Of a stretch of DNA of 64,000 nt, positions 1 through 64,000 are shown one piece after another. The position numbers and the translations under genes were made by a program. The stretch lies in contig JAHDYR010000067.1 of NCBI GenBank assembly GCA_019828565.1, positions 588,244-652,243 of the forward strand, given 5' to 3'. Every line of letters starts with the position of its first letter. Positions within the stretch are counted from its first letter, which is position 1. The notes beneath the pieces are model-generated. The model saw nothing but the letters and a program-made list of their open reading frames with translations. It did not search any database and was not told where the DNA came from. This DNA is from Carpediemonas membranifera BICM. Its lineage: Eukaryota > Protista > Fornicata.

Positions 1-1263
1 GGAAGTAGTGCAAGAGAAGAGAAGGACCGCTCTGTCGCTCGAGTCAAAAACTGCACCGCACTCGCCGGTGGATTCACCCTGGGAAACGAGCACGATCTCA
101 TCAATGCAGCCAGCCTGAGTCTCGGTGCAAATGGTGACCTCATCCATACCCAGCCCAGTCTTGGTGGCAGCGTCGCGGAACCACAGGGCTGCCTGGGTCG
201 AGTTCTCCACACGAGTGTATGTAAGCAGACCAGAGGCAGGCGCGTCGTACTCGTAGTTGCCTATGGATTCGACGTCAACCTTGGTGATAATATCCGGAGT
301 GGATACATCAACGCTGTCGTTGCATGAAGAGCAGCTCATCGTGTTCCAAGAGAGGGTGAGCTCCGCGTTGAGGGGAGACCTTATCACTTGGTGTGACTTG
401 GCGCTGTAGTCCTCGAGGCACTTCCCCTCATTACACGAGCTGAGGCAGAGAACATCGCACGTGTCGAGGTCGCATACAGCGTTGGCAGTGTTGAAGGTGA
501 AGTCGGCAATGTCGGCGTCGACTTCGAAGCCGCAGGCACGGGTGTAGAGGCCTTCGTCGAACGTGAGCTCCTGGTTGAACTCGAGCTTATCGCCCAGACC
601 GTATGCGAAGGTGAGCTCGCCGATCTCTGCCGCAGGTGAGGTGTTCTTGGTGACTGAAGAAGTCATCCGCGTGCGCGCAAAAACAGAGAACGGAACAACG
701 AACTCCTCGAAACCGCGCTCAGTAACCGTGGTGACGATGTTGATGTGGAGGTCTCCGCTGTATCCGATGGAATCCAGGCCTACGATTCTCGAGATCATGT
801 GCGCAGTTCCAAGCTGGCAATCTTCATATAGATCAATAACACTTGCTTCGAGGATATAAGTCACTGTACTGCAGGTATACTCAACGTTCCAGATGCCACT
901 GTTGGGAGGGCCGGGGAATCTGATGTCGGTGGTGTCGAGGTCGGCAGCAGAAAGGGGCTCGAGGTTGTCCCAGCCTTCGTCGGAATCCCACGATTCAGAG
1001 ACACGGTTCTCGCACTGGTAGCCGAAGTTGAGGCCGCGGCTGACAGGGTTGTAGGGGACGAAGCCGACGACGGCCGCAGTGAGAGGATCGTACGGCACAA
1101 CGACTTCGAAACGAAGGGTGAATGTGTCCGGATCAATCAGTGTAATCGAAACGTCAGGGGTTTGGGAAGGTTCAAGAGCAAGCTTGTTCAAAGGCAGGCC
1201 GCATGAGGGAGTCTCGGCGAAGCACAGGACAACGCAGAGAAGGAGAATCAGAGGAATGTTCAT
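1..1263 (-). CDS. Secreted/surface Cys-containing protein of unknown function (3' end runs off the window)
   Basis: Hand translation from ATG at 1263 gives MNIPLILLLCVVLCFAETPSCG..., a signal-peptide-like start. The frame is open to position 1, so it has no stop and is absent from the ORF track. Confidence 0.8.
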   Translation of the reverse strand, partial: MNIPLILLLCVVLCFAETPSCGLPLNKLALEPSQTPDVSITLIDPDTFTLRFEVVVPYDPLTAAVVGFVPYNPVSRGLNFGYQCENRVSESWDSDEGWDNLEPLSAADLDTTDIRFPGPPNSGIWNVEYTCSTVTYILEASVIDLYEDCQLGTAHMISRIVGLDSIGYSGDLHINIVTTVTERGFEEFVVPFSVFARTRMTSSVTKNTSPAAEIGELTFAYGLGDKLEFNQELTFDEGLYTRACGFEVDADIADFTFNTANAVCDLDTCDVLCLSSCNEGKCLEDYSAKSHQVIRSPLNAELTLSWNTMSCSSCNDSVDVSTPDIITKVDVESIGNYEYDAPASGLLTYTRVENSTQAALWFRDAATKTGLGMDEVTICTETQAGCIDEIVLVSQGESTGECGAVFDSSDRAVLLFSCTTS

Positions 1264-1488
1264 TGTTTCAGTCTCAGAGAAGATTTGTGAGGAGAACACT
1301 CGCAATGTAGCTTAGTGAGATACGGTGCTGTACCCACTGCTGTTGTACAAGATTGCCATGACACCTTGAGCTCTTGACACGTACATTTGGAAATGTATAC
1401 ATGTAATTATGCTGTCACCGGCACTGCATTGCCAACCGTGCACTCGGACAAGTCGCTCCATTCTTTCATTTACACCGTGCTTCTTTCC

Positions 1489-2159
1489 CTAATCCTGCTT
1501 GAGCTCAAACGTCGTCTCCTCGGGCGCCTGACCCCGCCGCAACACGTGGATCTTCACGAAGTCACCTGTGTGGATGTCCCTCTCGCCCGCACTTGTGATG
1601 GCGTCCTTGACAAGCCCGAGTGCTTCGTCGAACGGGATAGGCGTCTTGCGGCCCTTCATCTGACTGTCGAGCAGAGGGAACATCAGGCTCGCCGCTGAGC
1701 CGGCGCATGAACACTTGTACTCCTGGAAGTTTCCTACAGCATCGTATTCGAAGATTCCCGTAGTGCCGTCAGGTTTGATGCCACCAACAATGTTGAACGT
1801 GTAGTAGGGGAAGAATCGCCGGCCGTAGAGGGTGTTGCCGAGGTACTGGGAGAACGCGCTGAGGCTGATGTCCGCGCCGGTGTCCTGCTTGAACTGCTTC
1901 GAGTGCAGAAGAAGGTTCTTCTGGAGCGTGAATATGTCGGCTTGCATGCCAGCTGAGGCAATGAATATGTCATCAGTGCTGTGTGATAGTATATATAGCG
2001 CAGTACGTACATCTTGGCGACCTTAGAGACGTTCCTCGAGGCTATGCAGTACGAATTCTGTGTGAGACGCGTATCGCCAGCGATGATGACGAAATCCTCG
2101 CCAGCGACGGCGATTACGGTTCCTCCATTGTCTGTATATGGCTCAAACTGCGAGCTCAT
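1489..2159 (-). CDS. PSMB1: 20S proteasome subunit beta type-1 (beta6/PRE7-like), 2 exons
   Basis: Motifs FEPYTDNGGTVIAVAGEDFVIIAGDTRL, LYGRRFFPYY and ERDIHTGD. Removing a 32-nt intron at 1979-2010 (GTACGT...CACACAG) joins the two ORFs as KVAK-ITDDIFIASAGMQAD. Confidence 0.95.
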
Positions 2160-2307
2160 TGTCTTGTGTATGCTCTGCGGCGGTGCACCTTTTGACACGA
2201 ATCAATTGATCGAGTCGCCGTGCCGCGAGCAAGAGAAGAGGAGGGTATAGCGGCTTTCTAGGGTGACTGTCAGGCTGGGATGGGCGTGGGGTGGTCTGGT
2301 GTTTGCC

Positions 2308-2492
2308 ATGTGCCGCGCAGGATACGAATATTTGAGTCCAAAACACACAGTGATCCGAGCAGCACTAGTGTCTCTCACAACAGACGAAGATGCCGAAGAC
2401 AACGACGACATGAGCTTCAGACGCCGGCAATGGACGACAGATGAGCGCGTAACAGACGAGCACAGACGCGAAAGAAGACAGCAGCGTTCGAC
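2308..2492. mobile_element. Short non-coding derivative of the Fanzor-bearing element
   Basis: 2308-2364 matches 7739-7793 and 2365-2492 matches 8891-9018. The intervening 1.1 kb, which holds the Fanzor ORF, is absent. Confidence 0.7.
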
Positions 2493-2747
2493 CTCCCAGA
2501 CAGGGCCTGAAAGGAACGATCAAAGTGCCAAACTGCACAACATCATCCGTCCGTAGACGAATGTGCGCACTACAGGTGTGCAGCTGGTCATAGATGAAGA
2601 TGACATATAAGAGCCGACGATGAACACCATTACCAGCATATACAAGTGTAGAAGTGAATTTAATGTGGAATAGAAGACAATGAGACGACGTGTGAGCGAT
2701 TGTGATGTTTGCAGCTGTGCTGACGTCCACGAAGAAGACGCTTTGTG

Positions 2748-2820
2748 GAAGCCCTGGAGAAGACGATCTCCCTACCGACTTAAGACGTGAGTAGGAGGGA
2801 GACAGGGCAGTGTTGCGCAG
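2748..2820. repeat. ~73-bp dispersed hairpin-forming repeat, copy 1
   Basis: Near-identical to 56761-56833; contains the inverted pair TCTCCCT...AGGGAGA. Confidence 0.85.
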
Positions 2821-2900
2821 TATAAACACATTGTTCGACCCATGCCGCGCCCATGCCAGACGGCTAAACCTGCGTGTTCAGCCGCATCCTCACTAGAACC

Positions 2901-3495
2901 ATGAAGTCGGTTGTTTCAGCGACTATTTTGTTATTAGTGTTGTTTGCATCTGTAGTTTGCATAGATTCCCCAAGTGAGATGCTTCTTCCCGCCTCCTGGA
3001 AGGCAGACATCATGTTTGGTTAGTTTCACCTCATTCATTGCTGATCTAGTGTACAAAACCGAAGTAGGCGCAACATACCATGCCAGCATATTCATTGACT
3101 ATGAATCTCAATCCGCACAACTCAACTACACGACCAACGGCATCAACATCGTCGTAACCCAATCAGCGGCAACCTCCGCCCATGGAGTCACTCTTCTGGC
3201 GTCATACGCGAAGAATACAGGCCACTGGCACTGCTACGCAAGTCACGATCCCTATCCTATCGGTCTCCCACGCAACATTTTGGTCAAGGGCTCCACGTAC
3301 ATTGGAGAAGATTTGGTTGACTATCAATGTGTAGATGTGTATCTCCTGGATAATGGGAGCAGGCTGTATACCGAGTGTGACTCTGTTATGCCGGTCATGC
3401 TTGAGTATGCTGAAGTCGTACAGTATTTTTCGCACTTTAATGCGCCGGCGCCGCCAATCACTGTTCCTGAGACATGTGTTCTTCATCAGCCTTGA
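2901..3495 (+). CDS. Small secreted protein, 2 exons; possibly ependymin-related/LolA-like fold
   Basis: Signal peptide MKSVVSATILLLVLFASVVC. A 31-nt intron at 3019-3049 (GTTAGT...CTGATCTAG) joins the frame to VYKTEVG. The C-terminal ...VPETC resembles ependymin-related proteins, but this family call is weak. Confidence 0.7.
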
Positions 3496-4416
3496 TCTAC
3501 CGTGTCAGCCAACACGGTCGTCATTATTTTAAAGGAACGCGAGCTGGTGATTTTCTCGAGATGTAGCAACTCAAGAGACCGAAATGTATCTTCATAAGCT
3601 TCTTAGCCTGTCGCTCCTCTAATTTTGACCCAGTACGGCTTGCTTCTTCATTTCGAGTTTGGACCATTTCTGTCATGGGAAGGTTATCTCCAGTTTGCCA
3701 GAAAGCTGGAGATGTCGATAATACTCGTTATGGCTTCTCTGGCCAACTTGCTCGCGTGAGACAGTCTATTGTGGCTATCATACATGATTGTGCTCAGTTT
3801 CTTGCGAAAGCTGTTGCCGTCTCTTATTGTTTGTTCATTTCGTGTTCTGATGATTTTTCTTGCCTCTGAGCCTTTGTGAAGAGAACACAGAAACAGGTGT
3901 TGCAACTTTTTATCTGATCACAATCATTCATCAACCATTACGCAGCTGAACCATCCATTCGCCTTGGTCATGACCATCTCTAACCAACATCAACCACCAG
4001 ACAACCAATCGCTCGACACCAAACTTGTGATAAAGAAACACAGAAGTGAGAGTTCATCAAACCATTTGGTCCTTTGCCATGTGGGACGTTCAAGCAGGCG
4101 CAGCAACAAGGCCAGCAGCTCAAGGAAGAAGACGAGGTGGTGAATGCAGTAGGCCTCGTGGCCCCGTCCCGGGTCGCCCAAATGCGGAACCAGGTGACTG
4201 CGCAAGTCTTCAACAAGGCTGTGCACGGGGCCGCGGTGTTGGGTGCGAAGAAGAAGAAGTGATGGAGTGGCTTGGGTCACCCTGGGCGGTGCCGCATTCA
4301 TGTCTTGGGCTGAGACGGTGTGAGTTATAAATGGGGCCGGCAGTCTCATCAATTTCCACAGTCAAGGCACCCGGCCTGGGACTACAGGTTGCCAGTCTAG
4401 TCGCACTTCAGAACTT

Positions 4417-6034
4417 TTATGATTGAGGGGTTGGGTCGACGTCGACCGGGGTGATGTCATGCCACCATTTAGGAGCCTTGCATTTGGCCAATTTAGCCAC
4501 CCCATCCGAATCTCCCACCTTGAACCACTGGCCGGTGGAGTCGCGGAAGCAGAGGGGGTCTTCAACATTAAACGCTGTCGCCTCAATTGGAACCATAGTA
4601 CGATTCTCATCCTCGTAATAGTGGGTGACACCTCGGTCACCCAGACCATCCGATCATAGTCACCCCAGAACCCCTTGACCCTCTCTGGGAACCGGAGCGG
4701 GGTGGATGTGATGCACTTGTCGTCCCTGCGTTTTCCAGGCAGCAGGCCCGACTGGGCGATATGAGGGCGAACTCGACCAGCGAACAGCAGCTGGCGGCCA
4801 CCGAGGAAGACGGTGAAAACAAATGCAGAAGTCATGATCCGGTCGACCCAGAAGGGCAGGTCGACGAAGCGTGTCATATCATCATCGTGCCCGAGTCCCA
4901 GCCGGCCACAATAGTTGCCCCCGCTGATCATCTGCCGATCGCCCATTGAGAGGATGACAGTTGTTGCATTGAGCAGACCTGCATGCATGATGTGATCTGG
5001 GACAAAGCCAGACGGCACTGCTACTGGGTGGAAGAAGTAGTAGTTCTCCCGCTCGACTGGGCCGACGAAGCGCACCGAAGCAGCGCCAGCCATGACAGTG
5101 CCGACCGGAGTGAGGATGAACGTCTGGTAATCCTCTATCGACACAGCAGTCACCATCCTGTGCTTCTCCCAGGGGGGCAGGCTGGCCTCGAGCGCGGCGA
5201 CCTTGAGGCAGGCGGGGAAGGTGAGGCGGGTCGGGTCGTTGAACTCAAATGACTCGAACCCCAGCTGGCCAAACCCGTTCTGCCCCCAGCCCCACAGACC
5301 CTTGGGCGTCCTGGCGATGTGGGTGAACCAGTCGCTGTAGACCTCGAGGGCCCTGGGCATCCTGGCCCTGGTGAGGGCGGTGTGCTTGTCAGTGTCGAGC
5401 ATGAAGAGTCGGCCCATGTACATGCGGTGGTGGTAGCAATATTCGTACTCTGTGAACTGATAGCACTCGCCGTCCTTCTCGGCGATGTTCAGCGTGAAGA
5501 AGAACTTGCGGCAGAGGAACCAGAGGCACTTGGCCTCGGGGGCGAGAGCGTTGCGGATCTTGTCGTGCATCTCGGGATTGTGCGGCCACTCCTCTTGAGC
5601 CTCCTTCAGCACCCTGTCCTCGAGGTCGGGGTTGGCCCCGCCACCCAGCAGACACGCCCACACCGCGCCCTGGTTCAGCGTGTGCAGGGCGACCGGGAGC
5701 TCCTCGCCATCCGCGAGCTCGACGTTCATGGACAGTGGGGGGCCGCTGGTGAGGATCGAGCGGGCGCGGTCGAGGAGGGCTTGCGCGGTTGGTTCGAGAG
5801 GGGGCAGCTTGGAGAGCGTGGCGAGGAGGGATCCGAGAGAAGCGACGCTCGCTGGTGTAGAAGTGCCCTTGTCGTTGTGGATCGAGGGCATCTGCCCGTC
5901 GAAGTGCCTGGAGTAGGCGCACTGGATCAAGGATGGGATGTACCAGAGATGGAGGCCGTCACAACAAGCGAGGCGCGATATGCGGTGATCAGCGCATCTC
6001 TTATGGCAGATGGCGAGGAACTAGCGCTGCTCAT
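4417..6034 (-). pseudogene. RCC1-repeat mosaic family copy A (-1 frameshift near 4631; may be an assembly error)
   Basis: RCC1-type repeats GLWGWGQNGFGQLGF and MISGGNYCGRLGLGHDD. Reads GACACCTCGG here versus GACACCCTCGG in other copies. The family stop is at 4417 and the MPSIH ATG at 5891. Confidence 0.85.
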
Positions 6035-6249
6035 TGGTTTCAGCGCTCAGCTCGGTGGTTGCCAAATTCTGACTGCCGACTCGCCGACCGCCGACGCCAG
6101 CTGGGAGGTCGCGATGTGAGGCATGACCTTGACTAAGTCGGCTGGCACTGTGTGCCAGCCGTGGGCGTGGGTTTCACTCCATCGATACGGCTTCAATCCC
6201 TACGTCGGCATTATCCGGATGGACGCTCTCCATAAAGAACCGCAGCGCT

Positions 6250-7467
6250 TTACATTTCCTCGTCGTCGACCTCCTCGCCGGCCGCCCCGCCCTTCTTCTC
6301 CGTGTTATCCTCAATGGTCTGCCGCACCTTAGCGCACTTATCTTTGAGAACGGCGAGGGCCTTACGAACGATGTCCTCAGGCTCCATGGACCCGATAGAC
6401 TCAACCTTGAAGAGATAGTCGCCCTTGACCTTCAGGAGCTGCACGTGAGTGGCGAGCTCGTCGTCCTGGATGCATTCGCGGCACATGGTACAGCTCGAAG
6501 GGTTGTTGAGCTTGACCTTGTAGAGCTTGTCGCCATCAAGCATAGACTTCGTCTCGATAAGCTTGAACACGGAAGAGGTGTCCGAGCCGGTGGAGGTGCC
6601 GGGGTTGAGGCTCAGAGGACATCTGGTCACAAGATCGTGACGCAACTTGTTCATCGTCTTAACCTGCACCTTTTCAGCCCCACTAAGCTTCTTCACGTTG
6701 ATCTTCTCCTCGCCAAGCATCTCCTTAGAGAGCCTGATGTCGTTCTGTAGTCTATAAACGGCCGTCCCGACCGGAGAGAACTTTGCGTGGTCCCGGCCGA
6801 CGCCCTTGACGCAGTGGAGCTCGAGGTCGAGCGACTGGCCTTGGCACAGCTTCATGATGGGGATATCGCCGTGCACGGGGCCTGGTAGTGGGAGCTCGTT
6901 TCCAGCCTCGTCGTGGGTGAGGCGGTCGTTGTACTGGTGGGACTCGTCACGGTGCCACACGAGGTCCCTGGAGTAGACAATGCCGTTGTCAGGAGTGAGG
7001 ACGCCGTTCTCCATCTTGCAGTCGACCTTGAGTGTGAAAACGATGGTGTTGAGCTCGGTCCCGCTCTCACTTCCGTCGGTGGCGAAGTACTCGAACTGGG
7101 AGGGGTCTAGGCGAAGGGGAACAAGGCCGATACGGTGGGCTAGGACCTCGTCTTGCATGATAGAGGTGTTGTTCTTGATCACGGCCTTCTCGATGGCGAC
7201 AGTGGGCACTTCGGAAATCATAATGCGGCGGAGAGCGTTGGCAATGGAGGGATCAGCGTTAATGAGTTCAAACTCAAGCTCGTTCTCATGCTTGCTGAGG
7301 ATCTTAACAGAAAGCTGCTCGGAGACTTGATTCTCAGGAGTGGAAAGGGAAAAGGCGGTTCCCGAGGTTGTGGCCGTCTTTGTAAGCTGCAAAGAGAATG
7401 GGAAACGTACATTCGAGATTCCGTACTTGGACACTTGCGCAAACTGGTCAGGATCAGCCCGTTCCAT
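6250..7467 (-). CDS. POLR1C: RNA polymerase I/III shared subunit AC40 (RPC40)
   Basis: Motifs SIANALRRIMISEVPTVAIE, DEVLAHRIGLVPL, KGVGRDHAKFSPV, CTMCREC and FKVESIG. Start uncertain; possible in-frame 24-nt intron at 7387-7410. Confidence 0.93.
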   Translation of the reverse strand: MERADPDQFAQVSKYGISNVRFPFSLQLTKTATTSGTAFSLSTPENQVSEQLSVKILSKHENELEFELINADPSIANALRRIMISEVPTVAIEKAVIKNNTSIMQDEVLAHRIGLVPLRLDPSQFEYFATDGSESGTELNTIVFTLKVDCKMENGVLTPDNGIVYSRDLVWHRDESHQYNDRLTHDEAGNELPLPGPVHGDIPIMKLCQGQSLDLELHCVKGVGRDHAKFSPVGTAVYRLQNDIRLSKEMLGEEKINVKKLSGAEKVQVKTMNKLRHDLVTRCPLSLNPGTSTGSDTSSVFKLIETKSMLDGDKLYKVKLNNPSSCTMCRECIQDDELATHVQLLKVKGDYLFKVESIGSMEPEDIVRKALAVLKDKCAKVRQTIEDNTEKKGGAAGEEVDDEEM

Positions 7468-7738
7468 AGCTTTGTGGATCGCTCGCTCTAGGTCCTAGTA
7501 AAATACGTACAGCGAAACAGCATCAAATTCATCCAAGATCTCACGCAATGCGCAAGCTCTGTCCCACTCCGTGAGTATGTGTTGTTTACCATGCCATTTG
7601 TCGTTTCACTCTGGTCGAAGTGAGCGGCAAAGACGGACCCAACCTTGTCGAGAATGAACAGAATGATACTCGCATCCTATACAACGCTGTGTTACCTTAT
7701 CATCGCGCATGCGTAGACCCCATGAGAGCTTCATTCCA

Positions 7739-7881
7739 ATGTGCTGCAGGATTAGAATTGTTGAGTCCAAAACACACAGTGATCCGAGCAGCATCAGGAT
7801 CGCAGTGTGGTTCATCATACTCTATCAATCGTGCGCAGGATATCACGCGTGCTGCAGCGCGTGCTTGCTCAACTTAGCAAG
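7739..7881 (-). ncRNA. Putative Fanzor omegaRNA scaffold / right end
   Basis: Three hairpins directly after the stop codon: 7864-7881 (CTTGCT/AGCAAG), 7844-7863 (CACGCG/CGCGTG) and 7773-7809 (CACAC..GATCC/GGATC..GTGTG). They are followed by a terminal motif found three times in the window. Position matches known TnpB/Fanzor architecture. Confidence 0.45.
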
Positions 7882-8756
7882 TTAATGATAGCGAGGAAGA
7901 GCACCTCTCTGGGTGCCGTAATGGAAAGGAGATAGCCCTATCTGATCTGGAGTTGCATCGAAGGTGCACCAAAGGATGTTCTCGCTGGCGCTCTTATCTC
8001 GGTGAGAGCGATTGAGAAGTATGTCTCTCTGCTCGGGATGCCGACGTAGCCGTTCAACGCGCCATGGAGCTCCCTCGCACGCGGGATTCAGGCAGAGCAT
8101 GGTGCGGTGTGTGTGCACCACACGTCTGAAGTGTGCTTTGCAGTATGGGCACATGATGGAAGTGCGGAATTCCGAGACCATCGTGACACTCACGACGACT
8201 TTGTGCCGGAGCATGATGCTAGGGAGAGCTCGAGCAAAGTGGCGGTACGGAGCACAGGAGGGAGTGCCGGCGGAACCGAACAGTGCAGCCCCATACGCGA
8301 CTTCGAGATGAATGGGCTCAGGGGGGCGCCCGCCGAGATCATCCAGGAGTTGACGTCCAGCCCGGGCGAAGTGCTTCAGGCGCAGACAGTGATTGGCAAA
8401 ACTCGCACGGCGGAAACACTTTCTCGTCCCCTCGTTGATGATCTGAACGATGTTCTCGTGGACAAACCTAATCGACTGTTTGAGAGCCTCTAGACTTGTC
8501 ATTTTGAACGATGCTGCGCTCATATTCACGCGGAAAGAGGGGGTGGCAACAGGTTGACCGTCCTCGGTGGGGTCAACGCGTGCGCAGATGCAGAGACGCA
8601 CGCAAGCAGGCAAGTGAATGTGTACTTAGCCTGCGTGAAAGAACGCATGCCGGGTTCAAGATTTCCTCGCCGCGGCGCGTTGTTATCGCCTCCGCCGTTA
8701 ATCTCGACAATGGCCTTGTTAACGGAAGCCTTCACCGTGTATATCTTGGAAGGCAT
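7882..8756 (-). pseudogene. Internally deleted/frameshifted Fanzor1 (eukaryotic TnpB-like RuvC nuclease)
   Basis: Ordered motifs: VAYGAALF, P-x-R-x-F-A-R-A-L, VSEFRTS (RuvC-II E), CPYC...CLNPAC (Zn ribbon), HRDKSASENIL (RuvC-III D). An upstream frame starts MPSKIYTVKASVNKAI, Fanzor1-like. No clear in-frame RuvC-I, and the length is well below a full Fanzor. Confidence 0.8.
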
Positions 8757-9130
8757 CGGAGTTTATTGAGCTGCCTGCATCGATCATTTCTTTTCAGGGT
8801 TCATCAGCTGGCAGCATCCCTCAAAATACAAGAAACCAGCATCATATAACACAAAGCGTCTTTACTACAAGCTACAACCGCTTTCCACCACTAGTGTCTC
8901 TCGCAACAGACGAAGATGACGAAGACAACGACGACATGAGCTTCAGACGCCGGCAATGGACGACAGATGAGCGCGTAACAGACGAGCACAGACGCGAAAG
9001 AAGACAGCAGCGTTCGACACAGACGATGGACGACAGACGACAGACGACGCATCTTTTCGTGCAGACCGACGACTGAAAGCACGACAGACCGATGGCACAG
9101 ACGAGGGCTGAAGTGGGTGAGTGGAGGTAG

Positions 9131-9166
9131 TGTGCCGCGCATGATTAGAATTGTTGAGTCTAAACA
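9131..9166. repeat. Third copy of the element terminal motif
   Basis: TGTGCCGCGCATGATTAGAATTGTTGAGTCTAAACA, similar to 7740-7774 and 2309-2345. Confidence 0.75.
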
Positions 9167-9363
9167 ATCGCCGACGCCCTCATTTCCGCTACCCTTCTTC
9201 CCTTCTGGTGTACGACAGGTGGGCCGTCAGACTGAACCTGTTCAGTCCTCTGGAGTTCATCCCAGGGGGGTCGACAGCTTAAGTCACCTTTACATGAATC
9301 CTCCACATAAACCTCTAAATACCACATCCAACAAGCACTATTCTGCGTCCGCCCGCCACCATC

Positions 9364-10887
9364 ATGGACGATGATTTCGAGTTCAGTGATGACGAAGGTC
9401 TGAATCCGCCTCGCCGTCTTGATAAGAACGACGATTCCAAAGAATCCAAGGCATCATCTCGCCCCCGTAACCACCAGGCCACATTTTGCGCAACAAACAT
9501 CCGCGCTCAAACAACACAGCCCACACGAACCATGACGCACGAAGAGCGCGTTCATGCACCCGAAGAATCATTCTCTGGCCTGAAGATAGTTTCCCGTACC
9601 GTCATTCCCTCCATGTTTGAGACTGACGTGAAAGGCATGCGCTTCATACCACTGAGCAGACTCGCTGCCGAGTCTTTCAAGGTCCAAGGCAGACTCACTC
9701 CCGGCGATTCATTCGAGCTCCCGTCAACTTTCGTTATTGGTATTGTCCACAACCGAATGGTGCGTACGAGCGGCACCGGCCGCCAGTTCACCGTCTTCAC
9801 TCTAACTAACTTCAGGTACGACGTCAAAGCGTTTGCCTTTGGCAAGGCACACGACGCATGCAGCAAGTTTATACAAAACGGTGCCATAATTTCCTTTATG
9901 CACCCTTCTTGCCGCGTTGAGACCGCAACCGAGGTCTCCATTTCCTCGGCCGACCCAAGCTGCCTACTCCGACTTGGCCTCAGCGCCAACTACGGTATGT
10001 GTCTGGCCAAGAAGAAGAACGGGAGCCCTTGCACCCAGTATGTGGATCTGATCCACACAGATCTATGCGCCTATCACGATCCGAAGAAAGGAAAGGGCAC
10101 TAGGATCAATAGGGCCTCAACAATGACGTCGGAGACGGCCATGCTCATCAACGCAAAGAACAAACGGGCCGCACCGACCAAAGGTCCACTCAGCCATTTA
10201 TTCTTTATGGATGCAAGTGGGAAAAAAGCGCAGCTCCCGCTGTCTGCGGCCTCGAGCAGGAGAAAGACAATTGTCTCCCGAGAAGAGAAGATCGCCCAAT
10301 CGAGACCGAAGCCGACGGAGCCGGGTATAGCGAGAGCGGCTCAGATGTTATCCACGGTCAAGAATGGTCAAACTGGATCTTTGGATGCAGCAGAACGCCG
10401 GAAAATGCTGATTGAGCTCCGGCGAGCTGGTTTAGCGACTCAGAGCACAACTCCGGGCAGCCAGTTGAAGCGGCTTGGGCGATCGCCAGGTAACACCGAC
10501 AAGGCTGCCGGAACTAAGCTCGTGGTTAAGAAAATGACCAATCTTTTTTCGGCCGAGGCGCGGGAACAGGAGCAGCTCTCAGCCCAAGAAAAGCTTGATG
10601 CCCTTGCGCATGAGCTCATCGCCAAGGAGAAGCTTGCTGAGGCGACGGTTGTGGAAGTGACAGTCTGGCGCTGCGACACGTGTCACAAGACAACTGTGAA
10701 ATACCCCAAGACGTGCAGCGAGGAGGGCCATCATCTGATTAAGAGCAAGGCGACTAAGAAGTTCTTCAGGTGCAGCGAGTGCGGGGCCAGGCGAGCAATC
10801 GTAGGCCAAGCGGCACCGTTGGCGATTTGCGGCTGCGGTGCGAGAGGAGCATGGGTTCGAGACAATGTTGCTGGTGTAAAGGTGTGA
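9364..10887 (+). CDS. MCM10: Minichromosome maintenance protein 10
   Basis: OB-fold region (FVIGIV...FTVFTLTNF...FAFGKAH), CCCH finger GMCLAKKKNGSPCTQYVD...CAYH, and C-terminal Zn domain CDTC...C...H...KKFFRCSECG. Confidence 0.9.
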   Translation: MDDDFEFSDDEGLNPPRRLDKNDDSKESKASSRPRNHQATFCATNIRAQTTQPTRTMTHEERVHAPEESFSGLKIVSRTVIPSMFETDVKGMRFIPLSRLAAESFKVQGRLTPGDSFELPSTFVIGIVHNRMVRTSGTGRQFTVFTLTNFRYDVKAFAFGKAHDACSKFIQNGAIISFMHPSCRVETATEVSISSADPSCLLRLGLSANYGMCLAKKKNGSPCTQYVDLIHTDLCAYHDPKKGKGTRINRASTMTSETAMLINAKNKRAAPTKGPLSHLFFMDASGKKAQLPLSAASSRRKTIVSREEKIAQSRPKPTEPGIARAAQMLSTVKNGQTGSLDAAERRKMLIELRRAGLATQSTTPGSQLKRLGRSPGNTDKAAGTKLVVKKMTNLFSAEAREQEQLSAQEKLDALAHELIAKEKLAEATVVEVTVWRCDTCHKTTVKYPKTCSEEGHHLIKSKATKKFFRCSECGARRAIVGQAAPLAICGCGARGAWVRDNVAGVKV

Positions 10888-10996
10888 GAGGCGAAGTGGT
10901 GGTGTTGAAGTAATAGTCGTGGTTTACTGGGTGTGCCTGAAGGGAGGCCGGGGGAGCCGGGGTTGGTGATAGTGGGGAGATGAAGTTTGTTAGACT

Positions 10997-11215
10997 GGTC
11001 GACGTCGACGGGTGATGTCCAGCTTTGGGGCGCCTCGCACTCGACTAGCTCATCCACCATTTCGAACCACTGGCTGGTGGGCCGCGAGTGCAATAGCAGT
11101 GCTTTCTCTGCTGCTAACTTCGGAACGTCCTAAAAACGCCGACGCCAGCTGGGAGGTCGGGAGCTGAGGCATGACCATCGCCTGCACTCACGGACACGGG
11201 ATGACGAGAGCTGCC
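10997..11215 (-). pseudogene. Collapsed remnant of an RCC1-family copy
   Basis: 10997-11080 encodes a decayed family C-terminus (SQWFEMVDELVECEAPQSWTSPVDVD). 11137-11215 matches the 5' flank of copies I and J. The gene body is missing. Confidence 0.8.
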
Positions 11216-11324
11216 CATGTACATGGATGCTTCCCGAATGCTGACCGCTCAGCAGTCTTGGTCAACCATCAGGCCTGCTAGAGTGGGTAAATGGTTGAGA
11301 GACTTGGAGTGGGGTTGACTTCAT

Positions 11325-12964
11325 TTATGAATCATACGGGTCGACATCGACGGGAATGATGTCTTCCCACGATTCGGCCACCTCGGACTCGACCAGCTCA
11401 GCCACCCCATCTGACTCACCCACCACCTTGAACCACTGGCCGGTGGAGTCGCGGAATAATTGGATGCAATTGTCATTGATCAATGTTCTATGGCATGCCA
11501 TAGCCTCAAAGGGCACACAGATCTGGTCGTCGTGTTCGTTGTCGCACAAATGAGTGCGGCCCTCGGTCACCCAGACCATCCGATCATAGTCACCCCAGAA
11601 CCCCTTGACCCTCTCTGGGAACCGGAGCGGGGTGGATGTGATGCACTTGTCGTCCCTGCGTTTTCCAGGCAGCAGGCCCGACTGGGCGATATGAGGGCGA
11701 ACTCGACCAGCGAAGAGCAGCTGGCGGCCACCGAGGAAGACGGTGAAAACAAATGCAGAAGTCATGATCCGGTCGACCCAGAAGGGCAGGTCGACGAAGC
11801 GTGTCATATCATCATCGTGCCCGAGTCCCAGCCGGCCACAATAGTTGCCCCCGCTGATCATCTGCCGATCGCCCATTGAGAGGATGACAGTTGTTGCATT
11901 GAGCAGACCTGCATGCATGATGTGATCTGGGACAAAGCCAGACGGCACTGCTACTGGGTGGAAGAAGTAGTAGTTCTCCCGCTCGACTGGGCCGACGAAG
12001 CGCACCGAAGCAGCGCCAGCCATGACAGTGCCGACCGGAGTGAGGATGAACGTCTGGTAATCCTCTATCGACACAGCAGTCACCATCCTGTGCTTCTCCC
12101 AGAGGGGCAGGCTGGCCTCGAGCTCGGCGACCTTGGGGCAGGCGGGGAAGGTGAGGCGGGTCGGGTCGTTGAACTCAAATGACTCGAACCCCAGCTGGCC
12201 AAACCCGTTCTGCCCCCAGCCCCACAGACCCTTGGGCGTCCTGGCGATGTGGGTGAACCAGTCGCTGTAGACCTCGAGGGCCCTGGGCATCCTGGCCCTG
12301 GTGAGGGCGGTGTGCTTGTCAGTGTCGAGCATGAAGAGTCGGCCCATGTACATGTGGTGGTGGTAGCAATATTCGTACTCTGTGAACTGATAGCACTCGC
12401 CGTCCTTCTCGGCGACGTTCAGCGAGAAGAAGAACTTGCGGCAGAGGAACCAGAGGCACTTGGCCTCGGGGGTGAGAGCCTTGCGGATCTTGTCGTGTGT
12501 CTCCCGATCACGAGGCCACCTCATTAGATTATCATCCAGCACCCTGTCCTCGAGGTCGGGGTTGGCCCCGCCGCCCACCAGACACGCCCACACCGCGCCC
12601 TGGTTCAGCGTGTGCATGGCGACCGGGAGCTCCTCGCCATCCGCGAGCTCAACGTTCATGGACAGCGGGGGGCCGCTGGTGAGGATCGAGCGGGCGCGGT
12701 CGAGGAGGGCTTGCGCGGTTGGTTTGAGAGGGGGCAGCTTGGAGAGCGTGGCGAGGAGGGATCCGAGAGAAGCGACGCTCGCTGGTGTAGAAGTGCCCTT
12801 GTCGTTGTGGATCGAGGGCATCTGCCCGTCGAAGTGCCTGGAGTAGGCGCACTGGATCAAGGATGGGATGTACCAGAGATGGAGGCCGTCACAACAAGCG
12901 AGGCGCGATATGCGGAGATAAGTGTGTCTTTGATGCACGTTGGCGAGGAACTAGCGCTGCTCAT
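11325..12964 (-). CDS. RCC1-repeat mosaic family copy B (open from MPSIH ATG at 12821)
   Basis: Same framework as other copies; carries the -1 leader allele. Confidence 0.85.
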
Positions 12965-13197
12965 TGGTCTCAGCGCTCAGCTCGGTGGTTGCCAAATTCT
13001 GACTGCCGACTCGCCGACCGCCGACGCCACTCACCTCGAGGCGCGAGGCACGACCCCGGTAGCCGCAGCTCCAGATGAGTCTGCGCCCAGAGTCGGCGTG
13101 AGTTACATTCGCGTCAGCAATGCCAGACAGAACTGTCTCCCAACCAGCCAAGGCCTCGAGTTGAGTCCACGCCTGACTCCATTCAAATTTACACAGC

Positions 13198-14232
13198 CTA
13201 CTGCCTCTGCTCGAGCGTGCTGACAACATCGCAGACGCGGATATCGTTAGTGTCTCCCGCAAACGCCACAAACCTGCCATTCGGGGCGAAGTCACAGCTG
13301 TAGCTCGCAGAAGGCAGGTCCAACGAACCAAGTATCTCGCCACTGTTTCTATCAAACAGTTTGCACTGGTTACCGTCCGAGCCGCATGCAGCAATGTACT
13401 TCCCGTGCTCCCCGCCGAATGAACAACCGTAGACCATCGTATTCTTGCCGTTCAAGCTACTGGGGTTACCCCAAGCAATGTTCCGCTCAAGCTCGGTGGT
13501 GCGGAGGTCCCAGAGTTGAACTTGGTTCTCAGGACGCCAGGAGCCGGTCAGAACAGTGTTTCCGTCAATATCGACCGAATCTCCGCAGATATGGGGCGAA
13601 TAAATAGATCTGACCGAGTGGTCGGCTCTGAGGTCCCAAACCTGCACCGTGTTGTCCCAGCCGCCAGAGATGAGCAGATTAGGGTCGGTTGGGTGGTAGC
13701 AGAGCGAGAAGACGCGGTTGAAGTGGCCTGACGTGACGTCAGCGAACCCGTCCGTCAGCTCGAGAGTTCTAGTCTTCGTAGCCTCGTCGTAGATGCGAAT
13801 AGTCTGATCTTTTCCTGCCGTGGCAAACTTGCTGCCGTCGTGGGCATATTGCACGGCATAGATCTCGTTGCCCTCCTCCTTGATGGTGTGGAGGCACTTG
13901 CCAGATGTGACATGCCAGTGCTGGACGTAGCCCTCGGCGTTGCCGCTGAGGAGAACATTGCGGGTCTTGGAGCCGGCGACGGGAGAGCGGAAGGCAAGGG
14001 AGGTAGTGGCGAAGGCATTGGCGTCGCCAGCAGCAAACTGGTAGACGAGGCGGCCTGAAGCGGAGTGGAAGATGCGGATTGAGCCATCGCCGCAGCCTGT
14101 AGCGATCATGTGCCCATCTGGGGCGAATTTCACGCAAAAGACCTCACTTTTGGTTCCACTAATGGTCGTACGCTGATAAAGCTCTGGTTCAGAGCCGTTG
14201 GTGATCGTGGTTTCCTTGTTAACCGGTTCCAT
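13198..14232 (-). CDS. WD40-repeat protein
   Basis: Multiple repeats, e.g. GHFNRVFSLCYHP...LISGGWDNTVQVWD. Frame is open to 14331; start uncertain. Confidence 0.9.
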   Translation of the reverse strand: MEPVNKETTITNGSEPELYQRTTISGTKSEVFCVKFAPDGHMIATGCGDGSIRIFHSASGRLVYQFAAGDANAFATTSLAFRSPVAGSKTRNVLLSGNAEGYVQHWHVTSGKCLHTIKEEGNEIYAVQYAHDGSKFATAGKDQTIRIYDEATKTRTLELTDGFADVTSGHFNRVFSLCYHPTDPNLLISGGWDNTVQVWDLRADHSVRSIYSPHICGDSVDIDGNTVLTGSWRPENQVQLWDLRTTELERNIAWGNPSSLNGKNTMVYGCSFGGEHGKYIAACGSDGNQCKLFDRNSGEILGSLDLPSASYSCDFAPNGRFVAFAGDTNDIRVCDVVSTLEQRQ

Positions 14233-14547
14233 TTGGTCGCTCGCTTTCTGTCGCAAGGTGCACAATGAGTGATTCAAGCACTCCACCCAGACTTTCGTCT
14301 CCACCATCGAGCTGGAGGTAGCTGTGCCCATGATGCCTCTGGCCCTCCAATGTCTGGCCGGTGCTTTGTGCTGATAATCATTGATTGGACCGCATGGCGC
14401 TCCTCTATGTTATACCGTCGTGAATAACGTTTACATCGCACTATGTATATATATGACTGAAATTGAACCTTGACGTTGCTCTGGAGTGGAAATGTAAATG
14501 AAACGCGAACCATAAATGCTTTATGTATTGTTTGAGAGTCGAAAGCG

Positions 14548-17401
14548 ATGCTCGGAGGAGCTCCGTTAGGACAGAAGAAGCCAGCAGCACTTGGTAAAGC
14601 CCCTGCAATTGGTGGATTGGGTGGTCCCGCGAAGCCAGCAGCCCCTCTTGGCGGCACAGCGCCGCTTGGTGGCGCAAGTAAGCCTGCTGCCCCTCTCGGT
14701 GGAGGTCTTGGCGCACCGAAGGCTGCAGCCCCTCTAGGAGGTGGTCTTGGAGCTGCTAAGGCCACTGCTCCCCTTGGAGGAGCTGCGCCCCTCGGTGGTG
14801 GTGCCGCGCCTGCTGCATCCGCCAGCAAGAACAAGAACAAGAAGAAAAAGGCCGCCAAGAAGGCCGAGCCCAAGCCCGAGGAGCCCAAGGAGGACAAGGA
14901 GACCAGACAGTCTGCTGCCAGCAAGCGCGTCGAGATGATCAAGGCACGCCAGAAGGCTGCTGCTGAAGAGAAGCGTCGCCAGGAGGAGGCTGCCGAGGCG
15001 GCTCGACTCAAGGCCGAGGAGGAAGAGCGCCTGACCCGCGAGGAGGAGGAGCGCAAGGCTGCTGAGCGCAAGGCCCGCAAGGCAGCCAAGAAGGAGAAGG
15101 TGAAGGAGGCCAAGGCGGCAGTGATCGACCCCCGAGTGCTCGAGATGCGTCGGCAGGTCGAGGAGCGCCAGCGGATCCAGGCCGAGAAGAAGCGCGCCGA
15201 GGAGGAGGCCAAGCGCCTTGCCGAGGAAGCCAAGGCCGCTGCAGCCGAGGAGGGCCTCGAGGACTGGGAAGACGAGGAGGATTGGGAGGCTGAGCTCGAC
15301 GACGACGAGGAGTGGGAGGCGTCTGATCAGGACAAGGAGGCCGAGGGAGAGGCCATGACCGAGCTTGAGTCCGAGCAGCGTATCCAGGTGCCCTCTGCCA
15401 TCCCAGTGGCTGCCGAGCCGATCTTCAAGGACGAGGACATGCGGAGCCCGATCATATGCATCCTGGGTCACGTCGACACGGGCAAGAGTACGTTCCAAGC
15501 ACCATAGTTACACAGCAAAGCTCCTGGACAAGATCCGCGCCACGAACGTCCAGACTGGCGAGGCGGGTGGAATTACACAGCAGATTGGTGCGTCCTTCTT
15601 CCCCCGGGACTGCATTGAGAAGAACATAGCCCGTCTACCCGAGGATCTGCGGGTCGACTGCAAGCCCCCAGGGCTTCTGATCATCGACACTCCAGGCCAC
15701 GAGTCGTTTACGAACCTGAGGTCTAGAGGCGCCTCCCTCTGCGACCTGGCGATCCTCGTCATCGACATCACGGCCAAGGACCTCGAGCAGCAGGCTGCAG
15801 AGTCCATCGACATCCTGCGGAAGAGCAACGTCCCTTTCGTCATCGCCCTGAATAAGATCGACCTCATCGGCAACCGGGAGTGGCGTGTGCTCGGCCCCGA
15901 CGCCAGCAGCAAGCTCTCGCTCGAGTCCCAGGCGCCGCACGTGCAGCACCACTTCCACAAGAACTGGCAGTGGCTGCAGGGCAAGATCACCGAGAAGAAG
16001 GGGCTTAATATGGAGTACTACTGGAAGCTCCTCGAGGCCAAGCAGGCGCCCGTGGAGAAGTCCAAGCAGAAGAAGTCCAAGGGCAAGAAGGGCAAGGTCG
16101 AGACCCCCGACCAGGCGATCGACGACATCACCAGCGCCGACTCGTACATCCACGTCGTGCCTACCTCTGCCATCTCGGGCGAGGGCATACCGGACATCCT
16201 CATGATGCTCATGCGGCTCTCCCAGGAGCAGATGCGGGGCCGGCTCGAGTACGAGGATGAGATCGCGGCCACGATCCTCGAGGTCAAGCGGATCGAGGGG
16301 CTCGGCGTGACTATCGACGTCGTCCTCACGAACGGCACGCTGCACGAGGGCGACACCATCGTCGTGGCCGGGATGAACGGACCCATCGTCTCGACCATCA
16401 GGGGCCTCCTCACGCCTCAGCCCCTCAAGGAGCTCCGTGTGAAGAGCGACTATGTGCACCATAAGGCTGTCAAGGCGGCCATGGGCGTCAAGGTCCTCGC
16501 CGAGGGCATGGACCACGCTGTGGCCGGCGCCTCACTCTACGTCGCCCGTAACCCGGCAGAGGTGGAGACCTACAAGCGGGTGGCGATGGAGGAGGTCGAC
16601 GGCGCCATGCAGGCTAAGGAGAGCGAGGGCGTGTACGTCATGGCGTCCACCCTGGGGTCCCTGGAGGCGCTCATGGCCTTCCTCGCGGACGAGAAGGTGC
16701 CTGTGATGGGTACGAACCTCGGCACTGTCCATAAGATCGACGTCACCAAGGCATCCATCATGAGGGAGCGCGGGCATCCGGAGTACGCTATGATCCTTGC
16801 TTTCGATGTCGAGGTCGCCGCAGACGCCATGCTCGAGGCCGAGAGGCTCGGCGTCAAGATCTTTACAGCCCCCATCATCTATCATCTGACCGAGCATTTT
16901 AAGGCCCATGTCGCGGAGCAGCATGAGATTGCGGTGGCTGAGGCCCGCAAGAGCTCTGTTTTCCCCATGCTCGCCGAGTTCATCATGCCGATCTTCTGCG
17001 GTGACGCCCACGAGCCCACGATCATCGGGCTCCGCGTCAAGCACGGTGTTCTCAAGCCCGGCATGCCCATCTTCCTCGCAGACTCCAAGGGCGAGGACTT
17101 CGAGGTCCGTACTCTTCTCGGGCCCGTGATGAGGATCGAGAAGGACAAGGAGAGCGTCGCCGAGGCCAAGGCGGAGGATGAGGTTGCCGTGTCAGTATCG
17201 ACGGACCACCGCATCGTCAAGGAGAAGGTCTTCCCGTACGACAAGACGAACAAGAAGTGGGGCGACCACGTTCTTCTCTCTAAGATGGATAGGGCCTCCA
17301 TTGATAACTTGAAGGAGTTCCGGGCTGACTTCAAGAACGAGGTCAACTGGTCGCTCGTGAAGAAGATCAAGAACACGCTGGACATCGATGATCCACAGTA
17401 G
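14548..17401 (+). CDS. EIF5B: Eukaryotic translation initiation factor 5B, 2 exons
   Basis: RSPIICILGHVDTGK|TKLLDKIR is restored by removing a 28-nt intron at 15488-15515 (GTACGT...ACACAG). Also GEAGGITQQIGA, IDTPGHESF and ASTLGSLEAL. Confidence 0.97.
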
Positions 17402-17781
17402 AGTTGAAGTAAAGGGCGGTTTAAAGCAGGAACGGGGGTCCTTATTATGCCGGCGTCCTTTGTTCCATCACCCTTGTTACCCAGCCGACCAACAGGCATG
17501 CCAACAGATGCGCTTATCTCCACATTCCACGCATCGTTCGCCGATGACGCCACACGGCATCTAATATGGTGCGAGTGAGTGTGGCTATGTGGAGACATGA
17601 GATACGTCGAGCTGGAATTTACGAGCAGCCACTGTCAGAGGGATCCTGACAGGTATCGAAGGAAACGCATTCTGAGTTGTACATAAACTCCTTCTTCTGT
17701 GTAACTCCGCGCTAAGTGGCGTCGGCGGTCGGCGAGTCGGCAGTCAGAATTTGGCAACCACCGAACTGAGCGCTGAAACCA

Positions 17782-19398
17782 ATGAGCAGCGCTAGTTCCT
17801 CGCCAACGTGCATCAAAGACACACTTATCTCCGCATATCGCGCCTCGCTTGTTGTGACGGCCTCCATCTCTGGGGACATCCCATCCTTGATCCAGTGCGC
17901 CTACGTCAGGCACTTCGACGGGCAGATGCCCTCGATCCACAACGACAAGAGCACTTCTGCACCAACCAGCGCCCCTTCTCTCGAATCCCTCATCGCCGCG
18001 CTCTCCAAGCTGCCCCCTCTTGAACCGTCCGCGCAAGCCCTCCTCGACCGCGCCCGCTCGAACCTCACCAGCGGCCCCCCGCTGTCCATGAACATCGAGC
18101 TCGCGGATGGCGAGGAGCTCCCGGTCGCCCTGCACACGCTGAACCAGGGCGCGGTGTGGGCGTGTCTGGTGGGCGGCGGGGCCAACCCCGACCTCGAGGA
18201 CAGGGTGCTGAAGGAGGCTCAAGAGGAGTGGCCGCACAATCCCGAGATGCACGACAAGATCCGCAAGGTCATCGCCCCCGAGGCCAAGTGCCTCTGGTTC
18301 CTCTGCCGCAAGTTCTTCTTCACGCTGAACATCGCCGAGAAGGACGGCGAGTGCTATCAGTTCACAGAGTACGAATATTGCTACCACCACCGCATGTACA
18401 TGGGCCGACTCTTCATGCTCGACACTGACAAGCACACCGCCCTCACCAGGGCCAGGATGCCCAGGGCCCTCGAGGTCTACAGCGACTGGTTCACCCACAT
18501 CGCCAGGACGCCCAAGGGTCTGTGGGGCTGGGGGCAGAACGGGTTTGGCCAGCTGGGGTTCGAGTCATTTGAGTTCAACGACCCGACCCGCCTCACCTTC
18601 CCCGCCTGCCCCAAGGTCGCCGCGCTCGAGGCCAGCCTGCCCCCCTGGGAGAAGCACAGGATGGTGACTGCTGTGTCGATAGAGGATTACCAGACGTTCA
18701 TCCTCACTCCGGTCGGCACTGTCATGGCTGGATATGAGGCAAGATGGTTTACCGGCCGTGTCGAGCGGGAGAACAGACACCGCTTCCACCCAGTCGCTGT
18801 GCCATCTGGCTTTGTCCCAGATCACATCATGCATGTGGGTCCGTTTAATGCAACGACTGTCATCCTCTCAATGGGCGATCGGCAGATGATCAGCGGGGGC
18901 AACTATTGTGGCCGGCTGGGACTCGGGCACGATGATGAGATGTCTGGCTTCGTCGATCTGCCCTTTGGGGTCGACCGGATCATCACTTCTGCAGATGAAT
19001 TCACCGTCTTCCTCGGTGGCCGCCAGCTGCTGTTCGCTGGTCGAGTTCGCCCTCATATCGCCCAGTCGGGCCTGCTGCCTGGAAAACGCAGGGACTACAA
19101 GTGCCTCACAGTCACCCCGCTCCGGTTCCCAGAGAGGGTTAAGCGGTTCTTCAGCGCCTTTAGTCGGATGATCTGGGTCACTGAGGGTGTCACCCACTAT
19201 TACGAGGATGAGAATCGTACTATAGTCCCCATTGAGGCGATAGCGTTCAACAAATGCCCCCTCCGCTTCTGCGACTCCACCGGCCAGTGGTTCAAGGTGG
19301 GAGATTCGGATGGGGTGGCTAAATTGGCCAAATGCAAGGCTCCTAAATGGTGGCATGACATCACCCCGGTCGACGTCGACCCAACCCCTCAATCATAA
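17782..19398 (+). CDS. RCC1-repeat mosaic family copy C (intact, 538 aa)
   Basis: Uninterrupted ORF from the first ATG; RCC1-type repeats. Confidence 0.9.
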   Translation: MSSASSSPTCIKDTLISAYRASLVVTASISGDIPSLIQCAYVRHFDGQMPSIHNDKSTSAPTSAPSLESLIAALSKLPPLEPSAQALLDRARSNLTSGPPLSMNIELADGEELPVALHTLNQGAVWACLVGGGANPDLEDRVLKEAQEEWPHNPEMHDKIRKVIAPEAKCLWFLCRKFFFTLNIAEKDGECYQFTEYEYCYHHRMYMGRLFMLDTDKHTALTRARMPRALEVYSDWFTHIARTPKGLWGWGQNGFGQLGFESFEFNDPTRLTFPACPKVAALEASLPPWEKHRMVTAVSIEDYQTFILTPVGTVMAGYEARWFTGRVERENRHRFHPVAVPSGFVPDHIMHVGPFNATTVILSMGDRQMISGGNYCGRLGLGHDDEMSGFVDLPFGVDRIITSADEFTVFLGGRQLLFAGRVRPHIAQSGLLPGKRRDYKCLTVTPLRFPERVKRFFSAFSRMIWVTEGVTHYYEDENRTIVPIEAIAFNKCPLRFCDSTGQWFKVGDSDGVAKLAKCKAPKWWHDITPVDVDPTPQS

Positions 19399-19768
19399 AA
19401 GTTCTGAAGTGCGACTAGACTGGCAACCTGTAGTCCCAGGCCGGGTGCCTAATAAACGTTCTGAAGCGACAGTGAGCTCCTTGCATGTCTCAGTCATATC
19501 TGATCCAAACCCGATATCGAACCGCTCATTTGATGGGCACTAAGCTGCTCATAAACCATGAGTCATCGCCTGCCCCATGCCCTTGCCCTGCTATCATGCC
19601 ATGCTGGGCCATCGCAATGCCAGTCATAAGACTACTCTCGTTGTCGAGGAAGTGCTGACTGGGCAGAGACCAGTGCTGGGTCTCGCGCCGCCATACGAGC
19701 ATGAGACTCACAATTGCCGAATAAAAAGATTTAGCGTCAAAGATCCATAAACTAGTAAAAAGCTACGT

Positions 19769-22700
19769 CTAGTCGTCGCGCCCAATGGAAAGCTGCTCGA
19801 CGGGGCGGGGAACGGTCACCGCGAGGAGGGAGGCTCGGCCAAGCTTGTTAAACACGCGACTCATCTTCAAAGTCGGTGATAGGTCAACAAAAGTCTTTGC
19901 AGTCGTATCGCACACAATCAAATGAGACGTAGTGCCGAGTTTCTTGACCTCGCGGACGGCGTCGAGGACATCAGAGACGGGGACGTTCGGGGCAATGTTG
20001 AGGAGAGTGACGTCATCCGTGACAGTGATGTTGTCGCCCTGGATAGCTGAGTGGATATAAAAAAGATGGCGTCCGTCGCTCGAACCCTCGACCTCGCCTA
20101 AAACACGCTTGACCTTATCGACTCGCCAAAACATCCTGTGCCCCCCAGCAGCAGCAAACCGGTCGATCACGGCCGAAACAGGCTCATCGGTCGTAATCGG
20201 AGTGATCACCTTCTGCTGGCACTGAAGACCGAGAACGAAGCCAGTAGTCGGCTCATCAGAGAAAGGCGGAGTTAACAGTGGAAGGTCCTGGGTCGAACTA
20301 CCAGAACTAGAGCTGTCCAGACTGCCGGATGGCTTGGCGGACGAGGACCGTCTGGAAAGGAGTGTCGCGTGGAGAAGGTGTCGCGTGGTTGGTTCGAGGG
20401 GTGTGTGTATTGTTCGGACTTTCCCTTTCATCAGCACGTGAGTGTTCTCGGTGGTCATCATCTCGAGCTGAGAGAACGGCATCCGTCGATATCCAATCTT
20501 GAAGATCGGATCTCCTCCAGAAGCGAATGTGCCAAGTGTGGTGTCAGAGTCAGCCTTGAAGTCGAGCGGACTCTTGAAGTCGCCTCGAAGGAACAACTCA
20601 ACCTTGATTGGCTCAATATCCACTAAATCGCACACGATCTCATGAATTGCCCTGACCGTTGTGTTCCGATCGATAATAACCCCCATTCCAGCGTCAACCC
20701 CACCTTCGTCCTCCTCGCAGACGGGGTTGATCCAGACTCTCATCTTCTGAGCCAACAACGTCATGTGATCGACCAGCGTGTGGACGTCCTCGTCGACGGC
20801 GACAATGAGTATATCTCCGTCGGTCACTCTGACACTCTTGGGGGTGGCGGTGGAGGGGCGAAGCTTGGCCTCGCGCCAGCTCTCGACTTCCTCGTAAACT
20901 GCGAGGGGTGTGTCTGGGTCAACCCCGAGGAGCCCGGCCCAGCGTGCAAAGTTCGTCTCAAACGGTCGATTCGTAGCTAAATATTCTGTGGTCAAATATC
21001 TGATAGTGTCCTCCTTGCCGTAATAAGCTTTGATGACTACGAGCGCACCCTTCCCAGGGTTCGGGACGACCACGAGGGCCCCGTCAGTAGCATCACACGA
21101 CCAGTGTCGCGCGACCTTCATTGGTGTGTTCATCCCCTCTGCGGCCATTGCCATTGCCGGTCTAATCGTGCCGTTACGTCTGACAATGAGCCGATGGAGG
21201 GCCACGGGCGAGTCGGCGGGGATGTCTGCAGCCTGCTTGATTGCCTCAAGATGCAAGGCAAGGCAGTCAGTCTGCTGTGCCGTGACCTCGGGCAGGGGGC
21301 CGTCCAAGACGTCGGGGAATGTATAGGCGTGGCCTCTGCTGCGGAGGACGGCGTCGGTTACGAGTCGGAGGCGTTGGCGCTGCTTGAACACGCGCTCGAG
21401 GGCCTTTCTGGAGTCTCGCTCGTGCTCGATCCGGTCAATGTATTGCTTCAGTCGAGTTAGCACACCTTGGTCAATCTTCGGATCCAAAAGCGTATCTAGG
21501 CAATCTTCTCTCATGTATTGGAGCATGTAAGCACACGGGACAACCTTACCTGTCGGCACAGCGGTCGACGACTCGCCCTTTAGTCGCTTCAACGGCCTCA
21601 GGACAGTATCAAGCACGCCGGACTTCACGTCCCGTCCCTTCTTGGATGATCCCGACCCGAATCCATGGGCGAACACGGTCTCCTCTTGTACTGGCATGAC
21701 TGCCTCGTCGTCGAAACGGTACCACCGCCCGTGGAGGCAAATGTAGGCGAAGTAGTGTCCCCCCCTCGCCGTTCCACTGTGGACTAGTACAGTGTTGAGC
21801 GTGTAGTCTGCCGGCTGGTCCGTGGCCCACTTACCGAGTGAGAGACGGAGAGGGAACTCGAGCTTCGTTGTCAGCTTGTGGGGGGCGCCGGTGGTCGTGT
21901 CGTAGGTGAATCGGGCGAGAGAGAGGGTCAGGACGGGGGGCAGGGCGACTAGTTCTTCACGACGGACGGCGTCTTGGTAGCCGTGCTCGGTTGTGAAGTA
22001 TTGATTGTCTCCGACTAAATTTTCAGTCTTGAGATACGATTTGATTGACTCTTGGACGGATGACGACTCTGAAACATTCAAGTTGAGTGCCAGAGTGCTG
22101 TCCTCGACCTCGCTGCGGTACGGGACGTTGACGCAGTCGATAACGTGCTTTGTTTTGAGAGCAAACATCTTTTTGAGACCGTCATCAGGCACGGCGGTTT
22201 CGATACGGTCAAAAAGGATATGAAGCAGCTCAGAGACGTCGTGTTGGACGAAACCGTCCTCTTCACTCCATCCAAAGGCCTTGGTGAGTCCTGACGTCGA
22301 GACTGGGCCGGCGTCGTGCCTCATGGCGAAGAAGAGGCGCTGCATGGCTAGTAGGAGGTTAGCGCCGTTGTTACCCCGTGTTTCCTCAACCGTGGCGCTT
22401 GTTGGAGCGTTGAATATCATCCGTCTGAACTGCGGTATGTGGTAGAGGGCCTGGATGAGCGAGTTAAGGTAGCACGTCGCTCCCTGGTTGACTAGACCGA
22501 CATGGAGGGGTCGGTTGGGGCTGATCTTCACAGGAACGGGGCCGAGCCATTGGAGAGAAAGATCTACCTCGAATGCATCAACCTTTTTCAGTGGAAGTAT
22601 GTTTCGATGCACAGCCCTGTGACCGCTGAGGAAGTGGTGGCGCGTATCGCAGTGGAACTTGTTAGTCTTGGGGGTGGTGGTGATGGACAGCTGGTAGCGG

Positions 22701-23128
22701 AACAGACCACGATCCCATGTTCCGAAACCGACCTCCTCCTCAGAGGGAAAGGGAACGAGAATGCAGGTCAGGCCGCTCTTTCCGGTTCCAAGCTGGAGCT
22801 GCCAGTATCCGTCGTGGTACTTGAACGGGTCACTGCGTTAGAATCGAGAATTGCCTTCGGAGGGACAAGGGCGGTGTACATACCTGTAACTAGCAAAGAC
22901 TAGGTTGCTCGTGGGCTCTTTCCATTCAATATCGGTAATATCCCAGTGGAATTCGAATGGTGGGTCCAACTCGATCTTGTTGGACTTCAATCGGCTTCCA
23001 AGCATGTCGGGAGTGTGTTTGTGCCTAAACCTGCACCTGATGAACCGAACATGATCTTGAAAGCGCTTCCAGTTGGTCCCGAGTCCTCCAGAGATGCTCT
23101 TGCTTTTATAAATTTGATGGTTGGCCAT
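19769..23128 (-). CDS. USP7-like ubiquitin C-terminal hydrolase with MATH-like N-terminus, 2 exons
   Basis: Cys box GLVNQGATCYLNSLIQ, QHDVSE, His box VLVHSG...GGHY, WYRFDD and RRNGTIRP. A 51-nt intron at 22833-22883 (GTATGT...CTAACGCAG) links FEFHWDI...YSDPFKYHDGYWQL. Confidence 0.9.
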
Positions 23129-23187
23129 TGTAAAACAGGAAAGCTCGGCCTCCTCGGTCGGATAAAGCGTAGCTGACAAGGGTTTAC

Positions 23188-23829
23188 TTAATCAGTCTTC
23201 TTAGCGGGAGTCTTCTTGTTGAGCTTCTCCGCGATCTTGGGGTGAATCTTGGTCTTGTATACATCCTTAGCCATGGCGATATAGCGGGCAACAGCGTCAC
23301 GAAGACCAGGCATCTGCTTCATGACAGCGTCCTTGATGGAAGAGATGTCAAGAGTTACGCCGTTCTCCTTGAGCTTAAGGGCGACGGGGGTGCCGACAAA
23401 GAGGCCCCACCACACCATGCGGATGGCGCAGAGGATGGGGATGACGGTGGAGACGACGAAGATGCCGCAGAGAGTGAGGATAACCTTGAGGGAGGTCTTG
23501 GGCTCGGACCAGTTGTAGGCGGTGGCGAACTGCTCCATGAGGTAGGTCAGCTTGTCGGCGGCAACGTCGAGGTGCTTCTTAACAACCTCAACGTCGACAG
23601 TGGCGGGAACAGTGGACTCGCGGTGGAGCATACGGGTACGGACAAGGCCGGTAACGATGTAGGAGAGGAGGAGGATGGAGAGGATGGGCAGGAGAGCCAT
23701 CTTGCCAGAGGCGACAAGGTGGATGCCGATGACACCAGAGAGGAAGACAATGGTGGAAAGATAGGGGTTCTTCCAGCTGGCAACATTCATGAAGCACTTG
23801 CCGGGACAGTTGCAGTTAGTTTCAGACAT
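23188..23829 (-). CDS. Reticulon-domain protein
   Basis: W-K-N-P..S followed by a long hydrophobic hairpin, then a second W-S-E-P..SL hairpin; strong codon bias. Confidence 0.8.
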   Translation of the reverse strand: MSETNCNCPGKCFMNVASWKNPYLSTIVFLSGVIGIHLVASGKMALLPILSILLLSYIVTGLVRTRMLHRESTVPATVDVEVVKKHLDVAADKLTYLMEQFATAYNWSEPKTSLKVILTLCGIFVVSTVIPILCAIRMVWWGLFVGTPVALKLKENGVTLDISSIKDAVMKQMPGLRDAVARYIAMAKDVYKTKIHPKIAEKLNKKTPAKKTD

Positions 23830-24162
23830 TTCAACGAACTTTGGGAAGAAAAAGTTTTCTGGCAATTTTTGCGCATGACGAGTTCAAAGGAATGAGGTGC
23901 GACACGAGATGTAGAGTGGCGTACATGTGGGGATTCTGATAAGCATCTTTGCTATCTCCTTCAGCGGGCGAAATTTGTAAATTTGTGCGAAATACGGATG
24001 TCTGACGACCTTGCCTGAATAATCGTATCGTGCCTCCTCAATTCATCATGGGCGTGCAATTCCTGGGATCGAGATTTACGTAACTGGTCCAAATTACGTT
24101 TTCCGCCAAATGGCGCAAGTATCTCGATTATTGCGCGAAGCCGACGAAAGCGTTTTGCTGGA

Positions 24163-25281
24163 ATGGCCCGTTCAACCACTCTTCAAACGCATTTTGTTAG
24201 ACAGAAGCCTAATGCTTTCCATGTTGATAAGAAGGAGAACATCAGGAAGCTTCAAGAGGCTCCTGCCAAAATCGAAGCTCCCAAGAAGAAGCCTGTTGCC
24301 ATTCAGCACAGTTCTTCCACGCAACCAGCCCTCCAAGGTTCTATCCCAGTTGTCCATGTCCCCGCGGTCAGCAGCTCCCAGGATCTTTCCCTCAACACGG
24401 TCTTTAACGACACCCTCATTCCGCCATTCGACAATTCCTTCTTTGACATTGACAAGGCAATGTTCAATGCCAAGAGCATGTCCGAGTACGCCCCGCGCAT
24501 CATGGATTCTCTTTTCAAGCAGGAGACCCGCATCCACGGTCTGATTTGTCCCACGTTCATTGAGTCGGTTCAGGCCAAGGTCAAGACCTACCGCCTGACC
24601 AACAAGGCATTCACCGTCGTAGTAGACTGGCTCATTGAGCTTGCCCGGGAGTTTTCTCTCCAGCGCGAGACTCTCTTCCTCGGCGTGCACTTGTTGTGCA
24701 GGCTTCTTTCTCGCAGAATGTGCGGCTCCGACAAGATCCAGCTTGTGGGCGCCGGCTGCCTCTACCTCGCCTGTAAGTATGAGCAAAGCGCCAAGCCGTG
24801 CGGCGACGACTTTGCCTACGCCTCGGGAGACGCCTTTGAAGTTGACGAGCTCATTCGTATGGAGAGCACCATAGCTAACGAGCTGGACTTCGAAATCACT
24901 GTCCCCACCGCCCGCACTTTCCTCAAACGGTTCTGTCAGGCCGGTTTTTGCGAGGTGACTGAGGCCCACCTCGCCGCCTATCTTACCGAGCTGACCCTCC
25001 TTGACCCACTCTTCCTGAAGTTCAAACCCAGCCTCATTGCCGCTACAGCCGTGGGTCTGGCCCGCTATACGAACAAGGGCAGCTTTTGGTCTGCAACTCT
25101 GGCCCATTATACACGATACAGCCAGGCTGAGCTGAAGGAGTGCGCCAAGGAGATGCTCAGCGCTTGGAGGTTCGCATTTGAGTCGGCTGATGGGAACTTG
25201 TATTCTACATACAGCAGGCGTCGCCACCAGAGGGTTAGTCTCACGCCGGTGCCGGAGATGGCCTGGCTTGAGGCGCTGTGA
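24163..25281 (+). CDS. A/B-type cyclin
   Basis: VVDWLIEL...ETLFLGV, KIQLVGAGCLYLACKYEQ, LDFEITVPTARTFL and FKPSLIAATAV; N-terminal KEN motif. Confidence 0.92.
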   Translation: MARSTTLQTHFVRQKPNAFHVDKKENIRKLQEAPAKIEAPKKKPVAIQHSSSTQPALQGSIPVVHVPAVSSSQDLSLNTVFNDTLIPPFDNSFFDIDKAMFNAKSMSEYAPRIMDSLFKQETRIHGLICPTFIESVQAKVKTYRLTNKAFTVVVDWLIELAREFSLQRETLFLGVHLLCRLLSRRMCGSDKIQLVGAGCLYLACKYEQSAKPCGDDFAYASGDAFEVDELIRMESTIANELDFEITVPTARTFLKRFCQAGFCEVTEAHLAAYLTELTLLDPLFLKFKPSLIAATAVGLARYTNKGSFWSATLAHYTRYSQAELKECAKEMLSAWRFAFESADGNLYSTYSRRRHQRVSLTPVPEMAWLEAL

Positions 25282-25458
25282 AGGGCGGGGCTGTTGTAGT
25301 CTATCTCATAGTGCTGAACTCGACTGTCATGATTTTAAAACTTTTCTTTGAAGTGTTTATTTAGTCTGCTTGCCAACATCCACTCGACCAACACCGCACA
25401 AACACGATAGTACGCAACGCGTCAAAGGAGGTGGGTGTCAACCAATCAGCGCGCCACC

Positions 25459-26178
25459 TCACTCGACCCGAGCCTGGTGCACCCATTTGTCGCTGAGGTA
25501 GAACTTCTCCGTCATCGACCCCCGACGGTCCTCTGGGTCCCTGAACAGCTCATCGAAGTCGCATGTGCCGTCGCCTGGGTTGACTGCTGCATGGCGCATT
25601 CTTTCTTTGAAGGGCACTCCGCCTTTGGCAACCGCAGCGTATTTGTCAAGCAGAAAGGCGAGCGACGTGCCTGAGGAGATATATCTGGCATCAGCGTCTA
25701 CACTACAGTCATGTGTGAGCTTAGCAAAGTAGCCCGAGCTCGCCCGGCGGATCTTCTCGCCCTTGGACTGAGTGAAAAAGACGACACGCATCTCAATGGA
25801 GGCGACAACATCGCCATTGACACTCAGCTTCTGTACAAGGTAGAGAGAGGTGCTGTCCATGTCCACAGCTACCGTCCTGATCGTGTACTTCTGCCAAAGT
25901 CGAGGGAGGTTGGCGTTTGGAGAAGAAAACTGAGCACCGGCAAGAATCGGGGAGATTTCGCGGTTCAATGCTTTCCAGAACATGCCGAATTGGACCATCA
26001 TTTCATGTCTGGCAAGTTCAAAGACACGCAGGAGACCAGCATCGCTCATACGACCGTATTTGTTCAAATCGAGTAGCGAGCACCGGCCAGAAGTCTCAAA
26101 AGTGTCTGTTAGCGTCTTTCTAGGCTTCAATCTACCAAGAAACGCATGCCAGAAGACACGGAGCAGGTATACGATCAT
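25459..26178 (-). CDS. Hotdog-fold thioesterase-like protein (THEM6-like)
   Basis: GRCSLLDLNKYGRMSDAGLLRVFELAR resembles the DLD..HMNN..Y...D.AR motif, followed by beta strands YTIRTV..D..SLYLVQK. ATG start inferred. Confidence 0.65.
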   Translation of the reverse strand: MIVYLLRVFWHAFLGRLKPRKTLTDTFETSGRCSLLDLNKYGRMSDAGLLRVFELARHEMMVQFGMFWKALNREISPILAGAQFSSPNANLPRLWQKYTIRTVAVDMDSTSLYLVQKLSVNGDVVASIEMRVVFFTQSKGEKIRRASSGYFAKLTHDCSVDADARYISSGTSLAFLLDKYAAVAKGGVPFKERMRHAAVNPGDGTCDFDELFRDPEDRRGSMTEKFYLSDKWVHQARVE

Positions 26179-26942
26179 CAACCAGTCTCTGGATATCGAG
26201 CAGTTATGAACTCCATTTATCTTCACGTAAACGGCTGGCTGTGTGTGTTTTATGAATTTACTCAATTATTCAATTTATGTCCATTCAGCTTATATAATCT
26301 TCCTTGACCCTTGTCTATCGTGTCTATCTCTTGGGTGATTTTCGTAAATTCACGGTCCTATTTAATAGTACATCACGTCATACCTCTCCACTCTCTTCAG
26401 CCCGGCCGAGCAAGCCGTCAGATTGGTTACTGTTATATTATGCCGAGTCGGGTTCACCACATATGGACGGCGCACTCCTTCTCATAGGCCTTCATCTCCT
26501 CAGCACCAAAGAGGAAGATCGACTCGTTCACTCTCTCCATCAGCCCGGCCAGCACCTTCTGCTTCGAGTCTGCTCCAATCCGTCGTGCGTAGGTGTACAT
26601 CCAGCAGTAGAAGGTCTTCTCACCGTCCTTCTAAAACAACACTTCCTTGCTGGCTCAGCCGATAGCTCGACTGAAAGGGTATCCGGCGAGTGTTTTGCGG
26701 GTCGGATAAACATTTTGACATCTGTGGGCAACTGCCCTCCTTCGCCTTTCTGTCACACTACTGAGGCACAAAGGCATTCGCCTGGCCATCCATGAAGCTG
26801 CAGTCGGGTCAGCTCGACACTTCTGGCATCATCCGTGCGGTTCAAAACGCCACGTGGCACATTTGTCTCATCGTGCCGTGTCACACATCTGACTCCAACG
26901 GCAGTTTTGGTGTTGCGCGGTCCAATGGGCAGGCCAGGAAGT

Positions 26943-28421
26943 TTATGATTGAGGGGTAGGGGCGACGTCGACCGGGGTGATGTCATGCCACCATTTAGGA
27001 GCCTTGCATTTGGCCAATTTAGCCACCCCATCCGAATCTCCCACCTTGAACCACTGGCCAGTTGAGTCACGGAAGCGGAGGGGGCATTTGTTGAACGCTA
27101 TCGCCTCAATGGGGACTATAGTACGATTCTCATCCTCGTAATAGTGGGTGACACCCTCAGTGACCCAGATCATCCGACTAAAGGCGCTGAAGAACCGCTT
27201 AACTCTCTCTGGGAACCGGAGCGGGGTGGCTGTGAGGCACTTGTCGCGTTCGCTGAAACCAGGCAGCAGGCCCGACTGGGTGATATGAGGGCGAACTCGA
27301 CCAGCGAACAGCAGCTGGCGGCCACCGAGGAAGACGGTGAAAACAAATGCAGAAGTCATGATCCGGTCGACCCAGAAGGGCAGGTCGACGAAGCGTGTCA
27401 TATCATCATCGTGCCCGAGCCCCAACCGGCCACAATAGTTGCCCCCGCTGATCATCTGCCGATCGCCCATTGAGAGGATGACAGTTGTTGCATTGAGCAG
27501 ACCTGCATGCATGATGTGATCTGGGACAAAGCCAGACGGCACTGCTACTGGGTGGAAGAAGTAGTAGTTCTCCCGCTCGACTGGGCCGACAAAGCGCTCC
27601 GAAGCAGCGCCAGCCATGACAGTGCCGACCGGAGTGAGTATGAACGTCGCATCTCCATTCATCGACACACCAGTCACCATCCTGTGCTTCTCCCAGAGGG
27701 GCAGGCTGGCCTCGAGCGCGGCGATGTTGGGGCAGGCGGGGAAGGTGAGGCGGGTCGGGTCGACAAATTGATCAAATGCTGACCTGAACCCAAGCTGGCT
27801 ACGTCCGTTAGTGCCCCAGCCCCACAGACCCTTGGGCGTCCTGGCGATGTGGCTAATCCTGTTGCTGTGGACCTCGATGGCCCTGGGCATCCTGGCCCTG
27901 GTGAGGGCGGTGTGGTGTCTCGTGTCGAGCATGAAGAGTCGGCCCATGTACATGTGGTGGTGGTAGCAATATTCGTACTCTGTGAACTGATAGCACTCGC
28001 CGTCCTTCTCGGCGATGTTCAGCGTGAAGAAGAACTTGCGGCAGAGGAACCAGAGGCACTTGGCCTCGGGGGAGAAAGCGTTGCGGATCTTGTCGTGTAT
28101 CTCGGTCCTGCGTGGCTCCTCCCCTCGAGCCTCCTTCAGCACTCTGTCCTCGAAGTCTGGGTTGGCCCCGCCGCCCACCAGACACGCCCACACCGCGCCC
28201 TGGTTCAGCGTGTGCATGGCGACCGGGAGCTCCTGCCCCGCCACCAGCTCGACGTTCATGGACAGTGGGGGGCCGCTGGTGAGGATCGAGCGGGCGCGGT
28301 CGAGGAGGGCTTGCGCGGTTGGTTTGAGAGGGGGGAGCTTGGAGAGCGCGGCGAGGAGGGATTCGAGAGAAGGGGCGCTGGTTGGTGCAGAAGTGCTCTT
28401 GTTGTTGTGGATCGAGGGCAT
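26943..28421 (-). CDS. RCC1-repeat mosaic family copy D (492 aa from MPSIH; leader to 28564 disrupted)
   Basis: Family framework; -1 leader allele plus a TAG immediately before the MPSIH ATG. Confidence 0.85.
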   Translation of the reverse strand: MPSIHNNKSTSAPTSAPSLESLLAALSKLPPLKPTAQALLDRARSILTSGPPLSMNVELVAGQELPVAMHTLNQGAVWACLVGGGANPDFEDRVLKEARGEEPRRTEIHDKIRNAFSPEAKCLWFLCRKFFFTLNIAEKDGECYQFTEYEYCYHHHMYMGRLFMLDTRHHTALTRARMPRAIEVHSNRISHIARTPKGLWGWGTNGRSQLGFRSAFDQFVDPTRLTFPACPNIAALEASLPLWEKHRMVTGVSMNGDATFILTPVGTVMAGAASERFVGPVERENYYFFHPVAVPSGFVPDHIMHAGLLNATTVILSMGDRQMISGGNYCGRLGLGHDDDMTRFVDLPFWVDRIMTSAFVFTVFLGGRQLLFAGRVRPHITQSGLLPGFSERDKCLTATPLRFPERVKRFFSAFSRMIWVTEGVTHYYEDENRTIVPIEAIAFNKCPLRFRDSTGQWFKVGDSDGVAKLAKCKAPKWWHDITPVDVAPTPQS

Positions 28422-28985
28422 CTACCCGTCGAAGTGCCTGGAGTAGGCGCACTGGATCAAGGATGGGATGTACCAGAGATGGAGGCCGTCACAACAAGCG
28501 AGGCGCGATATGCGGTGATCAGCGCATCTCTTATGGCAGATGGCGAGGAACTAGCGCTGCTCATTGGTTTCAGCGCTCAGCTCGGTGACTGCCGACTCGC
28601 CGACCGTCGACGGCACTCACCACGGAGTCGCATAGTAGCTGTGAGGCGCGACCACAGCGGCGACAGATCTCACCACATCCACCCGTCCAGCGCTCTTCCG
28701 AAACGTTTCACCGTCATTAGCCCGACACTCAGCCAGCGGTTGGAGTGCAAGTTCAGGATCCAGCGCGCTCTGCTGCAGCTGCTTGGCGATAATGGATTCA
28801 TTTTCAGGCTAGCCACTTAAATTTATGTAAATGTATATGTCGAATGTATATGTCGGGTCGAGTGTGTCGACTTTGCCAGGTACGAAGCTCTCCAGAGCTA
28901 AGAATGGATCAGAAAATTCAAACAAGTCCAGTTCTCTTGTCAGTTCCCCCTCATATTTTTTTTCCATTTACCTCGCAGACCCACT

Positions 28986-29459
28986 CTAGCCCGAGGGCTG
29001 GGTGACTGTCATCTTGGACGCCCGCATGGCCTTCTCCCGCTCGATCTCCTTCCGGCGCTCCTCAGCATCAGCGAGTTTGGTCTCCATCTGTTCCTTAATG
29101 CGTTCGATTTCCTCCTTGCGGCGGTCAGCGGTGGCAATGACGCGATCAGTCATTCGCTTGGCCACGGACTTCTTTTCCTCAAGCTCCTCGGCACGGCGCT
29201 GGTCCGCCTTGATGGCGGCATCTTCTTGGGCGAGTTGCAAGGAATGAAGGTTCTGGTTGGATCGTTCATGGGCCATGCGGACTTTTTCGCCAACACGACG
29301 GGCACGCATCACACGCTCATTCTCGATCTCATGACGTCTTTTCTCAGCGTCTTGGACATCATGAGAATGCTTACAGTGATCCTGCTGTAGCTGGGCTGCA
29401 AGTTCAGGTGAAACGGAACGTTTCGGAGGCGTAGTAAGATCCATTGAATCGTATTTCAT
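28986..29459 (-). CDS. Small coiled-coil protein with stathmin-like motif
   Basis: E/K/R-rich helix containing KLADAEERRKE and AEKRRHE. Confidence 0.7.
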   Translation of the reverse strand: MKYDSMDLTTPPKRSVSPELAAQLQQDHCKHSHDVQDAEKRRHEIENERVMRARRVGEKVRMAHERSNQNLHSLQLAQEDAAIKADQRRAEELEEKKSVAKRMTDRVIATADRRKEEIERIKEQMETKLADAEERRKEIEREKAMRASKMTVTQPSG

Positions 29460-29838
29460 GTTATTCCTATTCTTATTGGATTGTAGTGCGAATTACCTTC
29501 TCGCAAATCACAGGAAAGCTGTAGAGTGACACGAACGTCATTAGACACGCTTTGGTACTGACGCAATACGTACGTCATGTAATTCATGTAGTTCGAGCAA
29601 TGAGTGCAAAATATGCTTGGTTGGGCAATACAGGCGATATCCACCACTTTGTGCGACGTTTACAACTCACTGCATCACCGGCAGCGTCGTCCAATATTTC
29701 AAACGTTGTTGTCTGGCTCATCGACCAAGCGCCGTTGGAGAGGGGTTGATTCTTATTTTCCAGACTGTGGTGTCGACCAGAAGGCCCGCTTGAGCGAGTG
29801 GTAAATGGTTGAGAGACTTGGAGTGGGGTTGACTTCAT

Positions 29839-31454
29839 TTATGAATCATACGGTTCGACATCGATGGGAATGATGTCTTCCCACGATTCGGCCACCTCGC
29901 ACTCGACCAGCTCAGCCACCCCATCTGCCTCACCCACCACCTTGAACCACTGGCCAGTTGAGTCGCAGAAGCGGAGGGGGTATCCATTGACCGCTATCGC
30001 CTCAATGGGGACTATAGTACGATTCTCATCCTCGTAATAGTGGGTGACACCCTCAGTGACCCAGATCATCCGACTAAAGGCGCTGAAGAACCGCTTAACC
30101 CTCTCTGGGAACCGGAGCGGGGTGGGTGTGAGGCACTTGTAGTCCCTGCGTTTTCCAGGCAGCAGGCCCGACTGGGCGATATGAGGGCGAACTCGACCAG
30201 CGAACAGCAGCTGGCGGCCACCGAGGAAGACGGTGAAAACAAATGCAGAAGTCATGATCCGGTCGACCCAGAAGGGCAGGTCAACGAAGCCAGACATCCC
30301 ATCATCGTGCCCGAGCCCCAACCGGCCACAATAGTTGCCCCCGCTGATCATCTGCCGATCGCCCATTGAGAGGATGACAGTTGTTGCATTGAGCAGACCT
30401 GCATGCATGATGTGATCTGGGACAAAGCCAGACGGCACTGCTACTGGGTGGAAGAAGTAGTAGTTCTCCCGCTCGACTGGGCCGACGAAGCGCTCCGAAG
30501 CAGCGCCAGCCATGACAGTGCCGACCGGAGTGAGGATGAACGTCTGATATTCATATATCGACACATCAGTCACCATCCTGTGCTTCTCCCAGAGGGGCAG
30601 GCTGGCCTCGAGCGCGGCGACCTTGGGGCAGGCGGGGAAGGTGAGGCGGGTCGGGTCGACGAACCCAGATGACTGGAACCCCAGCTGGCCAAACCCGTTC
30701 TGCCCCCAGCCCCACAGACCCTTGGGCGTCCTGGCGATGTGGCTAATCCTGTTGCTGTAGACCTCGAGGGCCCTGGGCATCCTGACCCTGGTGAGGGCGG
30801 TGTGGTTGGCAGTGTCGAGCATGAAGAGTCGGCCCATGTACATGCGATGGTGATAAGAGTTACCAGAGAATCTGCTCTGATAGCACTCGCCGTCCTTCTC
30901 GGCGACGTTCAGCGTGAAGAAGAACTTGCGGCAGAGGAACCAGAGGCACTTGGCCTCGGGGGCGATGACCTTGCGGATCTTGTCGTGCATCTCGGGATTG
31001 TGCGGCCACTCCTCTTGAGCCTCCTTCAGCACCCTGTCCTCGAGGTCGGGGTTGGCCCCGCCGCCCACCAGACACGCCCACACCGCGCCCTGGTTCAGCG
31101 TGTGCATGGCGACCGGGAGCTCCTCGCCATCCGCGAGCTCGATGTTCATGGACAGCGGGGGGCCGCTGGTGAGGTTCGAGCGGGCGCGGTCGAGGAGGGC
31201 TTGCGCGGACGGTTCAAGAGGGGGCAGCTTGGAGAGCGCGGCGAGGAGGGATTCGAGAGAAGGGGCGCTCGCTGGTATAGAAGTGCTCTTGTTGTTGTGG
31301 ATCGAGGGCATCTGCTTCTTGAAGTGCCTGGAGTAGGCGCACTGGATCAAGGATGGGATGTACCAGAAATGGAGGCCGTTACAACAAGCGAGGCGCGATA
31401 TGCGGTGATCAGCGCATCTTTGATGGCAGATGGCGAGGAACTAGCGCTGCTCAT
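29839..31454 (-). CDS. RCC1-repeat mosaic family copy E (open from MPSIH ATG at 31311)
   Basis: Family framework; -1 leader allele. Confidence 0.85.
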
Positions 31455-31761
31455 TGGTTTCAGCGCTCAGTTCGGTGGTTGCCAAATTCTGACTGCCGAC
31501 TCGCCGACCGTCGACGCCAGCTGCGGTGTAGGGATGTGAGGCATGGCCATCGCAGTAGCTGACTCAGCAGCCATCTCGCTCGATCGAAAGGGCAATCCCA
31601 CTATGTTGAGACGACAACTCCAAGAACGAGGCCCGTGGAAGGGTTGGCCCAAGACGCCCAGACCCTGGAAGAATGGCGAAGGAGACTAATAAAAGAACAC
31701 CAGGCCTGCTATTTACCCTAGCCATCGTCCAGCCTTCATATAAACGAGCCGCCCGGCCCAC

Positions 31762-33114
31762 TCACGACTCAGACCCGAAGACAATCTCCTCCACGGCCCA
31801 CTTGCCTACAAGCTGGCTGATATACACCACCGCGTCTGCCGACCATCCCGCCATGGAGTCAAGCACGATCGAGTTCAACGACGGGGTTGAAGAGACAGAG
31901 TCGATAAACATGATGGCCGCCTCAGTGTTCAGCGTGTTCTTGCTGATGGCTAGATGCTCTAGCTTGGAGTCGGGCAGGCGTGTGGAGATGGTTATGATGT
32001 GGTCGGGAGTCAACCCGCAGTGGCTCAGGTCGAGTCGACGGAGAGGGACCGAACCAAGACAGTTGGCCAGTATCATCACCGTTGTAGCATCCATGCTGTT
32101 GCCAGCAAGAACAAGAGAAACCACGGGCAGGGTCTTGGCCTGGAGAGAGTTGATCAGACCAGCAACAGTGCCTGTACCCATGGAACAGTACGATACATCC
32201 AGGTAGGACAACGGCGGGGGCGAGTCAGAAGTAGTCAGGCTCAGCATGAGCTCCATGCCGCCTTCCTGGAGGTCGTTGTGATTCAGGTCAAGTCGGGTCA
32301 AAGTCGGGTGTGACTGGATGGCTTTGCCGAGCATGCTGACTGCGGTTCGACTGACACCGCAGTTTGAAAGAGTCAAATCAACTACAGTTCCGTTCTGTTG
32401 CATCATATCAGCGATAATCTGACATCCGATTTCACCAACCTCGACTGATGTCAACTCGATCTTGGTTATCCTCTGGCTGACTGCAAATGACCTCGCCAGG
32501 GCCTCCAGGTCCACAATATTAAGCCGATCGTCCTTGAGTGAGAAGGATGTGAGCTCGTTCTTGAGGAAATCAAGCACCTTGGGGTGGCACTCAGTCGCCG
32601 ATTCGACTGCCTTGAGCCCCACCACGTTGTTCCTATACTCCATCTCGGCTATCTTTGACCTAAGCGCGGAGTACCAGCCGGCCAGGGCGTCGGGGTCGGA
32701 CTGGAGGCAGATCGTCTGCACGGTTGAGACTGTCGGGTCGAGAGTAAGCTCAATAGTGTCGCTTACTCTACCAACCATCGCTCCGGGCAGCGGGAGGCGC
32801 ATGATGGCCTTGTCGCAGGCCTCGCTTCTGTAGAGCACGAGGGAATCGGCTTGGATCGTGCCAAACGCCCTTTTGGTCATCTTGGAGCGAATGCGGAGGT
32901 CGTAGTCAATCCATCCACTGTGATAAAGCGCATCATGACGGATTACAGGCCGCTGAGCGGCTGGAGGAGTGTCGTCGTCGGAGAAGTCATCGATGTTCTC
33001 TTCAATTTCATTGGCTGATGTGATTCCTAGATCATTACCATGAAATCCTCTACTCCAAACCTTTTGCTGGTCTGGATCGAGAAGAGATTCGCTAGCGTGG
33101 TTGCAAGCAAACAT
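31762..33114 (-). CDS. PH-domain + ribonuclease-inhibitor-type LRR protein
   Basis: PH-like segment HSGWI...KRAFGTI...LVLY...AGWYSALR; LRRs LTRLDLNHNDL, LSYLDVSYCSM and LRRLDLSHCGL. Confidence 0.85.
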   Translation of the reverse strand: MFACNHASESLLDPDQQKVWSRGFHGNDLGITSANEIEENIDDFSDDDTPPAAQRPVIRHDALYHSGWIDYDLRIRSKMTKRAFGTIQADSLVLYRSEACDKAIMRLPLPGAMVGRVSDTIELTLDPTVSTVQTICLQSDPDALAGWYSALRSKIAEMEYRNNVVGLKAVESATECHPKVLDFLKNELTSFSLKDDRLNIVDLEALARSFAVSQRITKIELTSVEVGEIGCQIIADMMQQNGTVVDLTLSNCGVSRTAVSMLGKAIQSHPTLTRLDLNHNDLQEGGMELMLSLTTSDSPPPLSYLDVSYCSMGTGTVAGLINSLQAKTLPVVSLVLAGNSMDATTVMILANCLGSVPLRRLDLSHCGLTPDHIITISTRLPDSKLEHLAISKNTLNTEAAIMFIDSVSSTPSLNSIVLDSMAGWSADAVVYISQLVGKWAVEEIVFGSES

Positions 33115-33265
33115 TCGAGCAGTTTTGGGTTGTTCTCAGCTCCACTGCCCCGCTAACCGAGCCTCGATGCCTGGCGCATGGTGGAAAGTATCATGGGATT
33201 CTCGATGTTGGTGTGGCTCTCCGCCCGGCTCCCGCTTATGGAAGTTTATGATCATTTACCATTTA

Positions 33266-34885
33266 TCACAGGGAATCGACGGGAATGAGGTCTTTCCACC
33301 TTCTAGGCGCCTCACACTTGATTATCTTTGGCATCTTCCGAACATACTCACCCACCACCTTGAACCACTGGCCAGTTGAGTCGCAGAAGCGGAGGGGGTC
33401 TTCAACATTGAACGCTGTCGCCTCAATTGGAACCATGGTAAGATTCCCACGGTGGCAGTAGTGGGTGGCGCCCTCGGTCACCCAGACGATCTGACCATCA
33501 TCGACCCAGAACCGCTTAACCCTCTCTGGGAACCGGAGCGGGGTGGCTGTGATGCACTTGTCGCGTTCGCCGAAACCAGGCAGCAGGCCCGACTGGGCGA
33601 TATGAAAGGGAACTTCGCCGGCGAAGAGCAGCTGGCGGCCGCTGAGGAAGACGGTGAAAAAACGAGTCTCTGAAGTGATGATCCGGTCGACCATGAAGGG
33701 CAGGTCAACGAAGCCAGACATCCCATCATCGTGCCCGAGCCCCAACCGGCCACAATAGTTGCCCCCGCTGATCATCTGCCGATCGCCCATTGAGAGGATG
33801 ACAGTTGTTGCATTGAGCAGACCTGCATGCATGATGTGATCTGGGACAAAGCCAGACGGCACTGCTACTGGGTGGAAGAAGTAGTAGTTCTCCCGCTCGA
33901 CTGGGCCGACAAAGCGCTCCGAAGCAGCGCCAGCCATGACAGTGCCGACCGGAGTGAGTATGAACGTCGCATCTCCATTCATCGACACAGCAGTCACCAT
34001 CCTGTGCTTCTCCCACGGGGGCAGGCTGGCCTCGAGCTCGGCGATGTTGGGGCAGGCGGGGAAGGTGAGGCGGGTCGGGTCGTTGAACTCATCCGACTCG
34101 AACCCAAGCTGGCCATGTCCGCTAGTGCCCCAGCCCCACAGACCCTTGGGCGTCCTGGCAATGAGGCTAATCCTGTTGCTGTAGACCTCGAGGGCCCTGG
34201 GCATCCTGGCCCTGGTGAGAGCGGTGTGATAGTGATTGGCAGTGTCGAGCATGAAGAGGCGGCCCATGTACATGTGGTGGTGGTAGCATCTGTCGTACCC
34301 AGGACGCTGATAGCACTCGCCGTCCTTCTCTGCGACATTAAACGTGAAGAAGAACTTGCGGCAGAGGAACCAGAGGCACTTGGCCTCGGGGGTGAGAGCC
34401 TTGCGGATCTTGTCGTGTGTCTCCCGATCACGAGGCCACCTCATTAGATTATCCTTCAGCACTCTGTCCTCGAGGTCGGGGTTGGCCCCGCCACCCAGCA
34501 GACACGCCCACACCGCGCCCTGGTTCAGCGTGTGCATGGCGACCGGGAGCTCCTCGCCATCCGCGAGCTCGATGTTCATGGACAGCGGGGGGCCGCTGGT
34601 GAGGTTCGAGCGGGCGCGGTCGAGGAGGGCTTGCGCGGACGGTTCAAGAGGGGGCAGCTTGGAGAGCGCGGCGATGAGGGATTCGAGAGAAGGGGCGCTG
34701 GTTGGTGCAGAAGTGCTCTTGTCGTTGTGGATCGAGGGCATCTGCTTCTTGAAGTGCCTGGAGTAGGCGCATTGGATCAAACAGGGGATGTCCCCGGAGA
34801 TGGAGGCCGTTATGGCGACCGAGGCGCGATATGCGGATATAAGTGTGTCTTTGATGCACGTTGGCGAGGAACTAGCGCTGCTCAT
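33266..34885 (-). CDS. RCC1-repeat mosaic family copy F (intact, 539 aa)
   Basis: Uninterrupted ORF from the first ATG. Confidence 0.9.
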   Translation of the reverse strand: MSSASSSPTCIKDTLISAYRASVAITASISGDIPCLIQCAYSRHFKKQMPSIHNDKSTSAPTSAPSLESLIAALSKLPPLEPSAQALLDRARSNLTSGPPLSMNIELADGEELPVAMHTLNQGAVWACLLGGGANPDLEDRVLKDNLMRWPRDRETHDKIRKALTPEAKCLWFLCRKFFFTFNVAEKDGECYQRPGYDRCYHHHMYMGRLFMLDTANHYHTALTRARMPRALEVYSNRISLIARTPKGLWGWGTSGHGQLGFESDEFNDPTRLTFPACPNIAELEASLPPWEKHRMVTAVSMNGDATFILTPVGTVMAGAASERFVGPVERENYYFFHPVAVPSGFVPDHIMHAGLLNATTVILSMGDRQMISGGNYCGRLGLGHDDGMSGFVDLPFMVDRIITSETRFFTVFLSGRQLLFAGEVPFHIAQSGLLPGFGERDKCITATPLRFPERVKRFWVDDGQIVWVTEGATHYCHRGNLTMVPIEATAFNVEDPLRFCDSTGQWFKVVGEYVRKMPKIIKCEAPRRWKDLIPVDSL

Positions 34886-35234
34886 TGGTTTCAGCGCTCA
34901 GTTCGGTGGTGCCCAAATTCTGACTGACGACTCGCCGACCGTCGACGCCAGCTGCGGTGTAGGGATGTGAGGCATGAGTATGACGGTGGTAGGCCTGCCT
35001 GTCCGCCCCTTTCAGCTGTGCGTCGCGCTCTGTCCAGCAGCACACTAACACCCGTCAGCATGGCTCGAATCTGATCCAACGTTTACGGCGACTGGCGATG
35101 AGCGAGCCTAGATTTGCAAGCCAAACCAAACTCAACCAAATCCTACAACCCGGCATGACGGTGGCCGTTCACCCAGGCGCTACCTGGACTAATTCCTCGC
35201 ACAATTCCATCCAACCAAGGCAAACCTACCATGT

Positions 35235-38200
35235 TTAACTGACAGTAACATCGCCATCATCTACACTAAACATGAAGTCCCTATAAGAGCTTGGCTTCAA
35301 AGCAACAGCTCGACTCTTCTTCCTTCGGTGAGTAATCGCAACAAAAAGTGCCTGTCCCACATGCTTGGCGATAGAAGAATACCTCATAGAGACCTCTTCT
35401 CCAGTCAGCGCGACGTTCACCAGGTCAAGGCCGGGTAGCTTCACTGGTGCATTCGAAGTCGCCACCGCGTGTGACAACAGGACGAAGAAAGCCTCGATGT
35501 TACCTCCCAAGACATCGGCCATCGTCACAGGCTGGGGGGTCCAACCAGCAAGAACAACCATGGGTGAGATAGTCATTCGATGGATGAACAAGGGAGGCGT
35601 CGCGGGCACGGGAACTGAGGAGAACCCGGCAATCGCAGAAGTGACGTGGGAGGCAATAGTGCGAGCAGCTGTCCCGTGTAAATCCAGCGTGACTCGGGGC
35701 ACAGTGGTTGACCCAAGAATTCCGGCAACTAGGCTGTCGGCGCGGTCATGGACCCTGAGGCGGGTGTAGCGGCATGATGCGTCTAGTCTGCCTTCAGTGT
35801 GACCAATGGATTTGATCCCGTTTGAGGTCGAGTGGAAAGATTTGATGGATCCGATAGAGAGATCGACGTCAAATATCGGTCCAATCTGATCCTCTTCCGA
35901 TTTGAATAAATCAAACTGGAGCCTGCAACCAGAAGAGGAGAGGGTGAGGCCCTTAGGGTAGACCAACACTCCCCCGACTGCGCTCGTGTGCTTCTTGGCC
36001 AAGTCCATGACAGAATCCAGACCAACCACCGGTCGACCTCCGATAAAACTGAGTGGCGAGGAGAAGGGAGGGCGGGGGTCACCCCGAGTGGAGTCGAGTG
36101 GAGTCAATGAAATGAATGACTCTGACGATGGGATGTCGAGCATGAGGAAATCTACGTCCGCATCGACAGAGCTTCGGCAAAGCTTCTGGGGTTCGGCGGC
36201 ACGCTCGAGTCGAGGGATACCGGTGGCGTCAAAGTAGTGCGAGTCGACGTCAATCACCTTCGAGTCAACAGACCCAGCCGGGATAAAGTGCGTTTCCCGA
36301 ATATACTGTTTCAGATCGGTCTTGGGTCCAGCGGGTTGGTCACGGGGGACATAGAAAGATTTGAGCCCATCAAGCAGCTCTGGAGTGAGTCCGAGGTTGT
36401 TCACCTCGCCCGCCTCAGATCTGAGCGCCTTCATCAGCTTCTCCAGCTGTTCCGATCGCCCAGCATAGTTTGCTGCATGTGTGAGCAGGGTGACCAACGT
36501 CTGAAGTGTCTCAGGTGTTGTAAACAGACAGGCCTTGGTCGTCCCCGCGATGTTCAAGTCGGCCAGAGACCCGGTAAATGTCGTATGGGTCGACCCGCAA
36601 GGAACGAAACCCAGGCTGGGGATGGAGTCGCCAGGTCGGGCGGGTGTGGTCATCTTAGAGTCGGCTGAGGTGTCTATGATGAAGAGATCAAACCCTTCGG
36701 GGATCTGCCAGCCTGCTAGACGACGGATATACATATCAGCATGTAAATCGACCTGGAATGATGGGCCGAACAGAGTGGTTGTGAGTGTGCCAGTAGCATC
36801 AACAGCAAGCAGCGCTTGGATATGCGGTATGGCCAGCACAGGGCAATAAGCCACGCCACAGTGGACAAGGGAGAAGGTAGCCTCGGGGTAGACCCTATCT
36901 GTGGGATCTGAACCACTGTTGTGGTCGGCCTGGCCCTTCGACTCGGACTCGATGTCGACGGTGGTCTTGTTCATCGGCCTTGACCCCAGTGTTTTTGTTG
37001 TAGCAGTAGTAGAAGAAGTAGTGCCCTTGGCTTGGGCTGGGGGAGGGGCAGCAGTGGGGGTCATGGCGAAGATGATCGGCTGAAGCAGGTCTCTGACGGC
37101 CCGAGCAACGACAAGACGCTCGGCCACGACAGCAACGAGGCCGGTGATGGTGGCGTCAAGAATAGGGGCGCGGCCGGGGACTTGGATGCCGGATACGGAG
37201 ATCTGGGCGAGATCTGGTGAGATATGTTTCGTTGTGTGGATGAAGGAAAAAGATTCACCGCCGAGGGAATATCTGATCAAATCTCCAGATTCGTTGGGCG
37301 TGACGGTTGCGTTGAACCTCGATCCGCTAGATGTGATCAAACCGCTGCCCTTGAACCCGAAAACTGCTGTAGCAGAGTCGATCGACTTGGTGTTTGACAA
37401 AGCGGTCGCGGATACGGATCCAACACTTACAGACACAGTCGCCTGACTCTTCTTCGTCCTGTCTCTCAGCCTCGCCGCATCGGGGTCAGCCACGAGATCG
37501 AGCAGACTCAGCAGCTTCGCCGAATCCTTGCCGAGTTCGATGACATCTCTGAGAGTGTCACTGCTTGCCCCGGCCTCTAATTCCGGGACCGTCAACTCGA
37601 CTGTGACTCCAGAATGTTGGCTCCAGTCTTCTTCAGGGTCGAGTGCCCAGCTGGGCGAGGGGGATGCCGATGTAAGGAGGATCTGGACTGCAAGATCGTC
37701 ATAATCGGTACTGCGGGCAGTCATGACAGAAACAGATCGGACCGCAACCGTGACGCGAGCAGTAGTGACATAATGGGATGTCACAGCCTGACCGACGTGC
37801 ATAAAGGAGATCGCGTCATTGATATCGGTCAAATTGAGAGATATGCCCGCCAAATCAATAGATATGCCCGCACACTGCACGCTGATCGGGCGGGGTGGCG
37901 CTGTGTGTCGCGTGCCAGTCACAGGAGTCGACAAATGGTCCAAATGCTTCACAATCCTCCGTATCGGAAGGACATAATCTGTCAAAGCCTCAGCAGTCAA
38001 CATATATCTTGCCGGATCCAACGTCAAATCTACAGATCCGACTGCAACCGACCGCTCCGCCCCCATCTTGACAACGAGCGCCTCCTCGTCGTCAGTGGTG
38101 ACACTCAACCCGGCCGATGACACCAGGGCTGAGTGTATTGTGACCTCATGTGTTCCAGACGTGGCGCCGAGGGGGAGGGTGAGGGTGTGTGTGCTTTCAA

Positions 38201-39350
38201 GGCCGAGCTCGAGGCGGACTCGGTTCAAGTCGTCGACTGCTAGCTCTTCAGAGAGTAAATCTATTTCCAAGATTGCCTTGCCGACTGAGATATGGACAGA
38301 CACACCAAGTGGCTCAACCGGCTCCTCGAGGGCGTCGTAAAACACAGTCTCGCCTCCATCCCGTAGCGTCTCAGCAACGTGCGATACTGCATTGTCGAGC
38401 AGCTTATTAAAATAAAAAGGCTGGGCTCGGGTTGGGATTGGGCTGGAATCTGGGACAAGCACAGACAAAAGCTGAGACCTCTCATCGTGGGAGAGAGCAG
38501 CAGTGAACTTGCGGGGGCGTGTCATCTGTTGGTTGGCTGGTATCGCCGAGGGTCGACGTAATAAAGTCACAACTCCAGCCAAGTCGTCCGTAAACTGCGC
38601 AGTGACCTTCCCCGTGACCGAACTGATGTCTAGTTCGAGTGAAATGGCAGTTACAGCATTAGCTTCGAGTCGGGCGCCTACTCGTGCTCTGGAGGGATCG
38701 AGGACGACAAGGTCTGCGGTCGACCCCTGGTGGTGGTGTGTGACGGTGCACTCTGGCACATCAATGGCGAATGCGATGTCATTCGCGTCTGTGTCTGCGA
38801 GTGGATTGATTTCGACCGTTCCTGGAACTGCCAGGCTGACAAACGGGGTGTTAAACCCGCTAATCGTCACAGTGCTGTCTTCAACAGTCAACATGAGTCT
38901 CCTGAGGAGAGCAGCGAGCATAGTAGACACTTCCTGCTGCTCCTTGTCCGAATCTTCGTTGGACGTTGAAGGGCGGCCAACGAGGGGCGATTCATTCGGC
39001 CTAAGCTTGAGCAGGAGTCCCCATATATGTACATGATAAACTTGTCCCATAACATCGGCGAGCTGCTGCCCGCGGCCGAGCTTGGCACCGTACTTCACAA
39101 GCGAAGACAGGTATGGGATGTCAATGCGGCACATGCCAGCAGAACCGTGGTCGATAAGATAAGGGGAGTTAGCAAGGTATGGGTTAATTGCCGCAGGTGA
39201 GATCTGAAGGCCCTCTATCTCTAGAAACCCAGAGGTGAGAGAGGTTTGGAGCTGATCAAGCGATATTTCGGTCGAAAGAAACCAGGATATCCTCTTGTTC
39301 AGTGCTACAAGCATCTTGGAAAGAAGGGCATCGGTTAGGAACTGAAGCAT
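35235..39350 (-). CDS. ATG2-like (chorein-N) bridge-type lipid transfer protein
   Basis: N-terminus ISWFLSTEISLDQLQTSLTSGFLEIEGLQIS...INPYL...HGSAG..RIDIPY is chorein-N-like. C-terminus FIHRMTISPMVV..WTPQPV...VLGG is ATG2-like; beta-rich middle. Confidence 0.7.
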   Translation of the reverse strand: MLQFLTDALLSKMLVALNKRISWFLSTEISLDQLQTSLTSGFLEIEGLQISPAAINPYLANSPYLIDHGSAGMCRIDIPYLSSLVKYGAKLGRGQQLADVMGQVYHVHIWGLLLKLRPNESPLVGRPSTSNEDSDKEQQEVSTMLAALLRRLMLTVEDSTVTISGFNTPFVSLAVPGTVEINPLADTDANDIAFAIDVPECTVTHHHQGSTADLVVLDPSRARVGARLEANAVTAISLELDISSVTGKVTAQFTDDLAGVVTLLRRPSAIPANQQMTRPRKFTAALSHDERSQLLSVLVPDSSPIPTRAQPFYFNKLLDNAVSHVAETLRDGGETVFYDALEEPVEPLGVSVHISVGKAILEIDLLSEELAVDDLNRVRLELGLESTHTLTLPLGATSGTHEVTIHSALVSSAGLSVTTDDEEALVVKMGAERSVAVGSVDLTLDPARYMLTAEALTDYVLPIRRIVKHLDHLSTPVTGTRHTAPPRPISVQCAGISIDLAGISLNLTDINDAISFMHVGQAVTSHYVTTARVTVAVRSVSVMTARSTDYDDLAVQILLTSASPSPSWALDPEEDWSQHSGVTVELTVPELEAGASSDTLRDVIELGKDSAKLLSLLDLVADPDAARLRDRTKKSQATVSVSVGSVSATALSNTKSIDSATAVFGFKGSGLITSSGSRFNATVTPNESGDLIRYSLGGESFSFIHTTKHISPDLAQISVSGIQVPGRAPILDATITGLVAVVAERLVVARAVRDLLQPIIFAMTPTAAPPPAQAKGTTSSTTATTKTLGSRPMNKTTVDIESESKGQADHNSGSDPTDRVYPEATFSLVHCGVAYCPVLAIPHIQALLAVDATGTLTTTLFGPSFQVDLHADMYIRRLAGWQIPEGFDLFIIDTSADSKMTTPARPGDSIPSLGFVPCGSTHTTFTGSLADLNIAGTTKACLFTTPETLQTLVTLLTHAANYAGRSEQLEKLMKALRSEAGEVNNLGLTPELLDGLKSFYVPRDQPAGPKTDLKQYIRETHFIPAGSVDSKVIDVDSHYFDATGIPRLERAAEPQKLCRSSVDADVDFLMLDIPSSESFISLTPLDSTRGDPRPPFSSPLSFIGGRPVVGLDSVMDLAKKHTSAVGGVLVYPKGLTLSSSGCRLQFDLFKSEEDQIGPIFDVDLSIGSIKSFHSTSNGIKSIGHTEGRLDASCRYTRLRVHDRADSLVAGILGSTTVPRVTLDLHGTAARTIASHVTSAIAGFSSVPVPATPPLFIHRMTISPMVVLAGWTPQPVTMADVLGGNIEAFFVLLSHAVATSNAPVKLPGLDLVNVALTGEEVSMRYSSIAKHVGQALFVAITHRRKKSRAVALKPSSYRDFMFSVDDGDVTVS

Positions 39351-39825
39351 CACTTCCTTTGATGGTTTTGGTTCTGGATGGTATTTATGAATTTACTCGA
39401 TTGTATGTAAACATGTACATACCATTATTCAGCCATTGCGGGGCGCCGAAGCGCCTCCACGCTGACTCCGCTGGATGGCGGCGGTAGGAGGGGGTGGGGG
39501 GAGATGTGGAGGATTGATCACGGACGTGGCCAGTTTTATGGTTTACTGGATTGCATAATATGTAATAGATTGATCCGCGCTTCTCAGAGGCCAGACGGAG
39601 GCGAGCATCTGACTTCTTGCATACCTCAGGGGGCCGGCTGGTGTGATTGGGGCGCTGGCTGCTCGGGTGAGCAGCCAGGCAGTGACTCATAATCGATCAC
39701 TTCTCATAAATCAGGCACCACGGCAAGATTTACGTAGTTTAACCAGGATATCACGCAGTCTGGCGTCGGCGGTCGGCGAGTCGGCAGTCAGAATTTGGCA
39801 ACCACCGAACTGAGCGCTGAAACCA

Positions 39826-41465
39826 ATGAGCAGCGCTAGTTCCTCGCCATCTGCCATCAGAGATGCGCTGATCACCGCATATCGCGCCTCGCTTGTTGTG
39901 ACGGCCTCCATCTCTGGTACATCCCATCCTTGATCCAGTGCGCCTACTCCAGGCACTTCGACGGGCAGATGCCCTCGATCCACAACGACAAGAGCACTTC
40001 TGCACCAACCAGCGCCCCTTCTCTCGAATCCCTCCTCGCCGCGCTCTCCAAGCTGCCCCCTCTCGAGCCATCCGCGCAAGCCCTCCTCGACCGCGCCCGC
40101 TCGATCCTCACCAGCGGCCCCCCGCTGTCCATGAACATCGAGCTCGCGGATGGCGAGGAGCTCCCGGTCGCCATGCACACGCTGAACCAGGGCGCGGTGT
40201 GGGCGTGTCTGGTGGGCGGCGGGGCCAACCCCGACCTCGAGGACAGGGTGCTGAAGGAGGCTCAAGAGGAGTGGCCGCACAATCCCGAGATGCACGACAA
40301 GATCCGCAAGGTCATCGCCCCCGAGGCCAAGTGCCTCTGGTTCCTCTGCCGCAAGTTCTTCTTCACGCTGAACGTCGCCGAGAAGGACGGCGAGTGCTAT
40401 CAGTTCACAGAGTACGAATATTGCTACCACCACCGCATGTACATGGGTCGACTCTTCATGCTCGACACGAGACACCACACCGCCCTCACCAGGGCCAGGA
40501 TGCCCAGGGCCCTCGAGGTCTACAGCAACAGGATTAGCCACATCGCCAGGACGCCCAAGGGCATGTGGGGCTGGGGCACTAGCGGACGTAGCCAGCTTGG
40601 GTTCCAGTCATTTAAGTTCAACGACCCGACCCGCCTCACCTTCCCCGCCTGCCCCAAGGTCGCCGCGCTCGAGGCCAGCCTGCCCCCCTGGGAGAAGCAC
40701 AGGATGGTGACTGATGTGTCGATATATGAATATCAGACGTTCATACTCACTCCGGTCGGCACTGTCATGGCGGGCAACAAGGCGAATTGGTTCATAGGCG
40801 AAGCCGAGAGGGGCAATAGACGTCTGTTCACCCCAGTAGCAGTGCCGTCTGGCTTTGTCCCAGATCACATCATGCATGTGGGTCCGTTTAATGCAGCGAC
40901 TGTCATCCTCTCAATGGGCGATCGGCAGATGATCAGCGGGGGCAACTATTGTGGCCGGCTGGGACTCGGGCACGATGATGATATGACACGCTTCGTCGAC
41001 CTGCCCTTCTGGGTCGACCGGATCATGACTTCTGCATTTGTTTTCACCGTCTTCCTCGGTGGCCGCCAGCTGCTCTTCGCTGGTCGAGTTCGCCCTCATA
41101 TCGCCCAGTCGGGCCTGCTGCCTGGAAAACGCAGGGACGACAAGTGCATCACATCCACCCCGCTCCGGTTCCCAGAGAGGGTCAAGGGGTTCTGGGGTGA
41201 CTATGATCGGATGGTCTGGGTGACCGAGGGCCGCACTCATTTGTGCGACAACGAACACGACGACCAGATCTGTGTGCCCTTTGAGGCTATGGCATGCCAT
41301 AGAACATTGATCAATGACAATTGCATCCAATTATTCCGCGACTCCACCGGCCAGTGGTTCAAGGTGGTGGGTGAGTCAGATGGGGTGGCTGAGCTGGTCG
41401 AGTGCGAGGTGGCCGAATCGTGGGAAGACATCATTCCCATCGATGTCGAACCGTATGATTCATAA
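39826..41465 (+). CDS. RCC1-repeat mosaic family copy G (open from MPSIH ATG at 39969)
   Basis: Family framework; -1 leader allele. Confidence 0.85.
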
Positions 41466-41754
41466 ATGAAGTCAACCCCACTCCAAGTCTCTCAACCATT
41501 TACCACTCGCTCAAGCAGGCCCGCTTGTCGGCTCCACAGTCTGCGGGGCGGGTTGAGCCTCACCCTGGACCATCGGCTGAACCTTGCCGGGCCCCATCCC
41601 AGTCTCTCGCTGTGGCTGGGCGTCGAGCGTGGCACGACAGTATGGAAGCCATCATCCAGCTCTCAGGAAAGTAAGCAAGGAAGGTAAGATGTCCGGTCTG
41701 AAAGGAGGCACCTCATTTACCATAAGACCATAATCCAAGAACCATCCTCCAACC

Positions 41755-43965
41755 TCACATGTCATTGATGTTGAACACCAGACCATAGTCGGCCACAACG
41801 TCCCCGTTGTCATAAACTCGCAGGATAAGGTCGACATCGGCCTCGGTGGAATACACAGGCTCTTCGTTGACGGAGGACCCGTCGATCGAGGAGTTCCACA
41901 CTTGAATAATGCCACTAATCGTTGCTGACACAAGATAACGACCGTCCTGGGAGAACGCGATAGCCCTTGCAGCGTCAGGAAGGTTGAATGTCGCGATGTT
42001 TTTGCCAGTTGGTCCGATGATATCTACTCGATTATCTGTCCTCCCAATCGCGATCATGAATCCCATGCTGTCAACCGAGATCGCGACGACGTTGGGGAAG
42101 CCCTTGATCTTGTAAATCCCCTCATCTCCTGCAGTTTTAGCCAGGTCCCACACCTTGACCTTGTCGCTCGACGCGGAGGCAATAAACTTATTGTTTGTGG
42201 ATATCCCTACAGCCCCGATGCTTGTCTTATGCCCCTTGAGGATGAGCAACTTCTTCCCGCTCTCGCAGTCGAACAAACGGACCGTCTTCCCCTTGGAACC
42301 TGTCACTACGCGTGTGCCGTCGTTTGAGAGCGCCACTGCGGTCAATGGCTGGCTATGGGCCGTGATCTTGTGGACAACGCCTGCTCTAGTGATGGTCAGC
42401 TGCTTGCCGTCGATGGCGAGGTCGGTAGAATGGTAGGGGCCTGAAGTATCGACCACACGAGGGCTCGGACTCGGGCTGGGTTTGGTGGATGGTTGTTTGG
42501 GCGATCGTTTCTTCTCCAACGCTTCTGGTACTGGCGCTGGGGCGGCCGGCGGGGGCGACTCCGGCACTGACTGAGCATTCCGGAGTTCCGGAGTGGGAGA
42601 GGGCTGTATGTCGAGAGACAGCGCCAGTCCTAGGTCTTGTTCAGGTCGCAGCGGGGCAGGGCGGGCTGGGGGCTGGCTGTTAGTCCGCGAATGAGCTGGG
42701 GCGAGCGAGAGAGCGAGTGTAGGCCCAGCCTTGCCGTTGCTTCCATCATTTGTCACCTGCGTGGCCTCGGGAGCTGCACTAAACTGCGTCGACTCCACCT
42801 TGCTCTGAGCAGGGGAATGAGAGACGGGCGTGGGTGACAGGGAGTGTAAGGGCGGCATGCTCACACCCTCCTCCTCCACTACAGCAATGCCCATGCCACT
42901 CCTCTGGGCGATCTCGTGGATATGTTCAGTGTCAACCTCATCGTCATCGTCCTCTGGCAGTGACTCGGCCGACTTCTTGATGAATGGTGTCTTGAACGTG
43001 TGAGTATCAGGCTGCAGCCGGGTCTCGAACACGGCCTCGCCCCAGACGGTGTAAACCTGCTTAGGGCCAAAGCACGCTCTGCCGCCAGGACATGATCCAA
43101 TCATAATCCAATCAACCGTGCTAAATAAAACGGTAAGATCCTCTTCGACTCCGGGTTTCTGTATCTCCTCGAGGGTTGGGTAATGCACGTGACGCATCGT
43201 CTGCCCGTCCTCTTCGAAAGTCTCGATGCTACTCACCGTGGAGAGGTCCGCATAGCCAGAGACAGCGACAGTCTGTCCGTCGGGAGAGACGGCCACGTGT
43301 CGGGCTTGTTGGGGGTGGAATAGGGTGGCTACTACCCCGCCGATCTGGTCCATCACGCATACACGGTTGCCCTCGGCAACTGCCACCCTGCCAGCGCCGA
43401 GGAAGCAGGCCGAGCGCCAGCCGAGGGGGAAGGCGGTGTTGGAACGGGAGACAAGCATCTGACGCTCGCCAGAAGGCGTGATGAGGGAGAGCGCATCGGC
43501 TCCGTCGACAAGGATCGAACCGTTTGAATCTCGATCGACCGCAGATACAATCGGGTCTGAATCTGGATGGGAGATCATTGCCCTGTTTGGAGCATCCCAT
43601 GCCTCAATACCGTGCCCGTGGGTGCCTATGACGAACGTATCCTCCTGGAAAGCGAGGGACGTGGCCATGGTGGAGGGGAAATGAAGCCGAGCGAGGATCC
43701 GACCGCTAGTGGCGCCCCAGACCTCGAACTGGCCATCTGAGCCGAGAGTGAAGATTTCATTGTCATTGTCGTTGATGGATATGCCTATGATGGCCCCCTT
43801 CGTCTTGGAATCGAGGAGAAAAATGGTCTCTTTCGTCTTCGTGCTCAATACGCGGATGAAATCGTCGTTGATTGCTGCTACAATATAGCTTCCATCCCTA
43901 GACACTGCAATAGCATCTACTCTACCGTCAAACGTGCCCAGAGAGCTTGTAGCCAAATCGTCCAT
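41755..43965 (-). CDS. WD40-repeat protein with two propeller regions and a Pro/Ser-rich linker
   Basis: AHSQPLTAVALSNDG...VRLFD, GHKTSIG...VKVWD and N-terminal WD-like repeats. Confidence 0.85.
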   Translation of the reverse strand: MDDLATSSLGTFDGRVDAIAVSRDGSYIVAAINDDFIRVLSTKTKETIFLLDSKTKGAIIGISINDNDNEIFTLGSDGQFEVWGATSGRILARLHFPSTMATSLAFQEDTFVIGTHGHGIEAWDAPNRAMISHPDSDPIVSAVDRDSNGSILVDGADALSLITPSGERQMLVSRSNTAFPLGWRSACFLGAGRVAVAEGNRVCVMDQIGGVVATLFHPQQARHVAVSPDGQTVAVSGYADLSTVSSIETFEEDGQTMRHVHYPTLEEIQKPGVEEDLTVLFSTVDWIMIGSCPGGRACFGPKQVYTVWGEAVFETRLQPDTHTFKTPFIKKSAESLPEDDDDEVDTEHIHEIAQRSGMGIAVVEEEGVSMPPLHSLSPTPVSHSPAQSKVESTQFSAAPEATQVTNDGSNGKAGPTLALSLAPAHSRTNSQPPARPAPLRPEQDLGLALSLDIQPSPTPELRNAQSVPESPPPAAPAPVPEALEKKRSPKQPSTKPSPSPSPRVVDTSGPYHSTDLAIDGKQLTITRAGVVHKITAHSQPLTAVALSNDGTRVVTGSKGKTVRLFDCESGKKLLILKGHKTSIGAVGISTNNKFIASASSDKVKVWDLAKTAGDEGIYKIKGFPNVVAISVDSMGFMIAIGRTDNRVDIIGPTGKNIATFNLPDAARAIAFSQDGRYLVSATISGIIQVWNSSIDGSSVNEEPVYSTEADVDLILRVYDNGDVVADYGLVFNINDM

Positions 43966-44125
43966 GCCAAGTGTGCATGTTAAGGTCAAAAGTCATAACT
44001 CACCCTAGACGGCTCCTCACCCTCCCAGACGATCCACTAGCGCCCTACTCCGCCGTATTTCCCCTGATTTCGCCAAGATCCACTCTGACGCAGTTTAAGC
44101 AAAATCATCGCAACAAACTCTCAAG

Positions 44126-45613
44126 ATGAGCGCTGAGATGCAGCTTGGACGCTTCTCCAACAAGGGTATACGAATCCCCGTTCGGAGGCGTTCGGTGGTT
44201 GAGAAGCTCGCCATGGCATCTCCAGTTCGCCGAACAATTCATTTCAATTCTGCGGGAGGTGTGGAACAAGAGAATGAAATTCAGACCAGCACATCTCCAC
44301 TGACACCATTGAGAACCATTCGCAGCCGCAGCTCTTCTGTTACTGGCAACAAAAACGAGGTTCGCACTCCAACTCTTGGACGTCTCCCCGAGAAAGGCAT
44401 TCGCATGCCCCGCTCCCGCCAAATCCCCGAGAATCTAGTGCTCACCTCCCCCATCCAACGCAAGAAGCGCTTTAACTCTGCTGACGGCCGGCTGGAAGAG
44501 TCTGACCTGCACACGCCCCTTTCCCCCATTAGCCCCGATTCCCGCAGCCCCTCGGCCTCCACCACGCCCATGCGGCTTGACACCCACCCCAAGGGTCGTA
44601 GACGCTCGTCTATTGTCGGGACCACTTCTTTCAAGCTCTCTTCGCTCCAATCCCCCGCGGGCTCGCTGTCGTCCCCTACAAAGTCAAGAATCCATGACCC
44701 TGCCACTCTCAGTGCGGGCGTGCCTCTCAGACTGGGATATACGCCCATCGAAGGCGTCTCTACTACAGTGGTTGGCGTGACTCAGCTCAGGAAGACTACG
44801 AACAAGGTCGAACTCGTCGGCGGGCCGAGAAAGATCAAGGCCAGTCTGGAGGCCGACGCTCAGCTCATGGCTGCGACTATGAGGCGGGCTGGGAGCTTCC
44901 TAGACGAGATGGCCCTCTGGCTCAACCTCGCATACAGTTTTGACAACGCCGGCGAGCCTAAACGTGCCCTCGCTGCGTTCTCCAAGGCCCTTTCCAGTGC
45001 AAGACAGAGCGGCTGCGTCAAGGGCGAGATCCTCGCCCTCAATGGGCTCGCGGTCGACTTTTTCCTGCTAAACCGCAGAGACCAAGCCATCAACGCCGCC
45101 GAGCAGCTCGTAGACATCGCGACAGACGCCAACTCCCGCTTCTACGCGCTGACTTGCCTTGGAGTCGCTCTCATGCATACTTCTGACGGAGAGCTCTCGA
45201 CGTCAGATGTCAAGCGGGCTCACGAGGTGATGGAAGATGCCGTGGACGCCTCTCGCGCGGTGATCACAAGGGCTAGGGAAGCGGAGAAGATTGCTTCGAC
45301 CAATCTCGCCATGGCCGAGGGACTTGTCGGCGAGTTCGAGGCTGCACGCGAGAGTCTCGACCGCAGCCTATATCTAGCCGACGATGTGGCAGATACGACG
45401 CATCAGATCGCTCTCTCCCAACTCGGTGCCATGGCAAGTGACGCTGGGCAGTTTAGAGATGCTGACCTCTTTTATTTGCAAGCCCGCGATGTGGCACTGG
45501 AGAACGGGCTGGAGAAGGAGGCGCAGACGGCCAAGATCAGGGCTGCGGTGGCAAGGACGAGCAGCGCGATGGCAATGCACATGGCGAACCTGTTGGCGAA
45601 GGTTGCTGAGTGA
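44126..45613 (+). CDS. TPR-repeat protein with S/T-P-rich disordered N-terminus
   Basis: C-terminal helical repeats (LNLAYSF...ALAAFSKAL; TNLAMAEG..GEFEAA; SQLGAMA...GQFRDA). Confidence 0.8.
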   Translation: MSAEMQLGRFSNKGIRIPVRRRSVVEKLAMASPVRRTIHFNSAGGVEQENEIQTSTSPLTPLRTIRSRSSSVTGNKNEVRTPTLGRLPEKGIRMPRSRQIPENLVLTSPIQRKKRFNSADGRLEESDLHTPLSPISPDSRSPSASTTPMRLDTHPKGRRRSSIVGTTSFKLSSLQSPAGSLSSPTKSRIHDPATLSAGVPLRLGYTPIEGVSTTVVGVTQLRKTTNKVELVGGPRKIKASLEADAQLMAATMRRAGSFLDEMALWLNLAYSFDNAGEPKRALAAFSKALSSARQSGCVKGEILALNGLAVDFFLLNRRDQAINAAEQLVDIATDANSRFYALTCLGVALMHTSDGELSTSDVKRAHEVMEDAVDASRAVITRAREAEKIASTNLAMAEGLVGEFEAARESLDRSLYLADDVADTTHQIALSQLGAMASDAGQFRDADLFYLQARDVALENGLEKEAQTAKIRAAVARTSSAMAMHMANLLAKVAE

Positions 45614-45846
45614 TTGAGTGGAATTTGATTGAAATAAAGCGCCGGCAATGGGTGGTTAGCTGCGGTACATTCATCATCGTGTGAATGGCTTCATTGTAAT
45701 CACAATAATGAGGCAATGTCGCGTCCTCAGTCTAGGCGATACATCGATGCCACACTACACAATGAGGGTGTGGTCGGGTTGCAGTCTGTTCATCGAGAAT
45801 GGAAGAGGTAACTGGTCGCCTGGCCAGTCACGATTGAACAGCAAGT

Positions 45847-47269
45847 TTATGATTGAGGGCTTGGGTCGACACTGACGGGAATGATGTCTTCCCGCCTTAT
45901 GGGCGCCTCGCACTCGACGAGTTCAGCCACCCCATCTGACTCGCCCACCACCTTGAACCACTGGCCAGTTGAGTCGCAGAAGCGGAGGGGGTCTTCAACA
46001 TTGAACGCTGTCGCCTCAATTGGAACCATGGTAAGATTCCCACGGTGGCAGTAGTGGGTGACACCCTCGGTCACCCAGACCATCCGATCATATTCACCCC
46101 AGAACCCCTTGACCCTCTCTGGGAACCGGAGCGGGGTGGCTGTGAGGCACTTGTCGCGTTCGCTGAAACCAGGCAGCAGGCCCGACTGGGCGATATGAAA
46201 GGGAACTTCGCCGGCGAAGAGCAGCTGGCGGCCGCTGAGGAAGACGGTGAAAAAACGAGTCTCTGAAGTGATGATCCGGTCGACCCTGAAGGGCAGGTCA
46301 ACGAAGCCAGACATCCCATCATCGTGCCCGAGCCCCAGCTGGCCATAATCGTTTCTCCCACTGATCATCTGCCGATCGCCCATTGAGAGGATGACAGTTG
46401 TTGCATTGAGCAGACCTGCATGCATGATGTGATCTGGGACAAAGCCAGACGGCACTGCTACTGGGTTGAATAGTTTTCTGTTGTCCTCATCGGCTTCGCC
46501 TGTGAACCAATTCGCCTTGTTGCCCGCCATGACAGTGCCGGCTGGAGTGAGGATGAACGTCTGATATTCATATATCGACACAGCAGTCACCATCCTGTGC
46601 TTCTCCCAGGGGGGCAGGCTGGCCTCGAGCGCGGCGATGTTGGGGCAGGAGGGGAAGTTGAGGCGGGTTGGGTTGACAAAAAGATTACTTGCCGACTTGA
46701 ACCCCAGCTGACCCTCTTCGTTAGTGCCCCAGCCCCACAGACCCTTGGGCGTCCTGGCGATGTGGGTCCATGTGTTGCTGTAGACCTCGAGGGCCCTGGG
46801 CATCCTGGCCCTGGTGAGGGCGGTGTGGTGTCTCGTGTCGAGCATGAAGAGTCGGCCCATGTACATGTGGTGGTGGTAGCATCTGTCGTGCCCAGGACGC
46901 TGATAGCACTCGCCGTCCTTCTCGGCGACGTTCAGCGAGAAGAAGAACTTGCGGCAGAGGAACCAGAGGCACTTGGCCTCAGGGGCGAGAGCCTTGCGGA
47001 TCTTGTCGTGCATCCTGGTAGTGTGCGGCCACTCCTCTTGAGCCTCCTCCAGCACCCTGTCCTCGAGGTCGGGGTTGGCCCCGCCACCCACCAGACACGC
47101 CCACACCGCGCCCTGGTTCAGCGTGTGCAGGGCGACCGGGAGCTCCTGCCCCGCCACCAGCTCGACGTTCATGGACAGCGGGGGGCCGCTGGTGAGGTTC
47201 GAGCGAGGCGCGATATGCGGAGATAAGTGTGTCTTTGATGCATGTTGGCGAGGAAATAACGCTGCTCAT
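45847..47269 (-). CDS. RCC1-repeat mosaic family copy H (~210-bp 5' internal deletion; open from MNVEL at 47172)
   Basis: The junction GGTTCGAGCGAGGCGCGATATG near 47200 fuses two normally distant family segments. Confidence 0.8.
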
Positions 47270-47334
47270 CGGTTTCAGCGCTCAGCTCGGTGGTTGCCAA
47301 ATTCTGACTGCCGACTCGCCGACCGCCGACGCCA

Positions 47335-47646
47335 CTCACCTCGAGGCGCGAGGCACGACCCCGGTAGCCGCAGCTCCAGATGAGTCTGCGCCCAGAGTCG
47401 GCGTGAGTTACATTCGCGTCAGCAATGCCAGACAGAACTGTCTCCCAACCAGCCAAGGCCTCGAGTTGAGTCCACGCCTGACTCCATTCAAATTTACACA
47501 GCCTACTGCCTCTGCTCGAGCGTGCTGACAACATCGCAGACGCGGATATCGTTAGTGTCTCCCGCAAACGCCACAAACCTGCCATTCGGGGCGAAGTCAC
47601 AGCTGTAGCTCGCAGAAGGCAGGTCCAACGAACCAAGGATCTCGCC
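47335..47646 (-). repeat. Duplicate of 13030-13341, including the 3' ~144 bp of the WD40 gene
   Basis: Near-identical sequence at a constant offset of 34305. Confidence 0.92.
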
Positions 47647-48412
47647 CGACAGAAATCTGTGCTTCAGTATTGCGGCGTACACTCATCATGCACACATGAC
47701 ATGAGACGACCGTGGTTGACCGCTTATTGACTGTGACTTGTGGTGGAGTCTTTGACAAGGAGAGAGCGGTGCTGGAGCTTTCTTCTAACGGTTGCGATAA
47801 TCCGAAGCCGATAGTCATTTTGTTATAGTATAGCGTAGCTTGCGTGCTTGTAGCTCTGGCGAAGCCGTCTTGTTTGCATTATCATCTTATACGCTTTTCG
47901 CGGTCAAGAGACAAGTTCCACATGTTTCCAGGACAAGAATATGACTATATGCTCAGGATACATTCATTCTCTGCTTTTCCTCACAATACACCCATCTTTT
48001 CCATGCCACGCTCAAAATTTGCGCCGACTCCACGAACTGTTCAAGACAATCACGCCTGGTTCGCAGAAGAAGATGCCGCCACACATCACAGGAGATGCTT
48101 GAGGCCTTGTCTGTATCAGTTTTTGGCCTTGTCAGCGATCTTGTACCCGTCTTCCATCGGCCGAAAGAGAGCGTCGGACGACGCTGACGGCGAAAATAAA
48201 GCTATAATCGCGCTTTTTATAGTTCATCTCGTTCATTTGAGTACTCAGGCGAGTCTCTGCTGTCGCAAGGGACTCAGGCTGATCGAATCAGTTTTTCGTT
48301 CCGATTTTTTGCATGAAAAAAAGTTCAACAACGTCTGGCTTCATGAAGCTCCCAAAGCAGTCCAAGTTTGCTTGTTTGTTCCGCAATTTTCGCTTTCAGT
48401 TATACAGTGGCC

Positions 48413-50608
48413 ATGAATTCTCCTGGTGGCAGGAGTCCTGGCCCGAGATCAGCAACCCCTTCTCGTACGAAGCGTATCGTTCTCGCTCAGGACCACCAGA
48501 GCAAGTATCTTGCCCGCGCCGAGGAAGAAAACAGAGAGCAGTTCCTTCCCAAGGAGGATATTGCCACGGAGCTCTCCCAGATTCGTACAGTTGAAGAGCT
48601 TCACATTGACCACCGTCAGGCTCTCTCCATCAAGCGTGGTGATCTCTCTATCATCCAGGGCGAGGTCTTCCGCTGCACCCCCAAGGCCCCGCACCTCAGC
48701 GACATTCCTCTGATCATCAAGCGTCTCGACTGCGTTGATCGCCGCACCTATGACTTGAAGGTTTACGAAGCCGATGCCGTCGCACGCTTCCAGGGCCACC
48801 CTAACATCGTCTCTCTTTATTCATACTGGTCTGAAAAGCCGACCAACCCCTACACGTTTAAGACGCTGGTCCTCCTTGAAGAGGAGGGCATTCTCGGAGA
48901 TATGTGGAACATGGTGGTCACCAACAGCCGCAGACCCTCACCCCGCCACGCTCTCAAGTACGCCTGCGACATCGCCAAGGGTCTTGTCGCTATCCACAAC
49001 TGTAACATCATCCACGGAAAGGTCCGCCCCGCAGGCATCTACCTCGACGCCTTCAACAACGCCATGATCGGCGAGTTCGGCAAGACAGAGCTCGACTCTG
49101 CCCGCCAGACGCACCAGCTATTCTCTAAGCTCCTCATTGGTGACGCTATCCCCACCACGCTCGTCTACTGGGCGCCCGAGCTCCTCACGCTCAAGAAGTA
49201 CTCCAAGAGCGCTGATATGTGGGCATTCGGTGTCACCTTCTATCAGATCATCACCGGTCAGCACCCCTTCTGCACCGATGACGAGAACACCTTCCGCGAC
49301 GACGTCCTCACCGCAAACGTCAACATGGCACCCATCGAGGACTCCCGTCTTGCCACTATTGTCGAGAACCTCGTCCGCCTCGACCCCGACGAGCGTTGGA
49401 CTGCCGACGACGTCCTTACCTTTGCGCAGCACGACTTTGCCGTCGACATCCAGCGTGTCTGGCGCGGCTACATGGTCCGCAAGGAGTACCGCCGCATCCG
49501 CAACGCCGTCGTCCTCATCCAGGCCCACATCCGCGGCTGGCTCACGTACCGCAACTACTGGCGGACCCGCCGCCAGCGCCAGCTCCGCGCGGCCGTCCGC
49601 ATCCAGTCGATTGTCCGCATGTGGCGCGCACGCACACAGTACCTCGGCCAGCGCGACGCCATCATGCAGTGCCAGGCCAACGTGCTCACTCGCCAGACCC
49701 GCCGTGCGTACCTCAAGTACCGCGAGGACGTCATCCTCTGCCAGGCCGTTGCCCGCCGCTTCCTCTGCAAGAACTGGTTCGACAAGGTCCGTCTGTACCG
49801 TCGTGAGCTCGAGGCCAAGCTCCTCACAGTTCAAGCCATGATCCAGAAATATGATCAGTCTGCCGCAGAGTTTAGCACCCTGTTCCCCGACGGCAAGCTG
49901 CCTGCCGCCCTCAACCAACTCTCTGCCTACGAGTCGTTCGAGCTCGCCCGTCCTGACGGCGAGTGCGGTCTCCCCCGCCTCCGTGCCGCTGCAGACCAGA
50001 TGTCTGGCCTGGAAGCCGAGCTCCAAGCCAAGAAGGCCGAACTCGACCAGCTATCTCTCGAACACGCGCAGAAGGAGGAAGAAGAGGCGCGCCTGCAGGA
50101 AGAACTCGGCTCCAAATACCACGAGCTCGCGCCCATGATTGACGCCCTCAAGAAGAACCTCGCGCGCGTGGAAGACCAGTGCAAGCGCTCTATCGACATG
50201 CCCATTGCCCTGCAGCATCCCTACACCTACTCCAAATGGGACACGATCCACGAGCCCGACAACAAGGCCGACAACGTGCTCGACGACTCTCAGACCGTCT
50301 GGCGCACCCTCACCCCTGCGGTCGACCTCACCCTCTGCTCTGGCTCGGTGTGCTTCATCGCTGACGTCACCATTTGCCCTGGGGACTGTGGACCTTCTGC
50401 TGTGGAGGTCTCTGTGTCCAACACGCCCGATAAGTGGACGCCTGTCTCCTCTTTCAAGTGCGACAGGTCCGTCGAGCAGACTTTCCAGCTTCCCGGCGAG
50501 CAACAGGCTCGTTACCTTCGTCTGAACTTCCCCAACAACATTCGCGGGGGCAACATCGTTTCTGTCCGTCAAGTCAAGGTCCGTGGCCTCGTTCGCGACG
50601 GCCAGTAA
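48413..50608 (+). CDS. Pseudokinase + IQ repeats + coiled coil + discoidin/galactose-binding-like domain
   Basis: HPNIV, IIHGKVRPAGI, EFG, YWAPE and DMWAFGV; IQ motifs IQRVWRGY, IQAHIRGW and IQSIVRMW; C-terminal ARYLRLNF...VSVRQVKVRG. Confidence 0.88.
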   Translation: MNSPGGRSPGPRSATPSRTKRIVLAQDHQSKYLARAEEENREQFLPKEDIATELSQIRTVEELHIDHRQALSIKRGDLSIIQGEVFRCTPKAPHLSDIPLIIKRLDCVDRRTYDLKVYEADAVARFQGHPNIVSLYSYWSEKPTNPYTFKTLVLLEEEGILGDMWNMVVTNSRRPSPRHALKYACDIAKGLVAIHNCNIIHGKVRPAGIYLDAFNNAMIGEFGKTELDSARQTHQLFSKLLIGDAIPTTLVYWAPELLTLKKYSKSADMWAFGVTFYQIITGQHPFCTDDENTFRDDVLTANVNMAPIEDSRLATIVENLVRLDPDERWTADDVLTFAQHDFAVDIQRVWRGYMVRKEYRRIRNAVVLIQAHIRGWLTYRNYWRTRRQRQLRAAVRIQSIVRMWRARTQYLGQRDAIMQCQANVLTRQTRRAYLKYREDVILCQAVARRFLCKNWFDKVRLYRRELEAKLLTVQAMIQKYDQSAAEFSTLFPDGKLPAALNQLSAYESFELARPDGECGLPRLRAAADQMSGLEAELQAKKAELDQLSLEHAQKEEEEARLQEELGSKYHELAPMIDALKKNLARVEDQCKRSIDMPIALQHPYTYSKWDTIHEPDNKADNVLDDSQTVWRTLTPAVDLTLCSGSVCFIADVTICPGDCGPSAVEVSVSNTPDKWTPVSSFKCDRSVEQTFQLPGEQQARYLRLNFPNNIRGGNIVSVRQVKVRGLVRDGQ

Positions 50609-50829
50609 TTCGAATACTGTGACTGTAAACATATCTCATGCGGTTGGGGTGGGGAGTCGGCAGCTCTCGCCGCTGCCTGCGGACGAGTGAGCCGCCTTGG
50701 CAGTAAATGATCCCGTGTCCGATAGTGCAGGCGATGGTCATGCCTCATCTCCCGACCTCCCAGCTGGCGTCGGCGGTCGGCGAGTCGGCAGTCAGAATTT
50801 TGGCACCACCGAGCTGAGCGCTGAAACCA

Positions 50830-52447
50830 ATGAGCAGCGCTAGTTCCTCGCCATCTGCCATCAGAGATGCGCTGATCACCGCATATCGCGCCTCGCTTGT
50901 TGTGACGGCCTCCATCTCTGGTACATCCCATCCTTGATCCAGTGCGCCTACTCCAGGCACTTCAAGAAGCAGATGCCCTCGATCCACAACGACAAGGGCA
51001 CTTCTACACCAACCAGCGCCCCTTCTCTCGAATCCCTCATCGCCGCGCTCTCCAAGCTGCCCCCTCTTGAACCGTCCGCGCAAGCCCTCCTCGACCGCGC
51101 CCGCTCGATCCTCACCAGCGGCCCCCCGCTGTCCATGAACGTCGAGCTCGCGGACGGCGAGGAGCTCCCGGTCGCCCTGCACACGCTGAACCAGGGCGCG
51201 GTGTGGGCGTGTCTGCTGGGTGGCGGGGCCAACCCCGACCTCGAGGACAGGGTGCTGAAGGATAATCTAATGAGGCGGCCTCGTGATCGGGAGACACACG
51301 ACAAGATCCGCAACGCTCTCACCCCCGAGGCCAAGTGCCTCTGGTTCCTCTGCCGCAAGTTCTTCTTCACGTTTAATGTCGCAGAGAAGGACGGCGAGTG
51401 CTGTCAGGGCACTGGGTACAAGAGCTACTACCACCACCGCATGTACGTGGGCCGCCTCTTCATGCTCGGCACTGCCAACCACACCGCCCTCACCAGGGTC
51501 AGGATGCCCAGGGCCCTCGAGGTCTACAGCAACAGGATTAGCCACATCGCCAGGACGCCCAAGGGCATGTGGGGCTGGGGCACTAGCGGACGTAGCCAGC
51601 TTGGGTTCCAGTCATTTAAGTTCAACGACCCGACCGCCTCACCTTCCCCGCCTGCCCCAAGGTCGCCGAGCTCGAGGCCAGCCTGCCCCCCTGGGAGAAG
51701 CACGGGATGGTGACTGGTGTATCAATAGAGAGATGTCAGACGTTCATCCTCACTCCGGTCGGCACTGTCATGGCTGGCTACAATGCAGGCTGGTTCAGAG
51801 GCCCTATCGAGGAGAACAGACACCGCTTCCACCCAGTCGCTGTGCCATCTGGCTTTGTCCCAGATCACATCATGCATGTGGGTCCGTTTAATGCAGCGAC
51901 TGTCATCCTCTCAATGGGCGATCGGCAGATGATCAGTGGGAGAAACGATTATGGCCAGCTGGGACTCGGGCACGATGATGATATGACACGCTTCGGCGAC
52001 CTGCCCTTCAGGGTCGACCGGATCATGATTTCGCAGACAAGTTATTTTAGCATCTTCCCCAGCGGCCGCCAGCTGCTGTTCGCTGGTCGAGTTCGCCCTC
52101 ATATCGCCCAGTCGGGCCTGCTGCCTGGTTTCAGCGAACGCGACAAGTGCATCACAGCCACCCCGCTCCGGTTCCCAGAGAGGGTCAAGGGGTTCTTCAG
52201 CGCCTTTAGTCGGATGATCTGGGTCACTGAGGGTGTCACCCACTATTACGAGGATGAGAATCGTACTATAGTCCCCATTGAGGCGATAGCGGTCAATGGA
52301 TACCCCCTCCGCTTCTGCGACTCAACTGGCCAGTGGTTCAAGGCGGTGGGTGAGTCAGATGGGGTGGCTGAGCTGGTCGAGTGCGAGGTGGCCGAATCGT
52401 GGGAAGACATCATTCCCGTCGATTTCGACCAAAGCCCTCAATCATAA
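50830..52447 (+). pseudogene. RCC1-repeat mosaic family copy I (-1 frameshift near 51633; may be an assembly error)
   Basis: Reads GACCCGACCGCC versus GACCCGACCCGCC in other copies; split into ORFs 50934-51713 and 51707-52447. Confidence 0.85.
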
Positions 52448-52808
52448 ACAAAAGTGCGGGCAAAATTGGTGCCTCTCGAGTTTCACATGAGCTCACGGGC
52501 ACCCTGGAGTGCCGAGGCGCGGGCGAGACCCCAGCGGGACCGGGTCGCCGTGCTTAGAGGTTGAATCTGGTGTGAGTTTCGGATATGAATCGAGGTGATT
52601 CGATCCGGGAGAATCGATTGCGCAATCGACTGAAAATGGAGTCAGACCAAGAGAAATGGCGGAAGAGACCGCCGGACAGATAAGAGATAAATGTCCAACC
52701 CTCCTTGGGTAACAGTGTATATGTTGTGTGGCCAGCAAAATCTGGCCAATCATTTCAGTCAACGTGTCACATTCAAAGGCACGCATGTAGAGAGGGCCAA
52801 CAGTGCAT

Positions 52809-55519
52809 TTAATCGACACACTGGACAACGATATTGCACAGATCGTTGCTCATAGCACGCACTCTCAGGGCGAGCACGATGCTCTCACCATCAGGTGCAG
52901 GATAGGCCACAGCGACGGCCGCAAGCACGCCCTCGGGGCCGCCAAAGACGAAGCGGCCACATAAGCCGTGGCAGACGACCTTCTTGCCCTTGGGGACAAG
53001 ATCAGCAACGATCTCCTCCTTCGCAGGGATGTCTACAGCTTCCATGTTCAGCATAGCCTTGAGAGTCGCCTTAAAGTGCTGGGGTTGGTTCTCCTTCGAG
53101 CGGGGCAGAGCAAACATAGCCTTGACTTGGTGCTCAGGCTGGTCGTACTGGTTGTAAATCTTGGTAAAGACGTCGAGGTTCTTGAGTGGGACGGGGGCGA
53201 CGTAGTCAGAGAGCAGGAGCTCGATGGGGTGGGGGGTAAACTCGATCTCGACGCCCTTGTCATCTTCGTCTTCACAGCCGGTGCAGATTAGCCTGGCCTT
53301 GAGCTGGCCAAGCATCAGGTCGCCGTCGCTGGGGCGGAGGACGACATAGTGAGTGCCTGTCTTGTCGTCGTCGATGAAACCGTCAAACGGCATGTTCTCA
53401 ATAGACGCGACAAGCGGTACTTGGCCTTCAGGGTCTTCCGAGTCGTCAAGAATCTGGACGAGGCGGGGGTTCGCGAACTTGAGGTCACCACCGTAGTTGT
53501 TCTTGATGTTGAGCTCGAGCAGCACGCATTGCTCAAAGATAATCTTGCGGCACGTGATGAATGCGTCGTCGCCGCGGTCAGTCAGCTCAACGTGTTCGTG
53601 GGTGAGCAGGGGCTTGCCAAGTGAGTCACTGTCGATCGGAGCGTTAAGGGAGAGAGATACCTCCTCCATGTCGGGCAGCAGCGGCTTGGTCTCGATGGAA
53701 GAGACCTCGCAGGGAGCATCGGGCGGCAGGTCCGCGAGCACGCCGTTTTCCACCGCTTCCATGACGTCGTCGAGATCGAGTGTGGCGGGGAAGACCACGT
53801 CGGAGCATGCCTGGCGGTCGGCGGGCTCCTTACGGCCGAGGACGTACAGCGCGATGGCAACGCGGTCGCGAACATCGTCATCGGGGTCCCGGGCAAACGA
53901 ACGGAGCAGCTTCTCCACTACTGTCCTGGTCGACGGGGCGACCTTCGGGTGTGTGGCTATACGAAGGAGTGCGTCTGCCGCCACAGTTCTCTGCATGGCG
54001 TTTTCCAGGAGGAGTCTGTTCACAATAACCCGAATGTATTTCTCGGGCACGGTGACAAGGGGGGAGAGCTCAGCGACGTGGGCGAGGATCTTGGACCCAA
54101 GAGCGGGGTACTCGCAGTCCTCCAGGAACTCGCAGAGGTAGTTGAGGCCGTTCTCGCGCTGGTCGGCGTTAGAGGTGATGATTTGGAGAATGACGTCGAA
54201 AACACTGGACTTGAGCTCAAGCGAGCCTTCTTCTCTGAGCGATGCGGCCAGCATCTGGAGGACAGGCCCGTGCGTGTCCTTGTGGGTGGCTGTGATCTTC
54301 ATGATCGACTGAAGTACGTAGGTCTTGAGATGCTCCGGGATGGTGGACATGACGCTGACAATCTTACCGATGACGTCAGCCACGCCTTCGTTCTTGCTCA
54401 TGGTTACGTTGAGCGAGGCAATGAGTGCGTAGCAGCTGACCATGTTGTTGCTGTGGGTCGTGAGTGCCGAGAGCTGTTCACTAAACATCGATGCGATGCG
54501 GGGGTGCGTCGGGGTTGCAGTGGCGATGAGTCTGGTGGCCGCGAGGAGGCAAATGGTCCCCCGGGAGGGGCGAAGGAGGCCGTCGAGCTGGTTTCTGACG
54601 TCCTCGCGCCATTCTTCCGTCATATACTCGCTAGGCACTGCGAGGATGGTGCGCACGCCTTCGTACGCGACTGAGAGCGATGCGGACTTGCGGATCACCT
54701 GACTGACGCAAGAGACCAGGGTGCGGACGTGCTGCATGGACGAGCCCGACTCATCAGCAATGCATCTGTTGAGCAGATCTCTGCAAATCCGGATGAACGT
54801 CTCACATGCAAGCTCGTGGTGCGGCGGGTTGTAGTTCCTGATGAAGTTCATCATCTCGCTGAAGTTATCCTTCAGGACATGGTGGATCAGGGTGAGTAGC
54901 ATGTGGTCTGACGAGTTATCACGCTTCGTGCTCTTCGTCTCGAGGGTTTTGCGGGCCGTGTCAGCGTACTTGGGGCCGTTGCGTGCGTTGCTTGCCATAA
55001 AGGCGGGGGCGGCCATGGAAGCGGCGGCGACGTAGCGCTGGGAGGCGTCGGAGAGGAGACTGTTGATGCTGTCGGCGACTTCGCGAGGGCAGTTTTCCTC
55101 GCCGATACGAGCAAGGAGGCGGAGGGCGTTGGGCCCATAGTCAGTCTTCTGTGCGATGGCGTTGGTGAGAGTGTTGGTGACCATCATCTTCTCCACGGTG
55201 ACGAGGGGCGAGATGCGGTCAAGGACGAGGATGGCCTTCATTTTGGCCTCGAGGTCGTAGTGGGGCATAGCGATGATGCCAGAAACTCTCATGAAGACCT
55301 CACTGGCATCCTTTTCACCAATAGGAGTGGATGCGGAGAAGAGGTGGTAGATGAGACCATCGAGAACACGGTTCTTCGTGAGATGACAAAGGAGGAACAA
55401 ACAACTTCGTTGGTGGTGATCGCGCTGGCGTTACCGAACTTCTTCGTGGCCTGGATGACGCTTTGAACGTCGGTTTTATCAATAGGCGTCGGGCCAGGGC
55501 TCTTGTCGGCTGACGACAT
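52809..55519 (-). CDS. COPG: Coatomer subunit gamma, probably 2 exons
   Basis: LCEFLEDCEY, KYIRVIVNRLLLEN and DPDDDVRDR. A probable 32-nt intron at 55374-55405 (GTTGTT...CACGAAG) joins the first exon in frame. Confidence 0.92.
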
Positions 55520-55671
55520 TATTGCGGGAGAAAAAATAATTCGGCGTCAAAAGAGCATGACGCCAACCAAAATGCTCAGGGCTCAGGGAGATACTACGTG
55601 CAGTAGTCATTGCCCCCTTTTTGCTCAGAAAACTGTAAACCTTAACCTGCATAAAACGACCGGCGCTCATT

Positions 55672-56541
55672 ATGCCTGTCCAAGGAGGAAGAGAGTACGC
55701 TCTCCACCAGTTATTGCAGAATATACCGGTAGTAAGTGGTGGGCAAATCCCAGATGGCCTTCGCGCACTTCTAATGAGAGAAAACCTGCCTTCTCCTGAT
55801 GGAGCCATGTATCCCATCCGGCTACCCGCTCATGCTCGTCGGGCAACGCCTTCACGCGCCAGTGGACCGGATCGCACACGTATCCGCGGCTCAGTTTCCT
55901 TCCCAGGCAAGACCAAACCTGCCATCTTCGTTCCCCCCTCGTCTCTCTCCCTCGAGACTCACAGGAGCATCCTCCAGCCCGGTGCTGTCTTCTCCAACGC
56001 CACACCCGGCCCGCTAACCCTCAACCTGACTATTCTCCGCCTCCACGAGGATAACTGGACCGGGGTCGGCCGGCTACACATCGAATCCCCCGCCCGCATC
56101 GCCTTTGCTCCATCCCACGGTGTCTCATACACTGGGCCCGTGGTCATGCACTTCGTCTCGTTCCACTCAACTTCTTTCCTCACTCGACTCCCCAACGCCG
56201 ACTTTCACTACGATCTTTCCATGTGGGGAGAGCTGTGGCGTAGTTTAGACGAAGATGGGCCGTTTCCATACATGTCGCACACGTCTACTGGACCTAAGGC
56301 CGAGTATAACCCGGCAAAATCAAACTTTTTATTCTTTATAACCCACCCCATAGAGAATTCTGAAGTACCCATTTTCCTGTACGGTCTAGTCGACAAGCGA
56401 ACAGGCGGACTAACAGTCATCCCAGTGGCGTCGGGAACATGGGATGATGAGGAGCAGCCTGACCTTCTCGCAACACTGAGCCAGGATCCCGTGCTGCTCA
56501 GGGCGGGGGCATCGGGTCTGCTCGCTTCAGAGTTGGTGTGA
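55672..56541 (+). CDS. Hypothetical protein
   Basis: 289-aa ATG ORF filling the gap between genes; no recognised motif. Confidence 0.55.
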   Translation: MPVQGGREYALHQLLQNIPVVSGGQIPDGLRALLMRENLPSPDGAMYPIRLPAHARRATPSRASGPDRTRIRGSVSFPGKTKPAIFVPPSSLSLETHRSILQPGAVFSNATPGPLTLNLTILRLHEDNWTGVGRLHIESPARIAFAPSHGVSYTGPVVMHFVSFHSTSFLTRLPNADFHYDLSMWGELWRSLDEDGPFPYMSHTSTGPKAEYNPAKSNFLFFITHPIENSEVPIFLYGLVDKRTGGLTVIPVASGTWDDEEQPDLLATLSQDPVLLRAGASGLLASELV

Positions 56542-56760
56542 GGCGGCAGGCGTGGCAGTATCTGAGTTGGCCAGGTCAGGCGGATGGTGCATATGCTGTG
56601 GGGTTTTATAAATCACGCGAGACGGCGTGGTTCTGCTTGGATATGAAGCGATAAGCGGGATAGGCTCGGTTCTATCGCCAAGACCTACTGACAAGGCATA
56701 CTCGAGCCGAGCTGGGAAATGCAAAATGAATTACTTCGCAGAATTAAACAGTTGACTGAA

Positions 56761-56833
56761 GAAGCTCTGGAGAAGACGATCTCCCTACCGACTTAAGACG
56801 TGAGTAGGAGGGAGACAGGGCGGTGTTGAGCAG
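56761..56833. repeat. ~73-bp dispersed hairpin-forming repeat, copy 2
   Basis: Near-identical to 2748-2820. Confidence 0.85.
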
Positions 56834-57019
56834 AAGACGGTCTTTAAAGTCAATTTATATACGCTCACGTAAACAGCAGCAAAACCGCGCCCCGCGCGGC
56901 ATGAGGTGACTCGTTGCCTGGTTAGATGGCCGCCGAAGCCGCCCCGGTAGACGTTGAACCCAATCCTTAAAGTGCGCAGGAATGTGCACTAAAGTGCGCA
57001 CTGAACTCGAAAAGGCTTT

Positions 57020-58905
57020 ATGTCCTCCAAGAAGGGGAAAAAGCTTAATTCGGAGATATCTCTCGTACTCAAACGAGTCAAAGAGGGAGTAGAACGATTT
57101 AACGAACTTTACGACGCGGTCTATAGTACTGATGGCTCATCAAAGCAGAAAGACGACGCGCTGAAGCGAGAAATCAAGAAACTCCAACGGTATAGAGATC
57201 AACTCAAGACTTGGATATCCTCTGGTGAGATTAGGGACAACACAGCGCTCGTGAACAATCGAAAGCTTATTGAATCCGTAAGTGTCTCATCATGACTCTC
57301 ACACAGCAGATGGAACGATATAAGATCTTCGAACGCGAGTCCAAGACCAAGGCTTTCTCCCGTGAAGCGCTTTCACTCACCGATGACGCCGGCCGGCGCG
57401 CCTTTGGGCAAAAGGCCGAGCAGAAACAGTGGGTCAGCAGCACCATCGCCGAGCTCACCGGCGGTATCACCGAGTACCAAGAGGAGATTGAAAAGATCCG
57501 CTCTCGTAACAAGCTCAAGCGCTCCGACAAGCGAATGATCGACGAGCTCGAGCAACGCATCTCCCAACACCGGTTCCATGTTAATAAGCTCCAGCTCATG
57601 ACCCGCGCACTCGACCAGGACGACATCACCGTCGAGGACATCGACGAGATCAAGGACGACGTCGACTACTACGTCTCTTCCCACGACGACCCAGACTACC
57701 AGCCAAACCCGACCCTTTATGAGGACATTGACAACCTCATGATAGGCGAGGGCACACGCACAGAGGTGAAGATCGAGGAGGAGCCCCAGGGTTTGGATAA
57801 GACCATCGCACTCATGGGCGTGACATCTGAGAACTCGACGCCGAGGGTGGAGGTCGTCTCGAGGCGCGGCACCACTACAAACGTCGACGGGAACATCAAC
57901 GCCAAGCTTGAGGAGATCACCAAGCGGATGTCTGCTCCTACTACCCCAGTCGCCCAGAAGAAAGAGAAGACCAAGCGCAGCGAGCCCGCTGTGGGGGGGC
58001 CCAAGCCCGCCCGCCGACCTGACACAGGCCTCCCGCCCAAGGCCAAGCCCGGCCCAGCCCCTGCCGTCCCACCGGCCAAGGTCCCCCTCCCCTTCGCCCA
58101 AGTCGTCAGCCAAACCACCACACAGCCCGCGACTCAGCCACCCACACCTGCACAGAGCCAGAGCCAGGTGCCCCCCTCTCAACCCATGACTCCGCAGAGG
58201 TCGCAGTCAGGTTACTCGGACGTTATGCCGCCCGGGTTGTCAGCTGAACGAGAGACTCAACCCCCGATCCCCAAGAGCGAGAGTCAGAGCAGAGAAGCCA
58301 ACCGGGTCTCACCCACCGTACCAACCAAGGAAGCGGCCACGCCCGCGCTCTCCGAGGTCGACCTACCGCTATCCCCGGCCCAGACACCCCAGCACCCCGG
58401 CACTGCTTCGAGGGAACCCGTCCATGTGAGGGAGCGCGCGGCACTCGAGTTTGGCCTGTCTAACGTCACGCTGTCAGACGTGCATAAGCCTAGGCCGTAC
58501 CATCCCGTTAGACCGACCGCGACGCCGTCGTATTACCCACAGACACCCATGGCCGAGGCGGCGCAGTTTAAGTGGTACAAAGCTCAGCAGTTGGACACGC
58601 TGTTCTTCGTCTTTTACTATGAGCCGAACACGTATAACCAGTACCTCGCCTCAATTGCGCTCAAGGGACATGATTGGCGTTTCAACAAGAGGTTTCAGAC
58701 GTGGATGCAACGCGATGTCCCCCGGCATGTGGGCGAGCCCGGGGCGCCTACAGGCATCGTTGAAGTCCAGGACGACTTTGAGCGGGGGTCCTACGTCTAC
58801 TTTGACGCAAGGGACATGTGGTGTGTGCGAAAGAAGAGGGAGTTCACCCTGATGTATCGCGATATGGAGGGGGCGGGCGACGGCAGGCGTGTGGGGAGCT
58901 TGTAG
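57020..58905 (+). CDS. CNOT3: CCR4-NOT complex subunit 3 (Not3/5), 2 exons
   Basis: LKREIKKLQRYRDQLKTW, MERYKIFERESKTKAFS and NOT-box DTLFFVFYY..YNQYLA...WRFNK. Intron at 57278-57306 (GTAAGT...ACACAG, 29 nt). Confidence 0.96.
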
Positions 58906-59178
58906 TGTTATATGACGCATGTAAATGAGAGGTCTACCTTGTTGGTGACACATGAAGCTGGCAGCTCTCGCCGCTGCCTGCGGATGATGAGGAGGGTGGA
59001 GAGGAGGATGATGAGGGGTGGGTTACGGAGGACGAGTGAGCCGCCTGGGCAGTAAATGATCCCGTGTCCGATAGTGCAGGCGATGGTCATGCCTCATCTC
59101 CCGACCTCCCAGCTGGCGTCGGCGGTCGGCGAGTCGGCAGTCAGAATTTTGGCACCACCGAGCTGAGCGCTGAAACCA

Positions 59179-60795
59179 ATGAGCAGCGCTAGCTCCTCGC
59201 CATCTGCCATCAGAGATGCGCTGATCACCGCATTCCGCGCCTCGCTTGTTGTGACGGCCTCCATCTCCGGGGACATCCCCTCGTTGATCCAGTGCGCCTA
59301 CTCCAGGCACTTCAAGAAGCAGATGCCCTCGATTCACAAAGCAGATAGCACTTATACACCAACCAGCGCCCCTTCTCTCGAATCCCTCATCGCCGCGCTC
59401 TCCAAGCTGCCCCCTCTTGAACCGTCCGCGCAAGCCCTCCTCGACCGCGCCCGCTCGATCCTCACCAGCGGCCCCCCGCTGTCCATGAACGTCGAGCTCG
59501 CGGACGGCGAGGAGCTCCCGGTCGCCATGCACACGCTGAACCAGGGCGCGGTGTGGGCGTGTCTGCTGGGCGGCGGGGCCAACCCCGACCTCGAGGACAG
59601 AGTGCTGAAGGATAATCTAATGAGGCGGCCTCGTGATCGGGAGACACACGACAAGATCCGCAACGCTCTCACCCCCGAGGCCAAGTGCCTCTGGTTCCTC
59701 TGCCGCAAGTTCTTCTTCACGTTTAATGTCGCAGAGAAGGACGGCGAGTGCTGTCAGGGCACTGGGTACAAGAGCTACTACCACCACCGCATGTACGTGG
59801 GCCGCCTCTTCATGCTCGGCACTGCCAACCACACCGCCCTCACCAGGGCCAGGATGCCCAGGGCCCTCGAGGTCTACAGCAACAGGATTAGCCACATCGC
59901 CAGGACGCCCAAGGGCATGTGGGGCTGGGGCACTAGCGGACGTAGCCAGCTTGGGTTCCAGTCATTTGAGTTCAACGACCCGACCCGCCTCACCTTCCCC
60001 GCCTGCCCCAAGGTCGCCGCGCTCGAGGCCAGCCTGCCCCCCTGGGAGAAGCACAGGATGGTGACTGCTGTGTCGATATATGAACTTCAGACGTTCATCC
60101 TCACTCTGGTCGGCACTGTCATGGCGGGCTACAAGGCGAATTGGTTCATAGGCGAAGCCGATGAGGACAACAGAAAACTATTCAACCCAGTAGCAGTGCC
60201 CACTGGCTTTGTCCCAGATCACATCATGCATGTGGGTCCGTTTAATGCAACGACTGTCATCCTCTCAATGGGCGATCGGCAGATGATCAGTGGGAGAAAC
60301 GATTATGGCCAGCTGGGGCTCGGGCACGATGATGGGATGTCTGGCTTCGTTGACCTGCCCTTCTGGGTCGACCGGATCATGACTTCTGCAGATGAATTCA
60401 ACGTTTTCCTCGGTGGCCGCCAGCTGCTCTTCGCTGGTCGAGTTCGCCCTCATATCACCCAGTCGGGCCTGCTGCCTGGTTTCAGCGAACGCGACAAGTG
60501 CCTCACAGCCACCCCGCTCCGGTTCCCAGAGAGGGTCAAGGGGTTCTGGGGTGACTATGATCGGATGGTCTGGGTCACTGAGGGTGTCACCCACTATTAC
60601 GAGGATGAGAATCCAACTATGGTCCCCATTGAGGCGACAGCGGTCAATGGATACCCCCTCCGCTTCTGCGACTCAACTGGCCAGTGGTTCAAGGTGGTGG
60701 GTGAGTCAGATGGGGTGGCTGAGCTGGTCGAGTGCGAGGTGGCCGAATCGTGGGAAGACATCATTCCCGTCGATGTCGACCCGTATGATTCATAA
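59179..60795 (+). CDS. RCC1-repeat mosaic family copy J (intact, 538 aa)
   Basis: Uninterrupted ORF from the first ATG. Confidence 0.9.
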   Translation: MSSASSSPSAIRDALITAFRASLVVTASISGDIPSLIQCAYSRHFKKQMPSIHKADSTYTPTSAPSLESLIAALSKLPPLEPSAQALLDRARSILTSGPPLSMNVELADGEELPVAMHTLNQGAVWACLLGGGANPDLEDRVLKDNLMRRPRDRETHDKIRNALTPEAKCLWFLCRKFFFTFNVAEKDGECCQGTGYKSYYHHRMYVGRLFMLGTANHTALTRARMPRALEVYSNRISHIARTPKGMWGWGTSGRSQLGFQSFEFNDPTRLTFPACPKVAALEASLPPWEKHRMVTAVSIYELQTFILTLVGTVMAGYKANWFIGEADEDNRKLFNPVAVPTGFVPDHIMHVGPFNATTVILSMGDRQMISGRNDYGQLGLGHDDGMSGFVDLPFWVDRIMTSADEFNVFLGGRQLLFAGRVRPHITQSGLLPGFSERDKCLTATPLRFPERVKGFWGDYDRMVWVTEGVTHYYEDENPTMVPIEATAVNGYPLRFCDSTGQWFKVVGESDGVAELVECEVAESWEDIIPVDVDPYDS

Positions 60796-61288
60796 ATGAA
60801 GTCAACCCCACTCCAAGTCTCTCAACCATTTACCACTCGCTCAAGCAGGCCCGCTTGTCGGCTCCACAGTCTGCGGGGCGGTATTGTCCTTCGATCTACC
60901 TCAACTCGAATGCTTTGACCACCTGGTACGCATGGTCCCGAGCCAACCCCAGCGAGCTCATTCGCCTCTCGCCACAGCGTTCCAGACAAAGGAATAGCCT
61001 GGACATGTCGACTCTGCGGCATACCTACATCCTCTCAGCCTGGCGAATTATATTTGAGATCATCATTATATTTAGAAGGGATGTGGGTGACAATCTCGTT
61101 CTTCAAATAGACCACCGAACAACAGGCGGCACTGGATGATCATCTGCCGGCCAGTGTTAGTGATAAATGGAGCTCAGAAGTGCATAGCTGACTCTTCGCT
61201 GCTGTAATCGATCACATATCTCGCCTAATCAAATCTCATTTTGATCGCACCTTTGGGCAGAGATCCCTTTGCGGGCAATTCCACGGCA

Positions 61289-62803
61289 ATGTCTGTGGCT
61301 ACTATCGCTATGACTGTCTATCTGATGATGTTGAATATCCTATTCACTTCAGCCTACACAATTGGGTTTCTTACGAGCACCGTCATCGCCGGCATAGTTC
61401 TGGTTAGTACCCCGCTTTCCGTGCGTGGAGTATGTACCGTTACACTCTACATGTCTATGTATGGCCTTGTATGCCGAGCCTTCGTCTTTGACGTCCTAGT
61501 TGACAGTTTTTTCCGTCTCATCTACAGCTCATCCGAGATCTTCCAAAAGGAGCACCCCATAGGCATTTTCAAGACATCAGTTGGCGAGTTGTTCTCCCAG
61601 ATGATTGGATACGTTGCCTACACCGCCACAATGTGCTACGCCGTGTATTCCTACGTCCTCAAACCTCTCGTCAGTCTGTCAGCCCAACGCCTGGTCGTCG
61701 CGATCATATTCATAGTAGCTTCGGTCGTTTACGTCCCAATAATGCTTATTCACTTCATCTTCTGCACCTGCTACTTCTTTGGGCTGCTCCCACTCACCGC
61801 TAGCCAGTTTGTCGTCGCCAAGAACATCATATACTTGTCAACATTCGTCCCCACGACATCAGTGTACTTGGTCGTAGCCGCGCTCAGCTTCAGCATGCTT
61901 ATGTTCCACCGTGTCCGAACCCGCGCGCGCCTTTCCCCTCCTGTGTTTACAGTGCTTCTTGTACTCATTGGCAACCGTCTCTTCCACCTGTTGGAGAATA
62001 TCTGTAGATATATCATGCCGGACACCATTTACTATGTGTTTTATAACTTCGTCGTTGTCCCGTTCTCTATAGTGTATATCATTCTTTTATACACCATAAT
62101 TCCCGTCATGTTTATTATCGTACCAGGAAGGGTCAAGCGGTGCGTCCCCCAGGCGGTGGCGAGCAGCCCGAGGTGCAGACGGTACCTGCGCTCGTTCATG
62201 AAACGCCAGTACTGCGAGGAAAATTTCGACTTTCTGACTGTTACCGCCAAGTTCAGGGCCCAGGCCTCGAATATGCCGAGTTCCCAGGACAGAAAGCTTC
62301 TTGCTAAGAGCATCTCAGCCCAAGAGATATATGACGCTTTCATTTCTGACTTTGGTGACTTCCAGGTCAATCTTCGTCAAGATACGTGTCTCACGATCCT
62401 TCACAGAATCAAATCGGATGATATCTCGGCTGACCTGTTCGAGCAGGCGGAGAAGGATGTTTGGGCGATCATCAACGGCGACGTCTACCCCCGTTTCCTC
62501 TCCAGCGACGAGTACGGCCACATGGAGCTCATGCTGCGCCACGGCGGCGCCATTAAGGCCGTCTCCGTGATTGGCGCGGGCTTCATTCTTGCGCGCCAGG
62601 GTATCAAGGAACGCCTCATCAAGTACGGCGTCATCAAGGACCATGGTTCCGTCGACGAGAGCTGGGTGCACCCGTTTATGAGGCCGGACGCGTTTAAGTT
62701 CGACCGGGATGCCCACAAGAACGTTGAGATGATGGAGAACCCGTTAGCGCAGGCATACCCCGCCGTCGGGGGCGGTATGCCTGGCCCTCTCTCCTCGATA
62801 TAG
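61289..62803 (+). CDS. Multi-pass membrane protein with C-terminal RGS domain (7TM-RGS-like)
   Basis: About 7 hydrophobic segments, then RGS signatures FMKRQYCEENFDF, IYDAFI...QVNL, LFEQAE and DVYPRFLSS. Confidence 0.9.
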   Translation: MSVATIAMTVYLMMLNILFTSAYTIGFLTSTVIAGIVLVSTPLSVRGVCTVTLYMSMYGLVCRAFVFDVLVDSFFRLIYSSSEIFQKEHPIGIFKTSVGELFSQMIGYVAYTATMCYAVYSYVLKPLVSLSAQRLVVAIIFIVASVVYVPIMLIHFIFCTCYFFGLLPLTASQFVVAKNIIYLSTFVPTTSVYLVVAALSFSMLMFHRVRTRARLSPPVFTVLLVLIGNRLFHLLENICRYIMPDTIYYVFYNFVVVPFSIVYIILLYTIIPVMFIIVPGRVKRCVPQAVASSPRCRRYLRSFMKRQYCEENFDFLTVTAKFRAQASNMPSSQDRKLLAKSISAQEIYDAFISDFGDFQVNLRQDTCLTILHRIKSDDISADLFEQAEKDVWAIINGDVYPRFLSSDEYGHMELMLRHGGAIKAVSVIGAGFILARQGIKERLIKYGVIKDHGSVDESWVHPFMRPDAFKFDRDAHKNVEMMENPLAQAYPAVGGGMPGPLSSI

Positions 62804-63241
62804 TTGTTGCTTCAGTTTTTGCTTGGGTTGCTGGTGAGCTTGGTAAGTTGCGGTTGCACCTCGCGTCTTCCTCTATTCTTGCTGAATGTTGGTGGTGTGT
62901 GCTCTTCCCGGTAGTCGGCACTCATGTAGATTCTTCAGTAAACTCTTAGATACGCTTCTCGATGACGGCGTTGAGGCGACTTGGCTCTGTCTCGACGCTC
63001 GTTCCATCGCGTAAGATGGGGCAAGTGGGGCAACCAAGGCAAGGAGCATCCCTCGCTGATATGGAAATGGATCAGAAAGGTGTTGTGGCATTTGAAAGTG
63101 CGTCCCTCCACCGATCTTTCGACACACACCGCTGGCGATCATGTGGTGAAGTCAGCCATCGATCATTCTGTAGTCGATCAGCCTTGATCATTATCGGCAT
63201 CAACGCGGGAAGTGATCCGGAGGCGACGAGTATCACACAAT

Positions 63242-64000
63242 TTATGAATCATTCGGGTCGACGTCGACGGGAATGATGTCTCTCGGCCTTCTGGGCGCCT
63301 CGCACTCGACCAGCTCAGCCACCCCATCTGACTCACCCACCTTGAACCACTGGCCAGTTGAGCCGCAGAAGCGGAGGCGGCATTTGTTGACCGCTGTCGC
63401 CTCAATTGGAACCATGGTAAGATTCCCACGGTGGCAGTAGTGGGTGACACCCTCGGTCACCCAGACCATCCGATCATATTCACCCCAGAACCCCTTGACC
63501 CTCTCTGGGAACCAGAGCGGGGTGGATGTGAGGCACTTGTCGCGTTCGCTGAAACCAGGCAGCAGGCCCGACTGGGCGATATGAAAGGGAACTTCGCCGG
63601 CGAAGAGCAGCTGGCGGCCGCTGAGGAAGACGGTGAAAAAACGAGTCTCTGAAGTCATGATCCGGTCGACCCAGAAGGGCAGGTCGACGAAGCGTGTCAT
63701 ATCATCATCGTGCCCGAGCCCCAACCGGCCACAATAGTTGCCCCCGCTGATCATCTGCCGATCGCCCATTGAGAGGATGACAGTTGTTGCATTGAGCAGA
63801 CCTGCATGCATGATGTGATCTGGGACAAAGCCAGACGGCACTGCTACTGGGGTGAACGGACGTCTATTGCCCCTCTCGGCTTCGCCTATGAACCAATTCG
63901 CCTTGTTGCCCGCCATGACAGTGCCGACCGGAGTGAGTATGAACGTCTGATATTCATATATCGACACAGCAGTCACCATCCTGTGCTTCTCCCAGGGGGG
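63242..64000 (-). CDS. RCC1-repeat mosaic family copy K (3' half; 5' part outside the window)
   Basis: Family framework from PPWEKHRMVT to the stop. Confidence 0.85.
   Translation of the reverse strand, partial: PPWEKHRMVTAVSIYEYQTFILTPVGTVMAGNKANWFIGEAERGNRRPFTPVAVPSGFVPDHIMHAGLLNATTVILSMGDRQMISGGNYCGRLGLGHDDDMTRFVDLPFWVDRIMTSETRFFTVFLSGRQLLFAGEVPFHIAQSGLLPGFSERDKCLTSTPLWFPERVKGFWGEYDRMVWVTEGVTHYCHRGNLTMVPIEATAVNKCRLRFCGSTGQWFKVGESDGVAELVECEAPRRPRDIIPVDVDPNDS

Follow-up and report, generated by a model that had tools for sequence, protein, structure and literature searches.

We identified a multigene family specific to Carpediemonas membranifera that is best read as evolving by birth and death with frequent ectopic gene conversion, and that rather probably constitutes an intracellular variable-binding repertoire. 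Carpediemonas membranifera is a haploid, free-living anaerobic flagellate. The window analyzed here, a stretch of 64,000 nucleotides of its genome, contains eleven intronless paralogs of ~1.62 kb, which occupy 26% of it and are interspersed singly, on either strand, among housekeeping genes (Table 1). About 345 candidate loci were counted family-wide. Members range from 25 to 90% identity with the same variable positions throughout; analyses at the DNA level cover the window and 30 loci. No relative outside the species was found in 5.8 billion proteins, among 20 distant matches checked by name, or in metagenomes, the ESM Atlas or viral structures, and generic RCC1-repeat proteins match the propeller part only. 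A literature search yielded neither a published description of the family nor a paper pairing Carpediemonas with RCC1. Roughly 4% of the 8,300 genes may belong to one undescribed family with variation confined to a single protein face; recognition repertoires in free-living protists are almost unknown.

Table 1. Family copies and associated features in the window.
Feature	Position	Strand	Description
Copy A	4417..6034	-	-1 at codon 31; private 1-nt deletion near codon 468
Remnant of a 12th copy	10997..11202	-	5' leader (11137-11202) fused to decayed 3' end (10997-11058); coding middle gone
Copy B	11325..12964	-	-1 at codon 31; open from Met49
Upstream flank of B	13031..13341	-	includes last 47 codons of adjoining WD40 gene
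Conserved leader, ~65 bp	17717..17781	+	shown for C; common to nearly all close copies
Copy C	17782..19398	+	intact, 538 aa; reference for structural model
C, residues 1-99, four-helix bundle	17782..18078	+	no significant structural relative (best Z 6.1, ferritin-like)
C, residues 113-180, conserved three-helix F-box-like segment	18118..18321	+	carries variable insert
Slot N4 (slot after DRVL in the earlier note)	18211-18252	+	variable insert inside F-box-like segment of C
C, residues 190-532, seven-bladed RCC1-like beta-propeller	18349..19377	+	variable slots are AB turns and CD loops
C, propeller slots 1-5	18352-18381, 18421-18438, 18481-18495, 18535-18579, 18667-18696	+	
C, propeller slots 6-10	18730-18786, 18832-18855, 18895-18969, 18982-19017, 19039-19116	+	
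C, propeller slots 11-14	19141-19182, 19189-19230, 19240-19269, 19300-19317	+	
Copy D	26943..28564	-	-1 at codon 31; TAG at codon 48; open from Met49
Copy E	29839..31454	-	-1 at codon 31; open from Met49
Copy F	33266..34885	-	intact, 539 aa
Copy G	39826..41465	+	-1 at codon 31; frame open from Met49; shares a 505-bp identical tract with B
Copy H	45847..47269	-	209-nt deletion in four-helix bundle, microhomology at its edges; open from Met103
Captured flank upstream of H	47336..47646	-	99% identical to B flank; WD40 gene 3' end copied at 47503-47646
Copy I	50830..52447	+	-1 at codon 31; private 1-nt deletion near codon 269
Copy J	59179..60795	+	intact, 538 aa
Copy K, 3' half	63242..64000	-	extends beyond window; intact, 538 aa, in locus L014

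An earlier note on this DNA had described invariant frameworks separated by ~17 variable slots with 2-6 alleles each. Its seven motif and allele lists all proved correct when compared with a six-frame translation and a DNA alignment. After DRVL the copies fall into A, C, E, G, into B, F, I, J, and D, with H a hybrid within the slot; after DGEC into A, B, C, D, G, into F, H, into I, J, and E; and after VTEG into A, C, D, E, I, J, into B, G, and into F, H, K. All four combinations are present for AGLL/VGPF with DMTR/xMSG (A, E, G, C) and for KRRD/FSER with FWG/FFS (A, C, H, D), the latter 20 codons apart. Every window copy has its own allele combination. The alleles are indeed discrete, with mean DNA distances of 0-7% within and 22-60% between alleles, but by our delimitation the slots of the window number 22, each with 2-5 alleles. 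The frameworks are not invariant: they are 94.5% identical, contain 77 informative sites and show recombination even when taken alone (PHI 0.34 vs. 0.58).

The PHI check indicated strong mosaicism (0.31 vs. 0.60 ± 0.006 after permutation, p<0.0005), and four segment trees, far from congruent, rejected each other in AU tests (p≤0.0015). Incompatible site pairs make up 4% at distances up to 5 bp but ~65% once the sites are more than 200 bp apart. All 45 copy pairs share significant identical runs; the longest run between copies has a median of 102 bp and a maximum of 505 bp. Loop alleles were mostly not seen to come from distant paralogs, the carriers being at least 72% identical to C for all but two alleles.

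On contig C67, similarity of the 19 copies decays with distance (Mantel rho -0.62, p=0.0002). Identity is 0.89 below 15 kb, 0.84 beyond 60 kb and 0.80 to the C13 cluster, and copy orientation has no effect. Exchange transfers frameshifts as readily as loop alleles. These results support the earlier proposal of ectopic gene conversion as the diversifier, and we consider frequent conversion among the copies highly probable. Past the leader, homology stops at points that differ from pair to pair; upstream homology extends for 43 to >1500 bp and downstream homology for 0-270 bp. The flank upstream of H has its source in the upstream flank of B. The 420-bp upstream flank of E, including the end of an LRR gene, is found again at the copy at 560 kb of C67, and the 209-nt deletion of H is also present in the copy at 675 kb. 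New copies originate by duplication at the DNA level; their ends vary, and they take along pieces of neighboring genes. A transposon or retrocopy was rejected on account of these variable ends, the captured upstream gene fragments and the lack of terminal repeats or poly(A); genuine short elements of the same genome do have fixed ends, unlike the family copies.

Only C, F, J and K can be read through intact from their first ATG. Seven of the eleven window copies are broken, six of them (A, B, D, E, G, I) by a common -1 frameshift at codon 31. Of 31 close copies, roughly two thirds have no intact frame from the first ATG, although nanopore errors may account for some of the lesions in homopolymers. 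In 8 of the 19 C67 copies a lesion lies in the bundle and the downstream frame is open; indel alleles comprise 25 in-frame and 16 frameshift cases. Rescue of the codon-31 frameshift by an intron was discarded after local translation, since no acceptor shared by the six copies would restore the frame from its new GT; weak donors upstream are a possible route. RNA-like contig sets contain family sequences with many alleles per site, and 126 contigs match at 99% or more, although contigs cannot assign transcripts to loci. The codon-31 deletion is absent from the RNA-like contig covering that site.

From N- to C-terminus, the protein is predicted to consist of a four-helix bundle, a helical segment resembling an F-box and an RCC1-like propeller of seven blades. 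The AF2 model of copy C has a pLDDT of 88, and the top 40 Foldseek rows and the top nine VIA rows are all RCC1-like; model and structure searches agree on a seven-bladed RCC1-type fold. The RCC1-repeat assignment of the earlier note holds for residues ~190-532 only, and Pfam scores lie mostly under the cut-offs (PF00415 and PF25390, E 1e-3 to 4e-6; PF25390 far below its cut-off, PF00415 above it only in J). Pfam scans and the model contained no P-loop domain (NACHT, NB-ARC). Neither Pfam nor fold searches matched the bundle to HeLo, MLKL, RPW8 or CC domains, the best Z of 6.1 being background. As had been suggested, the protein is probably cytosolic, because copy C lacks a hydrophobic segment (best 19-residue Kyte-Doolittle mean 1.19). 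This mean exceeds 1.9 in 5 of 148 members, with none of these segments N-terminal.

Residues 113-180 are F-box-like by resemblance. An L-P-x-E-(I/L)-L-x-x-I-F ... L-x-x-V-C-K-x-W pattern can be seen by eye before the propeller in divergent members, most clearly in the most divergent ones (P0189, P0140, P0190), and helices are predicted at residues 122-131, 166-173 and 176-189. The variable insert is shortest in P0190, P0199 and P0222. The F-box families PF00646 and PF12937 match in 0 of 113 members and 0 of 20 trimmed segments. Searches of Pfam, of PDB sequences and by fold gave no F-box match for the segment, residues 3-99 filling the fold lists; its sole sequence matches are ankyrin-like GAdP stretches. 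The genome yields two Skp1 matches, located at C26:615291 and C13:109459, five cullin matches and no F-box above the Pfam cut-off. It is possible, judging from the sequence pattern, that the proteins are degenerate F-box/SCF adaptors with putative Skp1 binding, and we propose this tentatively.

Variability on one face had been predicted, and all 14 AB/CD zones indeed vary more than all 13 BC/DA zones (pN 0.22 vs. 0.04, p=1e-5), a pattern repeated over 74 members. The dN/dS ratio is 0.88 (0.68-1.13) for the AB/CD face versus 0.33 (0.19-0.56) for the BC/DA face, 0.77 (CI 0.63-0.99) for loops between alleles, and 0.9-1.2 at independently chosen variable sites with CIs spanning 1. A loop dN/dS significantly above 1 was never found. 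The suggested role in defense or recognition is putative: with a loop dN/dS of ~0.8-0.9, not above 1, relaxed constraint is a possible explanation as well. We regard a selected variable-binding repertoire, with the protein as predicted binder, as somewhat more plausible than otherwise. With less confidence, we propose that the proteins are cytosolic binders that combine a variable face with a constant docking part. At hypervariable positions Tyr is enriched threefold and Asp, Asn and Lys twofold, a bias equally expected from surface polar loops.

Relaxed constraint is central to a rather unlikely scenario of genomic drift, in which a recombination-prone genome locally amplifies a dispensable gene, unconstrained loops of one face are shuffled neutrally by conversion and most copies have no specific function. 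The loop dN/dS, the many broken copies with lesions spread via conversion, a dN/dS of 0.63 among rare framework variants and the same pattern in lineage-specific plant F-box genes (PMC3030570) point in this direction. Relaxation should, however, affect both faces, yet the 14 and 13 zones are fully separated; loop dS is ~2x higher, as expected of long-kept alleles, and the variable positions are shared across the whole identity range. NLR-like sensors, whose propeller face would detect and whose bundle would act as effector by membrane damage or oligomerization, with bundle-less copies as sensors or decoys, are improbable: the bundle at residues 1-99 and the C67 copies with a bundle lesion but open downstream frame would suit them, but NB-ARC and NACHT are missing and the bundle resembles none of the effector domains searched.

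Repeat chimeras from short-read polishing are highly improbable, even though the Nanopore assembly was polished with Pilon/Bowtie2, several 1-nt lesions lie in homopolymers and the codon-31 deletion is missing from the contig at that site. Each 1.6-kb copy lies within unique flanks at 83x long-read coverage, alleles differ by in-frame indels of up to 21 nt, and the 126 contigs match closely; distance decay, flank capture and the second stop of D in an out-of-frame segment are not polishing effects. A programmed system as in VSG, pilE/pilS or vlsE, with silent donors feeding one expression site, would account for discrete alleles and many pseudogenes, but is just as hard to credit. The copies are full-length peers, each with its own leader, and RNA-like contigs hold many alleles per site. 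The earlier appeal to VSG, pilin and vlsE as mechanism is not supported: exchange among these peers looks reciprocal, spans framework and flanks, decays with distance and shows no border motif or adenine bias. No programmed cassette system was seen, and the copies revealed neither a donor archive nor an expression site nor a signal at cassette borders. DGR-type mutagenesis was rejected as well, all six substitution classes being common in the slots without adenine bias; the window genes scanned contained no reverse transcriptase.

Returning to a recombining binder family, we propose the following mechanism. Local DNA duplication would generate copies, and the HR-dependent, NHEJ-less repair of Carpediemonas membranifera (PMC8516963) would supply the exchanges. 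Conversion tracts would begin and finish in conserved stretches, so that a divergent loop moves as a block, which would give a cassette-like look without dedicated machinery. Purifying selection preserves the overall fold, the BC/DA side and the helical segment ahead of the propeller, and old, divergent loop alleles sit on the AB/CD face. For the constant docking part, a degenerate F-box is the likeliest candidate; it could bring bound targets, such as viral proteins or those of ingested bacteria, to Skp1-cullin ligases. A few hundred such adaptors with loop-wise recombined RCC1-like faces would amount to ubiquitin-ligase-based intracellular recognition, fed by recombination-dependent replication with broken copies as allele reservoirs; this extension is speculative and on the unlikely side. 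Tract length, distance decay and flank capture in this family allow ectopic recombination to be read out directly. Replication through homologous recombination without ORC has been proposed for this organism and would therefore become testable from sequence and passaged clones.

The seven-bladed RCC1-type fold is shared with RCC1, UVR8, the HERC2 RLD, WBSCR16 and BLIP-II (Foldseek E~1e-9, Z 14), from which the family differs by its 10-16% identity, rmsd of 5-9 Å, Pfam scores below cut-off, and multicopy, hypervariable nature. In VSG, pilE/pilS and vlsE, variable segments between conserved blocks are likewise moved by conversion, but we found no signal peptide, surface anchor, archive-to-expression-site layout or dedicated initiation signal in the family. 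Loop-wise reassortment as dense as here is not known as a hallmark of lineage-specific F-box families, and in the present proteins the putative F-box, recognized by pattern only, contains a variable insert and is accompanied by an additional four-helix bundle. Lineage-specific F-box expansions in plants (PMC3030570) and Caenorhabditis (PMC8665587) share with the family the proposed combination of a constant N-terminal docking module and a variable C-terminal binding domain, and hundreds of species-specific copies with many pseudogenes; yeast Saf1 combines F-box and RCC1 (10.1101/636902). Plant NLR clusters such as RPP8 (PMC6771003) share mosaic paralogs created by intergenic conversion, deep shared polymorphism and birth and death, but carry LRRs and NB-ARC, whereas the family has an RCC1-like propeller and no NB-ARC; the family copies lie one by one among housekeeping genes, in both orientations, in a haploid free-living protist. 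Podospora HNWD genes (het-d, het-e; PMC1805685) also form a multigene family with pseudogenes, exchange propeller-coding DNA within and between loci and vary on one face. They have NACHT and HET domains, which the family lacks, swap near-identical repeat units rather than position-matched tracts of whole paralogs, number 10 rather than ~345 loci, and vary four codons rather than whole loops with indels; positive selection is a feature of HNWD, whereas dN/dS here is 0.77-1.2 with CIs including or below 1. As in these plant and fungal immune-receptor genes, neighboring copies very probably exchange short DNA stretches, and the mix of loops on one face of the protein differs from copy to copy.

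Copies A–K of the RCC1-like propeller gene (n = 11, each a single exon of ~1.62 kb) take up 26% of the window. They are placed singly on both strands, with ordinary genes in between (an Rpb3-family RNA polymerase subunit, MCM10, eIF5B, a USP7-like protein, a cyclin, COP-gamma and Not3). The genome of Carpediemonas membranifera, a haploid, free-living anaerobic fornicate, was built from 83x Nanopore and 150x Illumina reads (PMC8516963); the assembly comprises 24.24 Mb in 69 contigs. With 20 more copies from the window's own contig (C67) and from C13 and C26, a set of 31 copies was compared. In this set, 22 variable loop segments (slots) carry 2–13 alleles each, with a divergence of 0–7% within and 22–60% between alleles. 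The same slot combination was found only in the two C26 copies, a segmental duplicate. The allele lists of an earlier note proved correct, as did both of its four-gamete slot pairs.

The copies have recombined extensively. Among pairs of informative sites, 4% are incompatible at a spacing of ≤5 bp and about 65% at more than 200 bp, the PHI statistic is 0.31 (permuted, 0.60±0.006), and each of the four gene-quarter trees rejects the other three. The framework, described earlier as invariant, is 94.5% identical (slots 78%) and recombinant on its own. For pairs of C67 copies, the median longest identical run is 102 bp and the maximum 505 bp (B/G). Similarity declines with distance (Mantel rho −0.62) regardless of orientation, and slot sharing is 0.48 for copies <15 kb apart, 0.23 for those >60 kb apart and 0.05 for copies on different contigs. 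This distance decay and orientation independence match the prediction of homology- and proximity-dependent ectopic gene conversion, the mechanism favored in the earlier note. Divergent loops between conserved stretches would travel as blocks, which could account for the cassette-like appearance; the family is very probably not a programmed cassette system.

New copies are DNA-level duplications with ragged ends. The endpoint of flank homology differs from pair to pair. The region upstream of H contains the upstream flank of B, including the final 47 codons of the WD40 gene next to B, and a copy at C67:560 kb bears the flank of E together with the end of its LRR neighbor. These ragged ends and captured pieces of neighboring genes rule out a retrocopy or transposon origin; two genuine short elements of the same genome, in contrast, do have fixed ends. 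One of these, ~102 bp long, is probably a young MITE/SINE-like element. In H, a 209-nt deletion joins microhomologies. C. membranifera is without NHEJ and Rad51A but has kept alternative end joining, and a dependence on homologous recombination has been proposed (PMC8516963). This repair background may be causally tied to the propeller family.

Coordinates of additional features in the window and elsewhere in the assembly
Feature	Location	Observation
eIF5B intron	window:15489-15516	28 nt, GT-AG (GTACGT donor); example of the genome's very short introns
Leader upstream of A, E, F, I, J, K	e.g. window:6034-6128	short upstream ORF (~25 codons), begins MPH, stops just 5' of main ATG
12th copy	window:10997-11202	collapsed
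~102-bp dispersed element	window:2740-2841; partial copy 56761-56833	fixed ends, internal hairpin; 98-100% identical genome-wide, 140 candidates
~133-bp dispersed element	window:2360-2492; 8886-9018	95-98% identical, 185 candidates
Third short repeat	window:2317-2364; 7746-7793	adjoins ~133-bp element
LRR gene between E and F	window:31765-33114 (-)	paralog at C68:557753-559108, 96% identical; both versions in RNA-like contigs
Near-threshold canonical F-box match	G000:C32:83861-83986 (-)	the genome's only one; within 1285-aa frame

An assembly artefact is an unlikely source of the mosaics. Two read-derived contig sets, X1 and X2 (almost the same data), resemble RNA, with genes covered and intergenic bins near zero. 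Since about 500 contig records, 126 of them at 99%+ identity, fall on the E-LRR-F stretch, the propeller family is represented in these sets. At many sites of this stretch the contigs show only alleles other than those of E or F, at codon 31 of E they show the in-frame allele only, and no contig piece in X1/X2 spans a whole copy there.

Of the window copies, just C, F, J and K have an uninterrupted frame starting at the first ATG; across the whole set the number is 11 of 31. A codon-31 lesion is common to A, B, D, E, G and I on differing backgrounds, which indicates that conversion spreads lesions too; it is argued to be real because codon 48 is an additional stop codon in D. Several of the other 1-nt lesions fall in homopolymer runs, where sequencing error is a possible cause. 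Among indel alleles, 25 are in frame and 16 are frameshifts; common framework variants have a dN/dS of 0.33, singleton ones 0.63. Together these values point to long-term purifying selection alongside ongoing decay. The lesions of A, B, D, E, G, H, I and a copy at C67:675 kb concentrate in the N-terminal four-helix bundle, and the downstream part is open from Met49 (B, D, E, G) or Met103 (H). The cell may tolerate forms that lack the bundle, or make use of them.

The predicted model (pLDDT 88) comprises this bundle (residues 1–99), a helical segment (residues 113–189) and a seven-bladed RCC1-like propeller. Strands were assigned from the DSSP order; a four-strand meander places the AB turns and CD loops at one end, with the BC and DA loops opposite. 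Among close copies, each of the 14 AB/CD zones shows lower conservation than any of the 13 BC/DA zones, a pattern kept over 74 members. In the model, variation is confined to one propeller face, as the earlier note had expected for the slots. dN/dS is also higher on this face (0.88, 0.68–1.13) than on the opposite face (0.33) or in the strands (0.35), but shows no excess over 1; with 0.77 between loop alleles, positive selection on the loops is not demonstrated. In the loops, dS is roughly double the value for the opposite face. The variable face is also where ligands bind in RCC1-type proteins (e.g. UVR8, BLIP-II).

The N-terminal part was recognized by none of the libraries searched. Within residues 113–180, the first helix of the most divergent members resembles the start of an F-box (annotated proteins P0189: ILSLSDELLWAIF; P0140: IYNLPDGVFWTIF), and WFLC[RK]KF, present family-wide, resembles its VCKxW end. 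A variable insert in between contains the slot following DRVL. Pfam and PDB searches did not confirm the match. The genome holds two Skp1 and five cullin matches and no F-box over the cut-off, which leaves room for divergent adaptors. Judged by these sequence resemblances, an F-box-like nature of residues 113–180 is a tentative assignment.

A profile of residues 113–180 yielded 345 candidate loci; all of the 150 that were scored match, and they are spread over about 30 contigs. Alignments over 250+ residues were obtained for at least 189 annotated proteins, with identities of 20–90%. NCBI models P0024, P0039, P0052, P0105, P0119, P0122, P0178 and P0184 join family members to unrelated domains (Vps37, prenyltransferase, PARG, TPR, chromo) and are probably mis-joined neighbors. 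Every full-length match checked came from C. membranifera, and a search of metagenomes found no relatives. The propeller genes are a real, undescribed, species-specific family. While a member of neither group, it resembles fungal HNWD genes and plant NLR clusters in combining conversion with one variable face.
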